NCBI GenBank assembly: GCA_026770705.1
Contig: JANJGN010000029.1
Location: forward strand, 17,298,118 to 17,362,000
Length of the DNA stretch: 63,883 nucleotides
From: Isurus oxyrinchus
Lineage: Eukaryota
Reading direction: 5' to 3'
In this document: positions 1-63,883 of the stretch, piece after piece
Layout: each line of letters begins with the position of its first letter
How positions within the stretch are numbered: the first letter of the stretch is position 1
Translations under genes and position numbers: made by a program
The notes under the pieces: generated by a model
Seen by the model: only the letters and a program-made list of their open reading frames with translations
What the model was told of the DNA's origin: nothing
The model's database searches: none

Positions 1-72
1 CACTGCTCTTCTGTAGATTTCCCTAAAGTAGCTGTTCCCAGTCTACCAAATTAAGGAATTTTGAATTAAGTA

Positions 73-1586
73 TTGCTGAAAATGCCAAACCTTTTTGTCT
101 TGCACTCATCAGGACACTGCACAAGTATAAGAGGAATACGACAATTTATATTGAATGTGAAGAGTGCTGATTAGTTGGCAAGTGGACTAAGGTTGTCAGT
201 CGAGCTCATAGTGTGGCACATATGCGTGTTACTGACTTAGATGAGGGGAGTGAAGACACGGTAGCTAGATTTGCTGATGACACAAAGATAGCTAGGAAAG
301 TGTGTTGTGAAGAGGACATGAGGAGGTTACAGATGTGGATATAGATAGGTTGACTGAGTGAGCAAAGATCTGGCAAATGGAGTTTAATGTGGGGAAAATG
401 TGAAGTTCACTTTGGCGAGACGAATAAAAAAGTAGAGTACTACTTAAATGGGGAACTGCTGCATAATTCTGAGGTGCAGAGGGGTCTAGGTGTTCTAGTA
501 CATGAGACAAAAAGTTAGCGTGCAGGTACAGCAAGTAATTAAGGCAGCTAATGGAATACTATCCTTTATTGAGAGGGATTGAACATGAAAGTAAGGATGT
601 TATGCTTCAGTTATACAGGGCAATGGTATGACAACACCTTGCATACTGTGTGTGCAGTTTTGGTCTCATTTAAGGAAGGATGTAAATGCATTTCAGGCGG
701 TTCAAAGGAGGTTTATTAAATTGATACCTGGTATAAGTGAGTTGTCTTAAGAGGAAAGGTTGGACAGACTGGACTTGTTTCCACTGGAGTTTAGAGGAGT
801 GAGGGGTGATTTGATTGAAGTATAAAAGATCTTGAATGGCCTTGACAAGGTGGACATTGAAAGGATGTCCAGAACTAGGGGGCACTGTTTTAGAATTAGG
901 TGTCGCCCTTTTAGGACAGAGATGAGGAGATTTTTTTTCTCTCAGACGGTTGTGCGACTTTGGAATTCTCTGCCTCAGAAGGTGATGGAGGCAGGGGCAT
1001 TGAATATTTTTAAGACAGAGGAAGACAGATTCTTGTTAGGCAAGGGAATCAAAGGTTATCGGGGTTAGATGGGAATGTGGAAATTGAAACACAAGCAGAT
1101 CAGCCATGATCTTATTGAATGGCGCAGCAGGCTTGAGGGGACGAATGGTCTACTCCTGTTCCTATTTCTTATATTCTATGTACTAGAAGCTACATATATT
1201 AATACACAGACCCTGTTCTTTGCAGACAGATAGAATATGTACACACATTGTGCCTGTTTCAGCTAAACAAAATAAATGACAGCCATTTGCTGACTCAAAC
1301 CTCAGAGCAATGTCTTGACCAATCAGGGTCAAGCTGTCTGTCTGGTTTAAATTTCAAACAATGCTTGGCAGTTAACTGTCAGTTACTATCACTGGTCCAT
1401 TCTCCATGGCAACATCTCTGCCAGAGTCCACTTGCTAACCAATCGGCATTCTCTTCACATACAGTATAAATTGTTGTTTTCCTCTGATATTGGTAATCTT
1501 GCGAAGTGTCCTGATGATCGCAAGATGAAAAGTTTTGACGTCTTTTCTTTCCAGCAATGCTCAAGTTCTGTACTACCAAACGACTA
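73..1586. mobile_element. Second Penelope-like family: tail-out inverted insertion (minus arm ~73-189, plus arm ~191-1586), split by a CR1
   Basis: GIY-YIG C-terminus VVSRAHSVAHMRV / LEATYINTQ..VLCRQ on either side of the CR1; CTGATGA..GAAA-type motif in both arms; TSD TTTGAATTAAGTA at 60-72 and 1587-1599. Confidence 0.75.
232..1180 (+). mobile_element. CR1 LINE 3' fragment
   Basis: FADDTK, W...FNVGKCEV, RRFFFSQ.VVRLWNSLP and a typical CR1 3' UTR. Confidence 0.88.
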
Positions 1587-2589
1587 TTTGAATTAAGTAG
1601 TAATGTACAGTCATCACTATTAGAATCTTGCCTATACAGGACACAATCATGTGTTCGCTGTTGTGCTTAATGAACAATTATTTTATATAATCTTGTTTTA
1701 AAGGCTGCAGAAAATGGGAAGAAACACAGAGCAGTCACAACTTGCAATTAACAAGCTCAAATACTTTATTAGAGATATTTAATATCTCTGTCCTGCAGCT
1801 GATGTATAAACTCTCACCTTTACACTGGTTACATGTCAAGGTTATTATGGATGCAAGAGGCTATTCAGTCCGTCTGACTCCTCATCCATCTAGAGACTCC
1901 CCCACCCCCCACACCTACCAACCCCCTAACCCTCCCACCAACCCCCTACCACCCGCCAACAGTGTATCGTCCAACTTTTAAAAAATTATCCGGTGGTTTT
2001 TTCCTCCACAGCTGTATCTGGAAGGCCATTCCACGCAAAGAACTGGCTGTGTCAATCATAAACATACCTTTTGTTCGCTTGCACCTGCGTCCTTGTCCTA
2101 ATTGCATAGTTTGAAGCAATTTTCCAGATTTACTTTTCTCGTATTGTTAATAAAATTATATACTTTGAGAAGATTGTCTCTTAAACATCTTTCAAAACTG
2201 AAAAAAATCAAAGTTTCTCCAATCTTTCCTCATAGGAGCATAGAACTTATAACTCTGGCTTCACATTAGGGATGTCTTCGAGCTTTTTCCTACACTAACT
2301 CTCATGGTCAGAACTGGACACAGTACTCAAGCTATTATCTGACCAGAGCATTGTATCCAGCTTTTACACACTTCCTCTGAACTGCATTCTTCTGTATTGG
2401 CTTTTAAATTTAACATTCTAATGCACGTTTCTACAGCTATTAGGAATGAATTCCTGTGACTGAAAGTCCTTTCAATTTCCAGCCATAACTATTTTCTCCC
2501 CTTTTACCCCTTCTCTCCTGCAGGTGGTGGTTAAGATGCCTGGATGGCGTGTACCAGATAGTAAGATCTACATTTAGCTGTGTTACAGG

Positions 2590-3190
2590 TCATTCTCAGG
2601 TCGGCAGTCTGTGACTAGTGGGTTACTATAAAGATCAGTGCTTGGGCCCCAGTTGTTCACAATCTAGATCAATGATTTGGATGTGGAGATCCATTATAAT
2701 ATTTCCAAGTTTGCTGATGACACAAAACTAGGTGGGAATGAGAGTTGTGAGGTGGATGCAAAGAGGCTTCAAGGGGACTCAGACAGGCTAAGTGAGTGGG
2801 CAAGAACATGGCAAATGGATTATAATGTGGAAAAATGTGAAATTATCCACTTTGGTAGGAAAAACAGAAATGCAGAGTATTTCTTAAATGATTGAGAGAT
2901 TCAGGGACAGAGTCTCAGAATAAGGGGAAGGCCATTTAGGAGCAACGAGGAGGAAGTTCTTCACTCAGCAGGTGGTGAATCTTTGGAATTCATCAACCCC
3001 AGAGGGCCGTGGAGGCTCAGACATTGAGTATGTTCAAGACAGATTGACAGATTTTTAGTTATTAAAGACATCAAAGAATATGGGGATAGTGTAGAAAAAT
3101 GGCATTCAGGTAGAAGATCAGCCATGATCAAGTTGAATGGCAGAGCAGACTCGATGGGTCGAATGACCTACTTCTGCTCCTATGTTCCAG
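2590..3190 (+). mobile_element. CR1 LINE 3' fragment with internal deletion
   Basis: ISKFADDTKLGG...WQMDYNVEKCEIIHFG and a CR1 tail. Confidence 0.85.
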
Positions 3191-4334
3191 TTCGCAGGGA
3201 ACTCCCTCCCTTTCCGAATAGCTCACAAACAAGTTTTTTTACAATCAGCCTTTGCCTTCTTGCTGACAGGGATCTTTTGATAAGTCCCAGTGATTACCCC
3301 TCGTCTTCAATATTACCAAATCAAAAATGAATGAGTTTCCCTTTCATTTTGAAAAATGCACATCAAATTCTGCATGAAATTTAGAAAAGCTGCCCGATTA
3401 GGTCCAACAACCAGAGCAGGGCCAGCCTTGCACAGGCCTCGCTCCGCATTCCACATTAACTGTTTCACTTTAAACTAATCTAACAGAGAGCAATCATTTT
3501 TTACCTGCTCTGGGCCAAGTTCTATGTCACTCAAACTGTTCTGTGAACTGTGTAGCAGACACAGCTACAAATTTTGAGGAGCCTCAGCGAACATTTAACC
3601 TGCAGTACCCTATGGAGTATTCTCAGCATATCTCCAAATACAGAGACACCATGCAACCACTCAGATGGCACACAGTAAATCAAAAATGGCCTTCACACTC
3701 AATAGAATGACAATCAGTGATTAATCCACTGGCCAAGCGCTGGAGGTTTATTAGAGGATAAAGTAAGTTGGCAATCCCTCAAACTCTATTACTTCCACGA
3801 TCTTGAACAGCTGTTGCTTTTATAATACTTTATTCTCTAATGAGCCTGTGCACACTTCTCTATTGTCCGGTAACCAACTGTGGATGAAAGAATGGATGTG
3901 TGACCAACTCCTAGACGCTTGTCAAAGCTCATCTTAACCAGCCGTTGGGACGTGGATGTAACAAAGCAGAAGGGGGGGATGGAAAAAAACAAACATCGTG
4001 TAGGAGTTAGAAGAATGGAGATAAAAGCAATGAGTGGCACTTCCTCTAATTTTCCTTCCCAGAACCTGAGGAAACAAAAGCTGTTGAAAAGTCAAGATGG
4101 ATCCTGCTTATATCCACTGTTATTTCCTTTATACCTGGGCGGGGGAAGATAAAGGATACATAAAAATGAGCTTGGTATATAATTTAGAGTTGTGTTTCTA
4201 ATTCACAAGTGGCAAATTAAAGGACTGAGTAGCATCAGTAAGGTGCTGATCATACTGCACAGTTCTTAATGTATTCAGTTTATACCTTACTTTAGGCAAC
4301 TAATTAAAAGTTAATTTTAAATATAAACTAAAAG

Positions 4335-4853
4335 AAAAAAAGAACTTGCATTTATATAATGCCTTTCATGACCACAGAACATCCCAAAATGCTTTAGAGG
4401 CAGGCAATGTTGTACTTTTGAAGTTCTTCTTAGGCAGTCCCTTGGATTGAGGATAACTTGCTTCTACTCCAATTTTGAAGTTTATTCACTGTTGTTAGGT
4501 AGGAAACAAGGCAGCCATTTGCACGCAGCAAACTCCCACGTGATAATGACAAGATCATATGTTTTTTGTGACGTTGATTGAAGGATAAATGTTGGCCAGG
4601 ACATCAGCGAGAACTCCCCTGCTCTTCTTCCAAATGGTGCCACTAGATCGTTGACATCCACCTGGGAGGGCAGATGGGCCTTGGTATAACATCTCAGCTG
4701 AAGGACAGTAACTCCGACAGTGCAGGACTCCCTCGGTATTGCACTGGAGTGTCAGCTTTCGATTTTTGTACTCAGGATCTGGAGTGGAACTTGAGCCCAC
4801 AACCTTGTGACTCAGAGGCGAGAGTGCTACCAACTGAGCCACAGCAGAGACTG
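4335..4853 (-). mobile_element. tRNA-derived Deu-domain SINE (SacSINE1-like)
   Basis: Minus strand has TGGCTCAGTTGG A box and B-box-like head, Deu-type core (GAAGAAGAGCAGGGGAGTTCTC..GTCCTGGCCAA) and L2-like tail. Confidence 0.75.
4426..4472 (-). mobile_element. 47-bp RTE-like 3' tail inserted in the SINE
   Basis: Flanked by the 10-bp direct repeat TTTTGAAGTT (4416-4425, 4473-4482); minus strand ends GGGACTGCCTAAGAAG. Confidence 0.6.
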
Positions 4854-5122
4854 AAACTATAACTACAGTACACTGACACATGAATAACAATGGGTCAGGC
4901 AATAAACTGCAGGTATCATCAATGCTCCCCGTTTTGATTCCGTCACCAATGACATGGAAAGACCATTTAATGTAATATCATTTGTAATTTAATAGGTTCA
5001 AAAAATGAAGGGCTACGTTAGAAAGTTGAGGTACATCTATACATTGGAAATGGGTGTAAAAACACACAGCAAGTTTACCTTTCTACTGGTCCTGAATAAG
5101 TAACTGAAGTAATAACAATTGT

Positions 5123-6215
5123 CTTCTTCTTATCGTGTCCACAGACAGTCTATACATGGCCCAGCCAGAACTGGACATGTTTTTGTGCCTTGTTGAATTT
5201 GGCAAGATCTGCAACAAAGCAGGGTTCCTCTAGCGATAGACATTGCAGGAGATGTTGCATAGTCTGTGGCTCAGTTCCATATTCACAAGTTGTCGGGCAG
5301 GTTGTATATCCCCATTTGCTTAGTGACACCTTTGAACCACCTAAACCAGTCCTAAGTCTGTTAAGGCACTTCCAGGTTGCCCAGTCGCAATTAGCTCCTG
5401 GGGGAAGGCTTTCATCTGGTAGAATTTCCATCGCTGGGGGTTGTTTGAGACTGGCGAGTCGGTCTTTCCACAAGGTGATGCACAAGGGCCTCAGATGGGA
5501 TCGACTGTAATGAAACAACACTGTTCATGAAGCTTTCTTGACATTAGGCGGCTGGGTGTAGGTGTATGACCATGTAGAGGGTGCCTCTCATCTGATGTTT
5601 GACGGAGTCGCTCTTTCTTGCTGGCTAATGTTCTTCTTGTATCAAGGGGAGCGATACCCACCAGGATATATTGGCTGTTGGTGTTTGTTGGTTTTAAACA
5701 GCCTGTGATAAGTCGGCAGCTTGCATTCAGAATGGCATCCATCTTCTTAGCATGAGTAGATCTTTCCCATGCAGGACAGGCGTACTTGGCAGTGGAATAG
5801 CAAAGAGCAAGTGCACTGGTTCGCAATGTTTTCAAGCTTGCTCCCCATTTTGTGTTAGTGAGCTTATTCAGGATGTTGTTTCTTGCGCTCACTTTTGACT
5901 TTGTCTTTTCGATGTGGTTCTTGAAGGTGAGGCATCTGTCAATGGTGACTCCTAAGTAGATAGGGTGCTCGCAATGCGTCGGTGTTGCTCCACATCAGGT
6001 TACTTTAAGCTGGCATTTGGCTTCACAGTTTCTGAGGTGAAATGCACAAACTTGCGTCTTTGACAGGTTTGCGCGAAGATGGTTTTCTTCATAGTAAGAT
6101 GTTAGTCCCTCCAAGTCCTCAGAAAGCGTTTTCTCCAAGGAAATGTTGAGGCCAAGGTTCACATTGTGGCCCTGTTTCAACCAATTCTACCACCACCACG
6201 CACAGCAAGTAGTGT
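5123..6215 (-). mobile_element. Ingi/Vingi-clade LINE fragment
   Basis: ARNNILNKL..KWGA, ALALCYSTAKYACPAW, LNRLRTG, C-terminal C..G...QTMQHLLQC; (AAG)n tail; TSD ATAACAATTGT at 5112-5122 and 6216-6226. Confidence 0.75.
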
Positions 6216-6879
6216 ATAACAATTGTAATAAGTAATAAAAGCTTCCACCAAAGCAGGGAAACAGCAAATGGGAAAGACACTAATCCACAAAGGAGCAATG
6301 AACTTTTATTCAATCTGTCTCAGTCAGTTTTAAAATTCAGTCAAAAGATTTTTTAAGTTTAAATAAATCGGACAATCATTGGTTTACACTCTTGTCTGTC
6401 CTTCACTATGAGCTCAGAGAAGCAAATTATGGCAGATCCCATAATGAAAGTAAAATTTCATTCACAATGTCACAAACTAAGCTGAAAATTGTGTGTTGTG
6501 AGCCTCGCACTGCTGAGAATACAACAGCACTCATCAAGGAAGCAGAGAGCAGATCCCTGTGTCACATTATCAAAATACCCTCGGGCCTGATGGCTGGGGG
6601 GGGGGAGGGGGGGGGGGGGGGGGCAAAAAAAAAAAATCACTGTTATTTGCCCAGGGCTTCAGATTAATCATCACCCACAGTCAAGAGGTTTACAAAGATC
6701 CCCTAAAGCCAGTGATTATATTACAATTTACGTTTAGCCTCTACGATCCATAAATTTGGCAACATACAATCTCAATGAAATGAGAGATGATGTTCATGAT
6801 AGTAATTGTGCTATATTATATACTAAAATTGCACTGGAAACAGACAGCCTATTGTACTTTAAGATTATCTCATGAAAAT

Positions 6880-8010
6880 TATTGCTAGAATTTATATAGC
6901 GCCTTTAATGTAGGAAAACATCCCATAGGATTGTAATCAGACTGGAACTGATACTGAGCCAAAGGAGGAGGAACAATGAAAGCCTTAGTCAGCAGTAGTC
7001 TGGAAGTGAAAAAAGGAAGGCAGAGGGGTCTATGGAGAGATTTCCAGAGCTCAGACCTAGATGCTTCAACGCACAGTGGACAACAGTGGACCAGGACATG
7101 GGATAGCAGGGTTTATGGAAGAGGCCTGAATTGGAACAAAACAGCTCATGTAGTGACATATAGATGGAGGAGGTTACAGAGAAAGGGAGGGGTGAGACCA
7201 TGAAGGGATTTGAATATGAGTATGAACGTTTAAAATTTGAGAGAATGGAGGATCAGGGATCAATGCGGGTTAGTGAGCACAGGGTTGATAGGTGAATGGG
7301 ATATGGTGAGAGTTAGGATATTGGCAGCAGAGATTTGAATGAGTTCAAGTGTACAAAGGGTGTAAAAGTGAAGGCTGGCCAGGACAACAATGGAACAGTC
7401 AAGTCTGGAAGTAATAAAAGGGTTTCAGTAGCCGGTTAGCAGAGGGAGGGGTGGAGACTGACCAAGTTGAGGATGTATGCGATCTTGGTGATGGAGTAAA
7501 TAGGGGGTTGGATGCTCATTTCAGAGTCAAGTAGAGGTTGTGAGCAGTCAATTTTAATCTGAGACAATGGCAGGGGGCGAGGTGGAATCAATATCAAAGG
7601 AAGAGGGCTGGTGGCAGGGTCCAAAAGTCTATGGCTTTGCTCTATCCAATGTTCAACTGAAGGAAACTGTGGCTTATCAAAGACTTGATGTTGTACACGC
7701 AACGTAGAGACAGTGAAGGATTTGAAAGCGGTGGAGGGATGGCTGGATGGTATCAGAATGTGGAATTCAATATCATGTCTTCTGATCACCGAGTTGCAGT
7801 GTGTAACTGAGAAATAGAAAAGGGGTCAAGAAAGGTCCCTCAGCTCTCCAGAAATACCAGTGCAATAGCAGAAAGAGAAGCCACTGAAGGGGATTCTCAG
7901 GCTACCACTGAGTAGGTAAAAGTGGAACCAGTTTTGGACTGTCCCACTGAGTGGACAAGCTGACATAGTCAAATGTGTCAAAAGCTGCAGAAAAGTCAAG
8001 AAAGATGAGG
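6880..8010 (-). mobile_element. Old L2 LINE 3' fragment
   Basis: Degenerate L2 3' UTR and RT-end sequence shared with other copies in the window. Confidence 0.6.
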
Positions 8011-9274
8011 AGATGCATCACATCTCATCATGGGTGCAATTTTCTTTCCTACCTCCCTTTCCAATGATTTCTCCATCTTACCTGCCCACTCCCATGAAGA
8101 TTATGAATTCTTTTCTGGGATTATAGCTTCACAGGCTCCCTCTATAATTCACCCAAAGTTCATGTGCGAGCCCAAGTAATATCAGCTCTAATCCTGTCTT
8201 CACCCAAGATACAGACAGACACAGACACAGAGTAATGTTGAATTCTGATAAGGACTGATTTTCCCCTATTCATCCAGGCACATTGAGATCAAGTGCAACA
8301 ACCTGTCCCACTGAGGTCAGCTACAGAATTCAGCACAATCTAGGTGGGTCATCACTAAAGAGTCTCAGCACTAATTTGCAGAAAATGTAATATTAAACCT
8401 AAAGTCCTGAGGAAAGCTCATCAACCTGAAACAGGATCGCTCTTTCTCCCCACATATGCTGCCTGGCCTGCTGAGCATTTCCAACATTTTCTGTTTCTAT
8501 ATCAGACAATGCTAGTTGAGGGAATTAAGATTACAATATAGTTTTGGGGTTTTGATGTTATAAATCATGTAACAATGCTTCCCAGGCCATCATTATTTGC
8601 ATTTGTTTGAACGATCATTAAAACCTATATAATATTGTTGCATTAACAAAGCATGACATAAATATACAAACTCTCACCAATCATGCAATTGGTATGAAAA
8701 GCTCATGTGAATTCTTACAAATGTGACGAGGAACAATGGTGTAGCTGAATATATTCTATTGGAATTGCAGCGCATTGCAATATAATTGAGCAGTTAAACA
8801 GATAAAATCTTTGCGATACCTCACATGTTTCATCAACTGACATCAACTTTAAAATTATAAAGCACCTTTAATGAAGTAAAATGTCCCAGGGAACTGATCA
8901 AACAAAATCTGACACCAACCCACATAAACTGATATTAGAATGAGTGAGTAAAAGCTTAATCTAAGAGGTAGGTTTCAAGGGGAGCCTTAAAGGAAAAGAA
9001 AGAGGTAAAAGAGGCAGACAGAGGTTATACAAGGAATATACATACGGTCATGGCAACTAAGGACACAATTACCAATATGAGGATTGGAACAAGTGGCACA
9101 CCTAAAACATAACTGCTCAATCCTCTTATTTAGTTGAGCATTTTCCAGATAAAGCGCAGATTAAAATGCCTCTCAGAAACTCAGCACACTAAAGAGCAAT
9201 CAATACCAGACAGCAACTTTCAGCCTGTAATTTAACCTTGAGTGATGGTTAAAAAAACAGCAAGGGTTCACGCT

Positions 9275-10024
9275 GTATTCACTGCTCCCAATGCAGTCTA
9301 CTGTATGTTGGGGAGACTAAACAAAGACTGAGTGACCACTTTGCTGAATACCTTTGCTCAGTCCACAAGCATGACCCAGACCTCCTTGTCGCTTGCCATT
9401 TCAACTCACCATCTTGCTCCCATACCCACAGCCCATCCTTGGCCTGCTGCAATGTTCTAGTGAAGCCCAAAGCAAACTGGAGAAACAGCAACTCATCTTC
9501 CAATTAAGCATTTTACAGCCTTCCAGGCTTAACATTGAGTTCAACATATTCAGACCATGAACTTTATCCTCCATCTTTACCCCCTTTTTAATCCAGTTTC
9601 ATTTTTTAATTCTTTCCCCCAACCTCCACATGGCCATCTGTCACTTGTTCTTATGTTTTGCTTTTGCAGAGTGCAACCTTGTTCTGACCCTTGTTCTGCT
9701 ATGAACATATTCTGCTTTCTTATCTTTAAGCCACTATCAACACCGCCTTTAGTCTTTAACACTCTCTTTGCCTGTGCCCATGACATCTTTGTCAAATTTC
9801 TCCTGAGCTCCCACCTATCCTTGACCTTCTATTTTGCTCCACCCCCTCTGAAACAGTATAACATCTATCACATTTCTACCTCTCTTTAGCTCTGAAGAGT
9901 CGTACAGGCTTGAAATGTTAACTGTTTCTCTTTCCACAGATGCTGCCACACTTGCTGAGTTTTTCCAGCATTTTCAGTTTTTATTTCAGATCTCCAACAT
10001 CCACAGTATTTTGCTTTTATCTTA
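9275..10024 (+). mobile_element. 5'-truncated Penelope-like element (GIY-YIG end plus 3' tail)
   Basis: CIHCSQCSLLYVGETKQRLSDHFAE remnant; same tail as other copies; imperfect TSD AGGGTTCACGCT / GGGGTTCACACT. Confidence 0.85.
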
Positions 10025-10799
10025 GGGGTTCACACTCGTTGTATGATGTTATCTAAACCTGAATGGATTTAATATCTTGTAATCACCTTCTGCTACCCAA
10101 CAGTCTGAATCTTCTATCCAAAACTCAGCACTCCAACAATGGCCTTTGCTGTAAATACTTTACAACATCAAAATCACTGGAGCTAGTCTATTCATTTCAA
10201 CTGAAAAATACAGCTAATAAAAAGCAAGAAAACTTCAAAGGAAATAAACCTACAAACAAATCATTGTAGATTATCTGCAGGAATACTATAAACGTAATCT
10301 CATTCCCATTTCTCTTTCTGTAAAGAAAATAAATAAAATTTTGCTTCCTGCACAACAGCCGGAATAACTGCACCACCTCACACAAAAAAGCTTAAATATT
10401 TCTGTCTATTGTAAATAGCTCAGTGTCACATATCAAGCCAGCTTCTTTGTTTCTTCCGCGTATCAAATAGAGATCACGCAACCAGTTAGTCTGATGGCTG
10501 AATGTGTGTGAGTAGGCTAATCTTGATCATGAAGGCTAACAATCATCATCCAAGGGCAAGGGAGGATTTAAATCAACCAGGATCCCAGCTCCTGGTAACT
10601 CATCAGTGACTCCATGTGTGGCTGGGGGACAGAATGGCTCTGGGCTACAATTCTCCGAACAGGTGAACATGTGACACAAGATTAACATAATGAAAATGGA
10701 AGCTTTCCTCAGGGTTACCAGTAGGTGGGACTGTACTCTGGTCGCCCAAGAAAGCCAGCAAATTGGGAAAAAGGGAAGGGGGGATAATTGGGAAAAAGG

Positions 10800-11210
10800 A
10801 GAGAAAAAGATATGCATTTACCTTTCACAACCTCAGGGTGTCCCAAAGTGTTTTCCAGCCAATTAAGTACTTTTGTAGCATAGTCACTATTGCAATGTTA
10901 GGATCATGAGAGCCAATTTGCACACAACAGGGTCCCAAAAACAACAGTCTGATAATGACCAGAAAGTCTGTGGTTTCTGTGATGTTGATCGAGGGACAAA
11001 GTTTGACCAGGACCCTGGGGGATAACTCCCTTGCTCTTCTTTCAACATAGTGCGCGGTGGGATCTTTTGTAGCCACCTTACAGGGTAGAAAGGTTTAACG
11101 TCATTTGAAAGACGACAACTCCGACAACGCAGCACTCTCAGGACAGCACGGTGTGTGGATCTTTTTTTTTGTCCCCAAGGCTCTGGATTGGGATTTGAAC
11201 TTTGTGAGTT
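10800..11210 (-). mobile_element. Deu-domain tRNA SINE
   Basis: Homologous to 4335-4853. Confidence 0.7.
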
Positions 11211-11520
11211 AAGTTTTTTTTTGGGGGGGGGGGATGGTGGTGAGGAGAGGCAGAGCACAGAAAATTTGGGAAGAAAGGGAGAACCAAATTCGATCAAACG
11301 AGCGTCCTATAAACTGACGGGCTCAATGATTACTGGTCTGGTGCAGAACCTATTCTGGTTTTTAAGTATGACTGGGAACAGAGTCCAGTGATGGCCAGTT
11401 TCTCCCTCCATGGGTCACCAGTCACACACTTTGCTGCCGCTTCACCTTCAACACGTTTCCTCCCGCACCAGCGGCGGGGGCGCTGAAAACCGGCCTGATT
11501 TTCACAACAGGACCACGCCG

Positions 11521-12362
11521 GAGGAGGGAGGGAGGGAGAGAGAGAAGGGGGGGGTGGTATGGAAGGGGGGGGTGGGGGGGGTGTGGGGAGTGGGGGAGGG
11601 GGGTGGTGAGGGGAGGGGTGGTGAGGGGAGGGGGGGGGGATGAGGGGATGGGGGGATGAGGGGACGGGGGGGATGAGGGGACGGGGGGATGAGGGGAGGC
11701 GGGGTGGGGAGGGGAGGGGGGATGGGGGGAATATGGGGGGAGGGAGGATATGGGGGGATGAGGGGGTGAGGGGGGAGGGGGTGGGGGGGATGAGGGGGAG
11801 GGGGGTGGGGGGGATGAGGGGGGAGGGATGAGTGGGGGGAGAGGAGAGTGGGGGGAGAGGAGAGTGGGGGGAGAGGAGAGTGGGGGGAGAGTGGGGGGAG
11901 AGGAGAGTGGGGGGAGAGGGGGGGAGAGGGGGGAGAGTGGGGGGAGAGTGGGGGAGGGGGGGCATGGGGGAAGGGGAGGGGGGCGTGGGGGAAGGGGAGG
12001 GGGACGTGGGGGAAGGGGAGGGGGACGTGGGGGAAGGGGAGGGGAAGGGGGGGGCGTGGGGGAAGGGGAAGGGGAGGGGGGGCGTGGGGGAAGGGGAGGG
12101 GGGAGGGGGAAGGGGGGCGTGGGGGAAGGGGAAGGGGGGGAAGGGGGAAGGGGGCGTGGGGGAAGGGGAAGGGGGCGTGGGGGAAGGGGAAGGGGGCGTG
12201 GGGGAAGGGGAAGGGGGCGTGGGGGAAGGGGAAGGGGGCGTGGGGGAAGGGGAGGGGAAGGGGGGGCGTGGGGGAAGGGGAGGGGAAGGGGGGGCGTGGG
12301 GGAAGGGGAGGGGAAGGGGGGGCGTGGGGGAAGGGGAGGGGAAGGGGGGGCGTGGGGGGAGG
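11521..12362 (+). repeat. Compound G-rich low-complexity tandem array with G-quadruplex potential, in DOCK intron 1
   Basis: Consecutive sub-arrays of GGGGGATGAGGGG-, GGGGAGAGGAGAGTG- and GGGGGCGTGGGGGAAGGGGAA-type units. Confidence 0.9.
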
Positions 12363-12792
12363 TGGAAACGGGGATGGCGGAAAATGAAACGAACCTAAAC
12401 ACAGGGACGGGAGCGAGAGGGGAGGCTGGTCCGCTGCGAGAGAAAGAAACGGGAAAGACGTTTCTCCCCGATGCTGGCTCCTGCCTCAGGTAAAGGAAGG
12501 CGGCTTGACACCTGCGCCGGCCCCGCCCGGGCGCAACTCCCGCACACAGGTCAAAGCCCGGCCCGCCCCGCCCCCCCCCCCCCCCCCCCCCCCCCATTGT
12601 TTTCGGCTCCTGAGGTAAATTTTGGGCTTTCTGCGACTGACTTAAATTAGAACTCCCGACTTTCGGGCGTCTCTTTCCTTTCCCTCCCCCCTCCCCCCCC
12701 CCCCCCCCGGGATAACCTCCTCAAAAGGGGCAAATAAAAAAGTTACCGCCGGCGAATAAAAAGTTGCCTCAGAACGGTTCGCGCGAACTCAC

Positions 12793-12839
12793 CGGTTAAT
12801 TTTCTGAGCGAAAGCGCGGCGCTCCGTTGAAGTGGCCAT
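12793..12839 (-). CDS. DOCK6: Coding exon 1 of a DOCK-C subfamily (DOCK6/7/8) Rac/Cdc42 GEF, most like DOCK6
   Basis: ATG at 12839 gives MATSTERRAFAQKIN-R, then a phase-2 donor CG|GTGAGT. This matches the conserved N-termini MAASERRAFAHKINR (DOCK6), MAERRAFAQKISR (DOCK7) and MATLPSAERRAFALKINR (DOCK8). Family call is strong; paralogue call is weaker. Exon 2 (TVAAEVRKQ-like) was not found in 1-12790. Confidence 0.75.
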
Positions 12840-12894
12840 CGTCTCGCCGACAGGAACCCCCCCCCACACACCCCGCCCCCGAGCGGCGGACTCA

Positions 12895-13135
12895 GCCCTC
12901 TCAGCGCTTCGGCAATCTCCGGAGCTACTCGGCAGCGGCGGGCAGGAGGTGTGGGGCTCGGCTACCTCCGGCAGCCCGGAGGCACCGGGCTCAGACTCGG
13001 CCATCTTCGCAGCCCGTGGACTCGGCGATCTCCGGCCGCCTGGGGTCTCGGGCTCGGCAATCTCCGGCCGCCTGGGTGCTCGGGCTCGGCAATCTCCGGC
13101 CGCCTGGGGACACGGGCTCGGTCATCTCCGGCAAC
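12895..13135. repeat. GC-rich ~32-bp minisatellite upstream of the DOCK start codon
   Basis: Repeated unit similar to CTCGGCAATCTCCGGCCGCCTGGGGTCTCGGG; 3-4 clear copies at 13021-13132 and degenerate copies further left. Confidence 0.8.
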
Positions 13136-15167
13136 CGCACCCCCCACTTCCTTCAAAGAAGTTTAGAATAAATCTCCAATGAAACAGCATTTGGTAGAAA
13201 TACGCAGCAAGGTCCGCGTAAAGGGTGGAAAAATACAAGTTAACCTTTAGAGTGCAGACCCTCAATCAGGACATTTACTTATATTTTTTACGACTGAATT
13301 CTCTGTAATGAGAGAGAACTTTGCAAAAAGTTTACAGGCTCGATTATCTGACTTTGTCAAGAATTACATAGAATATGTTTTTTTTTCCATTTTCTGCTGA
13401 AACGTCATCAGGCATACCTAAAAATTAGGTGTCAACTTGGTGAAGCTACAACGCAGGACAACTTGCTTGTCAAACAGCGGAAACAGCATGCAATAGTCAG
13501 AGCTAAGCCATTCACAATCAACCGTTCAGATCTAAGCTCCGCACTTCTGCTACATCCAGTCCTGAATAGTGGTGGACAATTAAACAACTCACTGGAGGAG
13601 GGGGCTCCACAAATATCCCCACCCTCAATGATGAGGGAGCCCAGCACAGCAGTACAAAAGACAAGGTTGAATCATTTGCAGCCATCTTCAGCCAGAAGTG
13701 CCTAGTGGATGATCCATCTTGGCCTCCTGCTGAGGTCCCCAGCACCACAGATACCTGTCTTCAACCAGTTTGATTCACTCCATGTGTTATCAAGAAACAG
13801 TTGAAGGCACTGGATACTGCAAAGGCTATGGGCCCTGACAACATTCAAGCAATAGTACCGAAGACTTGTGCTCCAGAACTGGCCACACACTTAGTCAAGC
13901 TGTTCCAGTATAGCTACAACACTAGCTTCTACCTGGCAATGTGAAAAATTATGCAGGTATGTCCTTTCTACAAAAAGCAGGACAAATCTAACCTGACTAA
14001 TTATCGCCCCATCAGCCTAATCTCGATCATGAGAAAAATTGATGGAAAGTGTTGTCAACAGTGCTATCAAGCAGCACTTACTCAGCAAAAACCTGCTCAC
14101 TGATGCTCAGCTTGGGTTCTGCCAAGGCCACTCAGCTACTAACCACATTACAACCTTGGTCCAAACATGGACAAAAAAGCTGAACTCAAGTGGTGATGTG
14201 AGAGTGACTGCCCTGGATATCCAGTCAGCATTTGACCAAATATGGCATCAAGGAGACCTAGCAAAACTGAATTCAATGAGAATCAGAGGAAAACTCTCCA
14301 CTGATTGGCATCATGCCTAGCTCAAAGGAAGATGGTTGTTGTTGTTGGAGATCAGTCATCTCAGTCCCGGGACATCACTGCAGGAGTTCCTCAGGGTAAT
14401 GTCCTAGGCCCAAACATTGTTTCATCAATGACCTTCCTTCCATCATAAGGTCAATAGTGGGGATGTTCACTGATGATTGCGCAATGCATCATTCACAACT
14501 CCTCAGATACTGAAGCAGTCCATGTCCAAATACAGCAAGACCTGCCCATACTGATAAGTGACAAGTAACATTCATGCCACAGAAGTGCCAAACAACAAAG
14601 GTCTTCAACAACAGAGATTTTAACTATCTCCCATTGACACACAATGGCATTAACATCTCTGAATCCGCCACTATCAACATCCTGGGGGTTATCGTTGACC
14701 ATAAACTGAATTTGGACCAGTTTAAACTAGAATGGCAGGGGGATGGGAACCTGAGCAGGGAACAGAGGAGCGGGAAACAAGGATAGAAACGAAAGAAAAG
14801 TAAGAAACAAAACTGGAAGGCAGAAAAAAACAAGAGCGTAAAACAAATGAGGACATAGTGCAAAATAAAGCTAAGATGACTATTGGGGTTAAAAAGACAA
14901 GTCTAAAGGCTTTGTATCTTAATGCGCAGAGCATTCGCAATACGGTAGATGAATTAACAGCACAAATAGATATAAACAGCTATGACATAGTTGCAATGAC
15001 AGAGATATGGCTGCAGGGTGACCAAGGATGGGAACTGAACATCTAGGGGTATTCAATATTTAGGAAGGACAGACAAATAGGGAAAGGAGATGGGGTAGCA
15101 CTGTTAGTAAAGGATCAATGCATTAGTGAGGAAAGATATTGGCTCAGAAAATCATGATGTGGAATCT

Positions 15168-15254
15168 AGAACAAAAACAAAAATACCTGGAAAAACTCAG
15201 CAGGTCATTTTTGCTTTTGTTCTAGATTTCCAGCATCCGCAGTATTTTGCTTTT
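15168..15254. mobile_element. Minimal tail-out Penelope insertion
   Basis: Two opposed 3' tails; 14-bp TSD ATGATGTG(G/A)AATCT at 15154-15167 and 15255-15268. Confidence 0.85.
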
Positions 15255-15591
15255 ATGATGTGAAATCTGTTTAGGTGGACAGAAGAAACACCAAGGGGCA
15301 TTAAACGTTGATGGGGGTTGTTTATAGACCTACAAACAGTAACATAGATGTAATGGGAAGGCATTAAACAGGAAATTAGAGGCACATGCAGTAAGGGTAC
15401 AACTGTAATCATGGGTGACTTTAATCCACAAAAAGATTGGACAAACCAAACTAGCAATGATACTGTGGAGGAGGATTTCCTGGAGTGTATACGTGATGGT
15501 TTTTTTAGACCAATACATTGAGGAACCAACTAGAGAGCAGGCTATCCTATACTGGGTATTGTGCAAAGAGAAAGAATTAATTAACAATCTT

Positions 15592-15693
15592 AAACAAAAA
15601 CAGAATTACCTGGAAAAACTCAGCAGGGTCTGGCAGCATCAGCGGAGAAGAAAAGTGTTGACGTTTCGAGTCCTCATGACCCTTCAACAGAAC
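15592..15693 (-). mobile_element. Single Penelope 3' tail beginning at the hammerhead motif
   Basis: TSD TAACAATCTT (15582-15591, 15694-15703); minus strand starts GTTCTGTTGAAGGGTCATGAGGACTCGAAACGTCAAC. Confidence 0.8.
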
Positions 15694-18267
15694 TAACAAT
15701 CTTGTTGTGTAGGGTCCCTTGGTGAAGAGCAACCATAAAATGACAGAATTATTCATTAGGATGGAGAGTGAAGAAGTTGAATCCGAAACTAGCGCCCTGA
15801 ATCTAAATAAAGGGAACTGCGAGGGTATGAGGCGCGAGTTGACAATGATAGATTGGGGAACCTTACTAAAAGGCTTGACGGTGGATAGGCAATGGCTAAT
15901 ATTTAAGGAGCATATGCATGAATTACAACAATTATTAATTCCTGTCTAGTGCAACAATAAAACAGGAAAGGTGGCTCAACTATGGCTTACAAAAGAAATT
16001 AGGGATAGTATTAGATCCAAAGAGGAGACATATAAAATTGCCAGAAAATGCAGCAAGAGGATTGGGAGCAGTTTAAAATTCAGCAAAAGTGGACAAAATG
16101 ATTGATCAAGAAGGGGAAATGGAGTATGAGAGTAAACTTGCAGGGAACATAAAAACTGACTGTAAAAGCTTCTATAAATATGTGAAGAGAAAAAGATTAG
16201 CAAAGACAAATATAGGTCCCTTACAGTCAGAATCGGGGGAAATTATAATCGGGAACAAAGAAATGGCAGAAGAGTTGAACATATTTTGGTTCTTTCTTCA
16301 CAAAAGAGGATTCAAGTAATTTCCCAGAAATGTTAGGGAACCAAGGGTCGAGTAAGAGGGAGGAATTGAAGAAAATCAGTATTTGCAAAAAAATGGTGCT
16401 AGAGAAATTAATGGGATTAAAGGCTGAAAAATCCGCAGGCCCTGATAATCTACATCCTAGAGCTCTAAAGGAAGTGGCCTTGGAAATATTGGATACATTG
16501 GTGGTTATCTTCCAAAATTCCATAGACTCTGGAGCAGTTCCTACAAATTGGAGGGTGGCAAATGTAACCCCACTATTTATAAAAGGAGGGAGAATAAAAA
16601 CAGAGAATTACAGATCAGTTAGCCTAACATCAGTAGTAGCAAAAATGCTAGAATCTATTATAAAAGATGAGGTAACAGAACACTTGGAAAGCATTAACTG
16701 GATTAGACAAAGACAGCATGGGTTTGTGAAAGGGAAAACATGCTTAACTAATTTACTGGAGTTTATTTGAAGATGTAACTAGTAAAATAGATAAGGGAGA
16801 ACCAGTGGATGTGGTGTATTTGGATTTCAAGAAGGCTTTTGATAAGGTCCCCTATAAGAGGCTAGTGGGCAAAATTAAAGCACATGGGATCGGGGGTAAT
16901 ACACTGGAATGGATTGAGAATTGGTTGACAGACCGGGAACAGAGAGTGGTCAACCTGTGGAGTTTTCTACCACAGAAGCATGTGGAAGCCGGGTCACTGA
17001 GTATATTCAGGAAAAAAATTGATACATTTTTGGATATTAGGGAACTCAAGGGGTATGGAGAGAAAGCAGGAATATGACATTGAGATAGAGGATCAGCCAT
17101 GATCATATTGAATGGCACAGCAGGCTCGAAGGGCCAAAAGGCCTACTCCTGCTCCTAGTTTCTATGTGTCTATATAAATACCGTAGCTACAAGAGCAGGT
17201 CAGAGGCTGGTAATTCTGCAGAGGAGTAACTCACCTCCTGAATCCTCAAAGCCTGTCCACCATTTACAAAGCACAAAGCAGGACTGCAATGGAATACTCC
17301 CCACTTGCTTGGATTAGTGCAGCTGCAACAACACTAAAGAAGTTTGACACCATCCAGGACAAAGCAACCCATTTGACTGGCACCCCATCCACAAACATTT
17401 ACTCCCTCTCCCACCGGCAAACAGTGGCAGCAGTGTATACCGTCTGCACTGCTGCAATTCACCAAGGCTCCTTCGACAGCACCTTCCAAACCCGTGACCT
17501 GTACCACCTAGAAGGACAAGGGCAGCAGATACATGGGACCACCACCACCTGCAAGTTCCCCTCCAAGTCACTCACCATCCTGACTTGGAACTATATCACC
17601 GTTCCTTCACTGTTGCTGGATCAAAATCCTGGAACTCCCTTCTTAACAGCGCTATGGGTGTTTCTCCAGCACATGGATCCAGCAGTTCAAGAAGGTGGCT
17701 TACTAGCACCTTCTCAAGGGCAATTAGGGATGGGCAATAAATGCTGGCTTAGCCAGCGAAGCCCACACCCCATCAATGAATTTTTAAAAAGATGGAGTTA
17801 AATGCAGGCTCTCACTGTGCCAAACAAATGGCAGAAAGGATTGAGGTGCTGAATGGTCTACTTCCGCTCCTTTGTTTCTTAGTTATCAATAGAACAGAAC
17901 AGAGCTTCATCCGTTAACAAGCAAAGGGAAGAGTTATTTTGCAGGAAGGAGTCTGGGAGGACTTAAAGATAGCTAGCCACCAATCTCAGCGCTGCAAACC
18001 AGAACTATTCATCACCGATTTGTGTGAACAGTATTTGCGTTTTGAAGCATCTGTTTTACGGGTAGCAAATAGAGGCATACCGATGTGGATTGGTTGTTTT
18101 TCAGGTAGACTCAGTATGAATTAATCCCCAAACGCAAGATTGAAAGTAAACTTATATTCCTACAATGTCTTTTCTGTCAAATCATGTAAATAATTAATAA
18201 ATCATGAAAGAATATTTTCTGTCATGTATTTCTTTTTGAAAAGATACTTTGTTGGGAAACCTACTCT

Positions 18268-18680
18268 GGCTCATGGGTAGTGTTCTCAGCCTTGAGTAAG
18301 AAGTTTGTGGGTTCAAGTCCCATGGAAGGAACTTGAGCGCAAAATCTAGAGTGAGTGCTGCATCATTGGAGGTGCCATCTTTCAGATGAGATGTTAAACC
18401 AAGGCCCTATCTGCCCTCTCAGTTTGACAAAAAAGAATGTACACGTTGTTTCAAAGAAGAGCAGGAGTACTCCCTGCTTTTATGTATCCCTCAATCAATG
18501 TCCCTAAAGGATAGATTATCCGGACACCACCTCATAACTGTTTGTGAGACATTACAGTCCACAAATTGACTTTTCCTAAATTACAAGTGACTACACTTCA
18601 AAAAAAGTATTTCATTAACTGAAAAGCACTTAAGGATGTCCTGAGGTTGTGAAAAGTGTGATGTAAATCCTACTCTTTGT
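18268..18680 (+). mobile_element. Deu-domain tRNA SINE
   Basis: TGGCTCATGGG A box, GTTCAAGTCC B box, Deu core, L2-like tail. Confidence 0.75.
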
Positions 18681-18732
18681 AAATCCTAATCTTTCTTTTA
18701 CTATCTGAGGTCAGTCTTGGTTCTGCTCTTGA

Positions 18733-19069
18733 AATAAAAACAGAAAATGCTGGAAAAACTCAGCAGGTCTGACAGCATCTGTGGAGAGAGAAACAGAGTT
18801 AACATTTCGAGTCTGTATGACTCTTCTTCAGAGCTAAAGAGAAGTAGAAATGTGATTAAATTTATACTGTTTAAGCGGGTAGAGCAGGTGAAGCTGGATA
18901 GAAGATCAACGATAGGTGGGGGCTAAGGAGAGATGGACAGAGATGTCATACGGACTTGAAACGTTAACTCTGTTTCTCTCTCCACAAGTGCTGTCAGACC
19001 TGCTGAGCTTTTCCAGCATTTTCTGTTTTTAATTCAGATTTCTGGCATCTGCAGTATTTTGCTTTTATC
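18733..19069. mobile_element. Tail-out Penelope insertion (older subfamily)
   Basis: Opposed tails; TSD TTCTGCTC(T/C)TGA at 18721-18732 and 19070-19081. Confidence 0.8.
18797..18835 (-). ncRNA. Minimal type I hammerhead ribozyme-like motif (canonical CUGAAGA core)
   Basis: AGCU-CUGAAGA-A-GAGUC AUACA GACUC-GAAA-UG-UU-AACU. Confidence 0.65.
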
Positions 19070-20304
19070 TTCTGCTCCTGAGGTTGTTTACCAATTTATT
19101 GAGAAACGTCAACTCTAACTTGAGTTAACAACTATGAACACTAACCTGTGGAAACTTAGGACAGGAAAAGAATCATTGAGTTTATCTTGTCTGGGCATGG
19201 TCTGGCTGATTGAAAACAAGATCCTTTCTGATACCAAACCCTTCAATCCAGCCACACAATCTCCTAGAAGAGATAAAAACGATTAGGGATAAAACCTTAG
19301 TCCAATTTAGGAAGAAACTCCTGGAAGTTGCTCTCTGTCCCCCAGAGGTGATGAAACACGTTCTGGGAGACCACATTCAGGAGTCTGTCCAGCTCCCTTT
19401 TGAATGCTGCAATGAATCCACACTGACTGCACAAAGCCAGCAGCTTGTTCCAGGAGTCAGTAGCTCTCTGTGAATAGAAGTACCTCCTGGCTTAGATTTT
19501 CACTTGTGTAATTTATAACTTGTATCCGTTACTATAGTGACCACACTTCGAAAGCACTTCATTGGTTGTGAAGCGCTTTGGGGCGTTCTGAGATAGTGAA
19601 AGATGCTATATAAATGTAAGTACTTTCCTCCTCTATACTTTAACACAGCAAAACACACGCACTGGGAGACAGAGTGTGATGCACTGTCTGTATTACTGAA
19701 CTATATTCAAACAGCATCATAATGTGCGAGAGCAAAGCTTTTGCACTTTTGCTCCCAGTTATTATGTTCCAGCATAGGTGTTCTCGAGTAGACACTACAA
19801 GACTGGCATTTATGTAGTGCTTTTTGCAACCACCAGATACCCCAGAACACCTTACAGCCAATTAAATACTTTTGAAGTGTAGTCACTGTAGGAAATGCGA
19901 CAGCCAATTTGTTCCAGAAACAGCAATGTTTTAATGACCAGATAATCTGTCTTCTACTGCAGTCATACAGGATAAACCAGATAATCTGTCTTCTATTGCA
20001 GTTGTATATTAATGTTTATAACTTGTATCCCTTACAATAGTGAGCACATTTCAAAAGTACTTAATTGGCTGTACAGTAGTTGGCTACATTCAAACAGTGC
20101 AAGTAGGTTAGTCTATGCCAGGAGAAAATGACTTTTTTCAGGCTGTGTTCAATTGTGGTCTAAGAAAAGCACTAAAATGTTGTGACATGTTGCAACAGCT
20201 GGTGCTTAAAGTAGGTTCTTAAGCTTGATCTGAGATAAGAGGTTTGTGTATTAAACCTATATTGTTTGTGTTTCAGACTCTTCTTTAAATAAAGTCTACA
20301 ACCA

Positions 20305-20905
20305 AAATAAAAGCAAAAAACTGCAGATGCTGGAAATCCAAAACAAAAACAAAAATACCTGGAAAAACTCAGCAGGTCTGACAGCATTTGTGGAGAGGAA
20401 CACAGTTAACGTTTCGAGTCTGTATGACTCTAAGAGCTAAGGAAAAATAGAAAAGAGGTGAAATATAAGCTGGTTTAAGGTGGAGGGGGACAAGTAGAGC
20501 TGGATAGAGGGCCAGTGATAGGTGGAGATAGCCACAAGATGTCATAGACAAAAGGACAAAGAGGTGTTGAAGGTGGTGATATTATCTAAGGAATGTGCTA
20601 ATTAAGGGTAGAAAGCAGGACGAGCAAGGTACAGATAGCTCTAGGGGTGGGGTGGGGGGGAAGGGAATGAAATAGGCTAAAAGGTAGAGATAAAACAATG
20701 GATGGAAGCAAAATAAGAGACAAGCAGCAGGTCCGACAGCATCTGCAGAGAGGAACACAGCCAGTTTCGAGTCCGAATGACTCCAGCTCGGACTCGAAAC
20801 ATTAACTGTATTCCTCTCCGCAGACGCTATCGGACCTGCTGAGTTTTTCCAGGTATTTTTGTTTTTGTTCTAGATTTCCAGCATCCGCAGTATTTTGCTG
20901 TTATC
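20305..20905. mobile_element. Penelope 3' region (minus, ~20305-20710) next to a small palindromic tail insertion (20728-20905)
   Basis: The second insertion has TSD TAAGAGACAAGCAG at 20714-20727 and 20906-20919. Confidence 0.8.
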
Positions 20906-21202
20906 TAAGAGACAAGCAGGTTCGATTCATTGTGGGCAGGGTCATTGTTAGGGTGGAGGTTTAGACAAAGTCATTATCAGCCACTGACACATGCGGAACA
21001 GCGTAAACGGCCTGAGATCTGTTTCAGCTGCAAAAAACACACCACCCAAAGAGAGAACATTAACCAAGCAATCAAGAGACAAAGCTAGAGAACACACTGG
21101 ACAGTGACTTGGCAGTGACATACGTAAAGAATGTAGACATTGCCCTCTTGTGACAGAACTCAGCCAGCAGCTCAACTCTCAAGCAGGAACTCCCTCTATC
21201 AG

Positions 21203-21304
21203 AACAAAAACAGAAACAGAAATACCTGGAAAAACTCAGCAGGTCTGGCAGCATCGGCGGAGAAGAGTCAGTTGACGTTTTGAGTTATTATCTTTGTTTT
21301 TATT
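21203..21304. mobile_element. Penelope tail insertion with a vestigial opposite tail
   Basis: TSD TCCC(T/C)CTATCAG at 21191-21202 and 21305-21316. Confidence 0.7.
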
Positions 21305-21539
21305 TCCCCCTATCAGTGGCTGAGGAGGGAAGCACATTACCCTAAAATAGCTACTTTTTATTTACTGTCAAGGCCGCTGTGTCACACAATGTACCCTGAC
21401 TACTATTGGTACAACAAGGCAACTCACCATCATCATCTCGAGAACAATGAGGGATGGGCAAATGCTAACATCTGGTGAATGAGTAAATATAAACAAACTA
21501 CACGCTCCAAAATTTTATATGTAGTACACAAATAATTCG

Positions 21540-23000
21540 TCATGTTTCCCTTTTGTAAAACCATTAGGCAGGGTCAACAAGGGGGTTTATGAAAGGGAAA
21601 TTGTGTTTGACAAAATCTATTAGGTTTTTTGATGTTGTAACTAGGATGATAAATAAAGGGGAAATCAGTGGATGTAGAATATTTCAACAGGCATTTGATA
21701 AGGTGGCACATGAAAGCCTTTAGCTTTTGCTGCAAAGGAGAAAGGTCACCAAACTCTTCAGGCCTTTCAGCTATAGTACGTGAGGGTCCGGAAACAATGT
21801 TAAAACCCCTTGGGCTGTATATCTGACAGGGAATCTTGTAAATATTAACTGTAACTGTAAACCTAGTGAGTAACATCCATAAATTGGATGAAACTGATTT
21901 GGTTTGCACCTTAAGTAATGTCAACTTCGGGCATTCATGTAATAATGTACTTTTATAAATTTTATGAGTAAAGTGTATTTATGGGGAAAGAAAGCAAGGT
22001 TGTTACACAAAGTAAAGGCTCATGAGATTTGAGTGTAATAAATTAGCCCAAATAGAGGATTGGTTAAAACACAGAAAACAGAAAATAGGAATAACAGGTC
22101 ACTTTCAGGTTGGCAGGCTGTTACCAGTGGGATCCTGCAAGGATCAGTGCTGGCACCTCAGCTGTTTACAATCAATATGAATGATTAGATGAAGGGGTCA
22201 AGCGGAATGTATCCAGGTTTGCTGATAAGACAAAGTTAGGTGGGAACTAACCATAAGGGCGATACAAAGGGTCTGAAGAAGGATTTGCTCATGTTAAATC
22301 AATGGGAAAGAACATTGCAGAGGATCATAATGTGAGGCTATTCACTTTAGTAGGAAGAATAGAAAAACAATCTTTTTAAAAGGGGAGAAACTATTAAGTG
22401 TTGGTGTTCCAAGGGATTTGCATATCCTTGTACATGAAGCACAGCAAGTTAATATGCAGGGCAATGAGAGATGGACAACAATTGATGCCAACATCTCATG
22501 AAAGAATCATAAAAAGGTAAAGCAAGAAATTGGGAATGCAAGTGGCATGTTAGCTTTTATTGCAAGGGACTTTGAATAAAAGAGTAAGGAAGTCTTGCTG
22601 CAATTATACAGCGCTTTGGTGAAATTACCTCTGGAGTATTAGTCCCCATATCTAAGAAACAATTAGAGGGGGTGCAACAAAGGTTCACTAGATTGATTCC
22701 TGGGATGAAAGAGTTTTCCTAAAAGAGAGATTGAGTAGAATGCACCTGTACTCTCTGGAGTTTAGAAGAATGAGGGGTGATCTCCATTGAAACCGATAAG
22801 CTTTTGAGATGACTTGACAAGGTGGGTACAGAAAGGCAGTTTGCCTAGCTGGAGAGTCTAGGACCAAGCGGCATAGTCCCAAGATAAAGGGTTGGCAATT
22901 TATAACTGAGATGAGGAAAAATTTCTTACCTCAGAGGTTTAAGAATTCTCTGTCACAGAGGGCTGTAGATGCTCAGTCTTTGAAGTCAACTGATTTTTGC
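21540..23000 (+). mobile_element. Degenerate CR1 fragments
   Basis: GFMKGKLCLTNLL, QGSVL.P, FAD remnants and CR1 3' region. Confidence 0.7.
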
Positions 23001-23049
23001 ATATATCCAACTATATCATAATAGTCTACACAGAGTGAATTTCTTCAAA

Positions 23050-24520
23050 ATCTAATATGGGTTCAACCAAAGGCACTGGATAAGATTATCTGATGGATTC
23101 CAGAGCACGGAGTCTAAAGGACTCCAGGCACAGACACCAGTGGTGGAACCAAAGACCAGAGCCATTGAAATGCAGAGGTCAGGTGGATTGTAGGGCAAGA
23201 AGATGCAGGGCGGGGGGTGGAGAGGGGGCGTTGTTGGGGAGACCCTGCAGGAATCTGAAAGAGGATGAGAATTTTAAATTGGAGTTGTTGGAGGATTGGA
23301 AGACGATACAGGATGGAAGGGTGAGTGAGAGTTAGATATGCTGGCGGAGTTTTAGATGAGGTGAAGGCCGGGCGGCCAGCCAGGAGAGCATTGGGATAGT
23401 TGTCCCAGAGGTAAGGAAAGTAGGAAGGTGGAAGCTAGGCTGAGGTGGGGCTGGAGACGTTGGTGATGTTATGGAATTGGAAGTAGGTGGTCTTTGAGAT
23501 GGAGAGGCTATGTGGTCAGAAGCTCGAGTCTGGATTCAGTGCCAAGGGATAAAGCTGATGGCTTCAGTCTTGCCAGTGTTAAACTAGAAGAAATTACTTC
23601 TTGAGTACTGGAGGTCGGACCAGTAGACCCTGAGGCAGTGGAGGGGTTGAGAGGGGCATTGGGGTGGCAGAGCTGGGTGTCATCAGTGTACACGTCAAAC
23701 CTGACCTCATACCTGTGGATGCAGTTGTCTAACTACCAGCATGTGGATATGGAAAAATGAGTGGGAAGAGACTGAAGATGCTCTGGCTATGATGGATAGT
23801 TAAGTGAGAAATTAAATGAGGGAAGTACTGCTGAGTTGAAAAACCAAGGGGCAGGATAGTAGGAGGCTGAAGTGGATGACCATGTCACAGGCTGCAGGAT
23901 GAGAAGGGAGAGCAGCCCGGGATTTATGGAACTCTGTGTGGTCACAGTCACAGGAAATTTTAATTGTGACTTTGATGAGGACCATGTCAGTGCTGTGGGA
24001 GGGGTGGAAACCTGATTGGAGAGTTTCAAACATGGTCTTGTGGGAAAGATAGACGCAGATTTGGGAGAAACCCAACACATTTGAGGGGCTCAGAGGAAAG
24101 GGATGTTAAAGATGTAGGTTGCAAACACAAAGGAGCTAAGGGCGGTTTAGTTTTTGAGTGGGTGATGATGGCAGTTTTGAAAAGGTTGGGTGACAGTATG
24201 GAAGGAGCAGGGAGCCCTTACGATGTCAGTTAGCACGAGGGCCAGGAAAGGAAGTTGAGGGGTTATCGTTTTAATGGGACCTGAAACATGGGGACAAGAG
24301 GTGGGTGCCATGCATGTGTTAAGATATGGAAGGGGCCATAGGGAGATAGGAGGGGGACACAGTGTTCAATGCTGAGCGAAGGGAGAGCCTGGAGGCAAAA
24401 TGGCTGGGTGGCTAAAGGGAAGGTGGGGGAGGGTGCAGGGTGGAGGATGAGGCAGACGGTAAGTGGAGGCAGTGGACCAAATGTTCTCAATCTCCGTGAC
24501 AAAGAAGACCATGAGCTCCA
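23050..24520 (-). mobile_element. Degenerate L2 LINE
   Basis: FETLQSGFHPSHST and YTDDTQL motifs. Confidence 0.7.
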
Positions 24521-27500
24521 TTATTGGTGAGGACTGTGTGTTGTTGGTGAGGACTGAGTGTATGTGTTAGTTACAAGATACTAAGTGTACAGGGGTCACT
24601 CTAAATAACTTGTTCAATGATGTGATGACTCAGTGGGGTACAATTTCCATTTAAATACTTCATATTTACTTGGTTCCAGTATTTAACTTCTGAGCAGTGG
24701 CTGGCCCTGATATCTAGTACCTTATCATTGGCTTTGTCTTTCATTGAGAGCTGTAATGACAGTTCAGTTAAATAATGAGATGACTGTTGTAACTCGGGTT
24801 GTTCAACTACATCGCCTTCCCCATAACTCAAGAAGTTTTTTTTCTTTCATAAAGTTTAAATATTTACTTTCAACCGGGGCCTGAATACTTGACAGGTGCC
24901 AACAGGGCTTCTGTCTCATCCTGTTCAGCTGCTGATGGATCACTAAAGTTGTTAACAACCCTTAGGGTAAACATTTACTTTTAAGATCTAGTTCATGGAT
25001 TTGTGAGTAGGTCAGTGCCACTCCTTCCTCCTTGCCTTCTCAGCCTAGCACAGATTGGAACTGCAATCCCACACAGCATTTTGTCAGGGCATCTTATCTT
25101 GAAACTTTGTGTTCCTGATATGTGCATTGTGATGCTGGTCCCGAGTACAAATGAATTAATCTTAAAAGCACAGATAAGCATTGCAATTTTCTGACTTCAT
25201 CAGAACTCAATCACTGAAGACTCGAACTGTGTTTATATCTTGGAATCTCCAGGAATCGCTGCAAGCTCAGGTAGTGGATTTTGTTCAATTTGCACTGGAG
25301 TGTAAGGTAAAAACTTTGATCTCTATATGTTCAGGAAAGTTTTTAAAATTTCACTTATGGGGATATAGGCATCACTGGCAAGGACAGCATTGATACCTCA
25401 TCCCTAGATGTCCTTAAGAATGTGGTGGTGAGCTACCTTCGTGAACTGCTGCAGTCCGTGTGGTGAAGCTGGTCCTACAGTACTGTTAGGGGGTTCCAGT
25501 ATATTGACCCAGCCATGGTGAAGCAACAGTGCATGTACAAGCATTGCTAGATACGTACAAGGGTTCAGACCCGATAGAGTCAGAAACAACAGTATCCCTG
25601 TAGTTGAAACATTAATCCCGGAGGACTACAGACCAAGAAGTCTCCGGATCTCAACTGCATTACCTGACTTCAGCATCACATTTTGTCACAGATCCCTTGT
25701 GCTGGAACCGGCTACGTACTGCCAACCGCTATCCTGTGACTCCAACTGCAGAATGTGCGAGCACATTTATTAGGCAAGGACAGGTATGGGCTTGGTTGTG
25801 ATGCTTCTACAGTGGAATGGCCTGCTCATATTTACTATGACAAGAGTTAATATCTCCAGGAGAGGAGGGACAAAAACCTTGAGGGGGAAAAAGCACTGCA
25901 CAATGGAAACTTAGCATGTCAGCTCATTGCAGTCAGACCTAAAGAACTGTCAGTCCAAGGCTTCTTGACACCTACCCTGCTTTAACCGAAATACATTTTT
26001 CATTTTCTTACATGAAAATGTGTGGAATGGCATCATTTTATTGCTTACTTTGATTTTACTACATAATATTAACAGCATTAGGTGGACAGAAAGAAAGACT
26101 TGCACCTTTCACAAATTCAGGATATCCCAAAAACATTTTACAGTCAATGAGGTGCTTTTGTAGTTGCTTTTGTATTGGAAATGCAGCAGCCAATTTGTGC
26201 ACAGCAAGCTCCCACACACCGTTATGTGATAGTGACCAGAAAATCTGTTTTAGTGATGTCAATTATTCAAGGAGTAAATCCCTTCTAACGTTTATTGTTA
26301 GAAAAGCAATATTAGAAATTATTATCATTGTACTCACTTTACCTATATAAACTCTATCCATACAGGACCCCAACCCCTGCCCCCATCACCCCACCCCACT
26401 CTTCTCCCCCCCACCCCACCCCACTACACTCTTCTACCCCCACCACACAAGTCCACTAAGGCTGCAGGATGTACCATCAAGAAGGTGATATTGCAGCAGC
26501 TCACCGAGATTACTTTAACACCAACTCCCAGTCCCACTAACTGTCCCCACCAAGGTAGACAAGGGCAACAATGACACAGGAACACCATCAGCTCCAAGTC
26601 GAACACTCTACCCTGACTTCAACTATTCTTTCATGGCTACTGGGCCATTCTCCTGGAATTCCCTTCCTAACACCAGCAGGGAGCACCATCACCACATGGA
26701 CTTCAGCAATTTGAGAAGAATGCTCAACACCACTTTCGCACGACAGTGAGGGATGGGCAATAAAAATGCAGCTTTATAAGCGCTGTCCAAATCCAGATAC
26801 AAAAAGTGTTATCAAGTAAATGATCACACCAAGACACATAAGGAGATATTAGGGCAGATGACCAAAAGCTTGTTCAAAGAGATAGGTTTCAAGGAGCATC
26901 TTAAAAAAGGAAAGAAAAGTAGAGACTCAGAGAGATTTAAAAATAATTTGATCAGGAAGGCGACAGAGCTCTCTTGCTTTAAGATATCGCTGCCCTCCAT
27001 AGTATATTTTCAGTATTGTCTGCTCCATCTTGTCCCAATTAAACTATGCCTTGATTTTAAAATTCTCATCCCTGTTTTCAAATCCCTCCATGGCCTCACC
27101 CTTTCCCATCTCTATAATTTCCTCTAGCCCTACAGCCCTCTGAGATATCCTCGCTTGTCTAATTCTGGCCTCTTATACATCCCTGATTTTGATTTCTCCA
27201 TCATTACTGTACCTGATTTCAGCTGTCCAGGCTGTGAACCCTGGCATTCCCTCCCTAAATCTCTAAATCTCTTCCTTTTCTCCTTTAAGACACTCCTCGA
27301 AACCAGCTCTTTGACCAAAGTCTCCTTGTGTGACTTGGTGTGACATTTTGCTCTTTATGTGCTCCTGTGAAGCAGCTTTAATATGGTTTTATTATATTAA
27401 AGGTGCTATATAAATACAAGTTGTTGTCAATATGTAGAAGTAATTTGAAACAATGAACACCAAATTAAGCAATGATTTGAACATCTCCTGCAGATCAACG

Positions 27501-27539
27501 CAGGCAATAGGTTTACGAACAGATGAGTGATTAAGCTTT

Positions 27540-28942
27540 TTTTATTCATTCGTGGGATATGGGCATCACTGGCTAGGCCAGCATTTTATTGCCCATCCCT
27601 AATTGCCCTTGAGAAGGTAGTTGTGAGCTGCCTTCTTGAATTGCTGCAGTCCATGTGGTGTAGGTACACTAACAGTGCTGTGAGGGAAGGAGTTCCAGGA
27701 TTTTGACCCAGTGATGGTGAAGGAATGACAATATATTTCCAAGTAAGGATGGTGAGTGGCTTGAAAAGGAACTTGCAAGTAGTAGTGTTCCCATGTATCT
27801 GCTGCCCCTGTGCTCTTAGATGGTGGTGGTCTTGGGTTTGGAAGGTGCTGTCTAATGAGGTTTGGTGAATTCCTACTGTGCATCTTGTAGATGGTACACA
27901 CTGCTGCCACTGTGCGTCGGTGGAGGAGGGAGTGAATGTTTATGGACAGGGTGCCAATCAAGCGGGCTGCTTTGTCCTGGATGATGTCCAGCTTCTTTAG
28001 CATTGTTAGAGTTGTACTCACCCAGACAAGTGGAGAGTATTCCATCACACTCTTGATTTGTGCCTCGTAGATGGTGAATAGGCTTTGGGGAGTCAGGAGG
28101 TGAGTTACTTGCTGCAGAATTCCTAGCCTCTGACCTGCTTTTGTAGCCATAGTATTTACATGGCCAGCCCAGTTCAGTTTCTGGTCAATGGTAACCCCCC
28201 CAGGGTGTTGATAGTGGGGAATTCAGTGATGGCAATGCCATTGAATGTCAAAAGCTCTTGTTAGAGATAGTCATTGCCTGGCACTTGTGTGGAGCGAATG
28301 TTACTTGCCATTTGTCCAGGTCTTGCAGCATTTGGACATGGACTGCTTCAGTATCTGAGGAGTCGTGAATGGTGCTGAGCATTGTGCAATCATCAGCGAA
28401 CATCGCCACTTCTGACCTTATGATGGAAAGAAGATCATTGATGAAGCAGCTGAAGATGGTTGGGCCGAGGACATTACACTGAGGAACTCCTGCAGTGAAA
28501 TCCTGGAACTGAGATGTTTGACCTCCAACAACCATCTTCCCTTATGCTAGGTATGACTCCAACCAGCAAAGAGTTTTCCCCCTGATTCCCATTTGACTCC
28601 AGTTTTGCTAGGGCTCCTTGATGTCACACTCAGTCAAATACAGCCTTGATATCAAGGGCAGTCACTCTCACCTCACCTCAGGAGTTCAGCTCTTTTGTCC
28701 ATTTTTGAACCAAGGGTGTAATGAGTTCAGGAGCTGAGTGGCCCTGGCAGAACCCAAACTGAGCATCAGCGAGCGGGTTATTGTTAAGCAAGTGCTGGTT
28801 GATAGCACTTTTGATGACACCTTTCATCACTTTACTGATGATCGTGAGTACACTGGTTGGGCGGTAATTGGCCGGGTTGGATTTCTCCTGCATTTTGTGT
28901 ACAGGACACACCCCTGGGCAATTTTCCACATTGCCGGGTAGA
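27540..28942 (-). mobile_element. CR1/L2-group LINE 3' portion (same family as 13420-17785)
   Basis: NYRPTSVL, GVPQCNVLGP, FADDCT, MEYSPLVW. Confidence 0.85.
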
Positions 28943-29061
28943 TGTGATGGGGATACTGAATCCGCTGTTTCCTCTATCCCAGTAATGAGCTACTAGCAAG
29001 TATCCGATCAATAGCTCCAGTACACGGGCTCACGTGTTTTGCTGAGCTTCACGCAGCCAAC

Positions 29062-29178
29062 ATGGACAGAAGGAAGAGTGAGTGCTTGGTACCTACCAGT
29101 GACACAGAGAAAAGAAGGTCCATCTCAAACAAAGCAAGAACCACCAGCCTTCCTGCAACAAACAAAGTGGCAATGGAG
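29062..29178 (+). CDS. Putative coding exon 1 of the Tctex1-domain gene (MDRRKSECLVPTSDTEKRRSISNKARTTSLPATNKVAME)
   Basis: ATG in AACATGG context, 39 open codons, phase-0 donor GAG|GTAAAA, in non-repetitive sequence; phase-compatible with the exon at 40807. Confidence 0.55.
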
Positions 29179-29525
29179 GTAAAACACGGCACAGCTGGAA
29201 CTTAAGCACACGTGGCACATTTATAAGTTATGAATTTTACTTTTGCTTCTGACATTCCCTCATGGCCCCAGCCTTAAGCTGTTCCCATGTTGGTGTTAAT
29301 CTCAACCTGGCTACTAAGAGCTTCAGAATTGCTGTCTCAGGATAAAGTTCCCTCAAATGGTTTCTTGAACTATCCTAGTGCAGCAGATACTTAGAATAAC
29401 ACTTGCACAGAAGGAGGCCATTTGGCCCATTGTGCCTGTGCTGGCTCTGTGAAAGTGAAATTCCATCAGTCCCATTCCCCTACCTTTTTACCCAAACCCT
29501 GCAGAAGTTTCCTTTTCAAGTATAT

Positions 29526-29830
29526 TGTTATGGACAGGAGGGGGTCAGTTCAAACAGCCCTGTTTTCCTCTTACCGCCTGTCTCCAAACAAAAGGTGTTT
29601 CGAATTAGTTTGTTTATAAGAATAAGTGGTGGTGTATTGTTTCCCAACCCTCGCTTTCTGTGTTATCCAATTTTTATGAATAACCCCACTGAAAATTCGA
29701 GTTAGGATTAACTCAGAAGGTTTCTTTCACATATTCAAAACCTGTGAAAAGGAGGGTTAGCGACGTCCCAATCTGCATTCACTCAGCAGAGGGAGGGATA
29801 GAGGAAAGGAGGTTTACATCACAAGGACCA
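29526..29830 (-). mobile_element. LTR-like element end; probably continues at ~39015-39790 after the CR1 insertion
   Basis: Reverse complement ends CCCCCTCCTGTCCATAACA, homologous to the end at 43490-43607. Confidence 0.5.
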
Positions 29831-32539
29831 CAGAGCGGAGTGGGGCTGTAAGGAGCAGAGCGGGGCTGTGAAGAGTGAGATTTCCACGAGCAGAGCGGGG
29901 CTGCAAAGAGCGAGGCTTTGGTGAGCAGAGCGGGGCTTAAATTTAAGAAAGTAGTCTTTTAATTACAAACAAAGAAAAAGTATGACAAAGGAACTCAGTC
30001 CTGTGTGTTGTGTGGTCTGCAGCATGTGGGATTTCTTAGACACTCCTTGCAGTCTGGAAGTACCACTGGCTTGACCAGCTTGACCAACAGGTTTTGGAGG
30101 TTTTGGTACTCAGGAAAATCCCAGAGTGCATCTCACTCAAGAATCGTTTTTCTGTGTTGGAAAATGGTGAGGGTGAAGGTTCCTCTGGAGAGTGCAGCCA
30201 GAGCCAAGATCACGTTGCAGCTGCACAAGGGAGGAGTAAGAGTGCAGGAGCATCTCTTCAGCCACGCAGAGAGTTGTAGGAGACTCAATAGTGAGGGGTA
30301 AAGACAGGCACTTCTGCAGTGTCGACGTGACTCCAGGATGGTGTGTTGCCCCCCCCTGGTGCCATGGTCAAGGATTCGCAGAACGGTTGCAGGGCACTCT
30401 GAAGGGGGAGAGCAAACAGTCAAAGGTCTTGGTTCACATTGGTACTGACGACATAGGTAGAAAGAGGGATGAAGTCCTGCAACAAGAATTTAGGGAGCTG
30501 GATTAAAAAGCAGGACCTCAAGGGTTGTAATCTCTGGGTTACTCCCTGTGCCACATGCTACTGAGTATTGGAGTAGGAGGATAGAGAGGATGAATGCGTG
30601 GCTGAAGAGATGGTGCAGGAGGGAAGGCTTTCGTTTTCTGGATCACTGGGTCTGTTTCTGGCGAAGGTGGGGCCTGTAGAAGTCGGACGGGTTACACCTG
30701 AACCAGAACGGGACCAACATCTTGCAGTCAGATTTGCTAGTGCTGTTTGGGGGAGTTTAAAATAATTTGGCAGGGGGATGGGACACAGAGTGGAGGTACA
30801 GTTGGGGGTAATGCACAGCCAAATATAGAAGAGAAACTAAGTCAGTCTGGAAGGCAGAGCAAGTATAAACCTGTTAAGGCACAAGGGAATAATGCAAGGC
30901 TGGAGTGTATCTATTTTAACGCAAGGAGTCTTACAAGTAAGGCAGATGAATTGAGGGCGTTGATTAACAAATGGAAATGAGATACTGTTGTTATCATAGA
31001 GACATGGCAGCTCAATATTCCAGGGTATAGAATCTTCAGGCATGACAGGGGGTGGTGTAAAAGAGGAGGTGGCCTTGCACTATTGATCAAGGAGTCAATT
31101 ACTGCAGTAAGGAGTGATGGTATCTTAGAAGGTTCCCAAATAGACGTCATATGGGTAGAACTTAAAAACAAAAAGGCAGCAATCACTTTGCTGCGAGTGT
31201 ACTCTAGGCCTCCAAACAATCAAGGGGAAATGGAGGGGCAGATATGTAGGTAAATCTCAGGAAAGAGTAAAAATAATATGGTAACAATATTAGGGGAGTT
31301 CAACTTCTCCAATATTAACTGGGATAGTCTTAGTGTGAAAAGTGAGCTTTTTGAGCCAGCACATAGAAAGTTTTACAAGAGAAGGGGCAGTAGTGGACAT
31401 AATCTTAGGGAATGAAGCTGGGCAAGTGGTAGAACTGTCAATTGGGGAGCATTTAGGAGATAGTAACCATAACTCGGTAAGAATTAAGGTAGTTATGGAA
31501 AAGAACAAAAATGGACTGGAAATAAAGGTCCTGAATTGGGGGAAGGCCGATTTCAATATGATAAGACAGAATCTAGCCAAAGTGGACTGGGACCAGCTAC
31601 TTATAGGAAAGTCTACATCAGAACAGTGGGAGTCATTCAAAAAGGAAATAGTGAGAGTTCAGGGCCAACATGTACCTGTAAAGGTGAAGGGTAGGACCAA
31701 CAAGTCTAGGGAACCCTGGATGTCAAGGGATATAGAGGATTGAGTAAGGAAAAACAGGAGGCTTATGGCACATACAGAGGGCTGAAAACAGCAGAAGCCC
31801 TAGAGGAGTATATAAAGTGGAGGGGGTACTTAAAAAAGTAATTAGGAGAGCAAAGAGGGGGCATGAAAAAACACTGGGAAGATAAAGGAAAATCTCAAGG
31901 CATTTTATTAATACATTAAAGGATAACCAGGGAAAGAGTAGGGCCAATTAGGGACCAAAGTGCCAATCTGTGTGTGGAGCCGGAGGACGTAGGTGAGGTT
32001 TTGAATGATTACTTTTCATCTGTGTTAACTATGGAGAAGGACGATGTAGGTGTAGAAATCAGAGAGGGGGACTGTGATATACTTGAACAAATTAACATTG
32101 AAAGGGAGGAAGTGTTAGCAGTTTTAGCAGGCTTAAAAGTGGATAAATCCCTAGGCCCAGATGGGATGTATCACAGGCTGCTATGTGAGACAAGGGAGGA
32201 GATTGCAGGGGCTCTGACACTAATTTTCAAATCCTCTCTGGCCACAGGAGAGGACTGGTGGACAGCGAATGTGATGTCATTATTCAAGAAGGGTACTAGG
32301 GATAAACCAGGTAATTACAGGCCAGTGAGTCTAACATCAGTGATAGGGATGCTATTGGAAAAAATTCTGAGGGACAAGATTAATCTCCACTTGGAGAGGC
32401 AGGGTTTAATCAGGGATAGTCAGCATAGCTTAGTCAGGGGGAGATCACGCCTAACAAATTTGATTGAATTTTTCGATGAGGTGACTATTTGTGTAGATGA
32501 GGGTAGTGCAGTTGAGATAGGTAACATGGACATCAGTAA

Positions 32540-35460
32540 CAAAAACAGAAATACCTGGAAAAACTCAGTAGGTCTGGCAGCATCGGCGGAGAAGAGTACG
32601 GTTGACATTTCTAGGCCTCATGACCCTTCAGCAGAACTAAGTAAAAATAGGAGAGGGGTAAAATATAAGCTGGTTTAAGGGGGGGGGGGATGGTTGTTGG
32701 GACAAGCAAGCAGTGATAGGAAGAGATAACCAAAAGATATCACAGACAAAAGAACAAAGAGGTGTTGAAGGTGGTGATATTATCTAAAAGAATGTGCTAA
32801 TTAAGAGTAGAGAGCAGGACAAGCAAGGTACAGATAGCTCTAGTGGGGGTGGGGTGAAATAAGACTCAAAGGGCAAAAAAGGTATAGATAAAAGATCGGT
32901 GGAATACATTTAAAAATAATGGAAATAGGTGGGAAAAGAAAAATCTATATAAATTATTGGAAAAAATAAAAAGGAAGGGGGAAGAAACAGAAAGGGGGTG
33001 GGGATGGAGGAGGGAGTTTAAGATCTAAAATTGTTGAACTCAATATTCAGTCCGGAAGGATGTAAGGTACCTAGTCGGAAGATGAGGTCCTGTTCCTCCA
33101 GTTTGCGTTGAGCTTCACTGGAACATTGCAGCAAGCCAAGGACAGACATGTGGGCATGAAAGCAGGGTGGAATGTTGAAATGGCAAGTGACAGGGAGGTC
33201 TGGGTCATGCTTGCGGACAGACCGAAGGTGTTCTGCAAAGCGGTCGCCCAGTCTGCGTTTGGTCTCTCCAATGTAGAGGAAACCGCATTGGGAGCAACGA
33301 ATGCAGTAGACTAAGTGGAAGGAAGTGCAAGTGAAATGCTGCTTCACTTGAAAGGAGTGTTTGGGCCCTTGGACGGTGAGGAGAGAGGAAGTGAAGGGGC
33401 AGGTGTTGCATATCTTGCATTCGCATGGGGAGGTGCCGTAGGAGGGAGTGTGGAGTAGGGGGTGATGGAGGAGTGGACCAGGGTGTCCCGGAGGGAACAA
33501 TCCCTACGGAATGCCGCCAGGGGGGGTGAAGGGGTGAAGGTATGTTTGGTGGTGGCATCATGCTGGAGTTGGCAGAAATGTTGGAGGATAATCCCTTGAA
33601 TGTGGAGGCTGGTGGGGTGATAAGTGAGGACAAGGGGGACCCTACCATGTTTCTGGGAAGAAGGAGAAGGCGTGAGGGCGGATGCACGGGAGATGGGCCG
33701 GACATGGTTGAGGGCCCTGTCAACCACTGTGGGTGGAAAACCTCGGTTAAGGAAGAAGGAGGACATGTCAGAGGAACTGTTTTTGAAAGTAGCATCATCA
33801 GAACAGATGCGACGGAGGCGAAGGAACTGAGAGAATGGGTTGGAGTCCTTACAGGAAGCGGGGTGTGAGGAGCTGTGGTCGAGGTAGCTGTGGGAGTCAG
33901 TAGGCTTGTAATGGATATTGGTGGACAGTCTTTCACCAGAAATTGAGACACAGAGATCAAGGAAGGGAAGGGAAGTGTCAGAGATGGACCATGTGAAAAT
34001 GATGGAGGGGTGGAGATTGGAAGCAAGATTAATACATTTTTCCAGGTCCCGACGAGAGCATGAAGCAGCACCAAAGTAATCATGGATGTACTGGAGAAAG
34101 AGTTGTGGGAGGGGGCCAGAGTAGGACTGGAACAAGGAATGTTCCACATACCCCATAAAGAGACAGGCATAGCTGGGGCCCATGCGGGTACCCATAGCCA
34201 CACCTTTTATTTGGAGGAAGTGAGAGGAGTTGAAGGAGAAATTGTTCAGCGTGAGAACAAGTTCAGCCAGACGGAGGAGAGTAGTGGTGGATGGGGATTG
34301 TTCAGGCCTCTGTTCGAGGAAGAAGCAGAGAGCCCTCAGACCATCCTGGTGGGGGATGGAGGTGTAGAGGGATTGGACGTCCATGGTGAAGAGGAGGCGG
34401 TTGGGGCCAGGGAACTGGAAATTGTTGATGTGACGCAAGGTGTCAGAGGAATCATGGATGTAGGTGGGAAGGGACTGAACAAGGGGAGAGAGAAGGGAGT
34501 CAAGATAGCGAGAAATGAGTTCTGTGGGGCAGGAACAGGCTGACACGATCGGTCTACTGGGACAGTCCTGTTTGTGGATTTTGGGTAGGAGGTAGAAGCG
34601 GGCTGTCCGACGTTGGGGGACTATCAGGTTGGAAGCTGGGGAAGGAAGATCTCCAGAGGAGATGAGGTCAGTGACAGTCCTGGAAACAATGGCTTGATGT
34701 TCAGTGGTGGGGTCATGGTCCAGAGAGAGGTAGGAGGAAATGTCTGCGAGTTGACACTCAGCCTCCGCGAGGTAGAGGTCTGTGCGCCAGACAGCAGCAG
34801 CACCACCCTTGTCAGTGGGTTTGATGAGAATGTTAGGGTTGGACCTGAGAGAACAGAGTGTAGTAAGTTCAGAGAGAGACAGGTTAGAATGGGTGAGTGG
34901 AGCAGAGAAATTGAGACGACTAATTTCATGCCAACAGCTCTCAATGAAAAGATCAAGAGAAGGTAAGAATCCAGAGGGAGGGGTCCAGGTGGAGAGAAAA
35001 TATTGGAGGTGGGTAAAAGGATCCGTTGAACAGGGAGAGGACTCCTGCCCAAAGAAGTGAGCACGGAGACGAAGGCGGCGGAAGGAGAGTTCAGCATTGT
35101 GCCGAGCCCGAAATTCATTGGGATGAGGGCATAAGGGTATGAAACTAAATCCTTTGCTGAGCACTGAACATTCAGCGTCGGAGAGAGGAAGGTTAGGGGG
35201 TATAGTGAATACACGGCCGGGGCTGAGATTGGAAGATGGGGTGGGGACGGAGGGACAGGCAGGGGTGGAGGGTCCTGGATGGGTGTTGGTGTCGATGAGT
35301 TGTTAGAGCTTGCGTTCCTTAGCACTTGAGAGAAAGAGAAAAAGTTTCTTGGTGAGGCGTCGGATGAGACGAAGATTAAAATGAAACTGGGGGCACACGC
35401 AGCTTTGAAAAAGGGTACGGCAGTGCTGCTGGAGGGAGAGGTCAAGTGTGTTCATATAGG
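32540..35460 (-). mobile_element. Penelope-like retroelement, left arm of a palindrome (RT + GIY-YIG endonuclease, frameshifted)
   Basis: ORF 33344-35164 has PLE RT motifs (DKGG, FYLLPKIHK, DVQSLYTSI, GVAMGTRMGPSYA); ORF 33018-33500 has GIY-YIG (LVYCIRCSQCGFLYIGETKRRLGDRFAEH). Confidence 0.93.
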
Positions 35461-37846
35461 TCGCACCTTTTTTCAAAGCTGCGCGTGCCCTCAGTTTCAC
35501 CTTATTCTTCGTCTCATCCGACACCTCAACAAGAAACTTTTTCTCTTTCTCTCAAGTGCTAAGGAAGGCAAGCTCCAACAACTCATTGACACCAACACCC
35601 ATCTAGGGCCCTCCACTCTTCCCTGTCCCTCCGTCCCCACCCCATTTTCCAATCCCAGCCCCAGCTGTGTATTCACTATACCCCCTGACCTTCCCCTCTC
35701 TGACGCTGAACATTCAGTGCTCAGCAAAGGACTTAATTTCATACCCTTAAGCCCTCACCTCAATGAATTTCGGGCTCGGCACAATGCTGAACTCTTCTTC
35801 TGGCGTCTTCGTCTCTGTGCTCACTTCTTTGGGCAGGAGTCCTCTCCCCGTTCAATGGATCCTTTTACCCACCTCCAATATTCTCCCTCCACCTGGACCC
35901 CTCCCTCTGGATTCTTACCTTCTCTTAATCTTTTCATTGAGAACTGTTGGTGTGACATTAATCGTCTCAATTTCTCTGCTCCTCTCATCCATTCTAACCT
36001 GTCTCTCTCTGAACTTACTGCACTCCGTTCTCTCAGGTCCAACCCTAACATTCTCATCAAACCTGCTGGCAAGGGTGGTGCTGTTGTTGTCTAACCCTCT
36101 CACATCCTCCAAATAAAAGGTGTGGCTATGGGTACCCACATGGGCCCCAGCTATGCCTGTCTCTTTATGGGGTATGTGGAACATTCCTTGTTCCAGTCCT
36201 ACTCTGGCCCCCTCCCACAACTCTTTCTCCAGTACATCCATGATTACTTTGGTGCTGCTTCATGCTCTCGTCGGGACCTGAAAAAATTTATTAATTTTGC
36301 TTTTAATCTCCACCCCTCCATCATTTTCACTTGGTTCATCTCGATACTTCCCTTCCCTTCCTTGACCTCTCTGTCTCAATATCTGGTGATAGACTGTCCA
36401 CCAATATCCATTACAAGCCTACCGACTCCCACAGCTACCTCAACTACAGCTCCTCACACCCCGCTTCCTGTAAGGACTCCATCCCATTCCCTCAGTTCCT
36501 TTGCCTCCGTCGTATCTGTTCCGATGATGCTACGTTCAATAACAGTTTCTCTGACATGTCCTCCTTCTTCCATAATCGAGGTTTTCCACCCACGGTTGTT
36601 GACAGGGCCCTCAACCGTGTCCGGCCCATCTCCCGTGCATCCGCCCTCACGCCTTCTCCTCCCTCCCAGAAACATGATAGGGTCCCCCTTGTCCTCACTT
36701 ATCACCCCACCAGCCTCCGCATTCAAAGGATCATCCTCCGCCATTTCTGCCAACTCCAGCATGATGCCACCACCAAACACATCTTCCCTTCACCCACCCC
36801 CAGCGGCATTCCGTAGGGATTGTTCCTTCCATGACACCCTGGTCCACTCCTCCATCACTCCTTACTCCTCAACCCCCTCCTACGGCACCTCCCCATGCGA
36901 ATGCAAGATATGCAACACCTTCCCCTTCACTTCCTCTCTCTTCACCGTCCAATGGCCCAAAAACTCCTTTCAAGTGAAGCAGCATTTCACTTGCACTTCC
37001 TTCAACTTAGTCTACTGCATTTGTTGCTCCCAATGCGGTTTCCTCTACATTGGAGAGACCAAACGCAGACTGGGTGACCGCTTTGCAGAACACCTTCGGC
37101 CTGTCCGCAAGCATGACCCAGACCTCCCTGTCGCTTGCCATTTCAACATTCCACCCTGCTCTCATGCCCACATGTCTGTCCTTGGCTTGCTGCATTGTTC
37201 CAGTGAAGCTCAACGCAAACTGGAGGAACAGCACCTCATCTTCCGACTAGGCACCTTACAGCCTTCTGGACTGAACATTGAGTTCAACAATTTTAGATCT
37301 TGAACTCCCTCCTCCATCCCCACCCCCTTTCTGTTTCTTCCCCCTCTTTTTTATTTTTTCCAATAATTTATATAGATTTTTCTTTTCCCACCTATTTCCA
37401 TTATTTTTAAATGTATTCCACCGATCTTTTATCTATACCTTTTTTGCCCTTTTAGTCTTATTTCACCCCACCCCCACTAGAGCTATCTGTACCTTGTGTA
37501 TCCTGCTATCCACTCTTAATTAGCACATTCATTTAGATAATATCACCGCCTTCAACACCTCTTTGTTCTTTTGTCTGTGATATCTTTTGGTTATCTCCTC
37601 CTATCACTGCTTGCTTGTCCCAACAACCACCACCCTCCCCCCTCCCCTTCCCCCTCCCCCCCCCTTCCCCCTTTAAATCAGCTTATATTTCACCCCTTTC
37701 CTATTTTTACTTATTACTGTTGCAGGATCATGAGGACTCGAAAGGTCAACTGTACTCTTCTCCGTCGATGCTGTCAGACCTGCTGAGTTTTTCCGGGTAT
37801 TTCTGCTTTTGTTTTGGATTTCCAGCATCTGCAGTTTTTTGTTTTT
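35461..37846 (+). mobile_element. Penelope-like retroelement, right arm of the palindrome, with an internal ~0.56-kb RT deletion
   Basis: Reverse-complement homologue of the left arm; jumps from GKGGAVVV (~36092) directly to the SH.LQIKGVAMG segment; GIY-YIG ends at 37303. Confidence 0.93.
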
Positions 37847-39892
37847 ATGGACTTCAGTAAGGTTTTTGACAAGATCCCACATGGGAGAATGGTGAAAAGG
37901 GTAAAAGCCCATGGGATCCAGGGCAATTTGACAAATTGGATCCAAAATTGGCTTAGCTGCAGGAAGCAGAGGGTGATGGTCGAAAGTTGTTTTTGCGAGT
38001 GGTGTACAACAGGGATCAGTGCTGGGACCCTTGCTGTTTGTAGCTTAATGATTTATTAATGATTTAGATGTGAATATAGGAGGTATGATCAGTAAGTTCG
38101 CAGATGACATGAAAATTGGTGGTGTCATTAATAGTGAGGGGGAAAGCCTTAGATTACAGGATGATATAGATGGGCTGGTAAGATGGGCAGAGCTGAGGCA
38201 AATGGAATTTAATCCTTAGAAGTGTGAGATGATGCATTTTGGGAGGACTAACATGGTAAGGGAATATACAATGAATGGTAGGACACTAGGAAGTACAGAG
38301 GATCAGAGGGACCTTGGTGTACATGTCCATAGATCCCTGAAAGCAGCAGCACAGGTAGATAAGGTGGTTAAGAAGGCATATGGGATACTTGGCTTTACTA
38401 GTTGAGGCATAAAATATGAGCAGGGAGGTTATGTTGGAGCTGTATAAAATATTAGTTAGGCCACAGCTGGAGTACTGTGTGCAGTTCTGATCACCACACT
38501 GAAGGAAGGATGTGATTGCACTGGAGAGGGTGCAGAGGAGATTCACCAGGATGTTGCCTGGGCTGGAGCATTTCAGCTATGAAGAGAGACTGGATAGGCT
38601 GGGGTTGTTTTCCTTAGAGTAGAGAAGGCTGAGGGGGGGGCAGGGGACCTGATTGAGGTATACAAAATTATGAGGGGCATAGGTAGATAAGAAGAAACAT
38701 TTCCCCTTAGCGGAGGTGTCAATAACCAGGAAGCATGGGTTTAAAGTAAGGGGCCAGAGGTTTAAAGTGGATTTGAGGAAAGATTTTTTCACCCAGAGGG
38801 CGGCTGGAATCTGTAACACACCACCTGAGGGGGTGGAGGAGGCAGGAACCCTCACAACATTTAAGAAGTATTTAGATGAGCACTCAAAATGCCATAGCAT
38901 ACAGGGGTACAGGCCAGGCACTGGAAAATGGGATTAGAATAGATAGGTGCTTGATAGTCAGCATGGACATAATGGGCTGAAGGGCCTGTTTCTGTGCTGT
39001 ATAACTCTGTGACTCTAAAACTGAATATTGGTTCAGATGAGTTCCAGAGTCCCAAAGTCAGGGTCCAATGAAGAATTCTTTCACGTAGGCAATTAAGTTC
39101 ATCTGGCTGGAGACCGGTTTTGTAAGATTTTCTTTTCAGGTAGGGTTGAGTTGCAAGGTAAAATGGGCACACAGAGACTCAGTTGGTTCAATAGCAATGG
39201 TAGGAAATTTTCCAGTAGAGTCAGGTTACATGGTCGGTATCCTGCCTGGACAGAGCTGGCTTCATTGTGGCTTGCCAGGTAGATGGTAAAACTGCCTATT
39301 CAGCCCAGAAATATGATATTAAACTGTTCAAAAGGCCAGAGTCTTGGGTCATGTGACCTAGTCCACAATGACTTCAACACAGGATGTTTATTTGGCTTCT
39401 AGAATTTTGCTTTATTTTCAGGACTGATAATGTCTCAGCTATTACAGGTTGAAAGGGGTGTTGAGGGTCTGGTGTTTAGGAAGCCATTGTCTTAGCAAAC
39501 CCACTGATTCTGCCAGCAAGATTGACTTATCAAAGCCAATAGCTCCCTTTGAAATTGGTCTAAACAGTCCCAGGTTGTCTGCTCGCAGCTACTTAGGCAC
39601 AGTGAGGCGTGACAGTTCTGAAAATGAGAATTCTTTTGTTGTAGAGACTGCTGGAGATAATCCCAGGCAGAATGTCAACTATCTTTAGTTGTCTTTCTTC
39701 AGCAGAAAAGTCAAGTTTAAAAATACGAAATAGCGATAAGGATAAAGCTTTTAAATATATACGGTGTTGGGTTTCTGCTCCGCGTTGGAGGAACTGAAGA
39801 ATATGTTAAAAGTTAGTGTTGAATCTGCTTAACCCACCATTTCAGGCAGTGCATTCCACATCAGGAATTAGAAAAAAAAATCTCAATTCTAT

Positions 39893-40508
39893 GGGCAGAA
39901 CGTTGAGCTTGGCGAGCAGGCGGGCACACGACCCCTGACCCAGCCGAGCGTAAAATGACGTGCGATGATGTCGGGCGAGTGTCCCAACGTCGTGGCGTAG
40001 TCCTGAGTTATTTCGATAGGCGGGCACACGCGGGAGTTGACAGCGCGCCTTACGGTGGGCAGGGGGAGGCAAAAACGACCAAGCGACCTTTGCACTTTTT
40101 AGGAAACCTCATCCACGGGTGGGATGAGGTTTCCTGAAGCAGATAAGAACAAAATAAAAATGTTAACACTGGAATTAAAAACATGTCCCTGCCCTTGTGA
40201 CAGAGTCACACGAGGGTCACGTTTTATGAGATTTTTATTTTGTTCATTAGTTTTTTTTTAAACAGCACTTCGTCTCTCTGGGGTTGCTCCGTGCCTCAGG
40301 GAGATTGAAGCACTTTCGCACGCCTGTGCCAAGTTCACGCTCGCCCCCGCCCGCTCTCCTTCCCCCTCCCCCGCCCGCACAGACAGCGCTGAGTGTTGCT
40401 GCTCGCGTTCCATGCTGGGCGGACCGCAATTGGCCCGCCAGCATGAAATCGCGGTGTGTCCCAACCGCGCCCCTGCCAAGCACCCCCGCCAAGGGCAAAA
40501 TCCTGCCC
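39893..40508. mobile_element. Non-autonomous DNA transposon (PIF/Harbinger-like MITE)
   Basis: Imperfect TIRs GGGCAGAACGTTGAGCTTGGCG / CGCCAAGGGCAAAATCCTGCCC; 3-bp TSD TAT; CpG-rich interior. Confidence 0.75.
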
Positions 40509-40806
40509 TATGTTTCTTTTGCTAATGAACTTTAATCTGTCCCCAATGGAAACAGTTTTTCCTACTTAACCTACCAAAACACTTCATCATTGGAACAGTT
40601 TGACTTTTACAACAGGTCCCTTTAAAGATCCAAACATTCCCACTTGTAGCGAGGTCTAATGGGAGACTCTCACACTACTCCCCCACCCCCACTCTTGATA
40701 GGGTTTGGATGGAGACTTTATCCTTAACCTGCACCATTCCTCCTTTCATCCTAGGCACTGTGCAGTGGATACTAATCCCTTGACTCCCTCCAATGTTCTT
40801 TTACAG

Positions 40807-40920
40807 CTCGGAGCAGTGAAAGGAGATGCCTCGCTGGGGAGTATTTTACGTGAGGCACACCCTCCTTCATTCAGCTTCAGTGGGATTCTGGTTGCCAGGA
40901 GACTGACAAAGAATTTGAAG
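40807..40920 (+). CDS. Tctex1-domain gene exon 2 (LGAVKGDASLGSILREAHPPSFSFSGILVARRLTKNLK)
   Basis: Acceptor TTCTTTTACAG, 38 codons, donor AAG|GTGATT, phase 0/0. Confidence 0.65.
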
Positions 40921-41010
40921 GTGATTGAAGATGCACATTTGATGTTAAAGAATTTCCAATTTTCTGTCAAAGCAAGAAACTAACCTTTTTATTTGTTTGT
41001 ACGTCGGAAG

Positions 41011-41073
41011 GAAAGGACAGCTTTGAAACTCGCTGCGAAGAAACCAACAGTCACCAAAATTATAAATGAACAG
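41011..41073 (+). CDS. Tctex1-domain gene exon 3 (ERTALKLAAKKPTVTKIINEQ)
   Basis: Follows a 90-nt intron with a CTAAC branch-point motif and T-rich tract; 21 codons; donor CAG|GTCAGT, phase 0/0. Confidence 0.65.
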
Positions 41074-41104
41074 GTCAGTAATGTTCTCTCTCTCGATATG
41101 AACT

Positions 41105-42410
41105 CAAGAACAAGAAATAGGACCAGCAGTAGACCATATGGTCCTTCAAGCCTGCTCCGCCATTTAATATGATCATGGCTGATCTTGGCTTCAACTCCAC
41201 TCCCTGCCTGCCTGTTCCCCATATCCTTTGATTCCCTGAGCGATCAAAAATCTGTCTATCCCAGCCTTAAAAATATTCAATGATGGGACCATTCACAACC
41301 CTCTGGGGCAGAGAATTCTGAAGATTTACAACCCTTTGAGTCAAGTAATTTCTCCTAATCTCAGTCCTAAATGATCGGACCCTTATCCTGAGACAGCGCC
41401 CCTGAGTTTTAGATTCCCCGACCAGCGAAACATACTCTCAGCATCCATCCTATCAAGCCCCCTCAGAATTTTGTAGGTGCCAATGAGATCACCTCTCATT
41501 CTACTAAACTCCAGAGAATATGGGCTCAATTTACTCAGCCTCTCATCACAGGATAACTCCCTCATCCCAGGGACCAGTTTAGTGAACCTTCACTGTATTA
41601 CCTGCAGCACAAATGTATCTTTTCCTAAACATGGAAAGAGCAGAACTGCACACAATACTCCAGATGTGGTCTCACCAAAACCCTGTATGACTGTAACAAG
41701 ACTTCTTTGTTCGTCTATTCCAATACCCTTGCAATAGAGGCCAACATGCCATTTGCCTTCCTAATTGCTTGCTGTACCTGTATGCTAACTTTTTGTGTTC
41801 CTTGTGCCAGCACACCCAAGTCTCTTTGAACTTCCACACTTACAAGTTTCTCACCTTTTAAAAAATGTTTTCCTTTTCTATTCTTTTGAACAAAGTGAAT
41901 AATTTCACACTTCCCTACATTATAATCCATCTGCCATCTTAACCTGCTTAAGCTTAACCTGTCGATATCTCTTTGCAACTGCTGTGTCCTCCCCATAGTT
42001 TACCTTTCTACCTAACTTTGTATCATCAGCAAACTTTGATACATTACTCTTTGAAATAAAAATAGAAAATGCTGGAAAAACTCAGCAGGTCTGGCAGCAT
42101 CTGTGATGAGAGAATCAGAGTTAACATTTCAAGTCCATATGACTCTTCTTTAGAGCTACATTAGTCTCTGTCTCTTCATCTAAGTCATTAATATAAATTG
42201 TAAATAGCTGAGGCCCCAGCACCGATCCTTGTGGAACTCCACTATTCACTATCTGCCAACTTGAAAGGTTCCAATTTATGCCTGCTCCCTGCTTCTTATC
42301 TGTTAACCAATCTGCTACCATATTACCTTCAATGTCATGCCTATTAATCTTTTGTGTGGCACCTTATCGAAAGTCTTTTTGGAAATTCAGGTGTACTACA
42401 TGTACTGGTT
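41105..42410 (-). mobile_element. CR1 3' fragment with a Penelope tail (42054-42156) inserted
   Basis: [20 protein letters not shown]; the insertion has TSD TACATTACTCTTTG / TACATTAGTCTCTG. Confidence 0.85.
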
Positions 42411-42729
42411 CCCCAACAAGAGTGCTGGTAATCCTCTCTCATCTCTATCTTTGCTGTTACGTTAACTGGTGTCAATCAACCAACTCTCGTTGAATGTATT
42501 CCTGGAAGTTTAATCACATAACCTTCAGCATCCACCTTCCCCAGCCCCAGGTTCTCGCTATTGGTTGCCCATCATTCATGATGCCCCACCTTGCCAAGCC
42601 AATTGGAAAGCAAAAAGACTCTTCATCACCTTTTCATTATCTGTTTGGATGTTTCTTGACTATCAGTCAGGCAGCCTATTTTCCCCATCTCCACATTGTT
42701 AAAAATAATAGACAGAAGAAGTGTTTCTC

Positions 42730-43607
42730 ACAATAGGGTCCAGGAGATTACTCTTCAGTTCCTGCATGGACACTCCAGACCAATCGTGGAGGGTTTGTCT
42801 GGGGGAGAAGGTGGTAATATCACTCCACTAGTAATCCATGGGCCTACCAGTTTAGTAGGACAAAGGACACTGAAACCGTTTTTGAAATCCTTAATGATTG
42901 AAACATTACCAATCTCAAGAATCCAGTCGAAGGAATAGTCATCCATTCTCCAAGTCAAAGTGGAGAGGTGGGTGTCACATGACATCCAAAACAAGCTGGT
43001 GGAACCTGTAATACTGCCTTGGGAAGCAGCAAAGCAGTCTTCCATCTTCTATCAAGCAAGCAGTAGCTCAGGACCCAGAGCTTTTTTGAAGTTGGAATTC
43101 CTGGTCCTAACTATGCTATTTCTACTGGAGCTTCTGAACATCTGTACTCACAACTACAAGACTAATTCATCTCTATGAGCCAACCTCATTGCGGAAGTCA
43201 TCTTTACTGGAAAAGTGGATTATCCAGCATCAGTTTCAGCCTGCTGACTTTGTGAAGGAATACTCTATTGGACTTTAGATTCCACAATCTGGACTCACAT
43301 GAAACAATAATTCTTTATTCTGTGGTTTTTGCCCTTTAAACCCATTTCTGTCTCTATTTCCCCCCTTCTTTCATTGTTATGACCCCTCCTCTCATGTTTA
43401 AGTGTGCACAATTAAACTATCCCTCTGTGTTAACCATATCTCAATTTTGCTGTGGAGTTGTCAATAGAAATCGGATCACACCAAAACTGAGGGGTTGAGA
43501 AAATACGCCACCACTAATAAAGGGGGAAATCAAAATCAAAACACCTTTCTGTTTATGGATGGGAGAAATTAGGGCTGTTTAAATTAATCCCCCTCCTGTC
43601 TGTAACA
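42730..43607 (+). mobile_element. LTR-like element (left boundary approximate)
   Basis: Ends CCCCCTCCTGTCTGTAACA; ~120 bp of visible homology to 29526-29650 in opposite orientation. Confidence 0.45.
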
Positions 43608-43609
43608 AA

Positions 43610-45595
43610 ATGAACATACGAATTAGGAGCAGGAGTAGGCCCTTCGGCCTCTTGAACCTGCCCTGCCATTCAATAAGATCATGGATGATCTAATTCTGGC
43701 ATCAACTCCACATTTCACAAACCCTGATAACCTTTGACTCCCTTGTTAGTCAAGAATCTATCTACCTCTACCTTAAAAACGTCCATTGACCCTACCCCAA
43801 CCTTTCTTTGTGGAAGAACATTCTAAAGATTTGCAACCTTCCGAGAGAAAACTTTTCTTCTCATTTCCAATTTAAATGGGAGACCTCTGATTTTTTAACT
43901 GTGTTCCCTAGTTCTCGTCTCTCGCACAAGGGGAAGCGTTCTTTTAGCATCCACCTTGTCAAGTCCCCTCAGGATCTTGTATGTTTCAATAAAATCACCT
44001 CTCCAATATCCTAATCTCCAATGGATACAGGCCCATCCTGTCCAGCCTTTCCTCATAAGATAACGTCCTCATCCCAGGTATCAGTCGAGTAAGCCTTCTC
44101 TGAATTGCTTCTAATGTGTTTATATCCTTTCTTAAGGCAACCAAAACTGTACACAGTACTCCAGATGTGTCCTCACCAACGGCCTCTACAACTGTAGCAC
44201 AACATCCCTACTTGTATATTCCATTCCCCTTGCAATAAACAATAACATTCCATTTGCCTTCCTAATCACTTGCTGGACCTGCGTGCTAACTTTTTCCTGA
44301 TTCATATACCAGGACACACGGATCCCTCTGTACCTCAGAATTCTACAGTCTTTCTCCATGTAAATAATACACTGCTTTTCTATTCTTCCTGCCAAAGTGG
44401 GCAAGTTCACATTTTCTCACATTATCCTCCAACTGCCAGATTTTTTTGTCCACTCGCTTAACTTATCTATATCCCTTTGCAGAATCCTTATGTTCTCTTC
44501 ACAACTTAATTTCCTACCGACTTTGGTGTCATCAGCAAATTTAGCAACCATACATTCGATCCCTTTATACAAGTCATTGGTGTAAATTGTAAATAGTTGA
44601 GGCCCCAGCACTGATCCCTGTGGCACTCCACTTGCCACATTTTGCCAACCTGAAAACGACTCATTTACTCCTACTCTTTGCTTCCTAATAGCTAACCAAT
44701 CCTCTATCTATGCTAATATGTTACTGCGTACACCATGAGCTCTTATTTTGCATAGTTACCTTTGAGATGGCACCTTGTCAAATGCCTCCTGGAAATCAAA
44801 GTACAACACATCCACAAGTTCCCCTCTATCCATGTTGCTTGTTACTTACTCAAAGAACTCCAATAAATTAGTCAAATATGATCTCCTTTTCACAAAACCT
44901 TGTTGACTCTGCTTGATTACATTGAGATTTTCTAAGTGCCTCGCTATGACATCCTTAATAATAGATTCCAGCAATTTCCCTATTACAGATGGTAAGCTAA
45001 CTGGCCCATAGTATCCAGCTTTCAGTCTCCTTCCCTGAATAGAGGAGTCTGTTTCGCTATTTTCCAATCTTTTCTAGAACCTAAGGAATTTTGGAAAATT
45101 ACAACTAATGCATCCGCTATTTCAGTAGCCACTTCTTTTAAGACCCTAGGATGAAGTCCATCAGGACCTGGGGACTTGTCAGTTTTTAGTTCTAATAATT
45201 TTATCAGTACCCTTTCCCTGGTGATTGTAATTGTTTTATGTTCCTCCCTCCCTTTCATCTCCTGATTCCTGGGATGTTATTTGTATCCTCTATTGTGAAG
45301 ACAGATGCAAAATATCTGTTCAATTCATCCGCCATTTCCTTATTTTCCATTATTAATTCCCCATTCTCATCCTCCAGAGGACCAACATTCACTTTGTTTA
45401 CTCTTTTCCTTCTTAAATACCTGTAGAAACTCTTAGTGTCTGTCTTTATATTCCTAGCTAGCTTTCTCTCGTACTCTAATTTCTCCCACTTTATTAATCT
45501 TTTAGTCATTCTTTGCTATTCTTTATATTCTGTCCAACATTCTGCCTTGCCACTCATCTTTGCGGAATTATATGCTTTTTCTTTCAAGTTGACAC
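43610..45595 (-). mobile_element. CR1 ORF2 3' portion
   Basis: [32 protein letters not shown] and CR1 tail. Confidence 0.88.
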
Positions 45596-46069
45596 TGTTC
45601 GAGGCTGGGGCACCAGAGCAGATGGAGTTTATCCTGCATCGAACAAGTACTACACATCAACCCTGGTTGATGTTAATGCAGGAAGGAGATTGGGGCAGAC
45701 TGAAATTATTCAATCACTGAGCACGACCATCCCTCCCTTGGATGTGCAAAAAGTAAAAATAGGAACAATAGTAGACCATTGAGCCCCTCGAGCCTGTTCC
45801 ACAATTCATTTCGATCATGGGTGATATTTAACTCCATTTACTCACCTTTGCTTTCTCTGCCTTAACCAATAAAAATATTTCAATCTCGGTCCTGAAAGCA
45901 TCAATTGTCCCCCTACATCCACAGCCTTTTGGGGTGGGGGAAGAGAGTTCCAGATGTTCACCACTCTGTGTCGGAAAAAGCACTTCCCGTTATAATATTA
46001 ATGTAACAAATTACGGAGTTGTCTCAATGCAGCAGGAAGTAATCAGCTGGCTTGCTTCTTCATTTCCAG

Positions 46070-46417
46070 GTTCCACCGTTTTCCTCGCAGCCCCCTCAAA
46101 AGTTCTGCACCTTCCGCGTTCGGGGGTTCCTGGAGGAATATTTGCCCAGCAAGCTGCAAGGCATCAGTTACAGCCCTGCCCTCGCTAGCCGACTCGCAAA
46201 AGAGATGAGCGATGAAATTAAGGAGTTTTCGAAGGGGACTCTGCCGCCCAGATACAAGCTGGTGTGCATTGTGACCCTGGGCGAGAAGAACAATGAGAAT
46301 GTTCTGCTGACCAGCCGTGCTCTCTGGGACTGCTACGCAGACACCTTTGTTTCGCACTGTTATGAGAGCGCTGCCATGTTCGGTGTGGCCAGCATCTTTG
46401 CCTTGTACTGCGAATGA
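46070..46417 (+). CDS. Terminal exon encoding a complete Tctex-1 (dynein light chain, TCTEX1D/DYNLT-type) domain
   Basis: Acceptor TTCTTCATTTCCAG, phase 0. Translation has Tctex1 hallmarks: Y...LAKEMSDEIK, PRYKLVCIVTLGE, SRALWD..D, FGVASIFALYCE-stop. Confidence 0.92.
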   Translation, partial: VPPFSSQPPQKFCTFRVRGFLEEYLPSKLQGISYSPALASRLAKEMSDEIKEFSKGTLPPRYKLVCIVTLGEKNNENVLLTSRALWDCYADTFVSHCYESAAMFGVASIFALYCE

Positions 46418-46959
46418 GCAGTTCTTGAGCTAAAAGTGTTAAATTATGCGGATTGATTTTTGTTAAGCAAGGGTATTAAGGGTTACGGAGCCAAGGCAGG
46501 TCGATGGAGCTGAGATCCTGATCAGCCGTGATCTAACTAAATGCTAGAGCAGGCTCGAGGGGCTAAATGGCCTCCTCCTGTTCCTCCCCTGTTTTCTGAA
46601 TGTCTGCTTGTCAAATGAAGAGGTGAAAGTGTTCTGACAATAGCGCTGAACCACAGGCTGGGTTGGGTTGCGGGGTTGTAGATGGAAGCTGGAGCTGGAA
46701 CAGAGCTGAGAGCTTTCTGCTTCTGATTGTGACCTATCCCCCATCTCATTGCAGGATTTCTCTCTCAATGGCTCAGTATACCCAGTCAATGATTTTCCCA
46801 GAGCCAAATGTAAGGCCATCAGCCTGCCAGGATGATAGGAGCATGAACAGGAGGATGCCATTTAGGCACACACCACCCCAACCACCATCCCACATCCCCC
46901 CCACCCCAAACCGCAACCCCCCCCCCCCCGCCCACCCACCGCCCCCCAAGCCTGTTTCC

Positions 46960-47720
46960 CCCATTCAGTGAGATCATGGCTGATCTGTGGCCTAACTGTA
47001 CTTTGCCCCACATCCCTTCACACCTTTAATTAACAAAAATCTATCAATCTCAGTTTTAAAAGTAACAACCGATTAAACATCAATTTCAGCTTGGCGACTA
47101 GGGTTTCAAATTTCTACCACCCTGTGAAGAATGTTTCCAAATTTCACTCCTGAAAGCTTTGGCTCTAATTTTACACTGTGCCACCTAGTCCTGGACCCCC
47201 CCAAAGAGTCGGGGGATAGTTTTTCTCTATCGACCCTCCCTGTTCCCCCAAAGATCTTGAAAACTCAAATCACCCCTCAACATGGCAGAGAATACTAACC
47301 TATTTTGTGCAAGCTCTCCTCGTGGTTTAACCTTTGGAGTCCAGCTATCATTCTAGTAAATCTACACAGCATGCCCTGAAAGGTCAAAATATCCTTCCTA
47401 AGGTGTGGAGCCCAGAACTGCTCTCAGTACTCGGGTCTGGTCTAACCAGGGTTTGTGTAGCTGAAGCATGACCTCTACCCCCTTGTATTCCAGTCCTCTC
47501 AATATAAAGGCCAGCATCCCATTCACCTTTTTGATTATTTTCTGTACCTGATCAACACATTTTAATGATCTGTGTACCTGGATCCTCAAATCTCTTTGGA
47601 CCTCCACTATGTCCAGCTTTTCACCATTTACCCTGTCCTATCCTTTTATAGATCCGAAGTGGATGCCCTCACATTTGCCTACATTGAAACCCATTTGCTA
47701 CATCATTAACACATTCAGTT
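46960..47720 (-). mobile_element. CR1 3' fragment
   Basis: EVQRDL.IQVHRSLK, NGMLAFI.RGLEYK. Confidence 0.75.
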
Positions 47721-47867
47721 AATTTATTGTCCTGGAATGAAGACTGGGGACTTGCAACAAACAACCTAGGGGATAAAATCACAGGGGAACATTCAAAACC
47801 AAAAGTCTGCATTTGTTTCATTTTTCTTTGAACACGTTCATGAGTTATCTGAGATGGGGAAATAACA

Positions 47868-48142
47868 AAACAAAAACAGAATTACCTGGAAAAACTCAGC
47901 AGGTCTGGCAGCATCGGCGGAGAAGAAAAGAGTTGACGTTTCGAGTCCTCATGACCCTTCGACAGAAGAAAAGAGTTGACGTTTCGAGTCCTCATGACCC
48001 TTCGACAGTTCTGTCGAAGGGTCATGAGGACTCGAAACGTCAACTCTTTTCTTCTCCGCCGATGCTGCCAGACCTGCTGAGTTTTTCCAGGTAATTCTGT
48101 TTTTGTTTTGGATTTCCAGCATCCGCAGTTTTCTTTGTTTTT
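47868..48142. mobile_element. Young palindromic Penelope mini-insertion with three hammerhead motifs
   Basis: Perfect 14-bp TSD ATGGGGAAATAACA (47854-47867, 48143-48156); arms meet at CTTCGACAG-TT-CTGTCGAAG; 43-bp unit duplicated at 47921-47963 and 47964-48006. Confidence 0.92.
48007..48045 (+). ncRNA. Minimal type I hammerhead ribozyme-like motif (core variant CUGUCGA)
   Basis: AGUU-CUGUCGA-A-GGGUC/GACUC stem II-GAAA-CG-UC-AACU; palindromic ACGU in place of stem III, as described for PLE hammerheads. Activity untested. Confidence 0.7.
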
Positions 48143-49579
48143 ATGGGGAAATAACATCTTGCTGGGCTGGGCTGGCAGGTTGGAGGTGGGTGGTTAAATA
48201 ATGAAACCCCCAGGAATACGTCCATCAAGAGTTGGCAACCTAAACGGAGGGCACATTGTGTAATGGCTCATCTTAGACAGACAATTACAAGAGAGGAAAA
48301 ATGGCTAGTGTGGCAAGCTGTAGGTAGTCTAGACAAAATAGAGTTGATGTATTTGATGTCATTTTCTTCCTGTTCATTTTGCTCAGTTGTTCCTGCCTTA
48401 AATTTGCTTCCCAATTTATTTTTCAATGCATAAATGCATTTAAAATATATGCATAAATGCATATTAAAATAAAATCAATTTTGACTATTCCAGATCCACC
48501 CTTTTACCCATTGTTTCTGAGGTTACAGGGTAACTAACTGCATTACATCCCCGCCTGCCTCGACAAACTCCATCCTGAGCCCAGCCTCGATGGGTCACTT
48601 AGGAACTGCACTGAGTTGCACAGACCAGGAAGTTCCTGGGTTCATTAGGCAGTTAGTTCTGTTCGTTGGAGTCGCCCTTGGATTAGGATGGGGGTAAAAG
48701 TCATCCCGGGGTTCCACCCGGGCGCTACTATCCAGTAAGTGCGCCCCCTCTCTTCCCCAGCTGACAGGTACATGTCCAAATGTTGAATGAGAATAGAATT
48801 GAGCCTGATGCATTGTAGACGAACAGTCTACCTTGGATAGGCAGTTGAAGGGAAGTGGCTTAAAGGGGCTTCAGGGTGGACATGAGGGATCAGGATTACT
48901 GTTTGCGTGGAGGATAAACGCCTACATGAATGGCATGTTTTTGTGCTTTCATGATTCTAATTCTATGACCACTGTGGTTTACAGCTGATAAACATCCTGT
49001 GGATGAGTGACTTGAAGGATAAGGCTGGTGTTTATGAGTTGCTGCCTTCAGGAAACGAGGGGAGAAAATAAGGTTGTTTCATTGGAAGAAAATTACTCTA
49101 ATGGCCGTGAGATGAATTATGACAACCAGCACAAGGTGGATGAGGCTTTCATCCACCCAGTTACTATGACACCTATTCCACCCAGCTTGCTCTTGACAGG
49201 GGCCCATGTCAAATACCACGAGCACTTTCCCACTCCGAAACACGACTTTGGACACAGTGGCTATACGTGTGGGGTGGTTTGTTGAGAGTGGCTCTCGGGT
49301 CCTGTACGACTTCAGTGTTGCTGAAGGTCCCAAACCTTATCCTGAATGAGCAGGTTACATGGTTGCAACCTGGACATGCTGGGATGTGTTGGCTGTGGCC
49401 CTGCGTTTCCATTGGCCAAGGCAGAACAGAATCAGACCAAATTATGTAGACTGTCCTCATGGCAACAGGTCACACTGGAGTTATATGCAGCCAATCAAAT
49501 ACATCTCAAACACACAGATTTTAGTTAAGATACCAACAACCTTTGAACACTGCTATAGTTCATAGTAAAGGAAAAAGAG

Positions 49580-50012
49580 ACACTTGTATTTTCTACAGCG
49601 CCTTCCATGACATCATTCAGGATGTCCTTAAGTCCTTCACACCCAATGAAGTACTTTTTGAAGTGTAATCACTGTTGTAAAGTAGGAAATGCAGTAGCCA
49701 ATTCACACACAGCAAGCTCCCACAAACAACAATGCAATAATAGCCAGCCAATCCATTTTGAGGGAAAAAATGTTGGTCTGGACAACAGGGAGAACTCCCC
49801 TGCTCTTTTTCCAGCAATACTGTGGGATCTTTTACTTAATTCCATTGGAGAGGGTAGACAGGGCCTTGATTTAATCCTACAACTGAAAATGGTACCTCCA
49901 ACAGCACAGCACTCCCTCAGTCCTACATAGAGTTTGTGCTCAAGTCCCCGGAGTGGAACTTGAGTCCACACCCTTTTGGCGTAAGGCGAGACTCTACCAA
50001 CTGAGCCTCAGC
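49580..50012 (-). mobile_element. Deu-domain tRNA SINE
   Basis: GGCTCAGTTGG A box, Deu core, L2-like tail. Confidence 0.75.
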
Positions 50013-50820
50013 TGGCTGCTAAGAATGTTAAGTAATAATTGTCAGTGGGAGGGAAGGGCTGGTATCATGATCAATGGGAAGGGACTGTCGCTGAAATGAG
50101 GAAGCAGTCCAGTGAAGACAGCATGTCTGTGCCTCAAACCTAGAATAGAAGGAGAATTCATTGACAAGATCTATCTAAAAATTCCAGCTCAGTGAGATGA
50201 TGGCAAAGGGCAGCAAAAGGACAGGAGCCTATTTGGGAACAAACAGCTAAAGAGTCGGATTACAAGTATATTTAATCAGTTCTGACATCGCTGACAAATA
50301 CAGTATGATTTATTGTACAATTGTGGAAGATGCAAATAGATGATTGGAGAAAAAGCTTAATTTCATTTTGCTAATTGTTACTATTTTTCTCTCCTACTTT
50401 CCCTGAACAGGGTCAGGACAGCAACAGGTAGACAGGAGAGCTACTTCTAGCTACCCCTCAGTGCTGATCTGAACTGACAAGCCACCCACACCGTCTCCCT
50501 AATTGGTCCCTGAGGCCACCCAGCACTTAGGGACCGAGATTGGGAACTCAGTGGAAGGAGGGTCGAGAGTCCGTCCAGCCATTGGCAGCTTTGAGTCTTG
50601 CTGCTCCAGTGCGTTGTGGCCAATGGATGAATTCCATCCACTGAGGGTGAATGCACAGCAGTAAGGCACATCTGTGATCATCACGCAAGCTCTGCAGTAA
50701 GGCAGTAGAAAAGATTGTGGTCCCCTTTACCATCCACTGGCTGAACCCTGGCAGAGACCGTCAGGTCAGAGTGTGAGTAGAGTCAGGGAAGTTTCACTAT
50801 TCAATTGATAAGCTGGGCTA

Positions 50821-51470
50821 ATTTCCACACTGAGCAGTCACTATCCACTGAACCATCAGGGGAGCCTGTAGAAATTACCAACTACACTTATACATTCTTA
50901 AGCAGTTAGTGAAATGCTTAACTGATTTATTTACTGTAAATTGCGGCATATAAGTCAACTGGTGTTTAAGACGACACCAACTTTTCTAGCCCTAAAAATC
51001 ATGTTTCTGCAAGCACTTGGTGTATAAGTCGACACCACCAACTCCCCACAACCTTCTCCGCTATGACTATTTACACTCGCATTAATAGTCAGCCTCAATT
51101 TTCAATGTTGAACCTTCCGCTTAATCCTCTGTGGCGATCTGCAAAAGAATTTAAACAGAAGAGAGTTCAGAATGAATGTGACACTTGGCTTTCATCCAAA
51201 AAGATAAAATGAAACAAAAGTCTTGGCTATGACCATCTCTCTGGGTCCCAGTGGACCTTCCTGGACCAATATATCCATCATCTGTCCCAACCCCACATGC
51301 ACCTCCTTCCTGCTTAATCAGGAATTCCACCCTTCCCTTTATAACCTGTATTCACATTCCCTGTATACGATGGGCTCCAAGTATCAATTTCGCTCACTTT
51401 TAGCTTCAAGCACCACTGATCATTTTTCATTCCTGGTTCCACAAACACCACCCCCACCACCTCCTCGTAC

Positions 51471-51501
<31 letters not shown>

Positions 51502-52405
51502 CCGCTTTGTTATTTTGATCTTACAGCTATCTCCTCAGTTAATGCCACCTGGAATGGGTTTTGCCCCTCAGCTGTTCATCATACTCTTAAGATCTGAAAT
51601 CAGATGAACTCCTGACCTTGGGGAATCTTTTCCCTGCCCTCTGTGCCAAGATGATATTCCACCTACTGGGCGGTGAAATTCAACTCGGCAGGGAGGCATT
51701 ATTGTAACTTCTGGCTGTTACCTGCCAGGTCCGATATGTAGATGGATTGTCTTTGATAGAGCTGAACGTCAGGTGCCAATGGGCGGGAGACGCTATCCCG
51801 TCTACTTTGCATTCTCACCCCTGTGGTCTGACTGCTGGTGCTGATTTCAGCTGGAACACACCTGCAGGATAGTGATGTGCTATTCGACTCTCGAGGGCAT
51901 CGCAACTGAGCTGATTCTGCCCAGGCCTGGTGCCAGTGCAGACACCTTCCAGCAGGAGCGACTGGATAGTGGTCAGGAGTGAGAAGAGTGGCTGAATCTT
52001 CCTAATCCTTAACATTATATTGCTGAAGTGAATTGGAGCATGTCTTCCATGTCTGCGTTTGAGGTGAGCTAATATCAGGACATGCCATGACAGAACCTGG
52101 GAGTTCCTAGTCTGCAGGGCTTATTTCCACACTGAGCAGTCACTATCCACTGAGCCATCAAGGGAGCCTGTAGAAGTTGCCATGTACACTTACACGTTCT
52201 TAGGCAGTTAGTGAAATACTTAATCAATTTATTTACTGTAAATTGCGGCATATAAGTCAACTGGTGTTTAAGACAACACCAACTTTTCTAGCCCTAAAAA
52301 TCATGTTTCTGCTAGCACTCGGTGTATAAGTCGACACCACCAACTCCCCACAACCTTCTCAGCTATGACTAGTTATACTCGCGTTAATAGTCAGCCTCAA
52401 TTTTC
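50821..52405 (+). repeat. ~285-bp direct duplication (50821-51102 and 52123-52405)
   Basis: Both copies run ATTTCCACACTGAGCAGTCACTATCCACTGA...GTCAGCCTCAATTTT with scattered substitutions. Confidence 0.88.
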
Positions 52406-52959
52406 CACTCCACAAATGCGTGTTTTATTACCGGCACCTTATAACTGGGTGCAAGGAATCAAGCAGGTGATAGGGGTGGTGTTGAGAAGGTGCATGGGAG
52501 TTTAAGACACACCCAATCTTTGACGATGCTTCAAAATGGTGACCACCCAGGCTGGCGGTTCATTTTTATACTTGGTGTATGAGTCAAGCCCCATTTTTGG
52601 AGGGGTTTTTTGGGCTTTGACAACTACTTTCAGGAACTCAGGATGCCTCGAAATGTTTTACAGCCAATTAAAAGTTGCACCTTTGCAATGTAGGGAAACC
52701 CGGGCAACCAATTTGCACAAGGCAAGCTCCCACAAACATTAATGTGATAATGACCAGATGACCGCTTTTGGTGATGTTGGTTGAGGGATAAATATGGTCC
52801 AGAACACAGAACGTCCTCACTTCCCTTCAAAATGGTGGCATGGGATCCACCTGACCGGGGTACTTTGGGAAAAAAGAACAATCCCTTTAATAATACTAAA
52901 TACAAGGGATCCTCTTGAAAGGTTTTTCAGTTAACACTAAATCAGTTTTATCATTCTGG

Positions 52960-53480
52960 AAGCCTAGAGGAAGAAAGTGTACAGTTCTGGTTGCTGCATT
53001 ACAGGAAGAAATTGATCGCGTTATAGCGGGTACAAAGGAGATTTACCTGTTGCCAGGATTGGAGAATCTTAACTATGAGGAAAGATCGGTTAGGCTGGGA
53101 TTCTTTGTCTTTGGAACAGAGGAGGCTGCGGGAAGATTAAATTGAGGTGTGTAAAATGATGAGGAGCCTAGATAGAGTGAATAGGAAGGACCTTAGCAGA
53201 GAGTTCAATAACCAGGGGGCATCGATTTAAAGTAATTGGCTGATGAATTATAGGGAAATTGAGGAGATTTTTTTTTCCACCCAGAGGGTAGTGGGGGTCT
53301 GGAACTTAATACCAGAGGCAGAAGCCCTCATGACATTTAAAAAGCACTTGGATATGCACTCGAAGTGTCCTAACCTACAGGGTTTACGGACCAAGAGCTG
53401 GAAAGTGGATTCGGCTGGATAGCTCTATGACTGACACAGGCAGGATGGGCTGATGGCCTCCTTCAGTGCAGTAAAATTTT
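52960..53480 (+). mobile_element. CR1 3' fragment
   Basis: LPGLENLNYEER..RLG and CR1 3' tail. Confidence 0.7.
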
Positions 53481-53921
53481 CTATATTTCTATTGATATGA
53501 GAAATGGGAAAACATTAAGCGGTGCATTAATGGCACTCTGAATTGGCGCTGATTGTAGACATTGTGTTAACCACTTTTTTTTACAATCTACTCATACTGT
53601 CCCAGTGTTCCACTCCCTCATAATGTATGTTAATGACTCAAGTCTCATCCCGTGTCTCTCCTCATCCTCTGGGATATATACCATCCAACATTATAGATTC
53701 ATTTCTTCTGAGCCTTTTTATCCTCTCAAAGACTTCCATCTCATTTATATCAAAATTTTTAAACCAACTTAAGTTGCTACTTCTCTCTTCTACAATAGGA
53801 AGTTCTGTCTGTTATATAATTGTGCTATCAGCTGCTCGGTTTAAAGACTTCAAGCTTAAGGGGCTGTTCCTCAACTGTATGCTGTTTTTTTTCCCCTGTT
53901 GTGCACCTCCCCTTGGCTTAC

Positions 53922-53993
53922 CTTGGTCTTGGCTGGTGCTGAATTAAAGCCTTTCAAATTTTGTAAAGTGTTTGCATAAATGGCTTCATTCAT
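53922..53993 (-). CDS. IgSF receptor: cytoplasmic exon 3 (MNEAIYANTLQNLKGFNSAPAKTK)
   Basis: Acceptor TTTTTATTTCTTCTTAAG, donor AAG|GTAAGC, 72 nt, phase 0/0; YxN motif. The terminal exon is unresolved. Confidence 0.72.
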
Positions 53994-54519
53994 CTTAAGA
54001 AGAAATAAAAAGCAGAGGTCAATGAGATGATCTTGTCCAGAGAAGAGCTGATACAGTGTCTTACAGTTCCCGTCAGTCTCTAGCCCAGGACCCAAGGTCA
54101 CATGGAAGATAAAAGGGTTCCCCCAGCTAGCTAAGATCCTACCAAAATATACTGCACACAATCCAACTCCCCCTCGCCAACTAATCATCGTTCATACATC
54201 CATCTCCAAAAACTGTGCCCAATCCAACCCATCGCACTGAATACCATTCAGAACCAACACACCCACACTTCATACATCGTGCACTTTCCATCCAACCCCA
54301 ACCAGAAGAAAGCACCCAATTATACCCTGTTAAATACCATACCCACCCCAATGTCCTTGTACTTCCTGAACATGTTCTCTCCCTACAGCTGAGCTGCTCT
54401 AGCCGCTGAAGTTGTCTCAAATGGCTCAGAGATAGGAATAACCTGGACCCACACTCAGGCACCCACCAGCATTACTGCCCCATGCCTGCGCCTATCAGTT
54501 TAAGTCCACTGCTAGTTAC

Positions 54520-54594
54520 CTTTTGGATGCTGGGCTCCTCAGTATCAGCTTTTTCCAGAGTCTCATAAACATCAGCATTCGGATGTGAGGACAC
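54520..54594 (-). CDS. IgSF receptor: cytoplasmic exon 2 (VSSHPNADVYETLEKADTEEPSIQK)
   Basis: Acceptor TCTTTCTCCCTTTAAG, donor AAG|GTAACT, 75 nt, phase 0/0; YETL motif. Confidence 0.75.
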
Positions 54595-55217
54595 CTTAAA
54601 GGGAGAAAGACATAATCATTTGGAAACATGGGTCTTGTCATAGTTACACAAGATTGAAGTGTTTCCACTTCTCTCCTTGTCCTGTCCACTTCAAAACTCG
54701 CACCACTTCCTGTTCAGTGGCAGGGAGGCCTATAGGTAATGGGCTTAATCCCATGGTGTTGGAGAGGGTGGTCCCGGTCAAGAACAGACCCAAGACTCAG
54801 CTTCCATCCAAAACCTGGAAGGAAACGTGTACCATGTCAATGACCTCAGGGTCACGGGGGTGGAAGGTCATCCCTAATAGCAACAACGGAAACACTCACT
54901 GTTACTGGGAGCAGGACCAGACTCGGCCCCCACCTCAATCCACTGGGTTAACTGCACCAGGGATGTACAGATCAAAAATATTCACAGACTCTGTTCCCAG
55001 TCTGTACCTCCTCAGCTGATCATAGTCCTAATGGCAGTAGGAGACTCGAGAATTCTGGGTTAAGTTGGGGAAAAACAAAACTAGAGAAAAAAAATCAGCA
55101 CTGAATCACAATCAAGTGACTCTTTTCCAGACACTGTGCAGACATTGACTGATTCCAATTTCACATTCGACTGTGATGACCACCAGCACCCCCTCCGCAC
55201 CCCCCCTCCTCCAACCA

Positions 55218-56426
55218 CAACTTGCATTTATATAGCACCTTTAACTTGGTGAAACATCCTAAGGTGTGTCACAGAAACGTTAACAAACTAAATTTGACCA
55301 TGAACCACGTAAGTAGATATTAGAGGTGGTTAAAAGCTTAGTTAAAGAGATGGATTTAAAAGAGGACCTTAGAGGAGGAGAGAGGTTTAGAGAGAAAATC
55401 CCAGAACTTGGGGCCCAGGCAGCTAAAGACATGGCCACCACTGGTGAAGCAGTTAAAACTGAGGATACAAAAGAGGGGGAACACAGAGTTCTTAGAGGGT
55501 TGTGGGGCTGCAGGAGCTTACAGAGATAGAGAGGGGATTAAGGCTGTGGAGGAGTTTGAAAACAAGAATGAGAATTTTAAAATTAGAGTATTGCCAGACT
55601 AAGGCCAAGCAACCTGTTAACACTCACTGTCTTGGTTATCACATGAAACATAGCCACTTGGTTAATGTACCAGGGTGACCAGGCAACTGCGCCTCAGCAA
55701 CAGTCGATGGGTTTGGGAGGGACAGGGAGAAAACAGAGAGTAAAACCCAGTAAAGCCACATCTACACCAGCTGTGTGTGACCACAGTAGAACCAAAGCAA
55801 CAACAGCTTATAATTGTAATGCACCTTTAGAGTAATGAAATGACCCAAGGCACTTCAATTGAGTGTTAAAGAATAAAGTTGGACACTGAGATTCATAGGG
55901 AGATATTTTGCCAGGTGACCAAATTTTGGTCAAAGAAGTAGATTTTTAAGTTATGGCTTAAAGGAGGAAAGTAATGTAGAGAGGCAGAGAGGTGGAGGGA
56001 GGGAAACCCAGAGCCTTGGGCTGAGGCAACTGAAGACATGGCCACCAATGGCAGAGCAATTACAACTGGGAATACACAAGAGGCCGGAATTAGAGAAGGC
56101 AGATATCTCGGAGGTTATGGGGCTGGAGGAGAGTACAGAGCTAGGGAGACACAAAACTATGGGGGATTTGAAAACAAAAATGAGAATTTTAAAATCAAGA
56201 CATTGGTTGGCCGGGAGTCAGCGAGCACAGGGGTGATAAGGGAACAGGACTTGCAGCAATTTAAGACACGGGCAGTAGAGTTTTGGATGACCTCAAGTGT
56301 AAATGGAGGCTAGAATATGGGAGACTAGCCAAGGGTATGTTGGAATAAAAACAAAGGCATGGATGACATTTTTCAGCAGCAAATGAGCTAAGACAGGGGT
56401 GAAATCAGGCGATGGTATAGAGGCGG
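55218..56426 (-). mobile_element. Two old L2 3' fragments
   Basis: L2 tail CTTGCATTTATATAGCACCTTTA and shared 3' UTR. Confidence 0.65.
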
Positions 56427-57459
56427 TGTGATGAGAGATATATTTTTTAAATATGTGTGTGTGTGTGTATAATTCATTAAACGGAGGGTGGGAAGTTACT
56501 ACAGACAGCTTGTCTGTGAAGGCTAAGAGTTGAAAGGTTAAAGGTGTTAGGTTGATGCATTTGTAATGAGAGGTTATGGTGAGATTGAGTTACAAGTAGA
56601 TAGGGTGGATTTAAAATTTGCACTGAGAGATAAGTGGAGAAACTTGGTTTCTCAGCTGTTGAATTTCAGAAGGGTTTTCAGAGGTGGCAAGGAACACTTG
56701 CATCTTACAAAGGCTTCCTGAGTATACAGGGGATGGTATATTACATTTTATTGACAGGAAAGTAGAGACAAAATAGAAAACGTGAAAGATTTTTAAATGT
56801 GGAGAAGTTGAGTTCAAAGAGGTATTTGAGGACAATGGAGCCTGAGATGAAAGAGAAAAAAGATATTTAAGGAAGGATGCTTAATTGAGCCATGCGATGG
56901 CTATGGGAGAAACACGCTGAAGACCAGCTCCTTGGTGTGTGAGCCATTGAAAAAGCTGTGAAAGTTTTAAATTGGAGGCAGCAACTCTGTGTTAAGCCAG
57001 GAAAGTCTGTGTTTTTGGAAACAGTTTGTTTCTGAACCTCTTTTGGAATTCCACATCAGAGCAGAAGTGTTTGAGACGTTGTGAGGCATACTTTTAATAA
57101 TGTGACAACAATTCCTTGATTTGGGTAATATTACTGGATTTTTATGGTTAAAATCTACAAGAGGATTGTTGCCAAGAAGGTAGTTTAATTGTGCACTTTT
57201 GATCAAGCGGGTTTTTTTATGGGTTGTTCTGTATGACTGTTTAACTATGGAAGGTTAATCTTGTGTGTTTAAGTCTTTTTTCTTTTTAATTAAATCTTTT
57301 AATTTTTAAAATTTTAAAGGTGTTATTGGAGTTCTATGCTTTTGAGGTCAGTAGCTTTTCCTCCTCGTTTTCACAATAAAAAGAGGTTTATGATCAGTGA
57401 GACAGACTTCACTCTGGCATCTGGCTTGCTCAACAATAACCTCAGCTGTGATCATAACA
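56427..57459. mobile_element. Solo LTR inserted in L2
   Basis: TGTGATGA...TCATAACA termini; flanks GCGG/GTGG; L2 sequence resumes afterwards. Confidence 0.6.
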
Positions 57460-57751
57460 GTGGATATGGGTGGTCTTACAGATGGCATGACTAAGAGGTT
57501 GGAAGTTCACCTTGGGGTCGAATGTGACACCAAGGTTGCAAACAGACTGGCTTCATCTCAGAATATTGCCAGCAAAAGGATGGAGTCTGAAAAGCAAGGA
57601 GAATGGATTCAGTGCATAGGTCTTTACTGTGTTGGTCCCAGGTTTGTAGCACAGGGACTCAAAGGGGCTATTGACAGAAAGTCTTTGATTGGAACCAATG
57701 TCTAGAAATCCCAGGTGAGTATTGTGTTCCTTTGTTCACATTCATACTCAC

Positions 57752-57805
57752 CATGTACAGCGGATCTTCAACCTGTTGCCCTGTAGCTCTATGCTTTCTT
57801 ATGAG
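57752..57805 (-). CDS. IgSF receptor: cytoplasmic exon 1 (LIRKHRATGQQVEDPLYM)
   Basis: Acceptor CCCTCTTTTTCAG, donor ATG|GTGAGT, 54 nt, phase 0/0; basic stop-transfer RKHR. Confidence 0.82.
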
Positions 57806-58159
57806 CTGAAAAAGAGGGACAATTGTGATTGACAGATCTGGCTGACTGTCGCCTCACTGTAAACAAAAGCGTCAAAGGTTGGAGACACTCAGAAGGTCAG
57901 GTCTTTAGAGCCACAGACATCAGCCAGTCAAGGTTTCAGATCTTTGAGCAAGAGTTTGAGGACCTCAAGCATCAAGCAACTGATTCTGTTTCTGCACAGA
58001 TGCAGCCTGACTTGCTGAGCCTCATTGATTTCCAGCACCTCCACGAATATTGCTGCACATTTTCTTGTGGGACTTCCCAAGAAAAAGGTGAAGTCACTTC
58101 AGAAGCAGGTTGACACCAGACACTGAGCAAGTTGAGCTCCAAAGTCGAAAGGTACTTAC

Positions 58160-58251
58160 AGCGTACACAACAACTGACGTCACAATGATCAGGAGAAGCA
58201 CTACACTGGTGCTGATCCCAGAGACCAGCCACTCTTGTTTTTCAGCCACAT
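58160..58251 (-). CDS. IgSF receptor: transmembrane exon (DVAEKQEWLVSGISTSVVLLLIIVTSVVVYA)
   Basis: Acceptor TTTGTGTTGCAG (phase 1), donor GCT|GTAAGT (phase 0); uncharged hydrophobic helix. Confidence 0.85.
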
Positions 58252-58353
58252 CTGCAACACAAACAGGAGTTCAGGAGGAGCTTCTTAGAGAGTGGTTAGG
58301 ATGTGGATCTTGCTACCACAGGGAATAGCTGAGCTGGATAGCATAGACACATT

Positions 58354-58470
58354 GGGCAGAACTTTACGACAGCGGGATTTTACGTTCCCCATGGCGGCGA
58401 TGGGATTTATAATGGCTCACCACATTTTACAGCCCAGTCCCCACCGAAACGGGACCATAAAATTCTGCCC
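58354..58470. mobile_element. 117-bp Harbinger-like mini-MITE inside a CR1 remnant
   Basis: TIRs GGGCAGAACTTTACG / CATAAAATTCTGCCC; TSD ATT. Confidence 0.75.
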
Positions 58471-58644
58471 ATTTAAGGGGAAGCGGGATAATCACATGAG
58501 GAAGAAGGAAATAAGAGGATATGTTGATGGGATGAGATGAAATAAAATGGGAAGAGGCTCATGTGAAGTATAAATGCTAGCATAGACCAGCTGGGCCGAA
58601 TGGCCTGTTTCTGTGCTGCACATTCTGCCATTCTACCCTGTCGA

Positions 58645-59065
58645 CAAAGGCTCAGTTTCACCTCTGAGTCACAAGATATGAGTTCAAGACTCACTCCAGG
58701 GACTTGAGCACAAAAAAACTAAGTGGACACCACAGTGCTATACCGAGGGAACACTGCACTGTTGGAGATGTCGTCAGTTTGAACAAAATGTTAAAACGAG
58801 GCTCTGTTTGCCCTCTCAGGGGGACACAAAATATCTCCCAGCAATGTTTTGAACAAAAACTGGGGATTTTTCCCCAATGTCCTCGCAAATATTTATCCCT
58901 CAGTCAACTCGACAAAAACAGATTATCTGGGTCATTATCACATTGTTGTTTGTGGGAGCTTGCTGTGTGCAGATTGGCTACCACATCTCCACTTTACGAC
59001 ATATTTCATTGACTGTAAGGTGCTTTGGGGAGTGAAAGGTGCTATATGAATGCAACTCTTTCTAC
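58645..59065 (+). mobile_element. Deu-domain tRNA SINE
   Basis: tRNA-like head, Deu core, L2-like tail. Confidence 0.75.
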
Positions 59066-60152
59066 CTTTTCTATCCTAAGTATTACAAATTATTTACAGG
59101 TGTTTATACTCCACACAAGTCTCCTCCCACCTCCCTTCATCGAACTGTATTAGCATGCAGCTACACTTTACAGATTTACCAACTCACTTCTTTAACCAGT
59201 TTGTTCCTCCTGAAAACACTGATAAGACCTGAATTCCATTGGTTACTAGACAGCCTCCATTACCTCTCAAGCAAGAGCCTTGACAGCAAGGGTAAATAGG
59301 GTATTTAACCAGCGAGGGGAACATTAGCTGGGCCTAATTCTGCCCTCAGTCACTATCCAGACTTCCCTGCAGAGCCTGAGAGATGGATGAACCTGAGGGC
59401 TGGGAACCCAGAGATTCTGTCATCCCCGCTGGCAATTCAGAAAACAGGAGGTAGTCATTCAGCCCATCTTGCCTGTGCCACCTCTTTAAAATAACTATTC
59501 AACCAATCCCACTGGCCTGCTCTTTCATAACAGCCCCAAAAACTTCATTTCCTGCACTTCCTTTTTGAATTTTCCTCCATCACCCTTTCAGGCAGCGCAT
59601 TGCAGATCACCCTAACTTGCTGCATAGAAAGAATTCTCCTCATCTCCCCCACTCTTGCTCTTTGCAAATAATCTTTAATCTGTGTCCTCTAGTTACTGAA
59701 ACTATTGTCAGTTTTCACCTTATTTACTCTATTAAGACCCATTCACAATTTGTACAACTCCATGCAATCTCACCTTAACCGTAAGCGTATGTTTGCTCAC
59801 ATGTTGGGTTTGACTTTGGGATTGTTGGCTTTCCATTGTTGGACTATCTACCATTGCTGACCATGATAACTGGTTTAGGGCTGAGATACTAGAGAGTGTC
59901 CAGCTCACGTGAGAACTGTTATCCATCAAATAAATCTACGCTTTTGGGAGGAAAAAATTCAAAAGGAAAATTAATGGAAAAAATAAAACTGCGTCCAATT
60001 CTGAGTGTTGGGGAAAGTGCAGGAGAGGAAGCTAATTGGTAGCTTTTTCAGTGAGGCAGTGCAGTCACCTTGGGCCAAATGGCCTCTCTCTGAGCTGTAG
60101 GATTCTACGATAAACGCAGAATGTCTTCGGTATGAAGCTAATAGATACAAAC

Positions 60153-60431
60153 CACTTGTCATGCTGTCAGTCACATTGACCACCACCACTGACGTTCTTG
60201 TTCCCAACGTATTCTCTGCAGAGCAGGTGTAGTTCCCCTGGTCACTGAGTGAGATGTTCTCCACTTTGATCTTCAGTTGATTTGTTTGCTTGGTCTGCAA
60301 AACTGTTCCATTGAAGCTCCAAGACATTCGGGCTATCGGGTTGCTATCGGATATACAAAGAAGTTCGAGCAGGTCACCTTTCCTCTTCAGAACATCTTTC
60401 CCTGGTTGCACCTTGAGACTTACAGGTCCAT
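60153..60431 (-). CDS. IgSF receptor: C2/I-set domain exon
   Basis: Acceptor CTTTTCTAACAG; splicing creates a YGP linker; LELLCISDSNPIARMSW...DQGNYTCSAEN; donor G|GTTTGT at phase 1 (donor position less certain). Confidence 0.85.
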
Positions 60432-61289
60432 CTGTTAGAAAAGAGCATTGCAAAATCACCAGACAAAGATCATATTAAAGCCCCACCTCTAGAATAAACT
60501 TTACTGAAAACAGTGGATATAAGTAACACACTCCTGTCTCATGACAGAATTGTTCCTCAGCATGTTCACAAGCCAAACAGACCAGAAGGACATTGCTGTC
60601 TGATGTCTACTCAATGTCGAGTTGGGCAACCCCAGCTAGGGCAGCACGAAGAGCTGGAACTGGCCTCAGTGCTCCTTAGCTAGGAAAAGGAAAAAAATCA
60701 GCCAAAGTTCCTGGTCATCATTCAGCAATCCCTGCTTCCAAAGTAGAAAGCATTTGGCTATGTTTTGGATAGCCTACTAATGCTCACCATCTTTGTTCAC
60801 AGGTAAATACCAGCCACTCGGGGAAGGTCACAGATCAACAAAGAAGGAGGCCATTCAGTCCATGTTGGCTATTTGGCAGAGCAATCTAATTGGTGTTACT
60901 CCCCCTGTGCCTTTCCCATAGCCCTGCAAATTTAAAAAAATATATATTCATGGGATGTGGGCATTGCTGCCAAGGCCAACATTTATTACCCCATCCTTAT
61001 ATCCCTTGGAAGGTGGCAGCGAGCCGTCTTCTTGAACCATTGCAATCCATGTGGTGTTGGTAAGTCCACAGTGCTATTAGTTTTCAAGTGCATATCCAAT
61101 TCCCTTCTGAAAGTTACGACTGAATCTGCTTCCAACGCCCTTTCAGGCAGCGCATTCCAGATCACAACAATTTGCTGCATGAAAAAGACATTAGAAAATA
61201 CTTGGCACATGTCCAGGGCTGGTCCAGCAAGGAGTCAGCACCAAGCAGGAAGGAGGAAGAATTAGTTATTCTGCCTGTGCAGTACTTAC

Positions 61290-61589
61290 ATGAAACTTGG
61301 AGCTTCAGCACCTTCAGTATCTTCTTAAATTCATGAGTGATCTGGCAAGTAATTGTTTTACCGTCGTCTTTTGCTTGTGGTACAAATGCAATTGTAGACA
61401 TAGCATTGAAGGTTCCATCACATTGAGCATTGACAGATAACAGAGTGTTTCCTTCTAGTTGACTCTTGTCCATCAGCCAATCCACCTGAATGTCTCTTGG
61501 ATAAAACCCAATCATATTCATTTGCAGCATCATGGGCTTGTTCACTTCCATTGGGGACATTTGGAAAAAAGTCTCAGAAATTGGTACAG
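61290..61589 (-). CDS. IgSF receptor: C1-set-like domain exon
   Basis: Acceptor TTTTGTTCTTTAAG, donor T|GTAAGT, 300 nt, phase 1/1. Motifs GFYPRDIQVDW, DGTF, DDGKTITCQITH. Confidence 0.88.
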
Positions 61590-63154
61590 CTTAAAGAACA
61601 AAAGAGAAAAGTATTGAAGTACTTTGTCACAACAGGAGGAATAACAAGAGCAGACTTGTGAAATCACCCAGCTGTCAGTTCATATATTTGGAACTAATTA
61701 GTTACCATGGCTTGTATTTAAGGATATTGATACCTTAAAAAAGTTGAGAATTAATATTTGTTCTTGTGTCAGACCAGTCGTTCTCCTCTCTCATCCTGGT
61801 CCCAAGCTGAAAGCACCAACTCATGCCAGGCGATGGTACAAAGAGTGCAGTTGCCCATCTGCTCACCTCCCCAAATAGCCAGATGAATGCCTTTAGGCAC
61901 TGAGTTGCTACATGTTTTCAACCACAACCATGCCAAGTGTGTCCTTGCAACCAGGGCAACACACAGACAGTCCTGCAGAGGTTGTTGGATAGCAACTGAC
62001 AACAACAACTTACATTTATAAGAAGCGCCTTCAACATCATTAAGTATCCCAAGGTGCTTCACAGGAGTGTTATCAAACAAACTTCAATAGGAGCCACATA
62101 AGCTCGGTCAAAAAAAGAGGTTTTAAGGAGTGCCTTGAAGAAAAAGAGATGTAATATGGTGGAGAGGTTAAGGAAGGGATCTCCAGAGCTTAGGCCCTTG
62201 GCAGCTGAAGGCAGAGCCACAAACAGTGCAGCATGGAACCACAAGAGGCCAGAATTGGAGGAGCACCGAGGTTATAGGGAAGGAGGGGATTACAGAGATG
62301 GGGAGGGGTAACCAGGAGTCATCTGCCATTTCCTCCTCCCAGTCAGGGATCCCAAGGCCCAATTTTACCAACTGTCAGCAGCCAACTCAGTACAGGCTAG
62401 AGATCAAATCCAAGACTTTCCTAATCTCTGTCAGCTGGCTACTTTGTAAATTTGCTGAGCCATGCTCATTCTTCGTCTTTCACACATTGTTCCCCAGGGT
62501 GAAAGGGCAGTAGGTTGATTCCCTGCTCATATACTTTTTCAAAAATCACACAATAGACAATCTCAACAGTAGGGCCGCTTTTCAAATGACAACAAAGCAT
62601 TCCCAATTCTGGAATGTTGAACACATCATTCAGCGAGCAGCTGAGAAATGCAGGTGAAGAAAGTGTTGGGGTTTATACCTGGCCTGTTCCTGGTTAGTGC
62701 ATCTTAGCCAGGGGGTCTTAGTAGTCAGCCTGACCACTCTGGGTCTGGAAGGTGCAAATAAGACAAACTCCCCAGCCATTACTGCCTTTAGGTGGGGCCT
62801 GCTAGAAAGGTGTGTGTGGACTTTGAACCCAATCCATGTTCCGCCCAATGCCAAACAGGTCTTCTCAAGATCATGAGTCTCTTCAAGGGCTCCGTACAGC
62901 AACAGATGGTCAATTTCCTTACTGAATGATTGGGTGGGAGACTCAGGGGGTTTGCACTAGTGCATTAAGCAGTTAACCAAAAGCCCAATTCCAGGTATCA
63001 TTGGACATCAGGCATCATTACAGGCTGTCCACCAATATCCAATCATCCAAGGATAAGTTTATTCCTAATGTGGAAGTCCTGCTTTCATCCAAATTGGTAA
63101 CATGATGGCTGTGCACCCACTATGGGGGCCTGATTTCAACAGACCAGCACTCAC

Positions 63155-63565
63155 CTTTGATAATCACCTGTGTCACCTCAGGCACCCCTTTAACTTCAGC
63201 TTTTATCTTGTTAACTGGGTCACAGAAATAGAATCCAGCATCTGACACAAGTAATTCTTTGATGCGGAGTTGGGCAGTGTGAAGGGAAGTAATCAAGCTC
63301 TCGTAACGTGAAGGGAGATGACATTGCTTTATGAAATCAAGAGTATTCACAATGACATGGGCATTTTTACGGTCTTCAGGATGTTTATAATGCAGCCATT
63401 TCACAAACTGTCGCTCAGCTACCATTCTTTTGGAGAAATTTGTGATCACTTTGGGTTCCAAAGTCGGCCTTTGGATGGAGTCTGCAAACTTGCAAGTGAT
63501 TATCAAATCTTCCTTTATTACACCATAGGCTTTCTTTATAAGTTGTGCATTGCTGCTACTTTTCC
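63155..63565 (-). CDS. IgSF receptor: V-set domain exon
   Basis: Acceptor TTGTTTTCCAG, donor G|GTGAGT, 411 nt, phase 1/1. Motifs LIITC...VKW...LRIKELLVSDAGFYFC. Leader exon is probably beyond the window end. Confidence 0.88.
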
Positions 63566-63649
63566 CTGGAAAACAATTTAAAATTAACAAGGGAATGGAA
63601 TAGGTATTTAAAAATAATAAATCACCGCTCACGTCATCTCATTACAAAT

Positions 63650-63770
63650 GGAAAATACTGCGGGATGCTGAAAATCTACAATATTAATAGACAATGCTAG
63701 AAATACTCAGCAGGTCTGGCGTCTGTGGAGAGAGAAACAAAGTTAATGTTTCAGGTCTGTGACATTTCAC
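63650..63770 (-). mobile_element. Old Penelope 3' tail
   Basis: AATACTCAGCAGGTCTGGC..GTGGAGAGAGAAACAAAGTTAATGTTTCAGG matches the other tails. Confidence 0.7.
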
Positions 63771-63883
63771 TGGAATCTTTCATCTGAATGGTCCATTTGC
63801 TAAGATAGGGGATGGATGTCAGCGCCTTCAGTCAGCACCTTCAGGACAGCCTGGTATTAATGAAGATTGAATTAAATCAATCT

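What the first reader, a model, noticed from the sequence alone, without database searches (positions are those of the whole stretch)
60..48156. Recurrent tail-out, asymmetric, TSD-flanked Penelope insertions: one integration signature across families and sizes
Seen: six insertions (73-1586, 15168-15254, 18733-19069, 20728-20905, 32540-37846, 47868-48142, plus a vestigial case at 21203-21304) consist of two element 3' ends facing outward inside a 12-14 bp target-site duplication. One arm always runs at least ~30 nt further (GATTTCCAGCATCYGCAG...TTTT in family A; CTCAAGTTCTGTACTACCAAACGAC in family B). Established: Penelope-like elements use a GIY-YIG nuclease, carry pseudo-LTRs with a short 3' tail, and inverted copies are known. 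Inference: both strands of a ~14-nt staggered cut prime reverse transcription, one at the true RNA 3' end and one ~30 nt internal (the pLTR end), and the two cDNAs are joined at their truncated ends. This would be a two-ended priming mechanism that gives retroelements a MITE-like appearance.
Basis: partly seen in the sequence, partly recalled or inferred. Interest (0 to 1): 0.85.

Follow-up and report, generated by a model that had tools for sequence, protein, structure and literature searches.

The report
Head-to-head Penelope insertions in a shark
Seven insertions in this shark window really are pairs of Penelope-like retrotransposon 3' ends facing outward inside one 12-14 bp target duplication, with one arm about 30 nt longer. 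This is the published hallmark of Penelope-like elements, so it is a well-documented example and not a new kind of element.

Summary
All seven insertions have a 12-14 bp TSD (three perfect, four with one mismatch), two outward-facing 3' arms, and one arm 29-36 nt longer (67 nt at 20728).

Family A is a true EN+ Penelope-like element. The arms of the 5.3-kb palindrome align to residues 94-659 and 417-800 of an 806-aa homologue that carries RT and GIY-YIG domains.

New evidence:
- A sister species about 2% diverged (three samples, three studies) has a precise empty site lacking both arms and one TSD copy of the 275-bp insertion.
The tail-less ones end at the same template position as the paired short arms.
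- Short-arm junctions carry 0-5 nt of microhomology.

However, [quoted passage not shown] is already published (Arkhipova 2013; Craig 2021). Frangieh 2024 showed in vitro cleavage and extension of both strands, with two RT start sites a tail-length apart.

Two-ended priming is therefore a reasonable, favoured but unproven synthesis. Self-priming (Arkhipova 2013) is not excluded. Family B is Penelope-like by architecture only. This scan holds many unverified first-reader notes describing the same architecture elsewhere in this genome.

The parts
60..1599 (.). Family B pair. TSD 60-72 and 1587-1599. Short arm 73-~196 (inverted). LINE fragment 196-1186. Long arm ~1187-1586, with a 29-nt tail at 1558-1586.
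   Evidence: The arms are 78% alike over 113 nt. There is no coding sequence, so PLE identity is inferred from architecture only.
15154..15268 (.). Family A mini pair, 87 nt. TSD 14 nt (1 mismatch). Short arm 15168-15206 (inverted). Long arm 15207-15254, with tail 15224-15254.
   Evidence: There is a 5-nt microhomology (AGATT) at the short-arm junction.
18721..19081 (.). Family A (older subfamily) pair, 337 nt. TSD 12 nt (1 mismatch). Short arm 18733-~18950 (inverted). Long arm ~18951-19069, with tail 19034-19069.
   Evidence: The inner ends are unequal: about 218 nt on one arm against about 86 nt of shared sequence on the other.
20714..20919 (.). Family A pair, 178 nt. Perfect 14-nt TSD. Short arm 20728-~20785 (inverted), ending about 40 nt further inside the element than the other short arms. 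Long arm ~20790-20905.
   Evidence: The differences between the arms are mostly transitions.
21191..21316 (.). Vestigial pair, 102 nt. TSD 12 nt (1 mismatch). Short arm 21203-21285 (inverted). Segment 21286-21304 matches the last ~13-19 nt of the tail.
32526..37860 (.). 5.3-kb palindrome of two near-ORF-length PLE copies. TSD 14 nt (1 mismatch). Left arm 32540-~35440 (inverted, no tail). Right arm ~35441-37846, with tail 37812-37846. About 42 nt lie between the arms.
   Evidence: Arms 91-96% complementary. The left arm holds 561 nt (34228-34788) that are absent from the right arm. RT ORF 33344-35164(-) and GIY-YIG ORF 36122-37303(+). A paralogous CR1 copy is collinear across the site.
47854..48156 (.). 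Youngest pair, 275 nt. Perfect 14-nt TSD. Short arm 47868-~48009 (inverted), with a 43-nt tandem duplication at 47923-48008. Long arm ~48010-48142, with tail 48109-48142.
   Evidence: Arms 100% identical over about 100 nt. Precise empty site in the sister species, in 3 runs (table 8).
15579..15703 (-). Solo tail-less copy 15592-15690 with its own 13-nt TSD (1 mismatch).
   Evidence: Its 3' end lies at the same template position as the paired short arms.
42040..42169 (-). Solo tail-less copy 42053-42156 (older subfamily) with a 13-nt TSD (2 mismatches).
   Evidence: Four paralogous LINE copies are collinear across the empty site.
9264..10036 (+). Solo 5'-truncated copy 9275-10025 with the full tail and an 11-nt TSD (1 mismatch). 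It starts inside the GIY-YIG coding region.
20296..20700 (-). Solo 5'-truncated copy with the full tail. TSD unclear.
63650..63780 (-). Old solo copy with the tail. Diverged, TSD unclear.

Best explanation
These are single-event integrations of a shark Penelope-like element (family A: RT plus C-terminal GIY-YIG) and of its short non-coding derivatives.

Proposed mechanism:
1. The element's nuclease makes a staggered double-strand break about 13-14 nt wide. This leaves two complementary 3' overhangs, which later become the TSD.
2. Each 3' end primes reverse transcription of element RNA.
3. One primer starts at the distal start site, at the very end of the tail (...TTTTATC).
4. The other starts at a second site 31-36 nt upstream, just before (T/A)GATTTCC.
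5. The two cDNAs, either 5'-truncated or run to the end of the template, are joined head to head.

If only one end primes, the result is a solo copy, with or without the tail.

Shown here: the architecture, the single-event origin, the PLE identity of family A, two discrete 3' ends shared by solo and paired copies, and junction microhomology.

Inferred: that the second arm is primed by the other target strand, and why each pair uses one start site of each kind.
For: - TSDs of 11-14 nt flank seven pairs and three solo copies.
- The sister species has a contig running 47673-47853 straight on to 48143-49000 in three samples from three studies. Both arms and one TSD copy are absent together (table 8).
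- A paralogous CR1 copy is collinear across the 5.3-kb insertion, and four LINE paralogues are collinear across solo 42053.
- PLE identity: the left-arm ORF shares 49% identity with residues 94-659 of the 806-aa P0015, and the right-arm ORF aligns to residues 417-800 including the GIY-YIG block. Homologues carry PF00078 and PF01541.
- 7 of 8 short arms, paired or solo, end within about 5 nt of each other. In the solo copies this end must be the priming end, because the other end is the variable 5' truncation.
- Flank and template match at 18 of 24 positions in the first 3 nt beyond the short-arm end, against about 7 expected (P about 2e-6). Three long arms show a possible 2-nt 'AT' overlap with the TSD, though the shared element end ...ATC is seen intact only in the other subfamily.
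- 7 of 7 pairs are one tail plus one no-tail. Solo copies are 3 with and 2 without, so P is about 0.006-0.008 if the two ends were chosen independently.
- Genome-wide loose ends cluster at 48109/48115 and at 48132/48144 (table 7).
- PMC11167929 reports that a purified PLE protein cleaves and extends both strands, and that RT starts at two adjacent sites whose spacing equals the tail.
Against: - No sequence feature here separates priming on the second strand from fold-back self-priming of one cDNA (PMC3846280). Both give the same product.
- Three pairs are nearly symmetric at the centre (2-nt, ~15-nt and ~42-nt centres), as fold-back predicts. Run-off on a full-length template or a defined short template explains this as well.
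- Both arms of the 5.3-kb palindrome share the inactivating YIHD at the RT catalytic site. This fits one template or one arm copied from the other.
- In vitro, both start sites were used on both strands without preference (PMC11167929). That does not by itself explain strict one-of-each pairing.
- The sample is 7 pairs in one window.
- The filled allele at 47868 is not bridged by any listed contig of the source species.
Confidence: 0.55

Rival explanations
1. Self-priming (fold-back). Only one target strand primes, at the tail end. When the cDNA stops, its 3' end folds back on itself and copies the cDNA outward, stopping about 30 nt before the start. That end is then annealed to the other 3' overhang. 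This is the model proposed for PLE inverted repeats by Arkhipova et al. 2013.
For: PMC3846280 infers self-priming from palindromes at inverted junctions. Here three centres are near-perfect palindromes: 47868 with a 2-nt centre, 20728 with ~15 nt and the big pair with ~42 nt. The arms of the youngest pair are identical. Both arms of the big palindrome share the YIHD lesion. Microhomology at the short-arm junction is also expected if that end is annealed to the overhang.
Against: It needs a separate reason for outward synthesis to stop at the very template position where solo tail-less copies begin their cDNA. A 2-nt loop is too small for a fold-back primer. The family B arms are only 78% alike beside a perfect 13-nt TSD, which has P about 0.04 if the arms were identical at birth and evolved at the same rate as the TSD. 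The right arm of the big palindrome lacks 561 nt that the left arm has. In vitro, both strands are extended (PMC11167929).
Confidence: 0.3
2. Retrotransposition of pre-existing palindromic master copies. A hairpin-shaped copy is transcribed as a whole and re-inserted by ordinary one-ended priming from the tail.
For: That would imply that hairpin RNA can be a template.
Against: Every pair in the window has a different inner junction and different arm lengths: 39/17, 218/86, ~57/~47, ~142/~100 and 2.9 kb. More than 1200 different left-to-right joints were seen genome-wide, though this evidence is weak because the sides are short (table 5). The RNA 5' end would also have to fall exactly on the short-arm end each time.
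Confidence: 0.06
3. Two independent insertions in opposite orientation at the same spot. Alternatively, a class II MITE with terminal inverted repeats, or an assembly artefact.
For: Inverted terminal repeats with a TSD look superficially like a MITE. Palindromes are prone to assembly errors.
Against: One TSD encloses both arms and there is no internal TSD. The sister species lacks both arms precisely. The arms are the 3' part of an RT/GIY-YIG retroelement with variable 5' truncation. To my knowledge, TSDs of 12-14 nt and ends that differ by about 30 nt fit no DNA transposon superfamily. Seven cases ranging from 87 nt to 5.3 kb cannot all be artefacts.
Confidence: 0.03

Closest known systems
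Canonical EN+ Penelope-like element insertion architecture (e.g. Pen2a_Av of Adineta vaga, PMC3846280; general description in PMC8557442)
   Same: An inverted 5'-truncated copy or pLTR lies next to the element, forming terminal inverted repeats. A 30-40 bp 'tail' (31 bp in Pen2a_Av) is present on only one of the two ends. One TSD encloses the whole unit. 5' truncation is frequent. The ORF encodes RT plus a C-terminal GIY-YIG domain.
   Different: The TSD here is 11-14 nt with a mode of 13-14, against 8-10 bp in the rotifer examples. No direct pLTR (partial tandem) is present in any copy in this window. Most pairs are tiny non-coding hairpins of 87-337 nt. Rfam detects no hammerhead.
PAc (Poseidon of Anolis carolinensis) in vitro reaction, Frangieh et al. 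2024 (PMC11167929)
   Same: There are two RT start sites separated by the length of the tail. Both target strands are cleaved and extended. Genomic copy ends fall on the start sites.
   Different: [quoted passage not shown] Here the junctions carry 0-5 nt of microhomology and all pairs are one-of-each. The template around the start site is U/G-rich here, not an AC-rich stem-loop. The main text of that paper (the part I read) does not derive inverted pairs from the reaction.
L1 twin priming (Ostertag and Kazazian 2001; from my own knowledge)
   Same: The second 3' end at a staggered break primes reverse transcription, producing an inverted segment inside one TSD.
   Different: In L1 the two segments are different, adjacent parts of one RNA, and the second primer anneals internally at variable positions. 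Here both arms are the same 3' region, each starting at a defined start site. So either two template copies are needed or one template is copied twice.
Class II MITEs
   Same: Small size, terminal inverted repeats, flanking TSD and very high copy number.
   Different: The arms derive from a retroelement 3' end. The ends are unequal by about 30 nt. Inner junctions differ from copy to copy. The TSD is 12-14 nt.

Membership tests
EN+ Penelope-like elements (family A) | PLE-type reverse transcriptase | tested here: met
   ORF 33344-35164(-) shares 49% identity over 568 aa with P0015. 746 homologues at E<=1e-5, with top hits from sharks and a ray. The Pfam RVT_1 hit is weak (3.8e-5, below the curated cut-off).
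EN+ Penelope-like elements (family A) | C-terminal GIY-YIG endonuclease in the same ORF as the RT | tested here: met
   ORF 36122-37303(+) aligns to P0015 residues 417-800, including the GIY-YIG block. Homologues carry PF01541. The copy itself is broken into several ORFs, and Pfam alone gives only 0.0018.
EN+ Penelope-like elements (family A) | 30-40 bp tail on one end only of an inverted or tandem unit, inside a TSD | tested here: met
   Tails of 31-36 nt on exactly one arm in the four family A pairs measured at 15168, 18733, 32540 and 47868. The extension is about 67 nt at 20728, and at 21203 only the last ~19 nt of the tail is present. All are enclosed by a TSD.
EN+ Penelope-like elements (family A) | Pseudo-LTR formed by partial tandem copies | tested here: not met
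   No long direct repeats in 32300-38000. No tandem copy anywhere in the window. The literature allows pLTRs to be 'direct or inverted' (PMC8557442), so this does not exclude membership.
EN+ Penelope-like elements (family A) | Hammerhead ribozyme motif in the terminal repeat | tested here: inconclusive
   No Rfam hammerhead hit at the gathering threshold or at E<=10. By eye there is a minimal helix-III-less motif (CUGNNGA, a 5-bp stem, GAAA). The core is canonical (CUGAAGA) in the older subfamily and has U at position 6 in the younger one. PLE hammerheads are described as minimal, lacking helix III (PMC6155905).
Penelope-like elements (family B, 73-1586) | Derivation from an RT/GIY-YIG element | not testable with these tools
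   There is one copy, no coding sequence and no other match in the window. A look-up by sequence in the scan notes was blank, which means nothing. Only the architecture is PLE-like: 13-nt TSD, inverted arms, a 29-nt extension on one end, and a CUGAUGA...GAAA box.
L1-type twin priming | The inverted segment and the direct segment are adjacent, non-overlapping parts of one RNA | tested here: not met
   Both arms cover the same 3' region of the element.
Class II MITE | Equal terminal inverted repeats, a fixed internal sequence per family, and a superfamily-typical TSD (2-10 bp) | tested here: not met
   Ends are unequal by 29-67 nt. Inner junctions differ in every copy. TSDs are 11-14 nt.

The most novel reading that the evidence does not exclude
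PLE integration in vivo may be an obligately two-ended, heterotypic reaction. A dimeric RNP would hold both 3' overhangs of a ~14-nt staggered break and start one cDNA at the distal site and the other at the proximal site. That would explain why every pair has exactly one tail. Solo copies would then be aborted half-reactions. The very numerous mini-hairpin copies in this shark, together with a ~2% diverged sister species that provides empty sites, would form a natural data set able to prove it.
Probability: 0.4. Interest if true: 0.6.

Novelty: new member of a known kind. Interest (0 to 1): 0.33.

Why it matters
How Penelope-like elements integrate is still unresolved. The literature offers self-priming (2013), 'EN-mediated resolution' (2021) and an in vitro reaction that extends both strands (2024).

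This window does not settle the question. It does show that shark genomes hold very many small, datable, TSD-bounded head-to-head pairs, with empty sites available in a close relative.

A genome-wide census could decide between two-ended priming and fold-back without any biochemistry. It would need to score end types, arm differences at birth and junction microhomology.

For annotation, these hairpins should be classed as PLE derivatives. They should not be called MITEs, microRNA precursors (Rfam gives spurious miRNA-like hits) or DNA transposons.

Tried and rejected
1. Rfam hammerhead search. I ran it on the whole window at the gathering threshold and on three sub-regions at E<=10. There was no hammerhead hit, only spurious miRNA-like hits on the hairpin.

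2. Tail resemblance idea. I suspected that the TSD next to the short arm resembles the first 14 nt of the tail, which would explain the asymmetry by annealing of only one overhang. The overall count was 43/112 matches (P about 0.002-0.005). The signal sits entirely in the first 3 positions. Positions 4-14 give 25/88 against 22.4 expected (P = 0.30), and shifted registers score as high. I rejected the idea except for short junction microhomology.

3. RNA folds of the 3' regions. z-scores ran from +1.0 to -1.9, so there is no significant structure.

5. Literature searches for an explicit two-ended or twin-priming model for PLEs found none.

6. Paralogous empty sites in the window were found only for the 5.3-kb pair and solo 42053, not for the other insertions.


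Full report
**What is there**

The window (63,883 bases, no N) comes from an elasmobranch. The best protein matches to its retroelement ORF are from Chiloscyllium, Stegostoma and Mobula.

A script that looked for the best duplicated flank, allowing 8 nt of slop on each side, returned these TSDs:

| Insertion | TSD match |
|---|---|
| 73-1586 | 13/13 |
| 15168-15254 | 13/14 |
| 18733-19069 | 11/12 |
| 20728-20905 | 14/14 |
| 21203-21304 | 11/12 |
| 32540-37846 | 13/14 |
| 47868-48142 | 14/14 |

BLAST against the right arm of the large element, and a MAFFT alignment of all outer ends, give a consistent picture. In each pair the left arm is the reverse complement of the element's 3' region. The right arm is the same region in sense.

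The right arm runs further by 35, 34, 31 and 36 nt in family A and by 29 nt in family B. The difference is about 67 nt in the 20728 pair, whose short arm ends about 40 nt further inside the element. At 21203 the 'right arm' is only the last ~19 nt of the tail.

The same family also occurs as single arms.
- With the tail: 9275-10025 (11-nt TSD with one mismatch; it starts inside the GIY-YIG coding region), 20296-~20700, and ~63650-63780.
- Without the tail but with their own TSDs: 15592-15690 (13 nt, one mismatch) and 42053-42156 (13 nt, two mismatches).

The tail-less solo copies end at the same template position as the paired short arms. Seven of eight short ends fall within about 5 nt of each other, just before (T/A)GATTTCC. 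In a solo copy that end must be where reverse transcription began, because the other end is the variable 5' truncation.

**Identity**

The 5.3-kb unit is a long inverted repeat. Its arms are 91-96% complementary, with about 42 nt between them.
- The left-arm ORF (33344-35164, minus strand) aligns at 49% identity to residues 94-659 of the 806-aa homologue P0015.
- The right-arm ORF (36122-37303) aligns to residues 417-800, including the GIY-YIG block.
- Homologues carry PF00078 and PF01541. The Pfam hits on the copy itself are weak.

RT with a C-terminal GIY-YIG domain defines an EN+ Penelope-like element. The sense strand confirms that the 3' ends face outward.

The copy is defective. Both arms read YIHD at the catalytic YxDD position. 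The right arm also lacks 561 nt of RT coding sequence that the left arm keeps.

Rfam finds no hammerhead. By eye there is a minimal, helix-III-less hammerhead-like box, as described for PLEs in PMC6155905. I leave that feature as inconclusive.

Family B has one copy, no coding sequence and arms only 78% alike. It is Penelope-like by architecture only.

**One event or two?**

Contigs from four public runs were laid on 47000-49000.
- In a species holding about half of the 31-mers, which corresponds to about 2% divergence, one contig per run covers 47673-47853.
- That contig continues without a break at 48143-49000. This holds in three samples from three studies.
- The sister species therefore has a precise empty site. 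It lacks both arms and one copy of the 14-nt TSD.

The arms of this pair are 100% identical over about 100 nt, which fits a recent insertion.

Two further results support single events.
- The reconstructed empty site of the 5.3-kb palindrome is collinear with a paralogous CR1 copy at 16711-16900.
- The empty site of solo 42053 is collinear with four LINE paralogues.

Each pair is thus one insertion. Two successive insertions, a class II MITE and an assembly artefact are all rejected. One caveat remains: no listed contig of the source species bridges the filled junctions at 47868.

**How it most likely works**

The geometry implies a break with 3' overhangs of about 13-14 nt. The left TSD copy ends in a 3' OH from which the left arm, which is cDNA polarity on the top strand, can be extended. 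The same holds on the bottom strand for the right arm.

Several observations make the short-arm end look like a priming end.
- It coincides with the start of solo tail-less copies.
- The flank matches the template continuation at 18 of 24 positions in the first three nucleotides, against about 7 expected (P about 2e-6).
- Three long arms show a possible 2-nt 'AT' overlap with the TSD. This is weak, because the element end ...ATC is seen intact only in the other subfamily.
- Genome-wide, contigs diverge from the element at two places, 48109/48115 and 48132/48144 (table 7).
- All seven pairs have one end of each kind, while solo copies are 3 with the tail and 2 without. Independent choice would give P about 0.006-0.008.

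I tested whether the whole TSD resembles the start of the tail, which would explain the asymmetry by annealing. It does not: beyond the first three positions the match is at chance level.

**Comparison with what is known**

The structure is not new.
- Arkhipova et al. [quoted passage not shown] They propose self-priming.
- Craig et al. 2021 (PMC8557442) give the same architecture as a general PLE feature. [quoted passage not shown]
- Frangieh et al. 2024 (PMC11167929) show that a purified PLE protein cleaves and extends both strands. Reverse transcription starts at two adjacent internal sites, and the tail is the sequence between them.

I found no paper that states it explicitly.

It differs from L1 twin priming because both arms are the same 3' region. 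So either two templates are needed or one template is copied twice.

Fold-back self-priming gives the same final DNA. It is not excluded, and several points favour it:
- three near-palindromic centres;
- identical arms in the youngest pair;
- the YIHD lesion shared by both arms.

Several points count against it:
- the coincidence of paired and solo short ends;
- the 2-nt centre at 47868, which is too small for a fold-back loop;
- the 78%-alike family B arms beside a perfect TSD;
- the 561-nt difference between the arms of the large palindrome.

I put two-ended priming at about 0.55 and fold-back at about 0.3.

**Verdict**

This is a real, clean and well-supported example of the known PLE insertion signature in shark families.

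What it adds:
- a precise orthologous empty site;
- the match between solo and paired endpoints;
- junction microhomology;
- strict one-of-each pairing, in a small sample.

The same architecture is described in many unverified first-reader notes elsewhere in this genome. It is a property of the genome's PLEs, not of this locus.

Interest is modest. Its value is that this genome, with its close relative, could decide the integration model by census.

Noticed in passing
window 196-1186: A 5'-truncated LINE fragment lies exactly between the two arms of the family B pair. Its 3' end coincides with the family's natural 3' end and abuts the inner end of the right arm. This could be a template switch of the arm's cDNA onto a LINE RNA, or a later LINE insertion at the centre. 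I saw no clear LINE TSD.
   Followed up: partly
window 47923-48008: The inner end of the left arm of the 275-bp pair carries a perfect 43-nt tandem duplication of the first 43 nt of the mini-element. It looks as if the RT reached the template 5' end, jumped back and copied it again.
   Followed up: partly
window 34078-36250: Both arms of the 5.3-kb palindrome read YIHD where homologues have the catalytic YIDD. The template was therefore an RT-dead copy mobilised in trans. The right arm additionally lacks 561 nt (34228-34788 in the left arm).
   Followed up: partly
window 47868-48142, 18733-19069 and other family A 3' regions: There is a minimal hammerhead-like box (CUGNNGA, a 5-bp stem, GAAA, then ACGU/GUC). 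The core is canonical (CUGAAGA) in the older subfamily and has U at position 6 (CUGUCGA) in the younger one. Rfam models do not detect it, and the hairpins instead give spurious microRNA-precursor hits.
   Followed up: partly
window 48060-48128 and equivalents: A 7-bp pairing between GAUGCUG upstream and CAGCAUC inside the tail recurs in some RNA folds of family A 3' ends and encloses the internal start site. The fold z-scores are not significant.
   Followed up: no
window 20296-20919: The 178-nt pair at 20728 sits only about 27 nt beyond the 5'-truncated end of an older solo copy of the same family. This may be chance, or a preference for inserting near PLE sequence.
   Followed up: no
window 47871-48138 (table 2): Summed contig depth over the mini-element is about 1e7, against about 15-46 in unique flanks, in both species. 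This is not a copy number, but the family is evidently extremely abundant in both genomes.
   Followed up: no
window 11560-12710: A G+C-rich (0.51-0.58) low-complexity tract gives many short hits to the C-rich stretch of the PLE. I did not examine it.
   Followed up: no

Follow-up and report, generated by a model that had tools for sequence, protein, structure and literature searches.

What is the near-perfect hairpin at positions 47854-48156 of the window (the whole analysed stretch of 63,883 nucleotides from Isurus oxyrinchus), and how did it get there? An earlier note, made from the letters of this stretch alone, proposed a very young non-autonomous ribozyme element with three hammerhead motifs, two of them in tandem, or else the seed of a retrozyme-like array. 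The answer depends on what the arms are made of, on whether the structure has moved as a unit, and on whether its hammerheads are likely to work.

The insert is 275 bp long and lies between the two copies of a perfect 14-bp direct repeat (47854-47867 and 48143-48156), as the note had described. Its two arms meet head to head and are unequal. The left arm (47868-48008, minus strand) is an inverted, tail-less copy of the end of a pseudo-LTR (pLTR) of a Penelope-like element (PLE), recognized from its sequence and from the same arm in the full-length copies L082 and L086. Within it are two exact 43-bp units (47921-47963 and 47964-48006, minus strand) that cover a hammerhead motif and form a tandem repeat found elsewhere in the genome as well; no contig spans this duplication, the contigs fragmenting within the repeat. 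The right arm lies on the plus strand and consists of a direct copy of the pLTR end as far as its inner, tail-less end site (48011-48109), delimited by comparison with full-length copies and sibling insertions, followed by a 33-bp one-sided tail (48110-48142) as defined in PMC3846280, PMC8557442, and PMC11167929. This tail is present on the right arm only. The arms join at 48007-48010, which comprises a 2-base overlap common to both arms plus the 2-nt TT "loop" (48009-48010). The length, the repeat, the exact tandem, and the loop were thus all read correctly from the letters. The inner arms, apparently unmutated to the note, are indeed 100% complementary, but this is not unusual: in 8 of 30 sibling hairpins, both arms are identical to the window's arm over 78 nt.

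Is the 14-bp repeat a true target site duplication (TSD)? Contigs from two other sequencing runs (X5 record 18, from another organism, and X16 record 9) carry the 14-mer once and join 47853 directly to 48143. The repeat is therefore a true TSD, and the insertion postdates the split from the organism of X5. The last 2 bases of the left TSD copy also match the tail-less end of the element, and the first 2 bases of the right copy also match the element's continuation. The insertion was claimed to be young and indeed is, since it matches many family copies exactly and is missing from the related organism. In run X1, the element was entered from both alleles of a single-nucleotide polymorphism in the flank. 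X16 carries the same species label as X1 and has the empty site, yet several of its flank changes are common with the other organism's contig; over window positions 47734-48595, it may represent a different lineage or a labeling issue. As to the neighborhood, an open frame at 46043-46417 (plus strand) encodes a Tctex-1 domain (PF03645, E value of 6e-20), with its stop about 1.4 kb upstream of the insertion, and X16 record 9, which is guessed to be RNA, spans the empty site downstream of this frame.

The parent family is well represented and protein coding. The right arm of the insert corresponds to the final 134 bp of the pLTR of a coding PLE, and in 3.3-kb copies with the layout pLTR-ORF-pLTR, the same arm ends both pLTRs. 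RVT_1 and GIY-YIG domains were matched in both of the two parental proteins considered, RVT_1 above the Pfam cut-off in one of the two and GIY-YIG below it in both (E value of 6e-4). The endonuclease is preceded by a CX4CXXC linker motif (residue 417 of L079). A CX2-5CXXC motif between reverse transcriptase (RT) and endonuclease is the criterion for Neptune/Nematis-type elements (PMC8557442), and the parent, to judge from this linker, fits that type rather than Penelope/Poseidon. A 34-base core of the family has 73,052 exact matches in the genome. The hallmarks of insertion by endonuclease-bearing (EN+) PLEs are all present: a parent with RT plus a GIY-YIG domain at the C terminus, partial tandems together with inverted 5'-truncated copies, and a one-sided tail with a TSD. 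The layout of the insert is thus a known, common PLE arrangement. The window itself holds about 10 further, diverged pLTR-end copies that belong to related PLE families (9909-10018, 15163-15694, 18732-19066, 20309-21285, 32527-32638, 37717-37846, 42054-42148, and 63654-63752), and at least two of them, at 9.9 and 18.8 kb, keep the canonical A6 core.

Do such hairpins move as units, or are they built anew? The TT centre has 1,413 exact matches in the genome. Among the first 30, every one is bounded by TSD-like repeats of 9 to 15 bp, and the tail always lies on one side only, the left in 16 and the right in 14. With the tail on either arm, neither a single fold-back nor one fixed master is a simple source of both polarities, and given this 16-to-14 division, fold-back self-priming was rejected as the only route to the TT centre. 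A subfamily recognizable by two base changes (2,980 genome matches, of which the first 100 were analysed) makes the point more directly. These 100 include 31 head-to-head pairs whose two arms both carry the marker, at spacings from 64 to 6,252 bp, and no tail-to-tail pair; seven full-length tandems of 3,329 to 3,355 bp are also among them. The 17 short pairs have 10 different spacings, and only 2 of the 17 are of the TT type, which excludes a fixed TT master for this subfamily. A single source, then, gives full-length, long inverted, and short hairpin products, and since one subfamily yields many hairpin centres, the hairpins are likely made afresh at each insertion. No second identical 275-bp copy with a different TSD was found in the genome, in a search in which 40 of 125 candidates were scored by BLAST and junction patterns were matched exactly, so that mutated copies such as L005 escape. 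The mark of fixed-unit mobility, identical copies with different TSDs, was thus not found for the 275-bp insert. With an arm that belongs to a coding PLE as the end of its pLTR, no identical copy found, and centres that vary within one subfamily, the idea of a distinct non-autonomous ribozyme element is not supported. No on-topic paper on non-autonomous Penelope inverted repeats in sharks was found in the largely open-access literature searched.

The 5' ends of the family's arms pile up at one edge. Measured from hammerhead nucleotide C3, 36 of 99 arms of the marked subfamily end at -7 to -1, 2 at -52 to -8, and 12 at 0 to +23, and 49 run on beyond -53. (The 99 arms represent one subfamily on one chromosome; 100 were listed, and one was lost on merging identical contexts.) Of the 36 arms ending at -7 to -1, at least 8 were judged by eye to lie outside hairpins, and the overlap at junctions displaces arm ends by 1 to 3 bases. 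None of the 99 arms starts near the cleavage site (+31), which excludes cleaved RNA as the template. The simplest reading, which we infer from the pile-up, is a transcript starting just 5' of the hammerhead, with cDNA from the tail of the first pLTR running off after 100 to 135 nt. Alternatively, the pile-up could arise because RT halts at a small palindrome that occurs naturally there. In the 3' pLTR of L082, the segment between 36 and 5 nt upstream of the core contains, by eye, what we take to be a TATA-like sequence, with an initiator-like one following about 31 nt later at the 5'-end pile-up.

The 43-bp duplication is rare, but it recurs. An exact search for its junction gave 21 matches in 11 places, of which 9 are same-family duplications (the window included), 1 is a chimera that involves another subfamily, and 1 is due to chance; L005 is a tenth 43-bp locus, missed by the exact junction search. 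Other unit lengths are 48 bp (L002, L014, and L027), 49 to 51 bp (3 loci), and 55 bp (5 loci). At least about 21 loci thus bear duplications, with units of 43 to 55 bp and up to 11 units, against 73,052 cores. The duplicated units occur in long and short arms as well as in solo copies, and every one of them starts between -4 and +2 relative to C3. Since the units start at the 5'-end pile-up, RT run-off followed by re-priming is suggested. Such a slip could use a repeat of 4 bases, spaced by 43 nt, in the template, versus one of 2 bases in the finished TT hairpin. At four further loci (L034 to L037), short inverted arms abut the TSD and end about 45 nt downstream of C3, which is the unit's other end and possibly a third internal RT start site; these loci were chosen by similarity to the query and so are not a frequency sample. 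The longest array, L031 (G000:C15:123124189-123124846), consists of eleven tandem 43-bp hammerhead units within one hairpin insertion with normal arms, and L251, L253, and L254 are tandems of 3, 4, and 2 units of 49 to 51 bp. No published account of such a PLE hammerhead duplication was found in the main texts of the largely open-access literature searched.

How might one insertion event produce all of this? Very probably, the hammerhead-plus-tail end of an abundant Neptune-type PLE inserted here recently as a very short head-to-head copy, likely through two RT events at one cut site, with the 43-bp duplication likely due to run-off and re-priming. The PLE transcript would begin 4 to 7 nt upstream of the hammerhead core. 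The endonuclease would make a 14-nt staggered cut, and both 3' ends would prime cDNA internally, at the tail end and at the tail start. Both cDNAs would halt at the RNA 5' end after about 100 to 135 nt and be joined via the 2-base overlap, with either polarity resulting. One cDNA would first slip back 43 nt via the 4-base repeat, thereby recopying the hammerhead, and the end product would be a dead-end DNA hairpin. In vitro, an Anolis PLE cuts and extends both strands and starts reverse transcription at two internal sites bounding the tail, and mutants of its hammerhead insert normally, that is, without hammerhead cleavage (PMC11167929). This is the best explanation of what was observed, namely, the parentage, the TSD, the empty site, the family size, the varied centres, and the 5'-end pile-up; the individual steps are those we infer.

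The strongest competitor accepts the same PLE stump but has the 43-bp duplication arise once the insertion was in place, replication having slipped, or repair having acted, at the centre of the palindrome. Perfect palindromes are unstable, and the arrays do change at the DNA level. In the 11-mer, two changes are common to units 6 and 9, so that this array also evolves as a minisatellite, and the units of L006 have common changes that are absent from the other arm; both observations count against run-off alone. On the other hand, a finished hairpin offers a direct repeat of 2 bases only, duplications are also found in hairpin-less copies (L032, L033, and L251), the 49-bp junctions are joined without any overlap, and every unit starts at the 5'-end pile-up. 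A post-insertion slip is accordingly unlikely, though it deserves to be taken seriously. Between the two origins of the duplication, RT run-off with re-priming is preferred, being by our estimate roughly twice as probable as a later DNA-level slip.

Independent slips also fail to explain a second feature that counts against run-off alone, which is that duplication-bearing hairpins cluster on distal C3 (here the sequence G000:C3, not the nucleotide) and there have a rare centre in common. The cluster at G000:C3:231.2-235.4 Mb includes L179 to L183, L098, and L099; five of its copies have one rare hairpin centre, of which the genome has 12, in different flanks. L187, near the end of C15, is a sixth copy with this centre and has a 55-bp duplication. 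Could tandem-hammerhead hairpins sometimes be copied as units, by secondary retrotransposition or ectopic gene conversion, with the window locus belonging to such a nascent non-autonomous lineage? All five cluster copies with the rare centre are duplicated, L181 and L183 have a further base change in common, and of the 10 element loci that have the 43-bp junction, 4 fall in a stretch of 2.83 Mb (rough chance, 2e-7). The cluster may need a local source element or gene conversion. The window copy, however, has a different centre and no twin was found for it, and the cluster carries tail plus duplication on either arm, with units of 43 or 55 bp, unlike the copies of one master. For the window locus, membership in such a lineage is quite improbable.

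Less probable again is an active ribozyme element, in which the minus-strand tandem would cleave as a dimer and free a 43-nt unit that seeds retrozyme-like arrays. The identification of PLE-type minimal type I hammerheads is borne out by their layout. The most complete, at 48007-48045 on the plus strand (C3 at 48011), was delineated by motif scan and folding and has a 4-bp helix I, a bulged A, a 5-bp helix II, a palindromic ACGU, and a GUC site at 48041, a layout that follows PMC4209133. On the minus strand, the first core occupies 47978-48008 (C3 at 48008, C17 at 47978) and has no helix I, and the second occupies 47935-47965 (C3 at 47965, C17 at 47935) and has a helix I of 2 bp, against the 4 to 5 bp of the minimal type I; the junction has removed the upstream strand. 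Helix II with its bulged base and the palindromic stem III remnant are present. The three claimed motifs therefore exist, but all read CUGUCGA rather than the conserved CUGANGA...GAAA, a U (at 48014 in the plus-strand motif) replacing the conserved A6. Exact matches across the family number 132 with A6 versus 73,052 with U6, the 132 being scattered in the genome, so that a canonical-core subfamily was rejected; in other, more diverged related families, A6 is kept in 9 of 12 motifs at the loci examined. An Rfam scan of the whole window gave no match at the gathering score.

What speaks for activity is the intact palindromic ACGU and GUC, the existence of the 11-unit array, the low dimer activity of minimal PLE hammerheads (PMC4209133), and the proposal that retrozymes derive from pLTRs (10.64898/2026.07.22.740005). 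Against it, every core is A6U. A natural A6C hammerhead is slow (PMC3088659), and no A6U hammerhead was found in the largely open-access literature searched. The estimated secondary structure of the minus-strand cis-dimer is -6.9 kcal/mol, 23 kcal/mol above the best fold at -29.9 kcal/mol, and in a read-through transcript of the whole element, in which the cores are sequestered in a 99-bp hairpin, helix II has a predicted probability of at most 0.012; these energies leave out tertiary contacts and protein help, the latter of which the Anolis hammerhead requires. To this are added the lack of arms starting at the cleavage site and the position of the 11-mer within an ordinary hairpin with normal arms. 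The window hammerheads are predicted to cleave poorly or not at all, the minus-strand dimer self-cleavage suggested in the earlier note is disfavored by the A6U change, the absent outer helix I, and the predicted folds, and an active element at this locus is highly improbable. The inner units of L251 and L253, which keep a 4-bp helix I but have U6, would on these structural grounds be better cis-dimer ribozyme candidates than the window copy. That the duplication is an assembly error at the palindrome, a notion to which the lack of any read or contig spanning it lends itself, is scarcely credible given the same junction at 8 other same-family loci, several of them with diverged units or without a hairpin.

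The locus is thus a real, recent, and ordinary PLE stump with a rare internal stutter, not a new ribozyme element, and in itself it is a dead stub like tens of thousands of others. The statistics of the family are of wider use because they bear on how PLEs insert: (i) the 5'-end pile-up is sharp, (ii) no arms start at the cut site, (iii) tails occur on either arm, and (iv) duplications lie at the same edge. As a clue to how PLEs insert and how hammerhead repeats are born, this pattern is modest, and its predictions can be tested in the existing in vitro PLE system. The success of a U6 family as large as this one suggests that mobility does not depend on strong hammerhead cleavage. A bolder and rather doubtful extension is that the PLE RT stutters at the RNA 5' end, writing arrays of 2 to 11 hammerhead units (some of them 49-bp units with a full helix I) in single insertions, some of which then spread, as on distal C3. 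If true, RT stutter would be a directly observed birth route of retrozyme-like repeats from a PLE whose ribozyme has lost A6 while mobility is kept.

How does the locus compare with known systems? Minimal hammerheads, including close pairs on opposite strands, are described from the pLTRs of metazoan PLEs (PMC4209133). The window family shares with them the 4-bp helix I, the unpaired base between 9 and 10.1, the G10.1-C11.1 pair, the palindromic stem III remnant, the pLTR location, and the nearby opposite-strand pairs. It differs from the hammerheads described there in its U6, its 5-bp helix II, and its tandem cores without a full helix I.

In animals, retrozymes consist of units of about 300 bp arranged in tandem, carry complete type I hammerheads, and have circular RNAs (PMC7229834), and they have been proposed to arise from pLTRs via local amplification, with cleavage in 1 of 9 tested dimers (10.64898/2026.07.22.740005). 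Like these non-LTR retrozymes, the window locus has tandem units that each carry a type I hammerhead motif and that originate from a pLTR. Its unit is 43 bp, versus a typical 300 bp (51 to 972 bp in 10.64898/2026.07.22.740005), and its tandem has a non-canonical core without full helix I, sits in a PLE stump, and belongs to no dispersed family. Retrozymes have at least two consecutive complete hammerheads, and here the tandem units lack both A6 and a full helix I; they form dispersed unit families, and here the 9 same-family junction loci all lie inside PLE ends, in differing surroundings. The "seed of an array" of the earlier note thus fails for the window locus itself, but finds an echo at other loci, as in the 11-mer of this 43-bp unit on another chromosome. 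The L031 and L253 arrays illustrate the proposed first step of retrozyme birth.

The closest relatives are the EN+ PLE insertion units, such as Pen2a_Av of Adineta (PMC3846280; PMC8557442, Fig. 2), which likewise have a head-to-head inverted 5'-truncated copy, a one-sided tail (30 to 40 bp there, 33 bp here), and a TSD, and which also come from parents with RT and C-terminal GIY-YIG domains and form partial tandems. Unlike the units described in these sources, the window insert is extremely short, with no ORF, its ends are fixed at the hammerhead's 5' edge, and it has an internal 43-bp tandem. The Anolis Poseidon element PAc (PMC11167929) belongs to another clade. It resembles what is proposed for the window family in its two adjacent internal RT starts bounding the tail, in the cutting and extension of both strands, and in its uncleaved RNA template; the passages considered of that paper do not describe run-off and re-priming at the 5' end. 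For this last step, the parallel is with R2 elements, whose 5' junctions vary comparably at a defined RNA 5' end, with RT run-off, extra bases, and short overlaps (PMC3774820). R2 duplicates its target ribosomal DNA, whereas here it is the element's own 5' segment that is repeated.

What the first reader, a model, noticed from the sequence alone, without database searches (positions are those of the whole stretch)
53922..63565. Unrecognised single-chain V-C1-C2 Ig-superfamily receptor with a tyrosine-rich tail
Seen: seven phase-compatible exons give V, C1-like (GFYP, DGTF), C2 (CxSDSNP..SW.FNGT), an uncharged TM helix and a tail with three Tyr motifs (DPLYM, DVYETL, AIYANT). The four short exons are not evident from the ORF track. 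Established: C1-set domains are mostly found in antigen receptors, MHC, tapasin, B7, SIRP and nectin-type proteins; this C2 signature resembles CEACAM/CD22-type domains. I cannot assign it to a named gene. Inference: a lineage-specific immune or adhesion receptor, relevant to early adaptive-immunity evolution.
Basis: partly seen in the sequence, partly recalled or inferred. Interest (0 to 1): 0.8.

Follow-up and report, generated by a model that had tools for sequence, protein, structure and literature searches.

The report
Shark V-C1-C2 immunoglobulin-family receptor gene
This is a real, expressed shark gene for a membrane protein with three antibody-like domains and a tyrosine-bearing tail; it was found only in sharks, public gene sets list it under conflicting automatic names, and its partner and job are unknown.

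Summary
All seven exons exist on the minus strand with the stated motifs. Assembled RNA contigs from 4 runs (2 studies, 2 shark species) join V, C1, C2, TM and the first tail exon at canonical splice sites. The gene is larger than described. Its leader exon lies beyond the window end. A last 5-codon exon plus 3'UTR starts at 51138.

Domain 2 is a true C1-set domain (Pfam 8.7e-12) and is closest to SIRP-like C1 domains. It lacks the canonical B-strand cysteine in the window and in all 7 orthologues. Domain 3 is a CEACAM/Siglec/contactin-type C2. The V domain has no significant relative.

Orthologues were found only in sharks (4 orders, one gene per species). NCBI names them CADM3-like, CADM1-like or Siglec-12/8. 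Nothing outside the family scores above 66 bits.

It fails the tests for nectin/CADM, Siglec, SIRP, ITAM and ITIM membership. The tail keeps three tyrosine motifs, including YxxL and YxN.

Against great white shark, 27 of 30 ectodomain and TM nucleotide differences change an amino acid.

Best reading: a shark-restricted, fast-evolving signalling receptor. It is a new member of a known kind and of moderate interest. The scan had noted parts of this same stretch before.

The parts
63155..63565 (-). V-set exon (136 full codons, phase 1/1). The canonical Cys..W..DAGFYFC pattern is present. There are 31 residues between the B-strand Cys and the C-strand Trp, plus an extra Cys (KQCH).
   Evidence: Sequence reading. 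Pfam V-set E 1.4e-05. RNA contigs cover 63155-63565/6 in 4 of 4 runs, and the joint to 61589 is seen.
61290..61589 (-). C1-set exon (99 full codons, phase 1/1). It has GFYP, W, CDGTF and TCQITH. Met stands where the canonical B-strand Cys should be.
   Evidence: Pfam C1-set 8.7e-12. The PDB alignments put Met at the Cys position. Joints on both sides are seen in 4 of 4 runs.
60153..60431 (-). C2/I-set exon (phase 1/1) with four N-x-S/T sequons. The donor is G|gtttgt at 60153.
   Evidence: Pfam Ig_3 1.3e-11 and I-set 3.3e-10. A CEA domain scores 34.1 bits. Joints 61290/60431 and 60153/58251 are seen in 4 of 4 runs.
58160..58251 (-). Stalk and transmembrane exon (..WLVSGISTSVVLLLIIVTSVVVYA). The helix has no charged residue. 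The exon ends in phase 0.
   Evidence: Sequence reading. Joints 60153/58251 and 58160/57805 are seen in 4 of 4 runs.
57752..57805 (-). Cytoplasmic exon 5 (LIRKHRATGQQVEDPLYM), carrying the conserved EPxY[MV][VA] motif.
   Evidence: Sequence reading. The joint to the TM exon is seen in 4 of 4 runs. The contig runs 3 letters past 57752, and those letters fit the start of exon 6. Alignment A1 shows the motif conserved.
54520..54594 (-). Cytoplasmic exon 6 (VSSHPNADVYETLEKADTEEPSIQK), carrying the conserved DVY[ED]TL motif.
   Evidence: Sequence reading. It is 25 of 25 residues identical to Carcharodon P0151. They are inferred from the orthologue models.
53922..53993 (-). Cytoplasmic exon 7 (MNEAIYANTLQNLKGFNSAPAKTK), carrying the [IV]Y[AE]N[TV] (YxN) motif. 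The donor is AAG|gtaagc.
   Evidence: Sequence reading and tblastn.
50266..51138 (-). Last exon. The acceptor is ttttgcag|, followed by ATC GCC ACA GAG GAT TAA (IATED-stop, 51138..51121) and then 3'UTR. AATAAA lies at 50314-50309 and ATTAAA at 50276-50271. The 3' end near 50266 comes from arithmetic only.
   Evidence: A pattern search gave one hit preceded by AG, and the sequence was read. Carcharodon ends in ..IAIED. Contig X2 record 8 (2185 nt), minus the known exons, leaves 873 nt.

Best explanation
This is an intact, transcribed gene, single-copy as far as seen, with at least 9 exons on the minus strand. It encodes a type I membrane glycoprotein of about 454 aa that was found only in sharks.

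The parts in order are:
- a signal peptide, whose exon lies beyond the window;
- an atypical non-J V domain with a long B-C region;
- a true C1-set domain of SIRP-like type that has lost the canonical B-strand cysteine;
- a glycosylated C2/I-set domain of CEACAM/Siglec type;
- an uncharged transmembrane helix;
- a 72-residue tail with three conserved tyrosine motifs, each on its own phase-0 exon, followed by a fourth, 5-codon tail exon.

Shown: the gene structure, its splicing and expression, the domain types, conservation across four shark orders, and fast ectodomain change.

Inferred: it acts as a ligand-binding cell-surface receptor. Its membrane-distal V/C1 face changes quickly. Its tail, once phosphorylated, would dock SH2 adaptors (YxN for Grb2-type; YxxL for Src/Syk-type or AP-2 sorting). 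It would do so on its own, without a DAP12/FcRgamma-type partner, because the TM has no charge. It would not recruit SHP phosphatases in the classical way, because there is no ITIM.
For: - Splicing: four GT..AG joints are seen in contigs of 4 of 4 runs from 2 studies. Exon-bearing contig depth is 25.8-159.2, against 2-7 for non-repeat intron pieces.
- Domains: Pfam C1-set 8.7e-12, Ig_3 1.3e-11, V-set 1.4e-05.
- C1 relatives: SIRPalpha D3 is the best single-stretch PDB match, at 38.9 bits. The nearest non-family proteins are SIRP-like V-C1-C1 proteins of reptiles, amphibians, lungfish and coelacanth. hhalign gives probability 98.9% over 177 columns.
- Orthologues: intact genes of 408-460 aa exist in Carcharodon, Cetorhinus, two Scyliorhinus species, Heterodontus, Mustelus and Pristiophorus. 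There are 94 invariant columns.
- Tail: EPxY[MV][VA] is in 7 of 7 orthologues by the alignment (6 of 7 by the literal pattern; Carcharodon has NPLYMV). DVY[ED]TL and the YxN motif are each in 6 of 7.
- Fast change: 22 of 24 listed differences to the Carcharodon transcript are non-synonymous. By the protein comparison it is 27 of 30, a ratio of about 2.5.
- Copy number: there are no tandem copies in the window.
Against: - The tissue of expression is unknown, because the runs are coded and their kind is only guessed as RNA.
- No ligand is known.
- The SH2 motif assignments rest on recalled consensus rules, not on a test.
- The dN/dS excess over 1 is not significant (binomial p = 0.08). It is also compatible with relaxed constraint.
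- Whole-protein feature and fold searches put Siglecs and nectins nearest, so descent from one of those families is not excluded.
- Restriction to sharks rests on a word-limited search (only 8000 candidates were scored) and on a list of the 150 best hits.
- Junctions 5/6, 6/7 and 7/8 and the leader exon were not seen in reads.
Confidence: 0.6

Rival explanations
1. It is a divergent offshoot of the Siglec/CD22/MAG lineage. In this view its second domain drifted, or was exchanged, to a C1-set type and it no longer binds sialic acid.
For: - ESM Atlas nearest named clusters are sialoadhesin, CD22, Siglec-10 and MAG (0.96-0.97, 199-208 shared features).
- The Foldseek top hits are MAG Ig1-3 (9.4e-20) and CD22 d1-3 (1.2e-18).
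- The profile aligns across domains 2-3 of MAG and CD22.
- NCBI names 4 of the orthologue records Siglec-12 or Siglec-8.
- A V-domain Cys and a C1-domain Cys co-occur in 6 of 8 sequences and are both absent in 2 of 8 (plus the window). This recalls the Siglec d1-d2 disulfide.
- A YENV-type motif also occurs in CD22 (recalled, not tested).
Against: - The V domain keeps the canonical B-F cysteines and has FYFCD where Siglecs carry the essential Arg (the Siglec rule is recalled).
- A PDB sequence search with the V exon finds no Siglec.
- Domain 2 scores as C1-set, not as a Siglec C2 or Ig_CD22 domain.
- There is no ITIM.
- Foldseek identities are only 16-18%, and nectin, RAGE and SIRP score almost as well.
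Confidence: 0.15
2. It is a nectin/nectin-like (CADM) family adhesion molecule that mediates cell-cell contact through V-domain trans-interaction.
For: - The three-domain order is the same, with a C1-like middle domain. Pfam C2-set_2 (CD80-like) hits domain 2 at 3.8e-06.
- Foldseek gives nectin-1 at 1.2e-18 with TM 0.47 by target length (SIRPalpha reaches 0.49), and Necl-4 at 2.8e-17.
- NCBI names the records CADM3-like or CADM1-like in 4 species.
Against: - The tail ends IATED/IAIED/ITKDS. It has no C-terminal PDZ-binding motif or juxtamembrane FERM-binding motif as I recall them for nectins and CADMs.
- The V exon gives nectin-1 D1 only E = 1.9.
- C1-set outscores C2-set_2 by 18 bits.
- The ectodomain changes at or above the neutral rate, unlike conserved adhesion molecules.
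Confidence: 0.1
3. It is a gene drifting towards loss. It is still transcribed, but its protein is no longer under selection.
For: - 27 of 30 differences to Carcharodon are non-synonymous.
- The canonical C1 disulfide is lost in all sequences, and the V disulfide is lost in Pristiophorus.
- The GFYP glycine is Arg in 4 of 8 sequences.
- Cetorhinus ends 21 residues earlier than Carcharodon.
Against: - Open frames of 408-460 aa are kept in 7 species of 4 orders, with 94 invariant columns and conserved tail motifs.
- All four tested introns are removed precisely in two species, at contig depths of 26-159.
- Exon 6 is 25 of 25 residues identical between the two lamnids.
Confidence: 0.05

Closest known systems
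SIRP family (SIRPalpha/beta/gamma) and SIRP-like V-C1-C1 proteins of reptiles, amphibians and coelacanth
   Same: The C1 domain is closest to these. SIRPalpha D3 is the best single-stretch PDB match (38.9 bits). The nearest non-family proteins show 35-39% identity. hhalign gives 98.9%. Both are single-pass and non-rearranging.
   Different: The third domain is C2/I-set, not C1. The V domain has no J-like G strand and is not alignable beyond its last strands. There is no ITIM and no charged TM residue. The canonical C1 disulfide is lost.
Nectins and nectin-like molecules (CADM1-4, PVR)
   Same: Both have a V, C1-like, C2 ectodomain and a type I membrane topology. The fold matches are good. This is the source of the automatic NCBI names.
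   Different: There is no significant V similarity. The tail has no PDZ or FERM motifs (motif definitions recalled). The ectodomain evolves fast. It was found only in sharks.
Siglecs (CD22, MAG, sialoadhesin)
   Same: These are nearest by language-model features and by Foldseek over the whole ectodomain. The C2 domain is similar. The tail exons each carry one tyrosine motif, including a YxN.
   Different: The V domain lacks the Siglec Arg and the Siglec cysteine pattern. Domain 2 is C1-set. There is no ITIM.
RAGE (AGER)
   Same: RAGE is described as V-C1-C2 plus TM and a short tail. Foldseek E-values are 1e-16 to 2e-15.
   Different: Identity is only 16-18%, with no sequence-level match above generic Ig. 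From recall, the RAGE tail has no tyrosine motifs and RAGE is reported only from mammals.
CEACAM family
   Same: Domain 3 matches CEA A/B domains best at single-domain level (34.1 bits for the exon, 47.7 bits for the profile). The ..SNP.A..SW..NGT pattern is included.
   Different: CEACAMs have a disulfide-less N domain and no C1 domain.

Membership tests
Ig C1-set domain (Pfam PF07654) | Score above the curated gathering threshold | tested here: met
   45.7 bits against a cut-off of 21, E 8.7e-12, for the window exon. The Carcharodon orthologue scores 37.2 bits.
Ig C1-set domain (Pfam PF07654) | Canonical B-strand to F-strand disulfide | tested here: not met
   Met (window) or Leu (7 of 7 orthologues) stands at the B-strand Cys position. 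The F-strand Cys is invariant.
Ig C1-set domain (Pfam PF07654) | C-strand Trp and F-strand C-x-[VI]-x-H signature | tested here: met
   W196, C240, I242 and H244 are invariant in A1.
Nectin / nectin-like (CADM) | V, C1-like, C2 ectodomain | tested here: met
   Pfam V-set, C1-set / C2-set_2 and Ig_3 appear in that order. Foldseek gives nectin-1 at 1.2e-18.
Nectin / nectin-like (CADM) | C-terminal PDZ-binding motif (afadin-binding in nectins; class II PDZ plus FERM-binding in CADMs; definitions recalled) | tested here: not met
   The C-termini are IATED (window), IAIED, ITKDS, GKL/RKL and TTA. There is no such motif.
Nectin / nectin-like (CADM) | V domain recognisably related to nectin V domains | tested here: not met
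   The V exon against PDB gives nectin-1 D1 at E = 1.9 with no stretch passing.
Siglec | Essential Arg on the V-domain F strand and the non-canonical Siglec cysteine pattern (definitions recalled) | tested here: not met
   The F strand reads DAGFYFCD, with a canonical Cys and no Arg. B- and F-strand cysteines are present in the window and in 6 of 7 orthologues.
Siglec | C2-set second domain | tested here: not met
   Domain 2 is C1-set. There is no Ig_CD22 hit at E <= 0.01 on P0151.
SIRP | V-C1-C1 ectodomain | tested here: not met
   Domain 3 gives no C1-set hit at E <= 1. It is Ig_3/I-set.
SIRP | ITIMs in the tail, or a charged TM residue for DAP12 (definitions recalled) | tested here: not met
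   The three tyrosines have P, D and A/G/V at position -2. The TM stretch has no K, R, D or E.
ITAM-bearing receptors | YxxL/I, then 6-8 (up to 12) residues, then YxxL/I (definition recalled) | tested here: not met
   YETL is followed by 17 residues and then YANT (T at +3, L at +4). In other sharks the second motif is YENV.
One-to-one orthologue of a characterised vertebrate gene | Reciprocal best match and shared synteny outside sharks | not testable with these tools
Sequence searches found no candidate.

The most novel reading that the evidence does not exclude
The gene is a surviving, shark-only representative of an old non-rearranging V-C1 receptor lineage, sitting in a DOCK-C/CAMSAP neighbourhood that looks like human 19p13 (an MHC-paralogous region, from recall). 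It joins a SIRP/antigen-receptor-type C1 domain to a Siglec/CEACAM-type C2 domain. It has replaced the canonical C1 disulfide by a V-to-C1 interdomain bridge. Its ligand-binding face is under diversifying selection, as a self/pathogen recognition receptor that signals through Grb2-type docking sites.
Probability: 0.15. Interest if true: 0.65.

Novelty: new member of a known kind. Interest (0 to 1): 0.4.

Why it matters
Sharks are the oldest living lineage with antibodies, T-cell receptors and MHC, and C1-set domains are largely confined to that machinery and a few relatives. This gene is a single-copy, expressed shark receptor. It couples a true C1 domain lacking the canonical disulfide to a Siglec/CEACAM-type domain and a non-ITIM, non-ITAM tyrosine tail. 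That adds one more data point on how Ig-domain exons were shuffled among receptor families.

It also gives a concrete, testable candidate for a fast-evolving shark surface receptor. In addition, it shows that automatic names for it in public shark gene sets (CADM3-like, Siglec-12) are unreliable. It does not by itself open a long-standing question.

Tried and rejected
- The word search with the V exon alone was blank. This says little, because only proteins of 75-238 aa were candidates.
- The PDB search with the V exon gave no significant hit.
- The AlphaFold model of the window's V exon with 7 orthologues as alignment reached only mean pLDDT 51.7. I did not send it to a fold search, because the matches would be meaningless.
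- The full-length Carcharodon model reached pLDDT 62.1 and pTM 0.37. Its Foldseek ranking does not separate MAG, CD22, nectin-1, Necl-4, RAGE and SIRPalpha: all have E between 1e-20 and 1e-15, 14-20% identity and rmsd of 8-15 Å. I therefore used it only as evidence for a three-Ig rod.
- UrIg2 (PDB 9dmx) came up as a C1 match. The paper shows it is a 10-domain protein (passages of PMC12227049), so it was rejected as a relative of this gene.
- ITAM and ITIM readings of the tail were rejected on spacing and on the residue at -2 and +3.
- A search for the teleost cluster name from the Atlas (dkey-238d18) found 2 unrelated papers.
- Paper searches listed no paper describing this gene. These cover only Creative-Commons PMC and bioRxiv.
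- DOCK6 adjacency was checked only through a recalled N-terminal motif. Which DOCK-C paralogue it is was not determined.

Full report
WHAT IS THERE

The ORF list and the minus-strand sequence show three long Ig-domain exons with phase 1 at both ends: V at 63565..63155, C1 at 61589..61290 and C2 at 60431..60153. A 92-nt stalk and transmembrane exon follows (58251..58160, ending in phase 0). Then come three short phase-0 cytoplasmic exons: 57805..57752, 54594..54520 and 53993..53922. Every boundary has AG/GT.

Pfam scores the exons one by one:
- V-set: E 1.4e-05, 25.6 bits against a cut-off of 26.
- C1-set: E 8.7e-12, 45.7 bits against 21. CD80-like C2-set_2 is also hit, at 3.8e-06.
- Domain 3: Ig_3 at 1.3e-11 and I-set at 3.3e-10.

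Whole-protein analyses used the public great-white-shark orthologue as a proxy.

IS IT EXPRESSED AND SPLICED AS READ?

Yes, for the part I could test. One read-laying run on 57700-63650 (5951 letters) placed contigs from four runs. X1, X2 and X3 come from one sample of organism A. X5 comes from organism B in another study.

In all 4 of 4 runs a single contig carries the joints 63155/61589, 61290/60431, 60153/58251 and 58160/57805. Each has CT..AC ends on the + strand, which is GT..AG on the minus strand. The run kind is only a guess ('RNA?'). Precise removal of four introns, and contig depths of 25.8-159.2 on exons against 2-7 on non-repeat intron pieces, nevertheless indicate mRNA. That step is an inference.

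The C2 donor is at 60153 (G|gtttgt), which gives ..DSMTS-D-VAEKQ... The contig runs 3 letters beyond exon 5, and these letters equal the first 3 letters of exon 6.

Organism A contigs differ from the window at 0-1 letters per exon, so A is the source species or very near it. The organism B contig differs at 11, 12, 6 and 1 letters in the V, C1, C2 and TM exons.

THE GENE IS LONGER THAN THE FINDING

The public orthologues start with a 21-residue leader. tblastn of P0151 finds nothing for it in the 318 nt left upstream of the V exon. Contig X2 record 8 has only 29 nt before the V exon. The leader exon therefore lies beyond the window end.

At the other end, Carcharodon continues after ..APAKT with five more residues. 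A pattern search found one match preceded by a polypyrimidine-AG acceptor, at 51138. The sequence there reads ATC GCC ACA GAG GAT TAA. AATAAA lies at 50314-50309 and ATTAAA at 50276-50271.

Contig X2 record 8 is 2185 nt. Subtracting 29 nt and the seven exons leaves 873 nt, which would end the last exon near 50266. That fits, but it is arithmetic, not an observation.

RELATIVES

- The word search with the V exon was blank (it is length-limited).
- The full HMMER scan of 1.84 billion representatives with the C1 exon gave 523 proteins at E <= 0.001 and 15 at E <= 1e-30. Only two of the 150 listed match as a single stretch at high identity. These are P0003 (433 aa, 81%) and P0014 (143 aa, 61%). 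The rest are multi-C1 proteins whose scores add up over many domains.
- P0003 is NCBI 'cell adhesion molecule 3-like isoform X2' of Cetorhinus maximus.
- Searching with P0003 gave 7 proteins at E <= 0.001 among 3099 candidates.
- Searching with a profile of seven orthologues gave 13 among 8000 scored.
- Together these returned one gene per species in Carcharodon, Cetorhinus, Scyliorhinus canicula, S. torazame, Heterodontus, Mustelus and Pristiophorus. The automatic names are CADM3-like, CADM1-like, Siglec-12 and Siglec-8.
- The next hit after the family (507 bits or more) has 56 bits.
- A local hmmsearch of the family profile over all 174 proteins fetched shows the same gap, from 260.7 to 66.1 bits. 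No protein outside the family carries the tail motifs.
- All 22 amino-acid changes predicted from the organism B contig are the residues of the Carcharodon protein P0151. Organism B is therefore great white shark or something indistinguishable here, and the window comes from a close lamnid relative.
- No ray, chimaera or bony-vertebrate orthologue appeared. These searches are word-limited or list-limited, so absence is not proven.

DOMAIN BY DOMAIN

- V domain. There is no significant PDB match (best E 0.04; nectin-1 D1 at 1.9). It has the canonical Cys, Trp and DAGFYFC. Thirty-one residues lie between the Cys and the Trp. The G strand has no J-like motif.
- C1 domain. The best single-stretch PDB match is SIRPalpha D3 (38.9 bits, E 6.9e-09). 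Ig constant domains, beta-2-microglobulin/MHC and shark UrIg2 follow. The nearest non-family proteins in the big search have 35-39% identity. They are SIRP-like or 'NCR3LG1-like' V-C1-C1 proteins of turtles, lizards and coelacanth. By profile score the nearest are frog, toad and lungfish proteins. hhalign gives 98.9% probability over 177 columns, from the last V strands through C1.
- The canonical B-strand cysteine of C1 is Met in the window and Leu in 7 of 7 orthologues. The F-strand Cys, the Trp and the His are invariant.
- The glycine of GFYP is Arg in 4 of 8 sequences.
- A cysteine in the V domain (KQCH) and one in C1 (CDGTF) are both present in 6 of 8 sequences and both absent in 2 of 8 (Heterodontus and Pristiophorus). 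No sequence has only one of them (plus the window). This suggests an interdomain bridge. It may be a single evolutionary event, and I could not test it.
- Pristiophorus lacks both canonical V cysteines and has two others.
- Domain 3. The best single-domain match is CEA (34.1 bits for the exon; 47.7 bits for the profile). Contactins, MAG, CD22 and FcRL5 follow. All four N-x-S/T sequons of the Carcharodon protein lie in domain 3.

WHOLE ECTODOMAIN

The AlphaFold model of P0151 has pLDDT 62.1. C2 reaches 80-93, C1 52-80, V 32-78 and the tail about 30. Foldseek ranks MAG, nectin-1, CD22, Necl-4, RAGE, SIRPalpha and CD155 within E 1e-20 to 1e-14, at 14-20% identity. Language-model features put Siglec clusters first (0.96-0.97). 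For the V-C1 part they put teleost V plus C2-set_2/Ig_CD22 clusters and C1-set clusters first (0.93-0.94). These results agree on 'three-Ig surface receptor' and do not settle the family.

TAIL

Alignment A1 keeps three motifs:
- E-E-P-x-Y-[MV]-[VA]. The P and Y are invariant, in 7 of 7.
- [AV]-D-V-Y-[ED]-T-L, in 6 of 7. The Mustelus isoform has another end.
- [IV]-Y-[AE]-N-[TV], in 6 of 7.

Pristiophorus has the second motif twice. None of the motifs fits the ITIM rule, because position -2 is P, D or A/G/V. The pair YETL and YANT is 17 residues apart, and the second lacks L/I at +3, so it is not an ITAM. The TM has no charged residue.

From recalled consensus rules, YxN is the Grb2-SH2 type, and YxxL fits Src/Syk-type SH2 domains or AP-2 sorting. 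This is inference.

RATE OF CHANGE

Of the 24 differences listed for the Carcharodon contig, 22 are non-synonymous. Counting 27 amino-acid differences against 30 nucleotide differences in V, C1, C2 and TM gives dN 0.032, dS 0.013 and a ratio of about 2.5. The binomial p against neutrality is 0.08. The ectodomain is therefore not under visible purifying selection between two close species, but positive selection is not demonstrated.

Exon 6 is 25 of 25 residues identical. Between shark orders, identity is 37-62% per ectodomain domain. One non-synonymous site (61544, Val/Ala) differs among contigs of the same sample, and the alternative equals the Carcharodon residue.

SURROUNDINGS

- tblastn finds no second copy in the window.
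- A Tctex-1 family ORF lies at 46052-46417 on the + strand, convergent with this gene (Pfam 5.7e-20).
- At about 12.82 kb on the minus strand, inside the GC-rich stretch at 10-14 kb, an ORF reads MATSTERRAFAQKINR. I recognise this from memory as a DOCK-C (DOCK6/7/8) N-terminus. This is a lead only, and the paralogue is not determined.

LITERATURE

I saw passages of PMC12227049. UrIg2 is a 10-domain nurse-shark protein, so it is not this gene. I saw passages of PMC10751288. These say that C1-type IgSF genes and VJ-C1 genes are discussed as building blocks linked to MHC paralogous regions. They make no mention of SIRP, nectin or this locus. For PMC7286890 (nectin family evolution) I saw the listing and the start of the abstract only. 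The searches listed no paper on this gene. They cover only the held library. Supplements were closed and not opened.

VERDICT

This is a real, conserved, apparently shark-restricted IgSF receptor with an unusual C1 domain and a non-ITIM, non-ITAM tyrosine tail. It is already predicted in public gene sets under misleading names. It fails the defining tests of nectin/CADM, Siglec and SIRP while resembling each in one part. I rate it as a new member of a known kind, of moderate interest.

Noticed in passing
window 46052-46417 (+): An uninterrupted 121-aa ORF matches the Pfam Tctex-1 family over the whole profile (E 5.7e-20). It is convergent with the receptor gene, whose 3' end lies about 4 kb away.
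   Followed up: partly
window about 12770-12830 (-), within the GC-rich stretch 10000-14000: An ORF reads MATSTERRAFAQKINR and is then cut by a stop, probably the exon 1 donor region. From memory it looks like the first exon of a DOCK-C (DOCK6/7/8) gene. Beside it, at 11.3-12.6 kb, are long Pro-rich and Gly/Arg-rich low-complexity ORFs on both strands.
   Followed up: partly
window 58894-59092 and 60884-61281 (introns of the receptor gene): Summed contig depth is 820-7500 in all four runs, with dozens of contigs and many loose ends and false 'joints'. These are abundant interspersed repeats transcribed or present elsewhere in the genome. The stretch 63700-63770 upstream of the V exon also looks like a common shark repeat.
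   Followed up: no
window 61544 (C1 exon): A>G (Val to Ala) is seen in the contigs of X1 and X3 but not X2, all three from one sample. The same residue is fixed in the Carcharodon protein. It is either a heterozygous site or a shared polymorphism.
   Followed up: no
P0155/P0156 (Pristiophorus japonicus orthologue): The exon with the DVYDTL motif is present twice in tandem. The V domain lacks both canonical cysteines and has two others. Isoform X2 skips the C1 exon, giving V joined directly to C2.
   Followed up: no
P0003 (Cetorhinus maximus orthologue): The protein ends at ..AIYANTLQN, 21 residues before the Carcharodon end. The last part of the tail therefore seems dispensable.
   Followed up: no
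window 62858-63184 and 61563-61941: Low-depth X1 contigs (6.6 and 7.1) run across the V-exon donor and the C1-exon acceptor without splicing. This is as expected for pre-mRNA or a trace of DNA in the run.
   Followed up: no

Follow-up and report, generated by a model that had tools for sequence, protein, structure and literature searches.

Leucine or isoleucine at position +3 is needed for an ITAM to bind tandem SH2 domains. The ITAM consensus, as given in PMC4536121 (in part), has D, E or N at −3 of the first tyrosine and a first YxxL/I, and an exon split within the first tyrosine module is its ordinary layout, shared by the FcR-gamma, CD247/zeta, CD3, CD79 and DAP12 chains. A phase-0 split is also called characteristic of the ITAM and ITAM-like tails of CEACAMs (excerpts of PMC2832619, PMC2110893 and PMC5112662), and conserved GRB2-type YxN motifs occur in the ITAM-like Ceacam tails of Xenopus (PMC5112662, in part). 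The pseudo-ITAM of CD5, YSQP-x8-YPAL, helps to damp TCR signals (PMC3583937, in part).

Here we describe a spliced, single-copy V–C1–C2 immunoglobulin-superfamily receptor of the shark Isurus oxyrinchus, whose tail carries a degenerate ITAM-like tyrosine pair followed by a YxN motif. The gene was analysed in a stretch of 63,883 nt on contig C29 (hereafter, the window), and all positions count from the first letter of that stretch.

Gene structure and transcripts

The gene lies on the minus strand. Its leader exon is about 3.4 kb past the window end (leader match in L002 at 4431), and the extracellular part is encoded by a V-set Ig domain exon (63155..63565, phase 1-1), a C1-set exon (61290..61589) and a C2/I-type exon (60153..60431). 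The V exon matches the V-set profile at E 1.4e-5 and 25.6 bits, marginally below the cut-off of 26; the C1 exon, whose domain has no B-strand Cys, matches C1-set at E 8.7e-12 and the third exon matches Ig_3 at E 1.3e-11. All three exons are also covered by contig pieces. The transmembrane exon (58160..58251; 92 nt, phase 1-0) is joined to its neighbours in contigs (58251/60153 and 57805/58160). Translation of this exon gives a helix with no charged residue, as the initial annotation had stated.

The tail is encoded by four exons. Cytoplasmic exon 1 (57752..57805, 54 nt) has the codon of the first tyrosine, Tyr1 (57757-57755), as its second-last codon, preceded by acidic residues and an invariant Pro. 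A phase-0 GT..AG intron of 3,157 nt (54595..57751) splits the first tyrosine module, and cytoplasmic exon 2 (54520..54594, 75 nt) supplies Ser at Tyr1+3 and a YxxL containing Tyr2 (codon 54567-54565). Cytoplasmic exon 3 (53922..53993), which falls outside the interval covered by the initial annotation (54520..57805), holds Tyr3 (codon 53978-53976) within YxN. The last exon (50292..51138) consists of five codons, a stop and the 3′ UTR, with its joint 51138/53922 taken from run X16; the end of the 3′ UTR is not fixed, the contig pieces extending to 50292. The C-terminus encoded by this exon matches that of the orthologue P0001, and the spliced frame is open and agrees exon by exon with the NCBI models of orthologues.

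The critical junction is the one within the first tyrosine module. Both exons have canonical AG/GT ends and a phase-0 join, and contigs of seven of the eight runs examined (X1, X15, X8, X10, X16, X12 and X13; X14 has no coverage) join 57752 straight to 54594, skipping the 3,157 nt. The seven runs represent five samples, four studies and two species labels, and the eight come from 19 listed. Because the contigs skip GT..AG introns they imply spliced transcripts; the RNA nature of the runs is an automated guess, none being recorded as RNA, and the contigs give neither tissue nor level. A crude splice-site scan found no in-frame phase-0/phase-0 exon inside the intron. The initial annotation had proposed this junction from the letters alone, with RNA reads as the check and an intervening exon as the finding that would overturn it; the direct joins in the RNA-type runs confirm the junction and, with the scan, rule out such an exon.

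Searches of the 4.98-Gb genome returned a single match with the V exon, a single match with cytoplasmic exon 2 and, with the C1 exon, 10 other matches, all weak (E 9e-5 or worse); such paralogue match counts are lower bounds. No paralogue was found in the searches with these three exons, and a paired-receptor family was set aside on that ground. A DOCK-C/D gene has its first exon inside the window at about 12821, also on the minus strand, and its Pfam N-terminal domain 35 kb left of the window; a KANK gene in the same orientation lies about 0.2 Mb left of that domain. These neighbours probably correspond to DOCK6 and KANK2, which sit together at human 19p13.2 in a region paralogous to the MHC.

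Conservation across sharks

Protein database searches gave one or more orthologue models for each of eight sharks (C. carcharias, C. maximus, Scyliorhinus canicula, S. torazame, Mustelus asterias, Heterodontus francisci, Heptranchias perlo and Pristiophorus japonicus), species that belong to both shark superorders. With the window gene they make up a set of nine sequences, one isoform per species; for Mustelus, isoform X1 was used instead of X2 (P0009), which has no cytoplasmic exon 2 and differs after Tyr1. The nearest named proteins to the V exon are those of Carcharodon carcharias (91%) and Cetorhinus maximus (84%). The V domain has the canonical Cys pair in seven of the eight orthologues, C-termini differ among them, and the Pristiophorus model contains a duplicated tail exon.

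No other part of the protein is as well conserved as the tyrosine motif. In the eight database proteins, 8 of 19 columns of the motif block are invariant, with a mean pairwise identity of 0.74, compared with 14/120 columns and 0.49 for V and 28/93 columns and 0.59 for C2; identities of C1, the transmembrane segment and the next linker are 0.53, 0.59 and 0.53. All nine sequences keep Tyr1, Tyr2, the YxN and the Leu at Tyr2+3, and Tyr1+2 is Val in eight. Around Tyr1, Pro −2, Ser +4, Pro +6, Asp +9 and Val +10 are invariant. The spacing from Tyr1 to Tyr2 shows no indel in any of the nine, whereas in some species one residue is inserted in the linker that follows Tyr2. The alignment bears out the initial annotation on the conserved tyrosines, on which it depended, and on the presence of the YxN, which it had pointed out as a putative Grb2-SH2 site.

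Position Tyr1+3 is Ser in 5/9 sequences, Pro in 3/9, Cys in 1/9 and Leu or Ile in 0/9. The window codon is TCC, from which no Leu or Ile codon is one substitution away. The initial annotation had spoken of a Leu replaced by Ser and had proposed looking for L/I in orthologues; the complete lack of either residue in the nine sequences, together with the codon, rules out a recent Leu-to-Ser decay. The conservation of the motif block relative to the other domains indicates that the degenerate motif is old and selected, and on the alignment it is best described as a maintained pseudo-ITAM.

No orthologue outside sharks was found at E ≤ 1e-15 (6 matches among 6072 candidates) or at E ≤ 1e-25 (7 matches among 7996 candidates). 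In a representative search, the best 150 matches included four at ≥46% identity, all from sharks, the remainder being multi-Ig proteins at ≤37% (names looked up for three of them). Such searches have little sensitivity where receptors evolve fast and so do not establish absence from other lineages.

Relation to known receptor families

The structure predicted by AlphaFold for the Carcharodon protein from the 8-sequence alignment (mean pLDDT 65.6) consists of three Ig domains, a single membrane helix and a tail of low confidence. Its best Foldseek matches, MAG, CD22, Necl-4, nectin-1, RAGE and SIRP-alpha, are only 14–20% identical, so no known family claims the receptor; the ectodomains of MAG/CD22, nectin/Necl (CADM), RAGE and SIRP-alpha have the V-C-C architecture in common with it. 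Ectodomain matches in the ESM Atlas are generic V/C Ig clusters, and those of the tail, scoring ≤0.83, serve as leads only. NCBI names the orthologues automatically as ‘cell adhesion molecule-like’ or ‘Siglec-like’.

Several families were considered and rejected. Siglecs, CD22 and MAG have a V domain with an F-strand Arg and no B–F disulfide; here the F strand bears the canonical Cys and no Siglec-type Arg. CADM/Necl proteins end in a PDZ-binding motif and share high identity with vertebrate CADMs; the shark proteins have variable C-termini with no CADM-type motif and 16% identity to Necl-4. CEACAM-type N domains have no B–F disulfide and CEACAMs have no C1-set domain; the V Cys pair (7/8), the C1-set match and the DOCK-C/D and KANK neighbours exclude that family. 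J-type G strands are marked by an FGxG motif. This motif is found in 0/8 aligned V domains, and with a single C1 and 14% identity to UrIg2 the receptor is not one of the UrIg genes, described as non-rearranging VJ-C1 antigen-receptor-like genes with several C1 domains (PMC12227049, in part). A literature search found no paper on the receptor, which appears to be undescribed, with only automatic database names.

Geometry and origin of the tyrosine motif

In the window gene, Asp stands at Tyr1−3 and Ser at Tyr1+3, and a seven-residue spacer leads to YETL, giving a Tyr1–Tyr2 distance of 11 residues with the intron after Tyr1+1. Of the classical ITAM features, D, E or N at −3 is present in 9/9 sequences, as is the second YxxL, at a seven-residue spacer within the classical range of 6–8; the window gene has the phase-0 exon boundary after Tyr+1, and the YxxL/I of the first module is found in 0/9.

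A genome search with the Pfam TCR_zetazeta family gave three loci, presumably one CD247-type and two near-identical FcR-gamma-type genes. Pattern scans of the DNA predicted two zeta ITAMs and one FcR-gamma ITAM, and all three (excluding a third zeta ITAM that the scan did not pair) have the phase-0 split after Tyr+1, a tyrosine spacing of 11 and L/I at +3. The FcR-gamma-type transmembrane exon in this genome is also 92 nt long, phase 1-0. The ITAM-like geometry and intron position put forward in the initial annotation thus agree with ITAMs of the same genome and with the rule in PMC4536121. As a split intron is standard for ITAMs, its presence is a clue to origin and not a novelty in itself.

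We shuffled the 72-residue tail 400,000 times with the junctions fixed. A Y-x(9–11)-YxxL/I pair arose in 2.6% of shuffles, a pair with a junction after Tyr+1 in 0.085% (3.3% of the pair-bearing shuffles) and a pair with this junction and an upstream acid in 0.045%; because the pattern was chosen after being seen, these figures give a scale and not a p-value. With the key positions masked, the window motif compared with real ITAMs gives p values of 0.25–0.42, and two real ITAMs compared with each other give 0.445, so that the comparison has no discriminating power; a 7-residue local match between exon 1 and the FcR-gamma-type exon (p 0.029, uncorrected) is not counted. Neither the 12 families assigned to P0001 nor the 25 shown of 27 for the eight aligned proteins include the Pfam ITAM family.

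These observations bear on whether the tail descends from an ITAM or converged on the layout from small symmetric phase-0 exons with independent tyrosine motifs: a kinase site, a YxxL sorting or docking signal and the YxN. All three tail introns are phase 0 and each of the first three tail exons carries one tyrosine, so the phase of the split carries little information and only its position does. The Pristiophorus model shows that such exons can duplicate, and convergence would also fit the lack of L/I at +3, of a Pfam ITAM match in the families shown and of similarity to ITAMs beyond the key positions. We nevertheless think it unlikely, in view of the simultaneous agreement with real ITAMs in junction position, spacing and the residue at −3, which coincide in the 0.045% of shuffles given above (post hoc), and of a motif spacing that is free of indels in 9/9 next to a post-Tyr2 linker that varies by one residue.

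ITAM ancestry of the tail, which the initial annotation had inferred, is plausible but unproven: geometry and intron position speak for it, but these searches turned up no homologue with an intact ITAM, and the comparison above gave no significant likeness outside the key positions. With neither such a homologue nor a non-shark relative found, the ancestry cannot be traced.

Proposed signalling by the tail

Could the motif still work as a low-affinity ITAM that binds Syk or ZAP70 through their tandem SH2 domains, making the protein an attenuated activating receptor? The exact spacing would suit such a role, as would the strongly conserved 19-residue block as a whole and self-contained signalling through an uncharged transmembrane helix, and the Val at +2 in 8/9 might partly stand in for the +3 residue. 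Yet +3 is Pro in three, Cys in one and Ser in five of the nine sequences, which indicates no constraint to a large hydrophobic residue there, and L/I is retained at +3 in all three predicted ITAMs of the same genome. The tail also fails the published consensus (PMC4536121 and PMC2832619, in part). A literature search for a direct mutational test of the +3 residue gave nothing useful. We consider a working ITAM improbable.

Less probable still is that the motif acts as a hemITAM, in which two clustered receptors, each with its single YxxL, hold one Syk molecule between them. In CLEC-2, Dectin-1 and CLEC9A the hemITAM is acidic at −2, −3 and −4, and once one tyrosine of an FcR-gamma ITAM is mutated, signalling requires the addition of DED (PMC3576117, in part). 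The shark YxxL is intact and invariant with Asp at −2 in 9/9, but −3 is A, V or T and −4 is never acidic. NKp65 and NKR-P1A depart from this triacidic pattern, which is therefore no strict rule; the hemITAM receptors named in the same source are C-type lectins (PMC3576117). The suggestion of a hemITAM in the initial annotation is not supported. The ITIM consensus, (I/L/V/S)xYxx(L/V) (PMC2832619, in part), is broken by the same Asp at −2 of Tyr2 in 9/9 and is fitted only by the duplicated exon copy of the Pristiophorus model.

Our preferred reading, to which we give a probability of roughly one half, is that the conserved pseudo-ITAM and the YxN form a three-tyrosine scaffold for single-SH2 proteins and not a Syk/ZAP70 trigger. 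One key ITAM residue is missing in all of the sharks examined, and tuning through separate docking sites is therefore likely. The SH2 preferences of the two motifs are the basis for assigning pYxN to the Grb2 family and YxxL to a single SH2 domain. We envisage that ligand binding by the V domain would cluster the receptor, whereupon Src-family kinases would phosphorylate Tyr1, which has conserved acidic residues upstream, and then Tyr2 and Tyr3. Phosphorylated Tyr3 would recruit Grb2-family adaptors; phosphorylated Tyr2 would bind one SH2 domain or serve as an endocytic or sorting signal; and phosphorylated Tyr1, with its small residue or Pro at +3, would bind something other than the Syk pocket, a partner able to do without a large hydrophobic residue at +3. 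The output would be co-stimulation or tuning, as in CD5 or DNAM-1, with no charged adaptor chain; an immune role of the receptor is assumed throughout. The two-exon module would probably stem from a true ITAM altered before the shark superorders split.

The invariant spacer positions (Ser +4, Pro +6, Asp +9 and Val +10), together with Val +2, could also mean that the two tyrosines are read as a unit. A bolder proposal, which we rate as a long shot, is that a germline V–C1 receptor, its chromosome likely being MHC-paralogous, would have re-tuned its own ITAM before the radiation of sharks, so that its paired tyrosines are read by a partner other than Syk or ZAP70. If so, the tail would define a new class of two-tyrosine motif, and the gene would be a surviving single chain that combines a ligand-binding V–C1 with ITAM exons. 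Under ITAM descent more generally, a two-exon cassette would have been kept under strong selection despite losing a residue thought essential for Syk/ZAP70 binding. The gene would then be a natural example, open to testing, of how a signalling motif is repurposed in the oldest jawed vertebrates that have adaptive immunity.

Comparison with described systems

ITAM chains and the shark tail have in common D/E/N-xx-Y, the seven-residue spacer and the second YxxL (PMC4536121, in part). Unlike those chains, the shark receptor has no L/I at +3 of the first tyrosine and no acidic residue in its transmembrane segment, carries three extracellular Ig domains and an additional YxN, and shows no significant sequence likeness to them beyond the key positions.

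The activating CEACAMs (CEACAM3-like, CEACAM19/20 and those of Xenopus) are, like this protein, Ig receptors with a built-in ITAM-like motif, and they share the phase-0 intron split and four cytoplasmic exons (PMC2832619, PMC2110893 and PMC5112662, in part). In Xenopus the ceacams are flanked by lipe and bcl3 (PMC5112662, in part), whereas the shark gene lies beside the DOCK/KANK pair. Xenopus Ceacam tails may include similarly degenerate first modules, which would lower the novelty of the shark motif. In contrast to CEACAMs, the shark receptor combines a C1-set domain with a V domain that bears two canonical Cys (7/8), is single copy and has no inhibitory paralogue among the genome matches, and its first module falls outside even the YxxL/M/V/I/F definition.

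CD5 has a third, downstream tyrosine, as does the shark tail. Its first module is also devoid of L/I at +3, with Pro in CD5 as in 3/9 sharks, and it shares the acidic kinase-site context and the second YxxL; CD5 itself belongs to the scavenger-receptor cysteine-rich proteins and its spacer is 8 residues long, and the likeness is one of functional analogy and not of homology (PMC3583937, in part). By that analogy, CD5 is the closest functional precedent.

DNAM-1/CD226, an Ig receptor with an uncharged transmembrane segment, reportedly binds Grb2 through an ITT-like motif, acidic-x-hydrophobic-Y-x-N. CD226 differs in having two V domains and in lacking an ITAM-like pair; the YxN, present in 9/9 sharks, and the uncharged helix are alike in the two receptors, with no homology shown.

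The intron split is textbook, and both pseudo-ITAMs and tails combining an ITAM-like motif with YxN have precedents. What sets the present gene apart from these systems is a shark-wide, single-copy V–C1–C2 receptor, apparently undescribed, that keeps a pseudo-ITAM under strong selection.

Additional cysteines in the V and C1 domains

Two additional cysteines, one in the middle of the V domain and one in the C1 domain, are present in the receptor of the window (V exon 63155–63565 and C1 exon 61290–61589, both on the minus strand) and in all five lamniform and carcharhiniform orthologues of our alignment of shark proteins. At those positions, neither cysteine occurs in the three remaining orthologues, from Heterodontus, Heptranchias and Pristiophorus. 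The additional pair possibly forms a new inter-domain or inter-chain disulfide. Heptranchias alone keeps the B-strand cysteine of C1 in the same alignment.

In the predicted model of the Pristiophorus japonicus receptor, the canonical cysteine pair of the V domain is gone and another pair is present instead. Cytoplasmic exon 2 also appears duplicated in this one predicted model (P0165/P0026), and the duplicate copy matches the ITIM consensus, with Val at −2.

The database isoforms X2 of Mustelus (P0009) and Pristiophorus (P0026) either diverge directly after the first tyrosine of the tail or lack the C1 exon, possibly through alternative splicing. Variants of this type were absent among the joints listed for the window from transcript-type contigs.

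The receptor 3′ end and its neighbours

The start of the 3′ UTR (50812–51103) has a 292-nt direct duplicate at 92% identity inside the last receptor intron (52114–52405), and this duplicate leads to misplaced contig pieces. Tail-to-tail with the receptor lies a seemingly intronless Tctex-1 family (dynein light chain) ORF at 46043–46417 on the plus strand (domain match, E = 6e-20). A DOCK-C/D gene has its first exon at about 12790–12830 on the minus strand; its Pfam N-terminal domain is at G000:C29:17263071, 35 kb left of the window, with a KANK gene downstream at 17069907, and we take these neighbours to be likely DOCK6 and KANK2. The same contig carries a DUF4149/TMEM205-type match at 27.68 Mb. 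Two decayed sets of reverse-transcriptase-like retroelement ORFs, in opposite orientations and assigned to family by eye, occupy 33018–37303.

Comparison with FcR-gamma-type loci

Two near-identical FcR-gamma-type loci of the same genome, L029 (G000:C1723) and L031 (G000:C1648), both lie on small contigs and represent either haplotypes or a duplicate. Although their TM exon bears no sequence likeness to that of the receptor, it is the same in length (92 nt) and phase (1-0).
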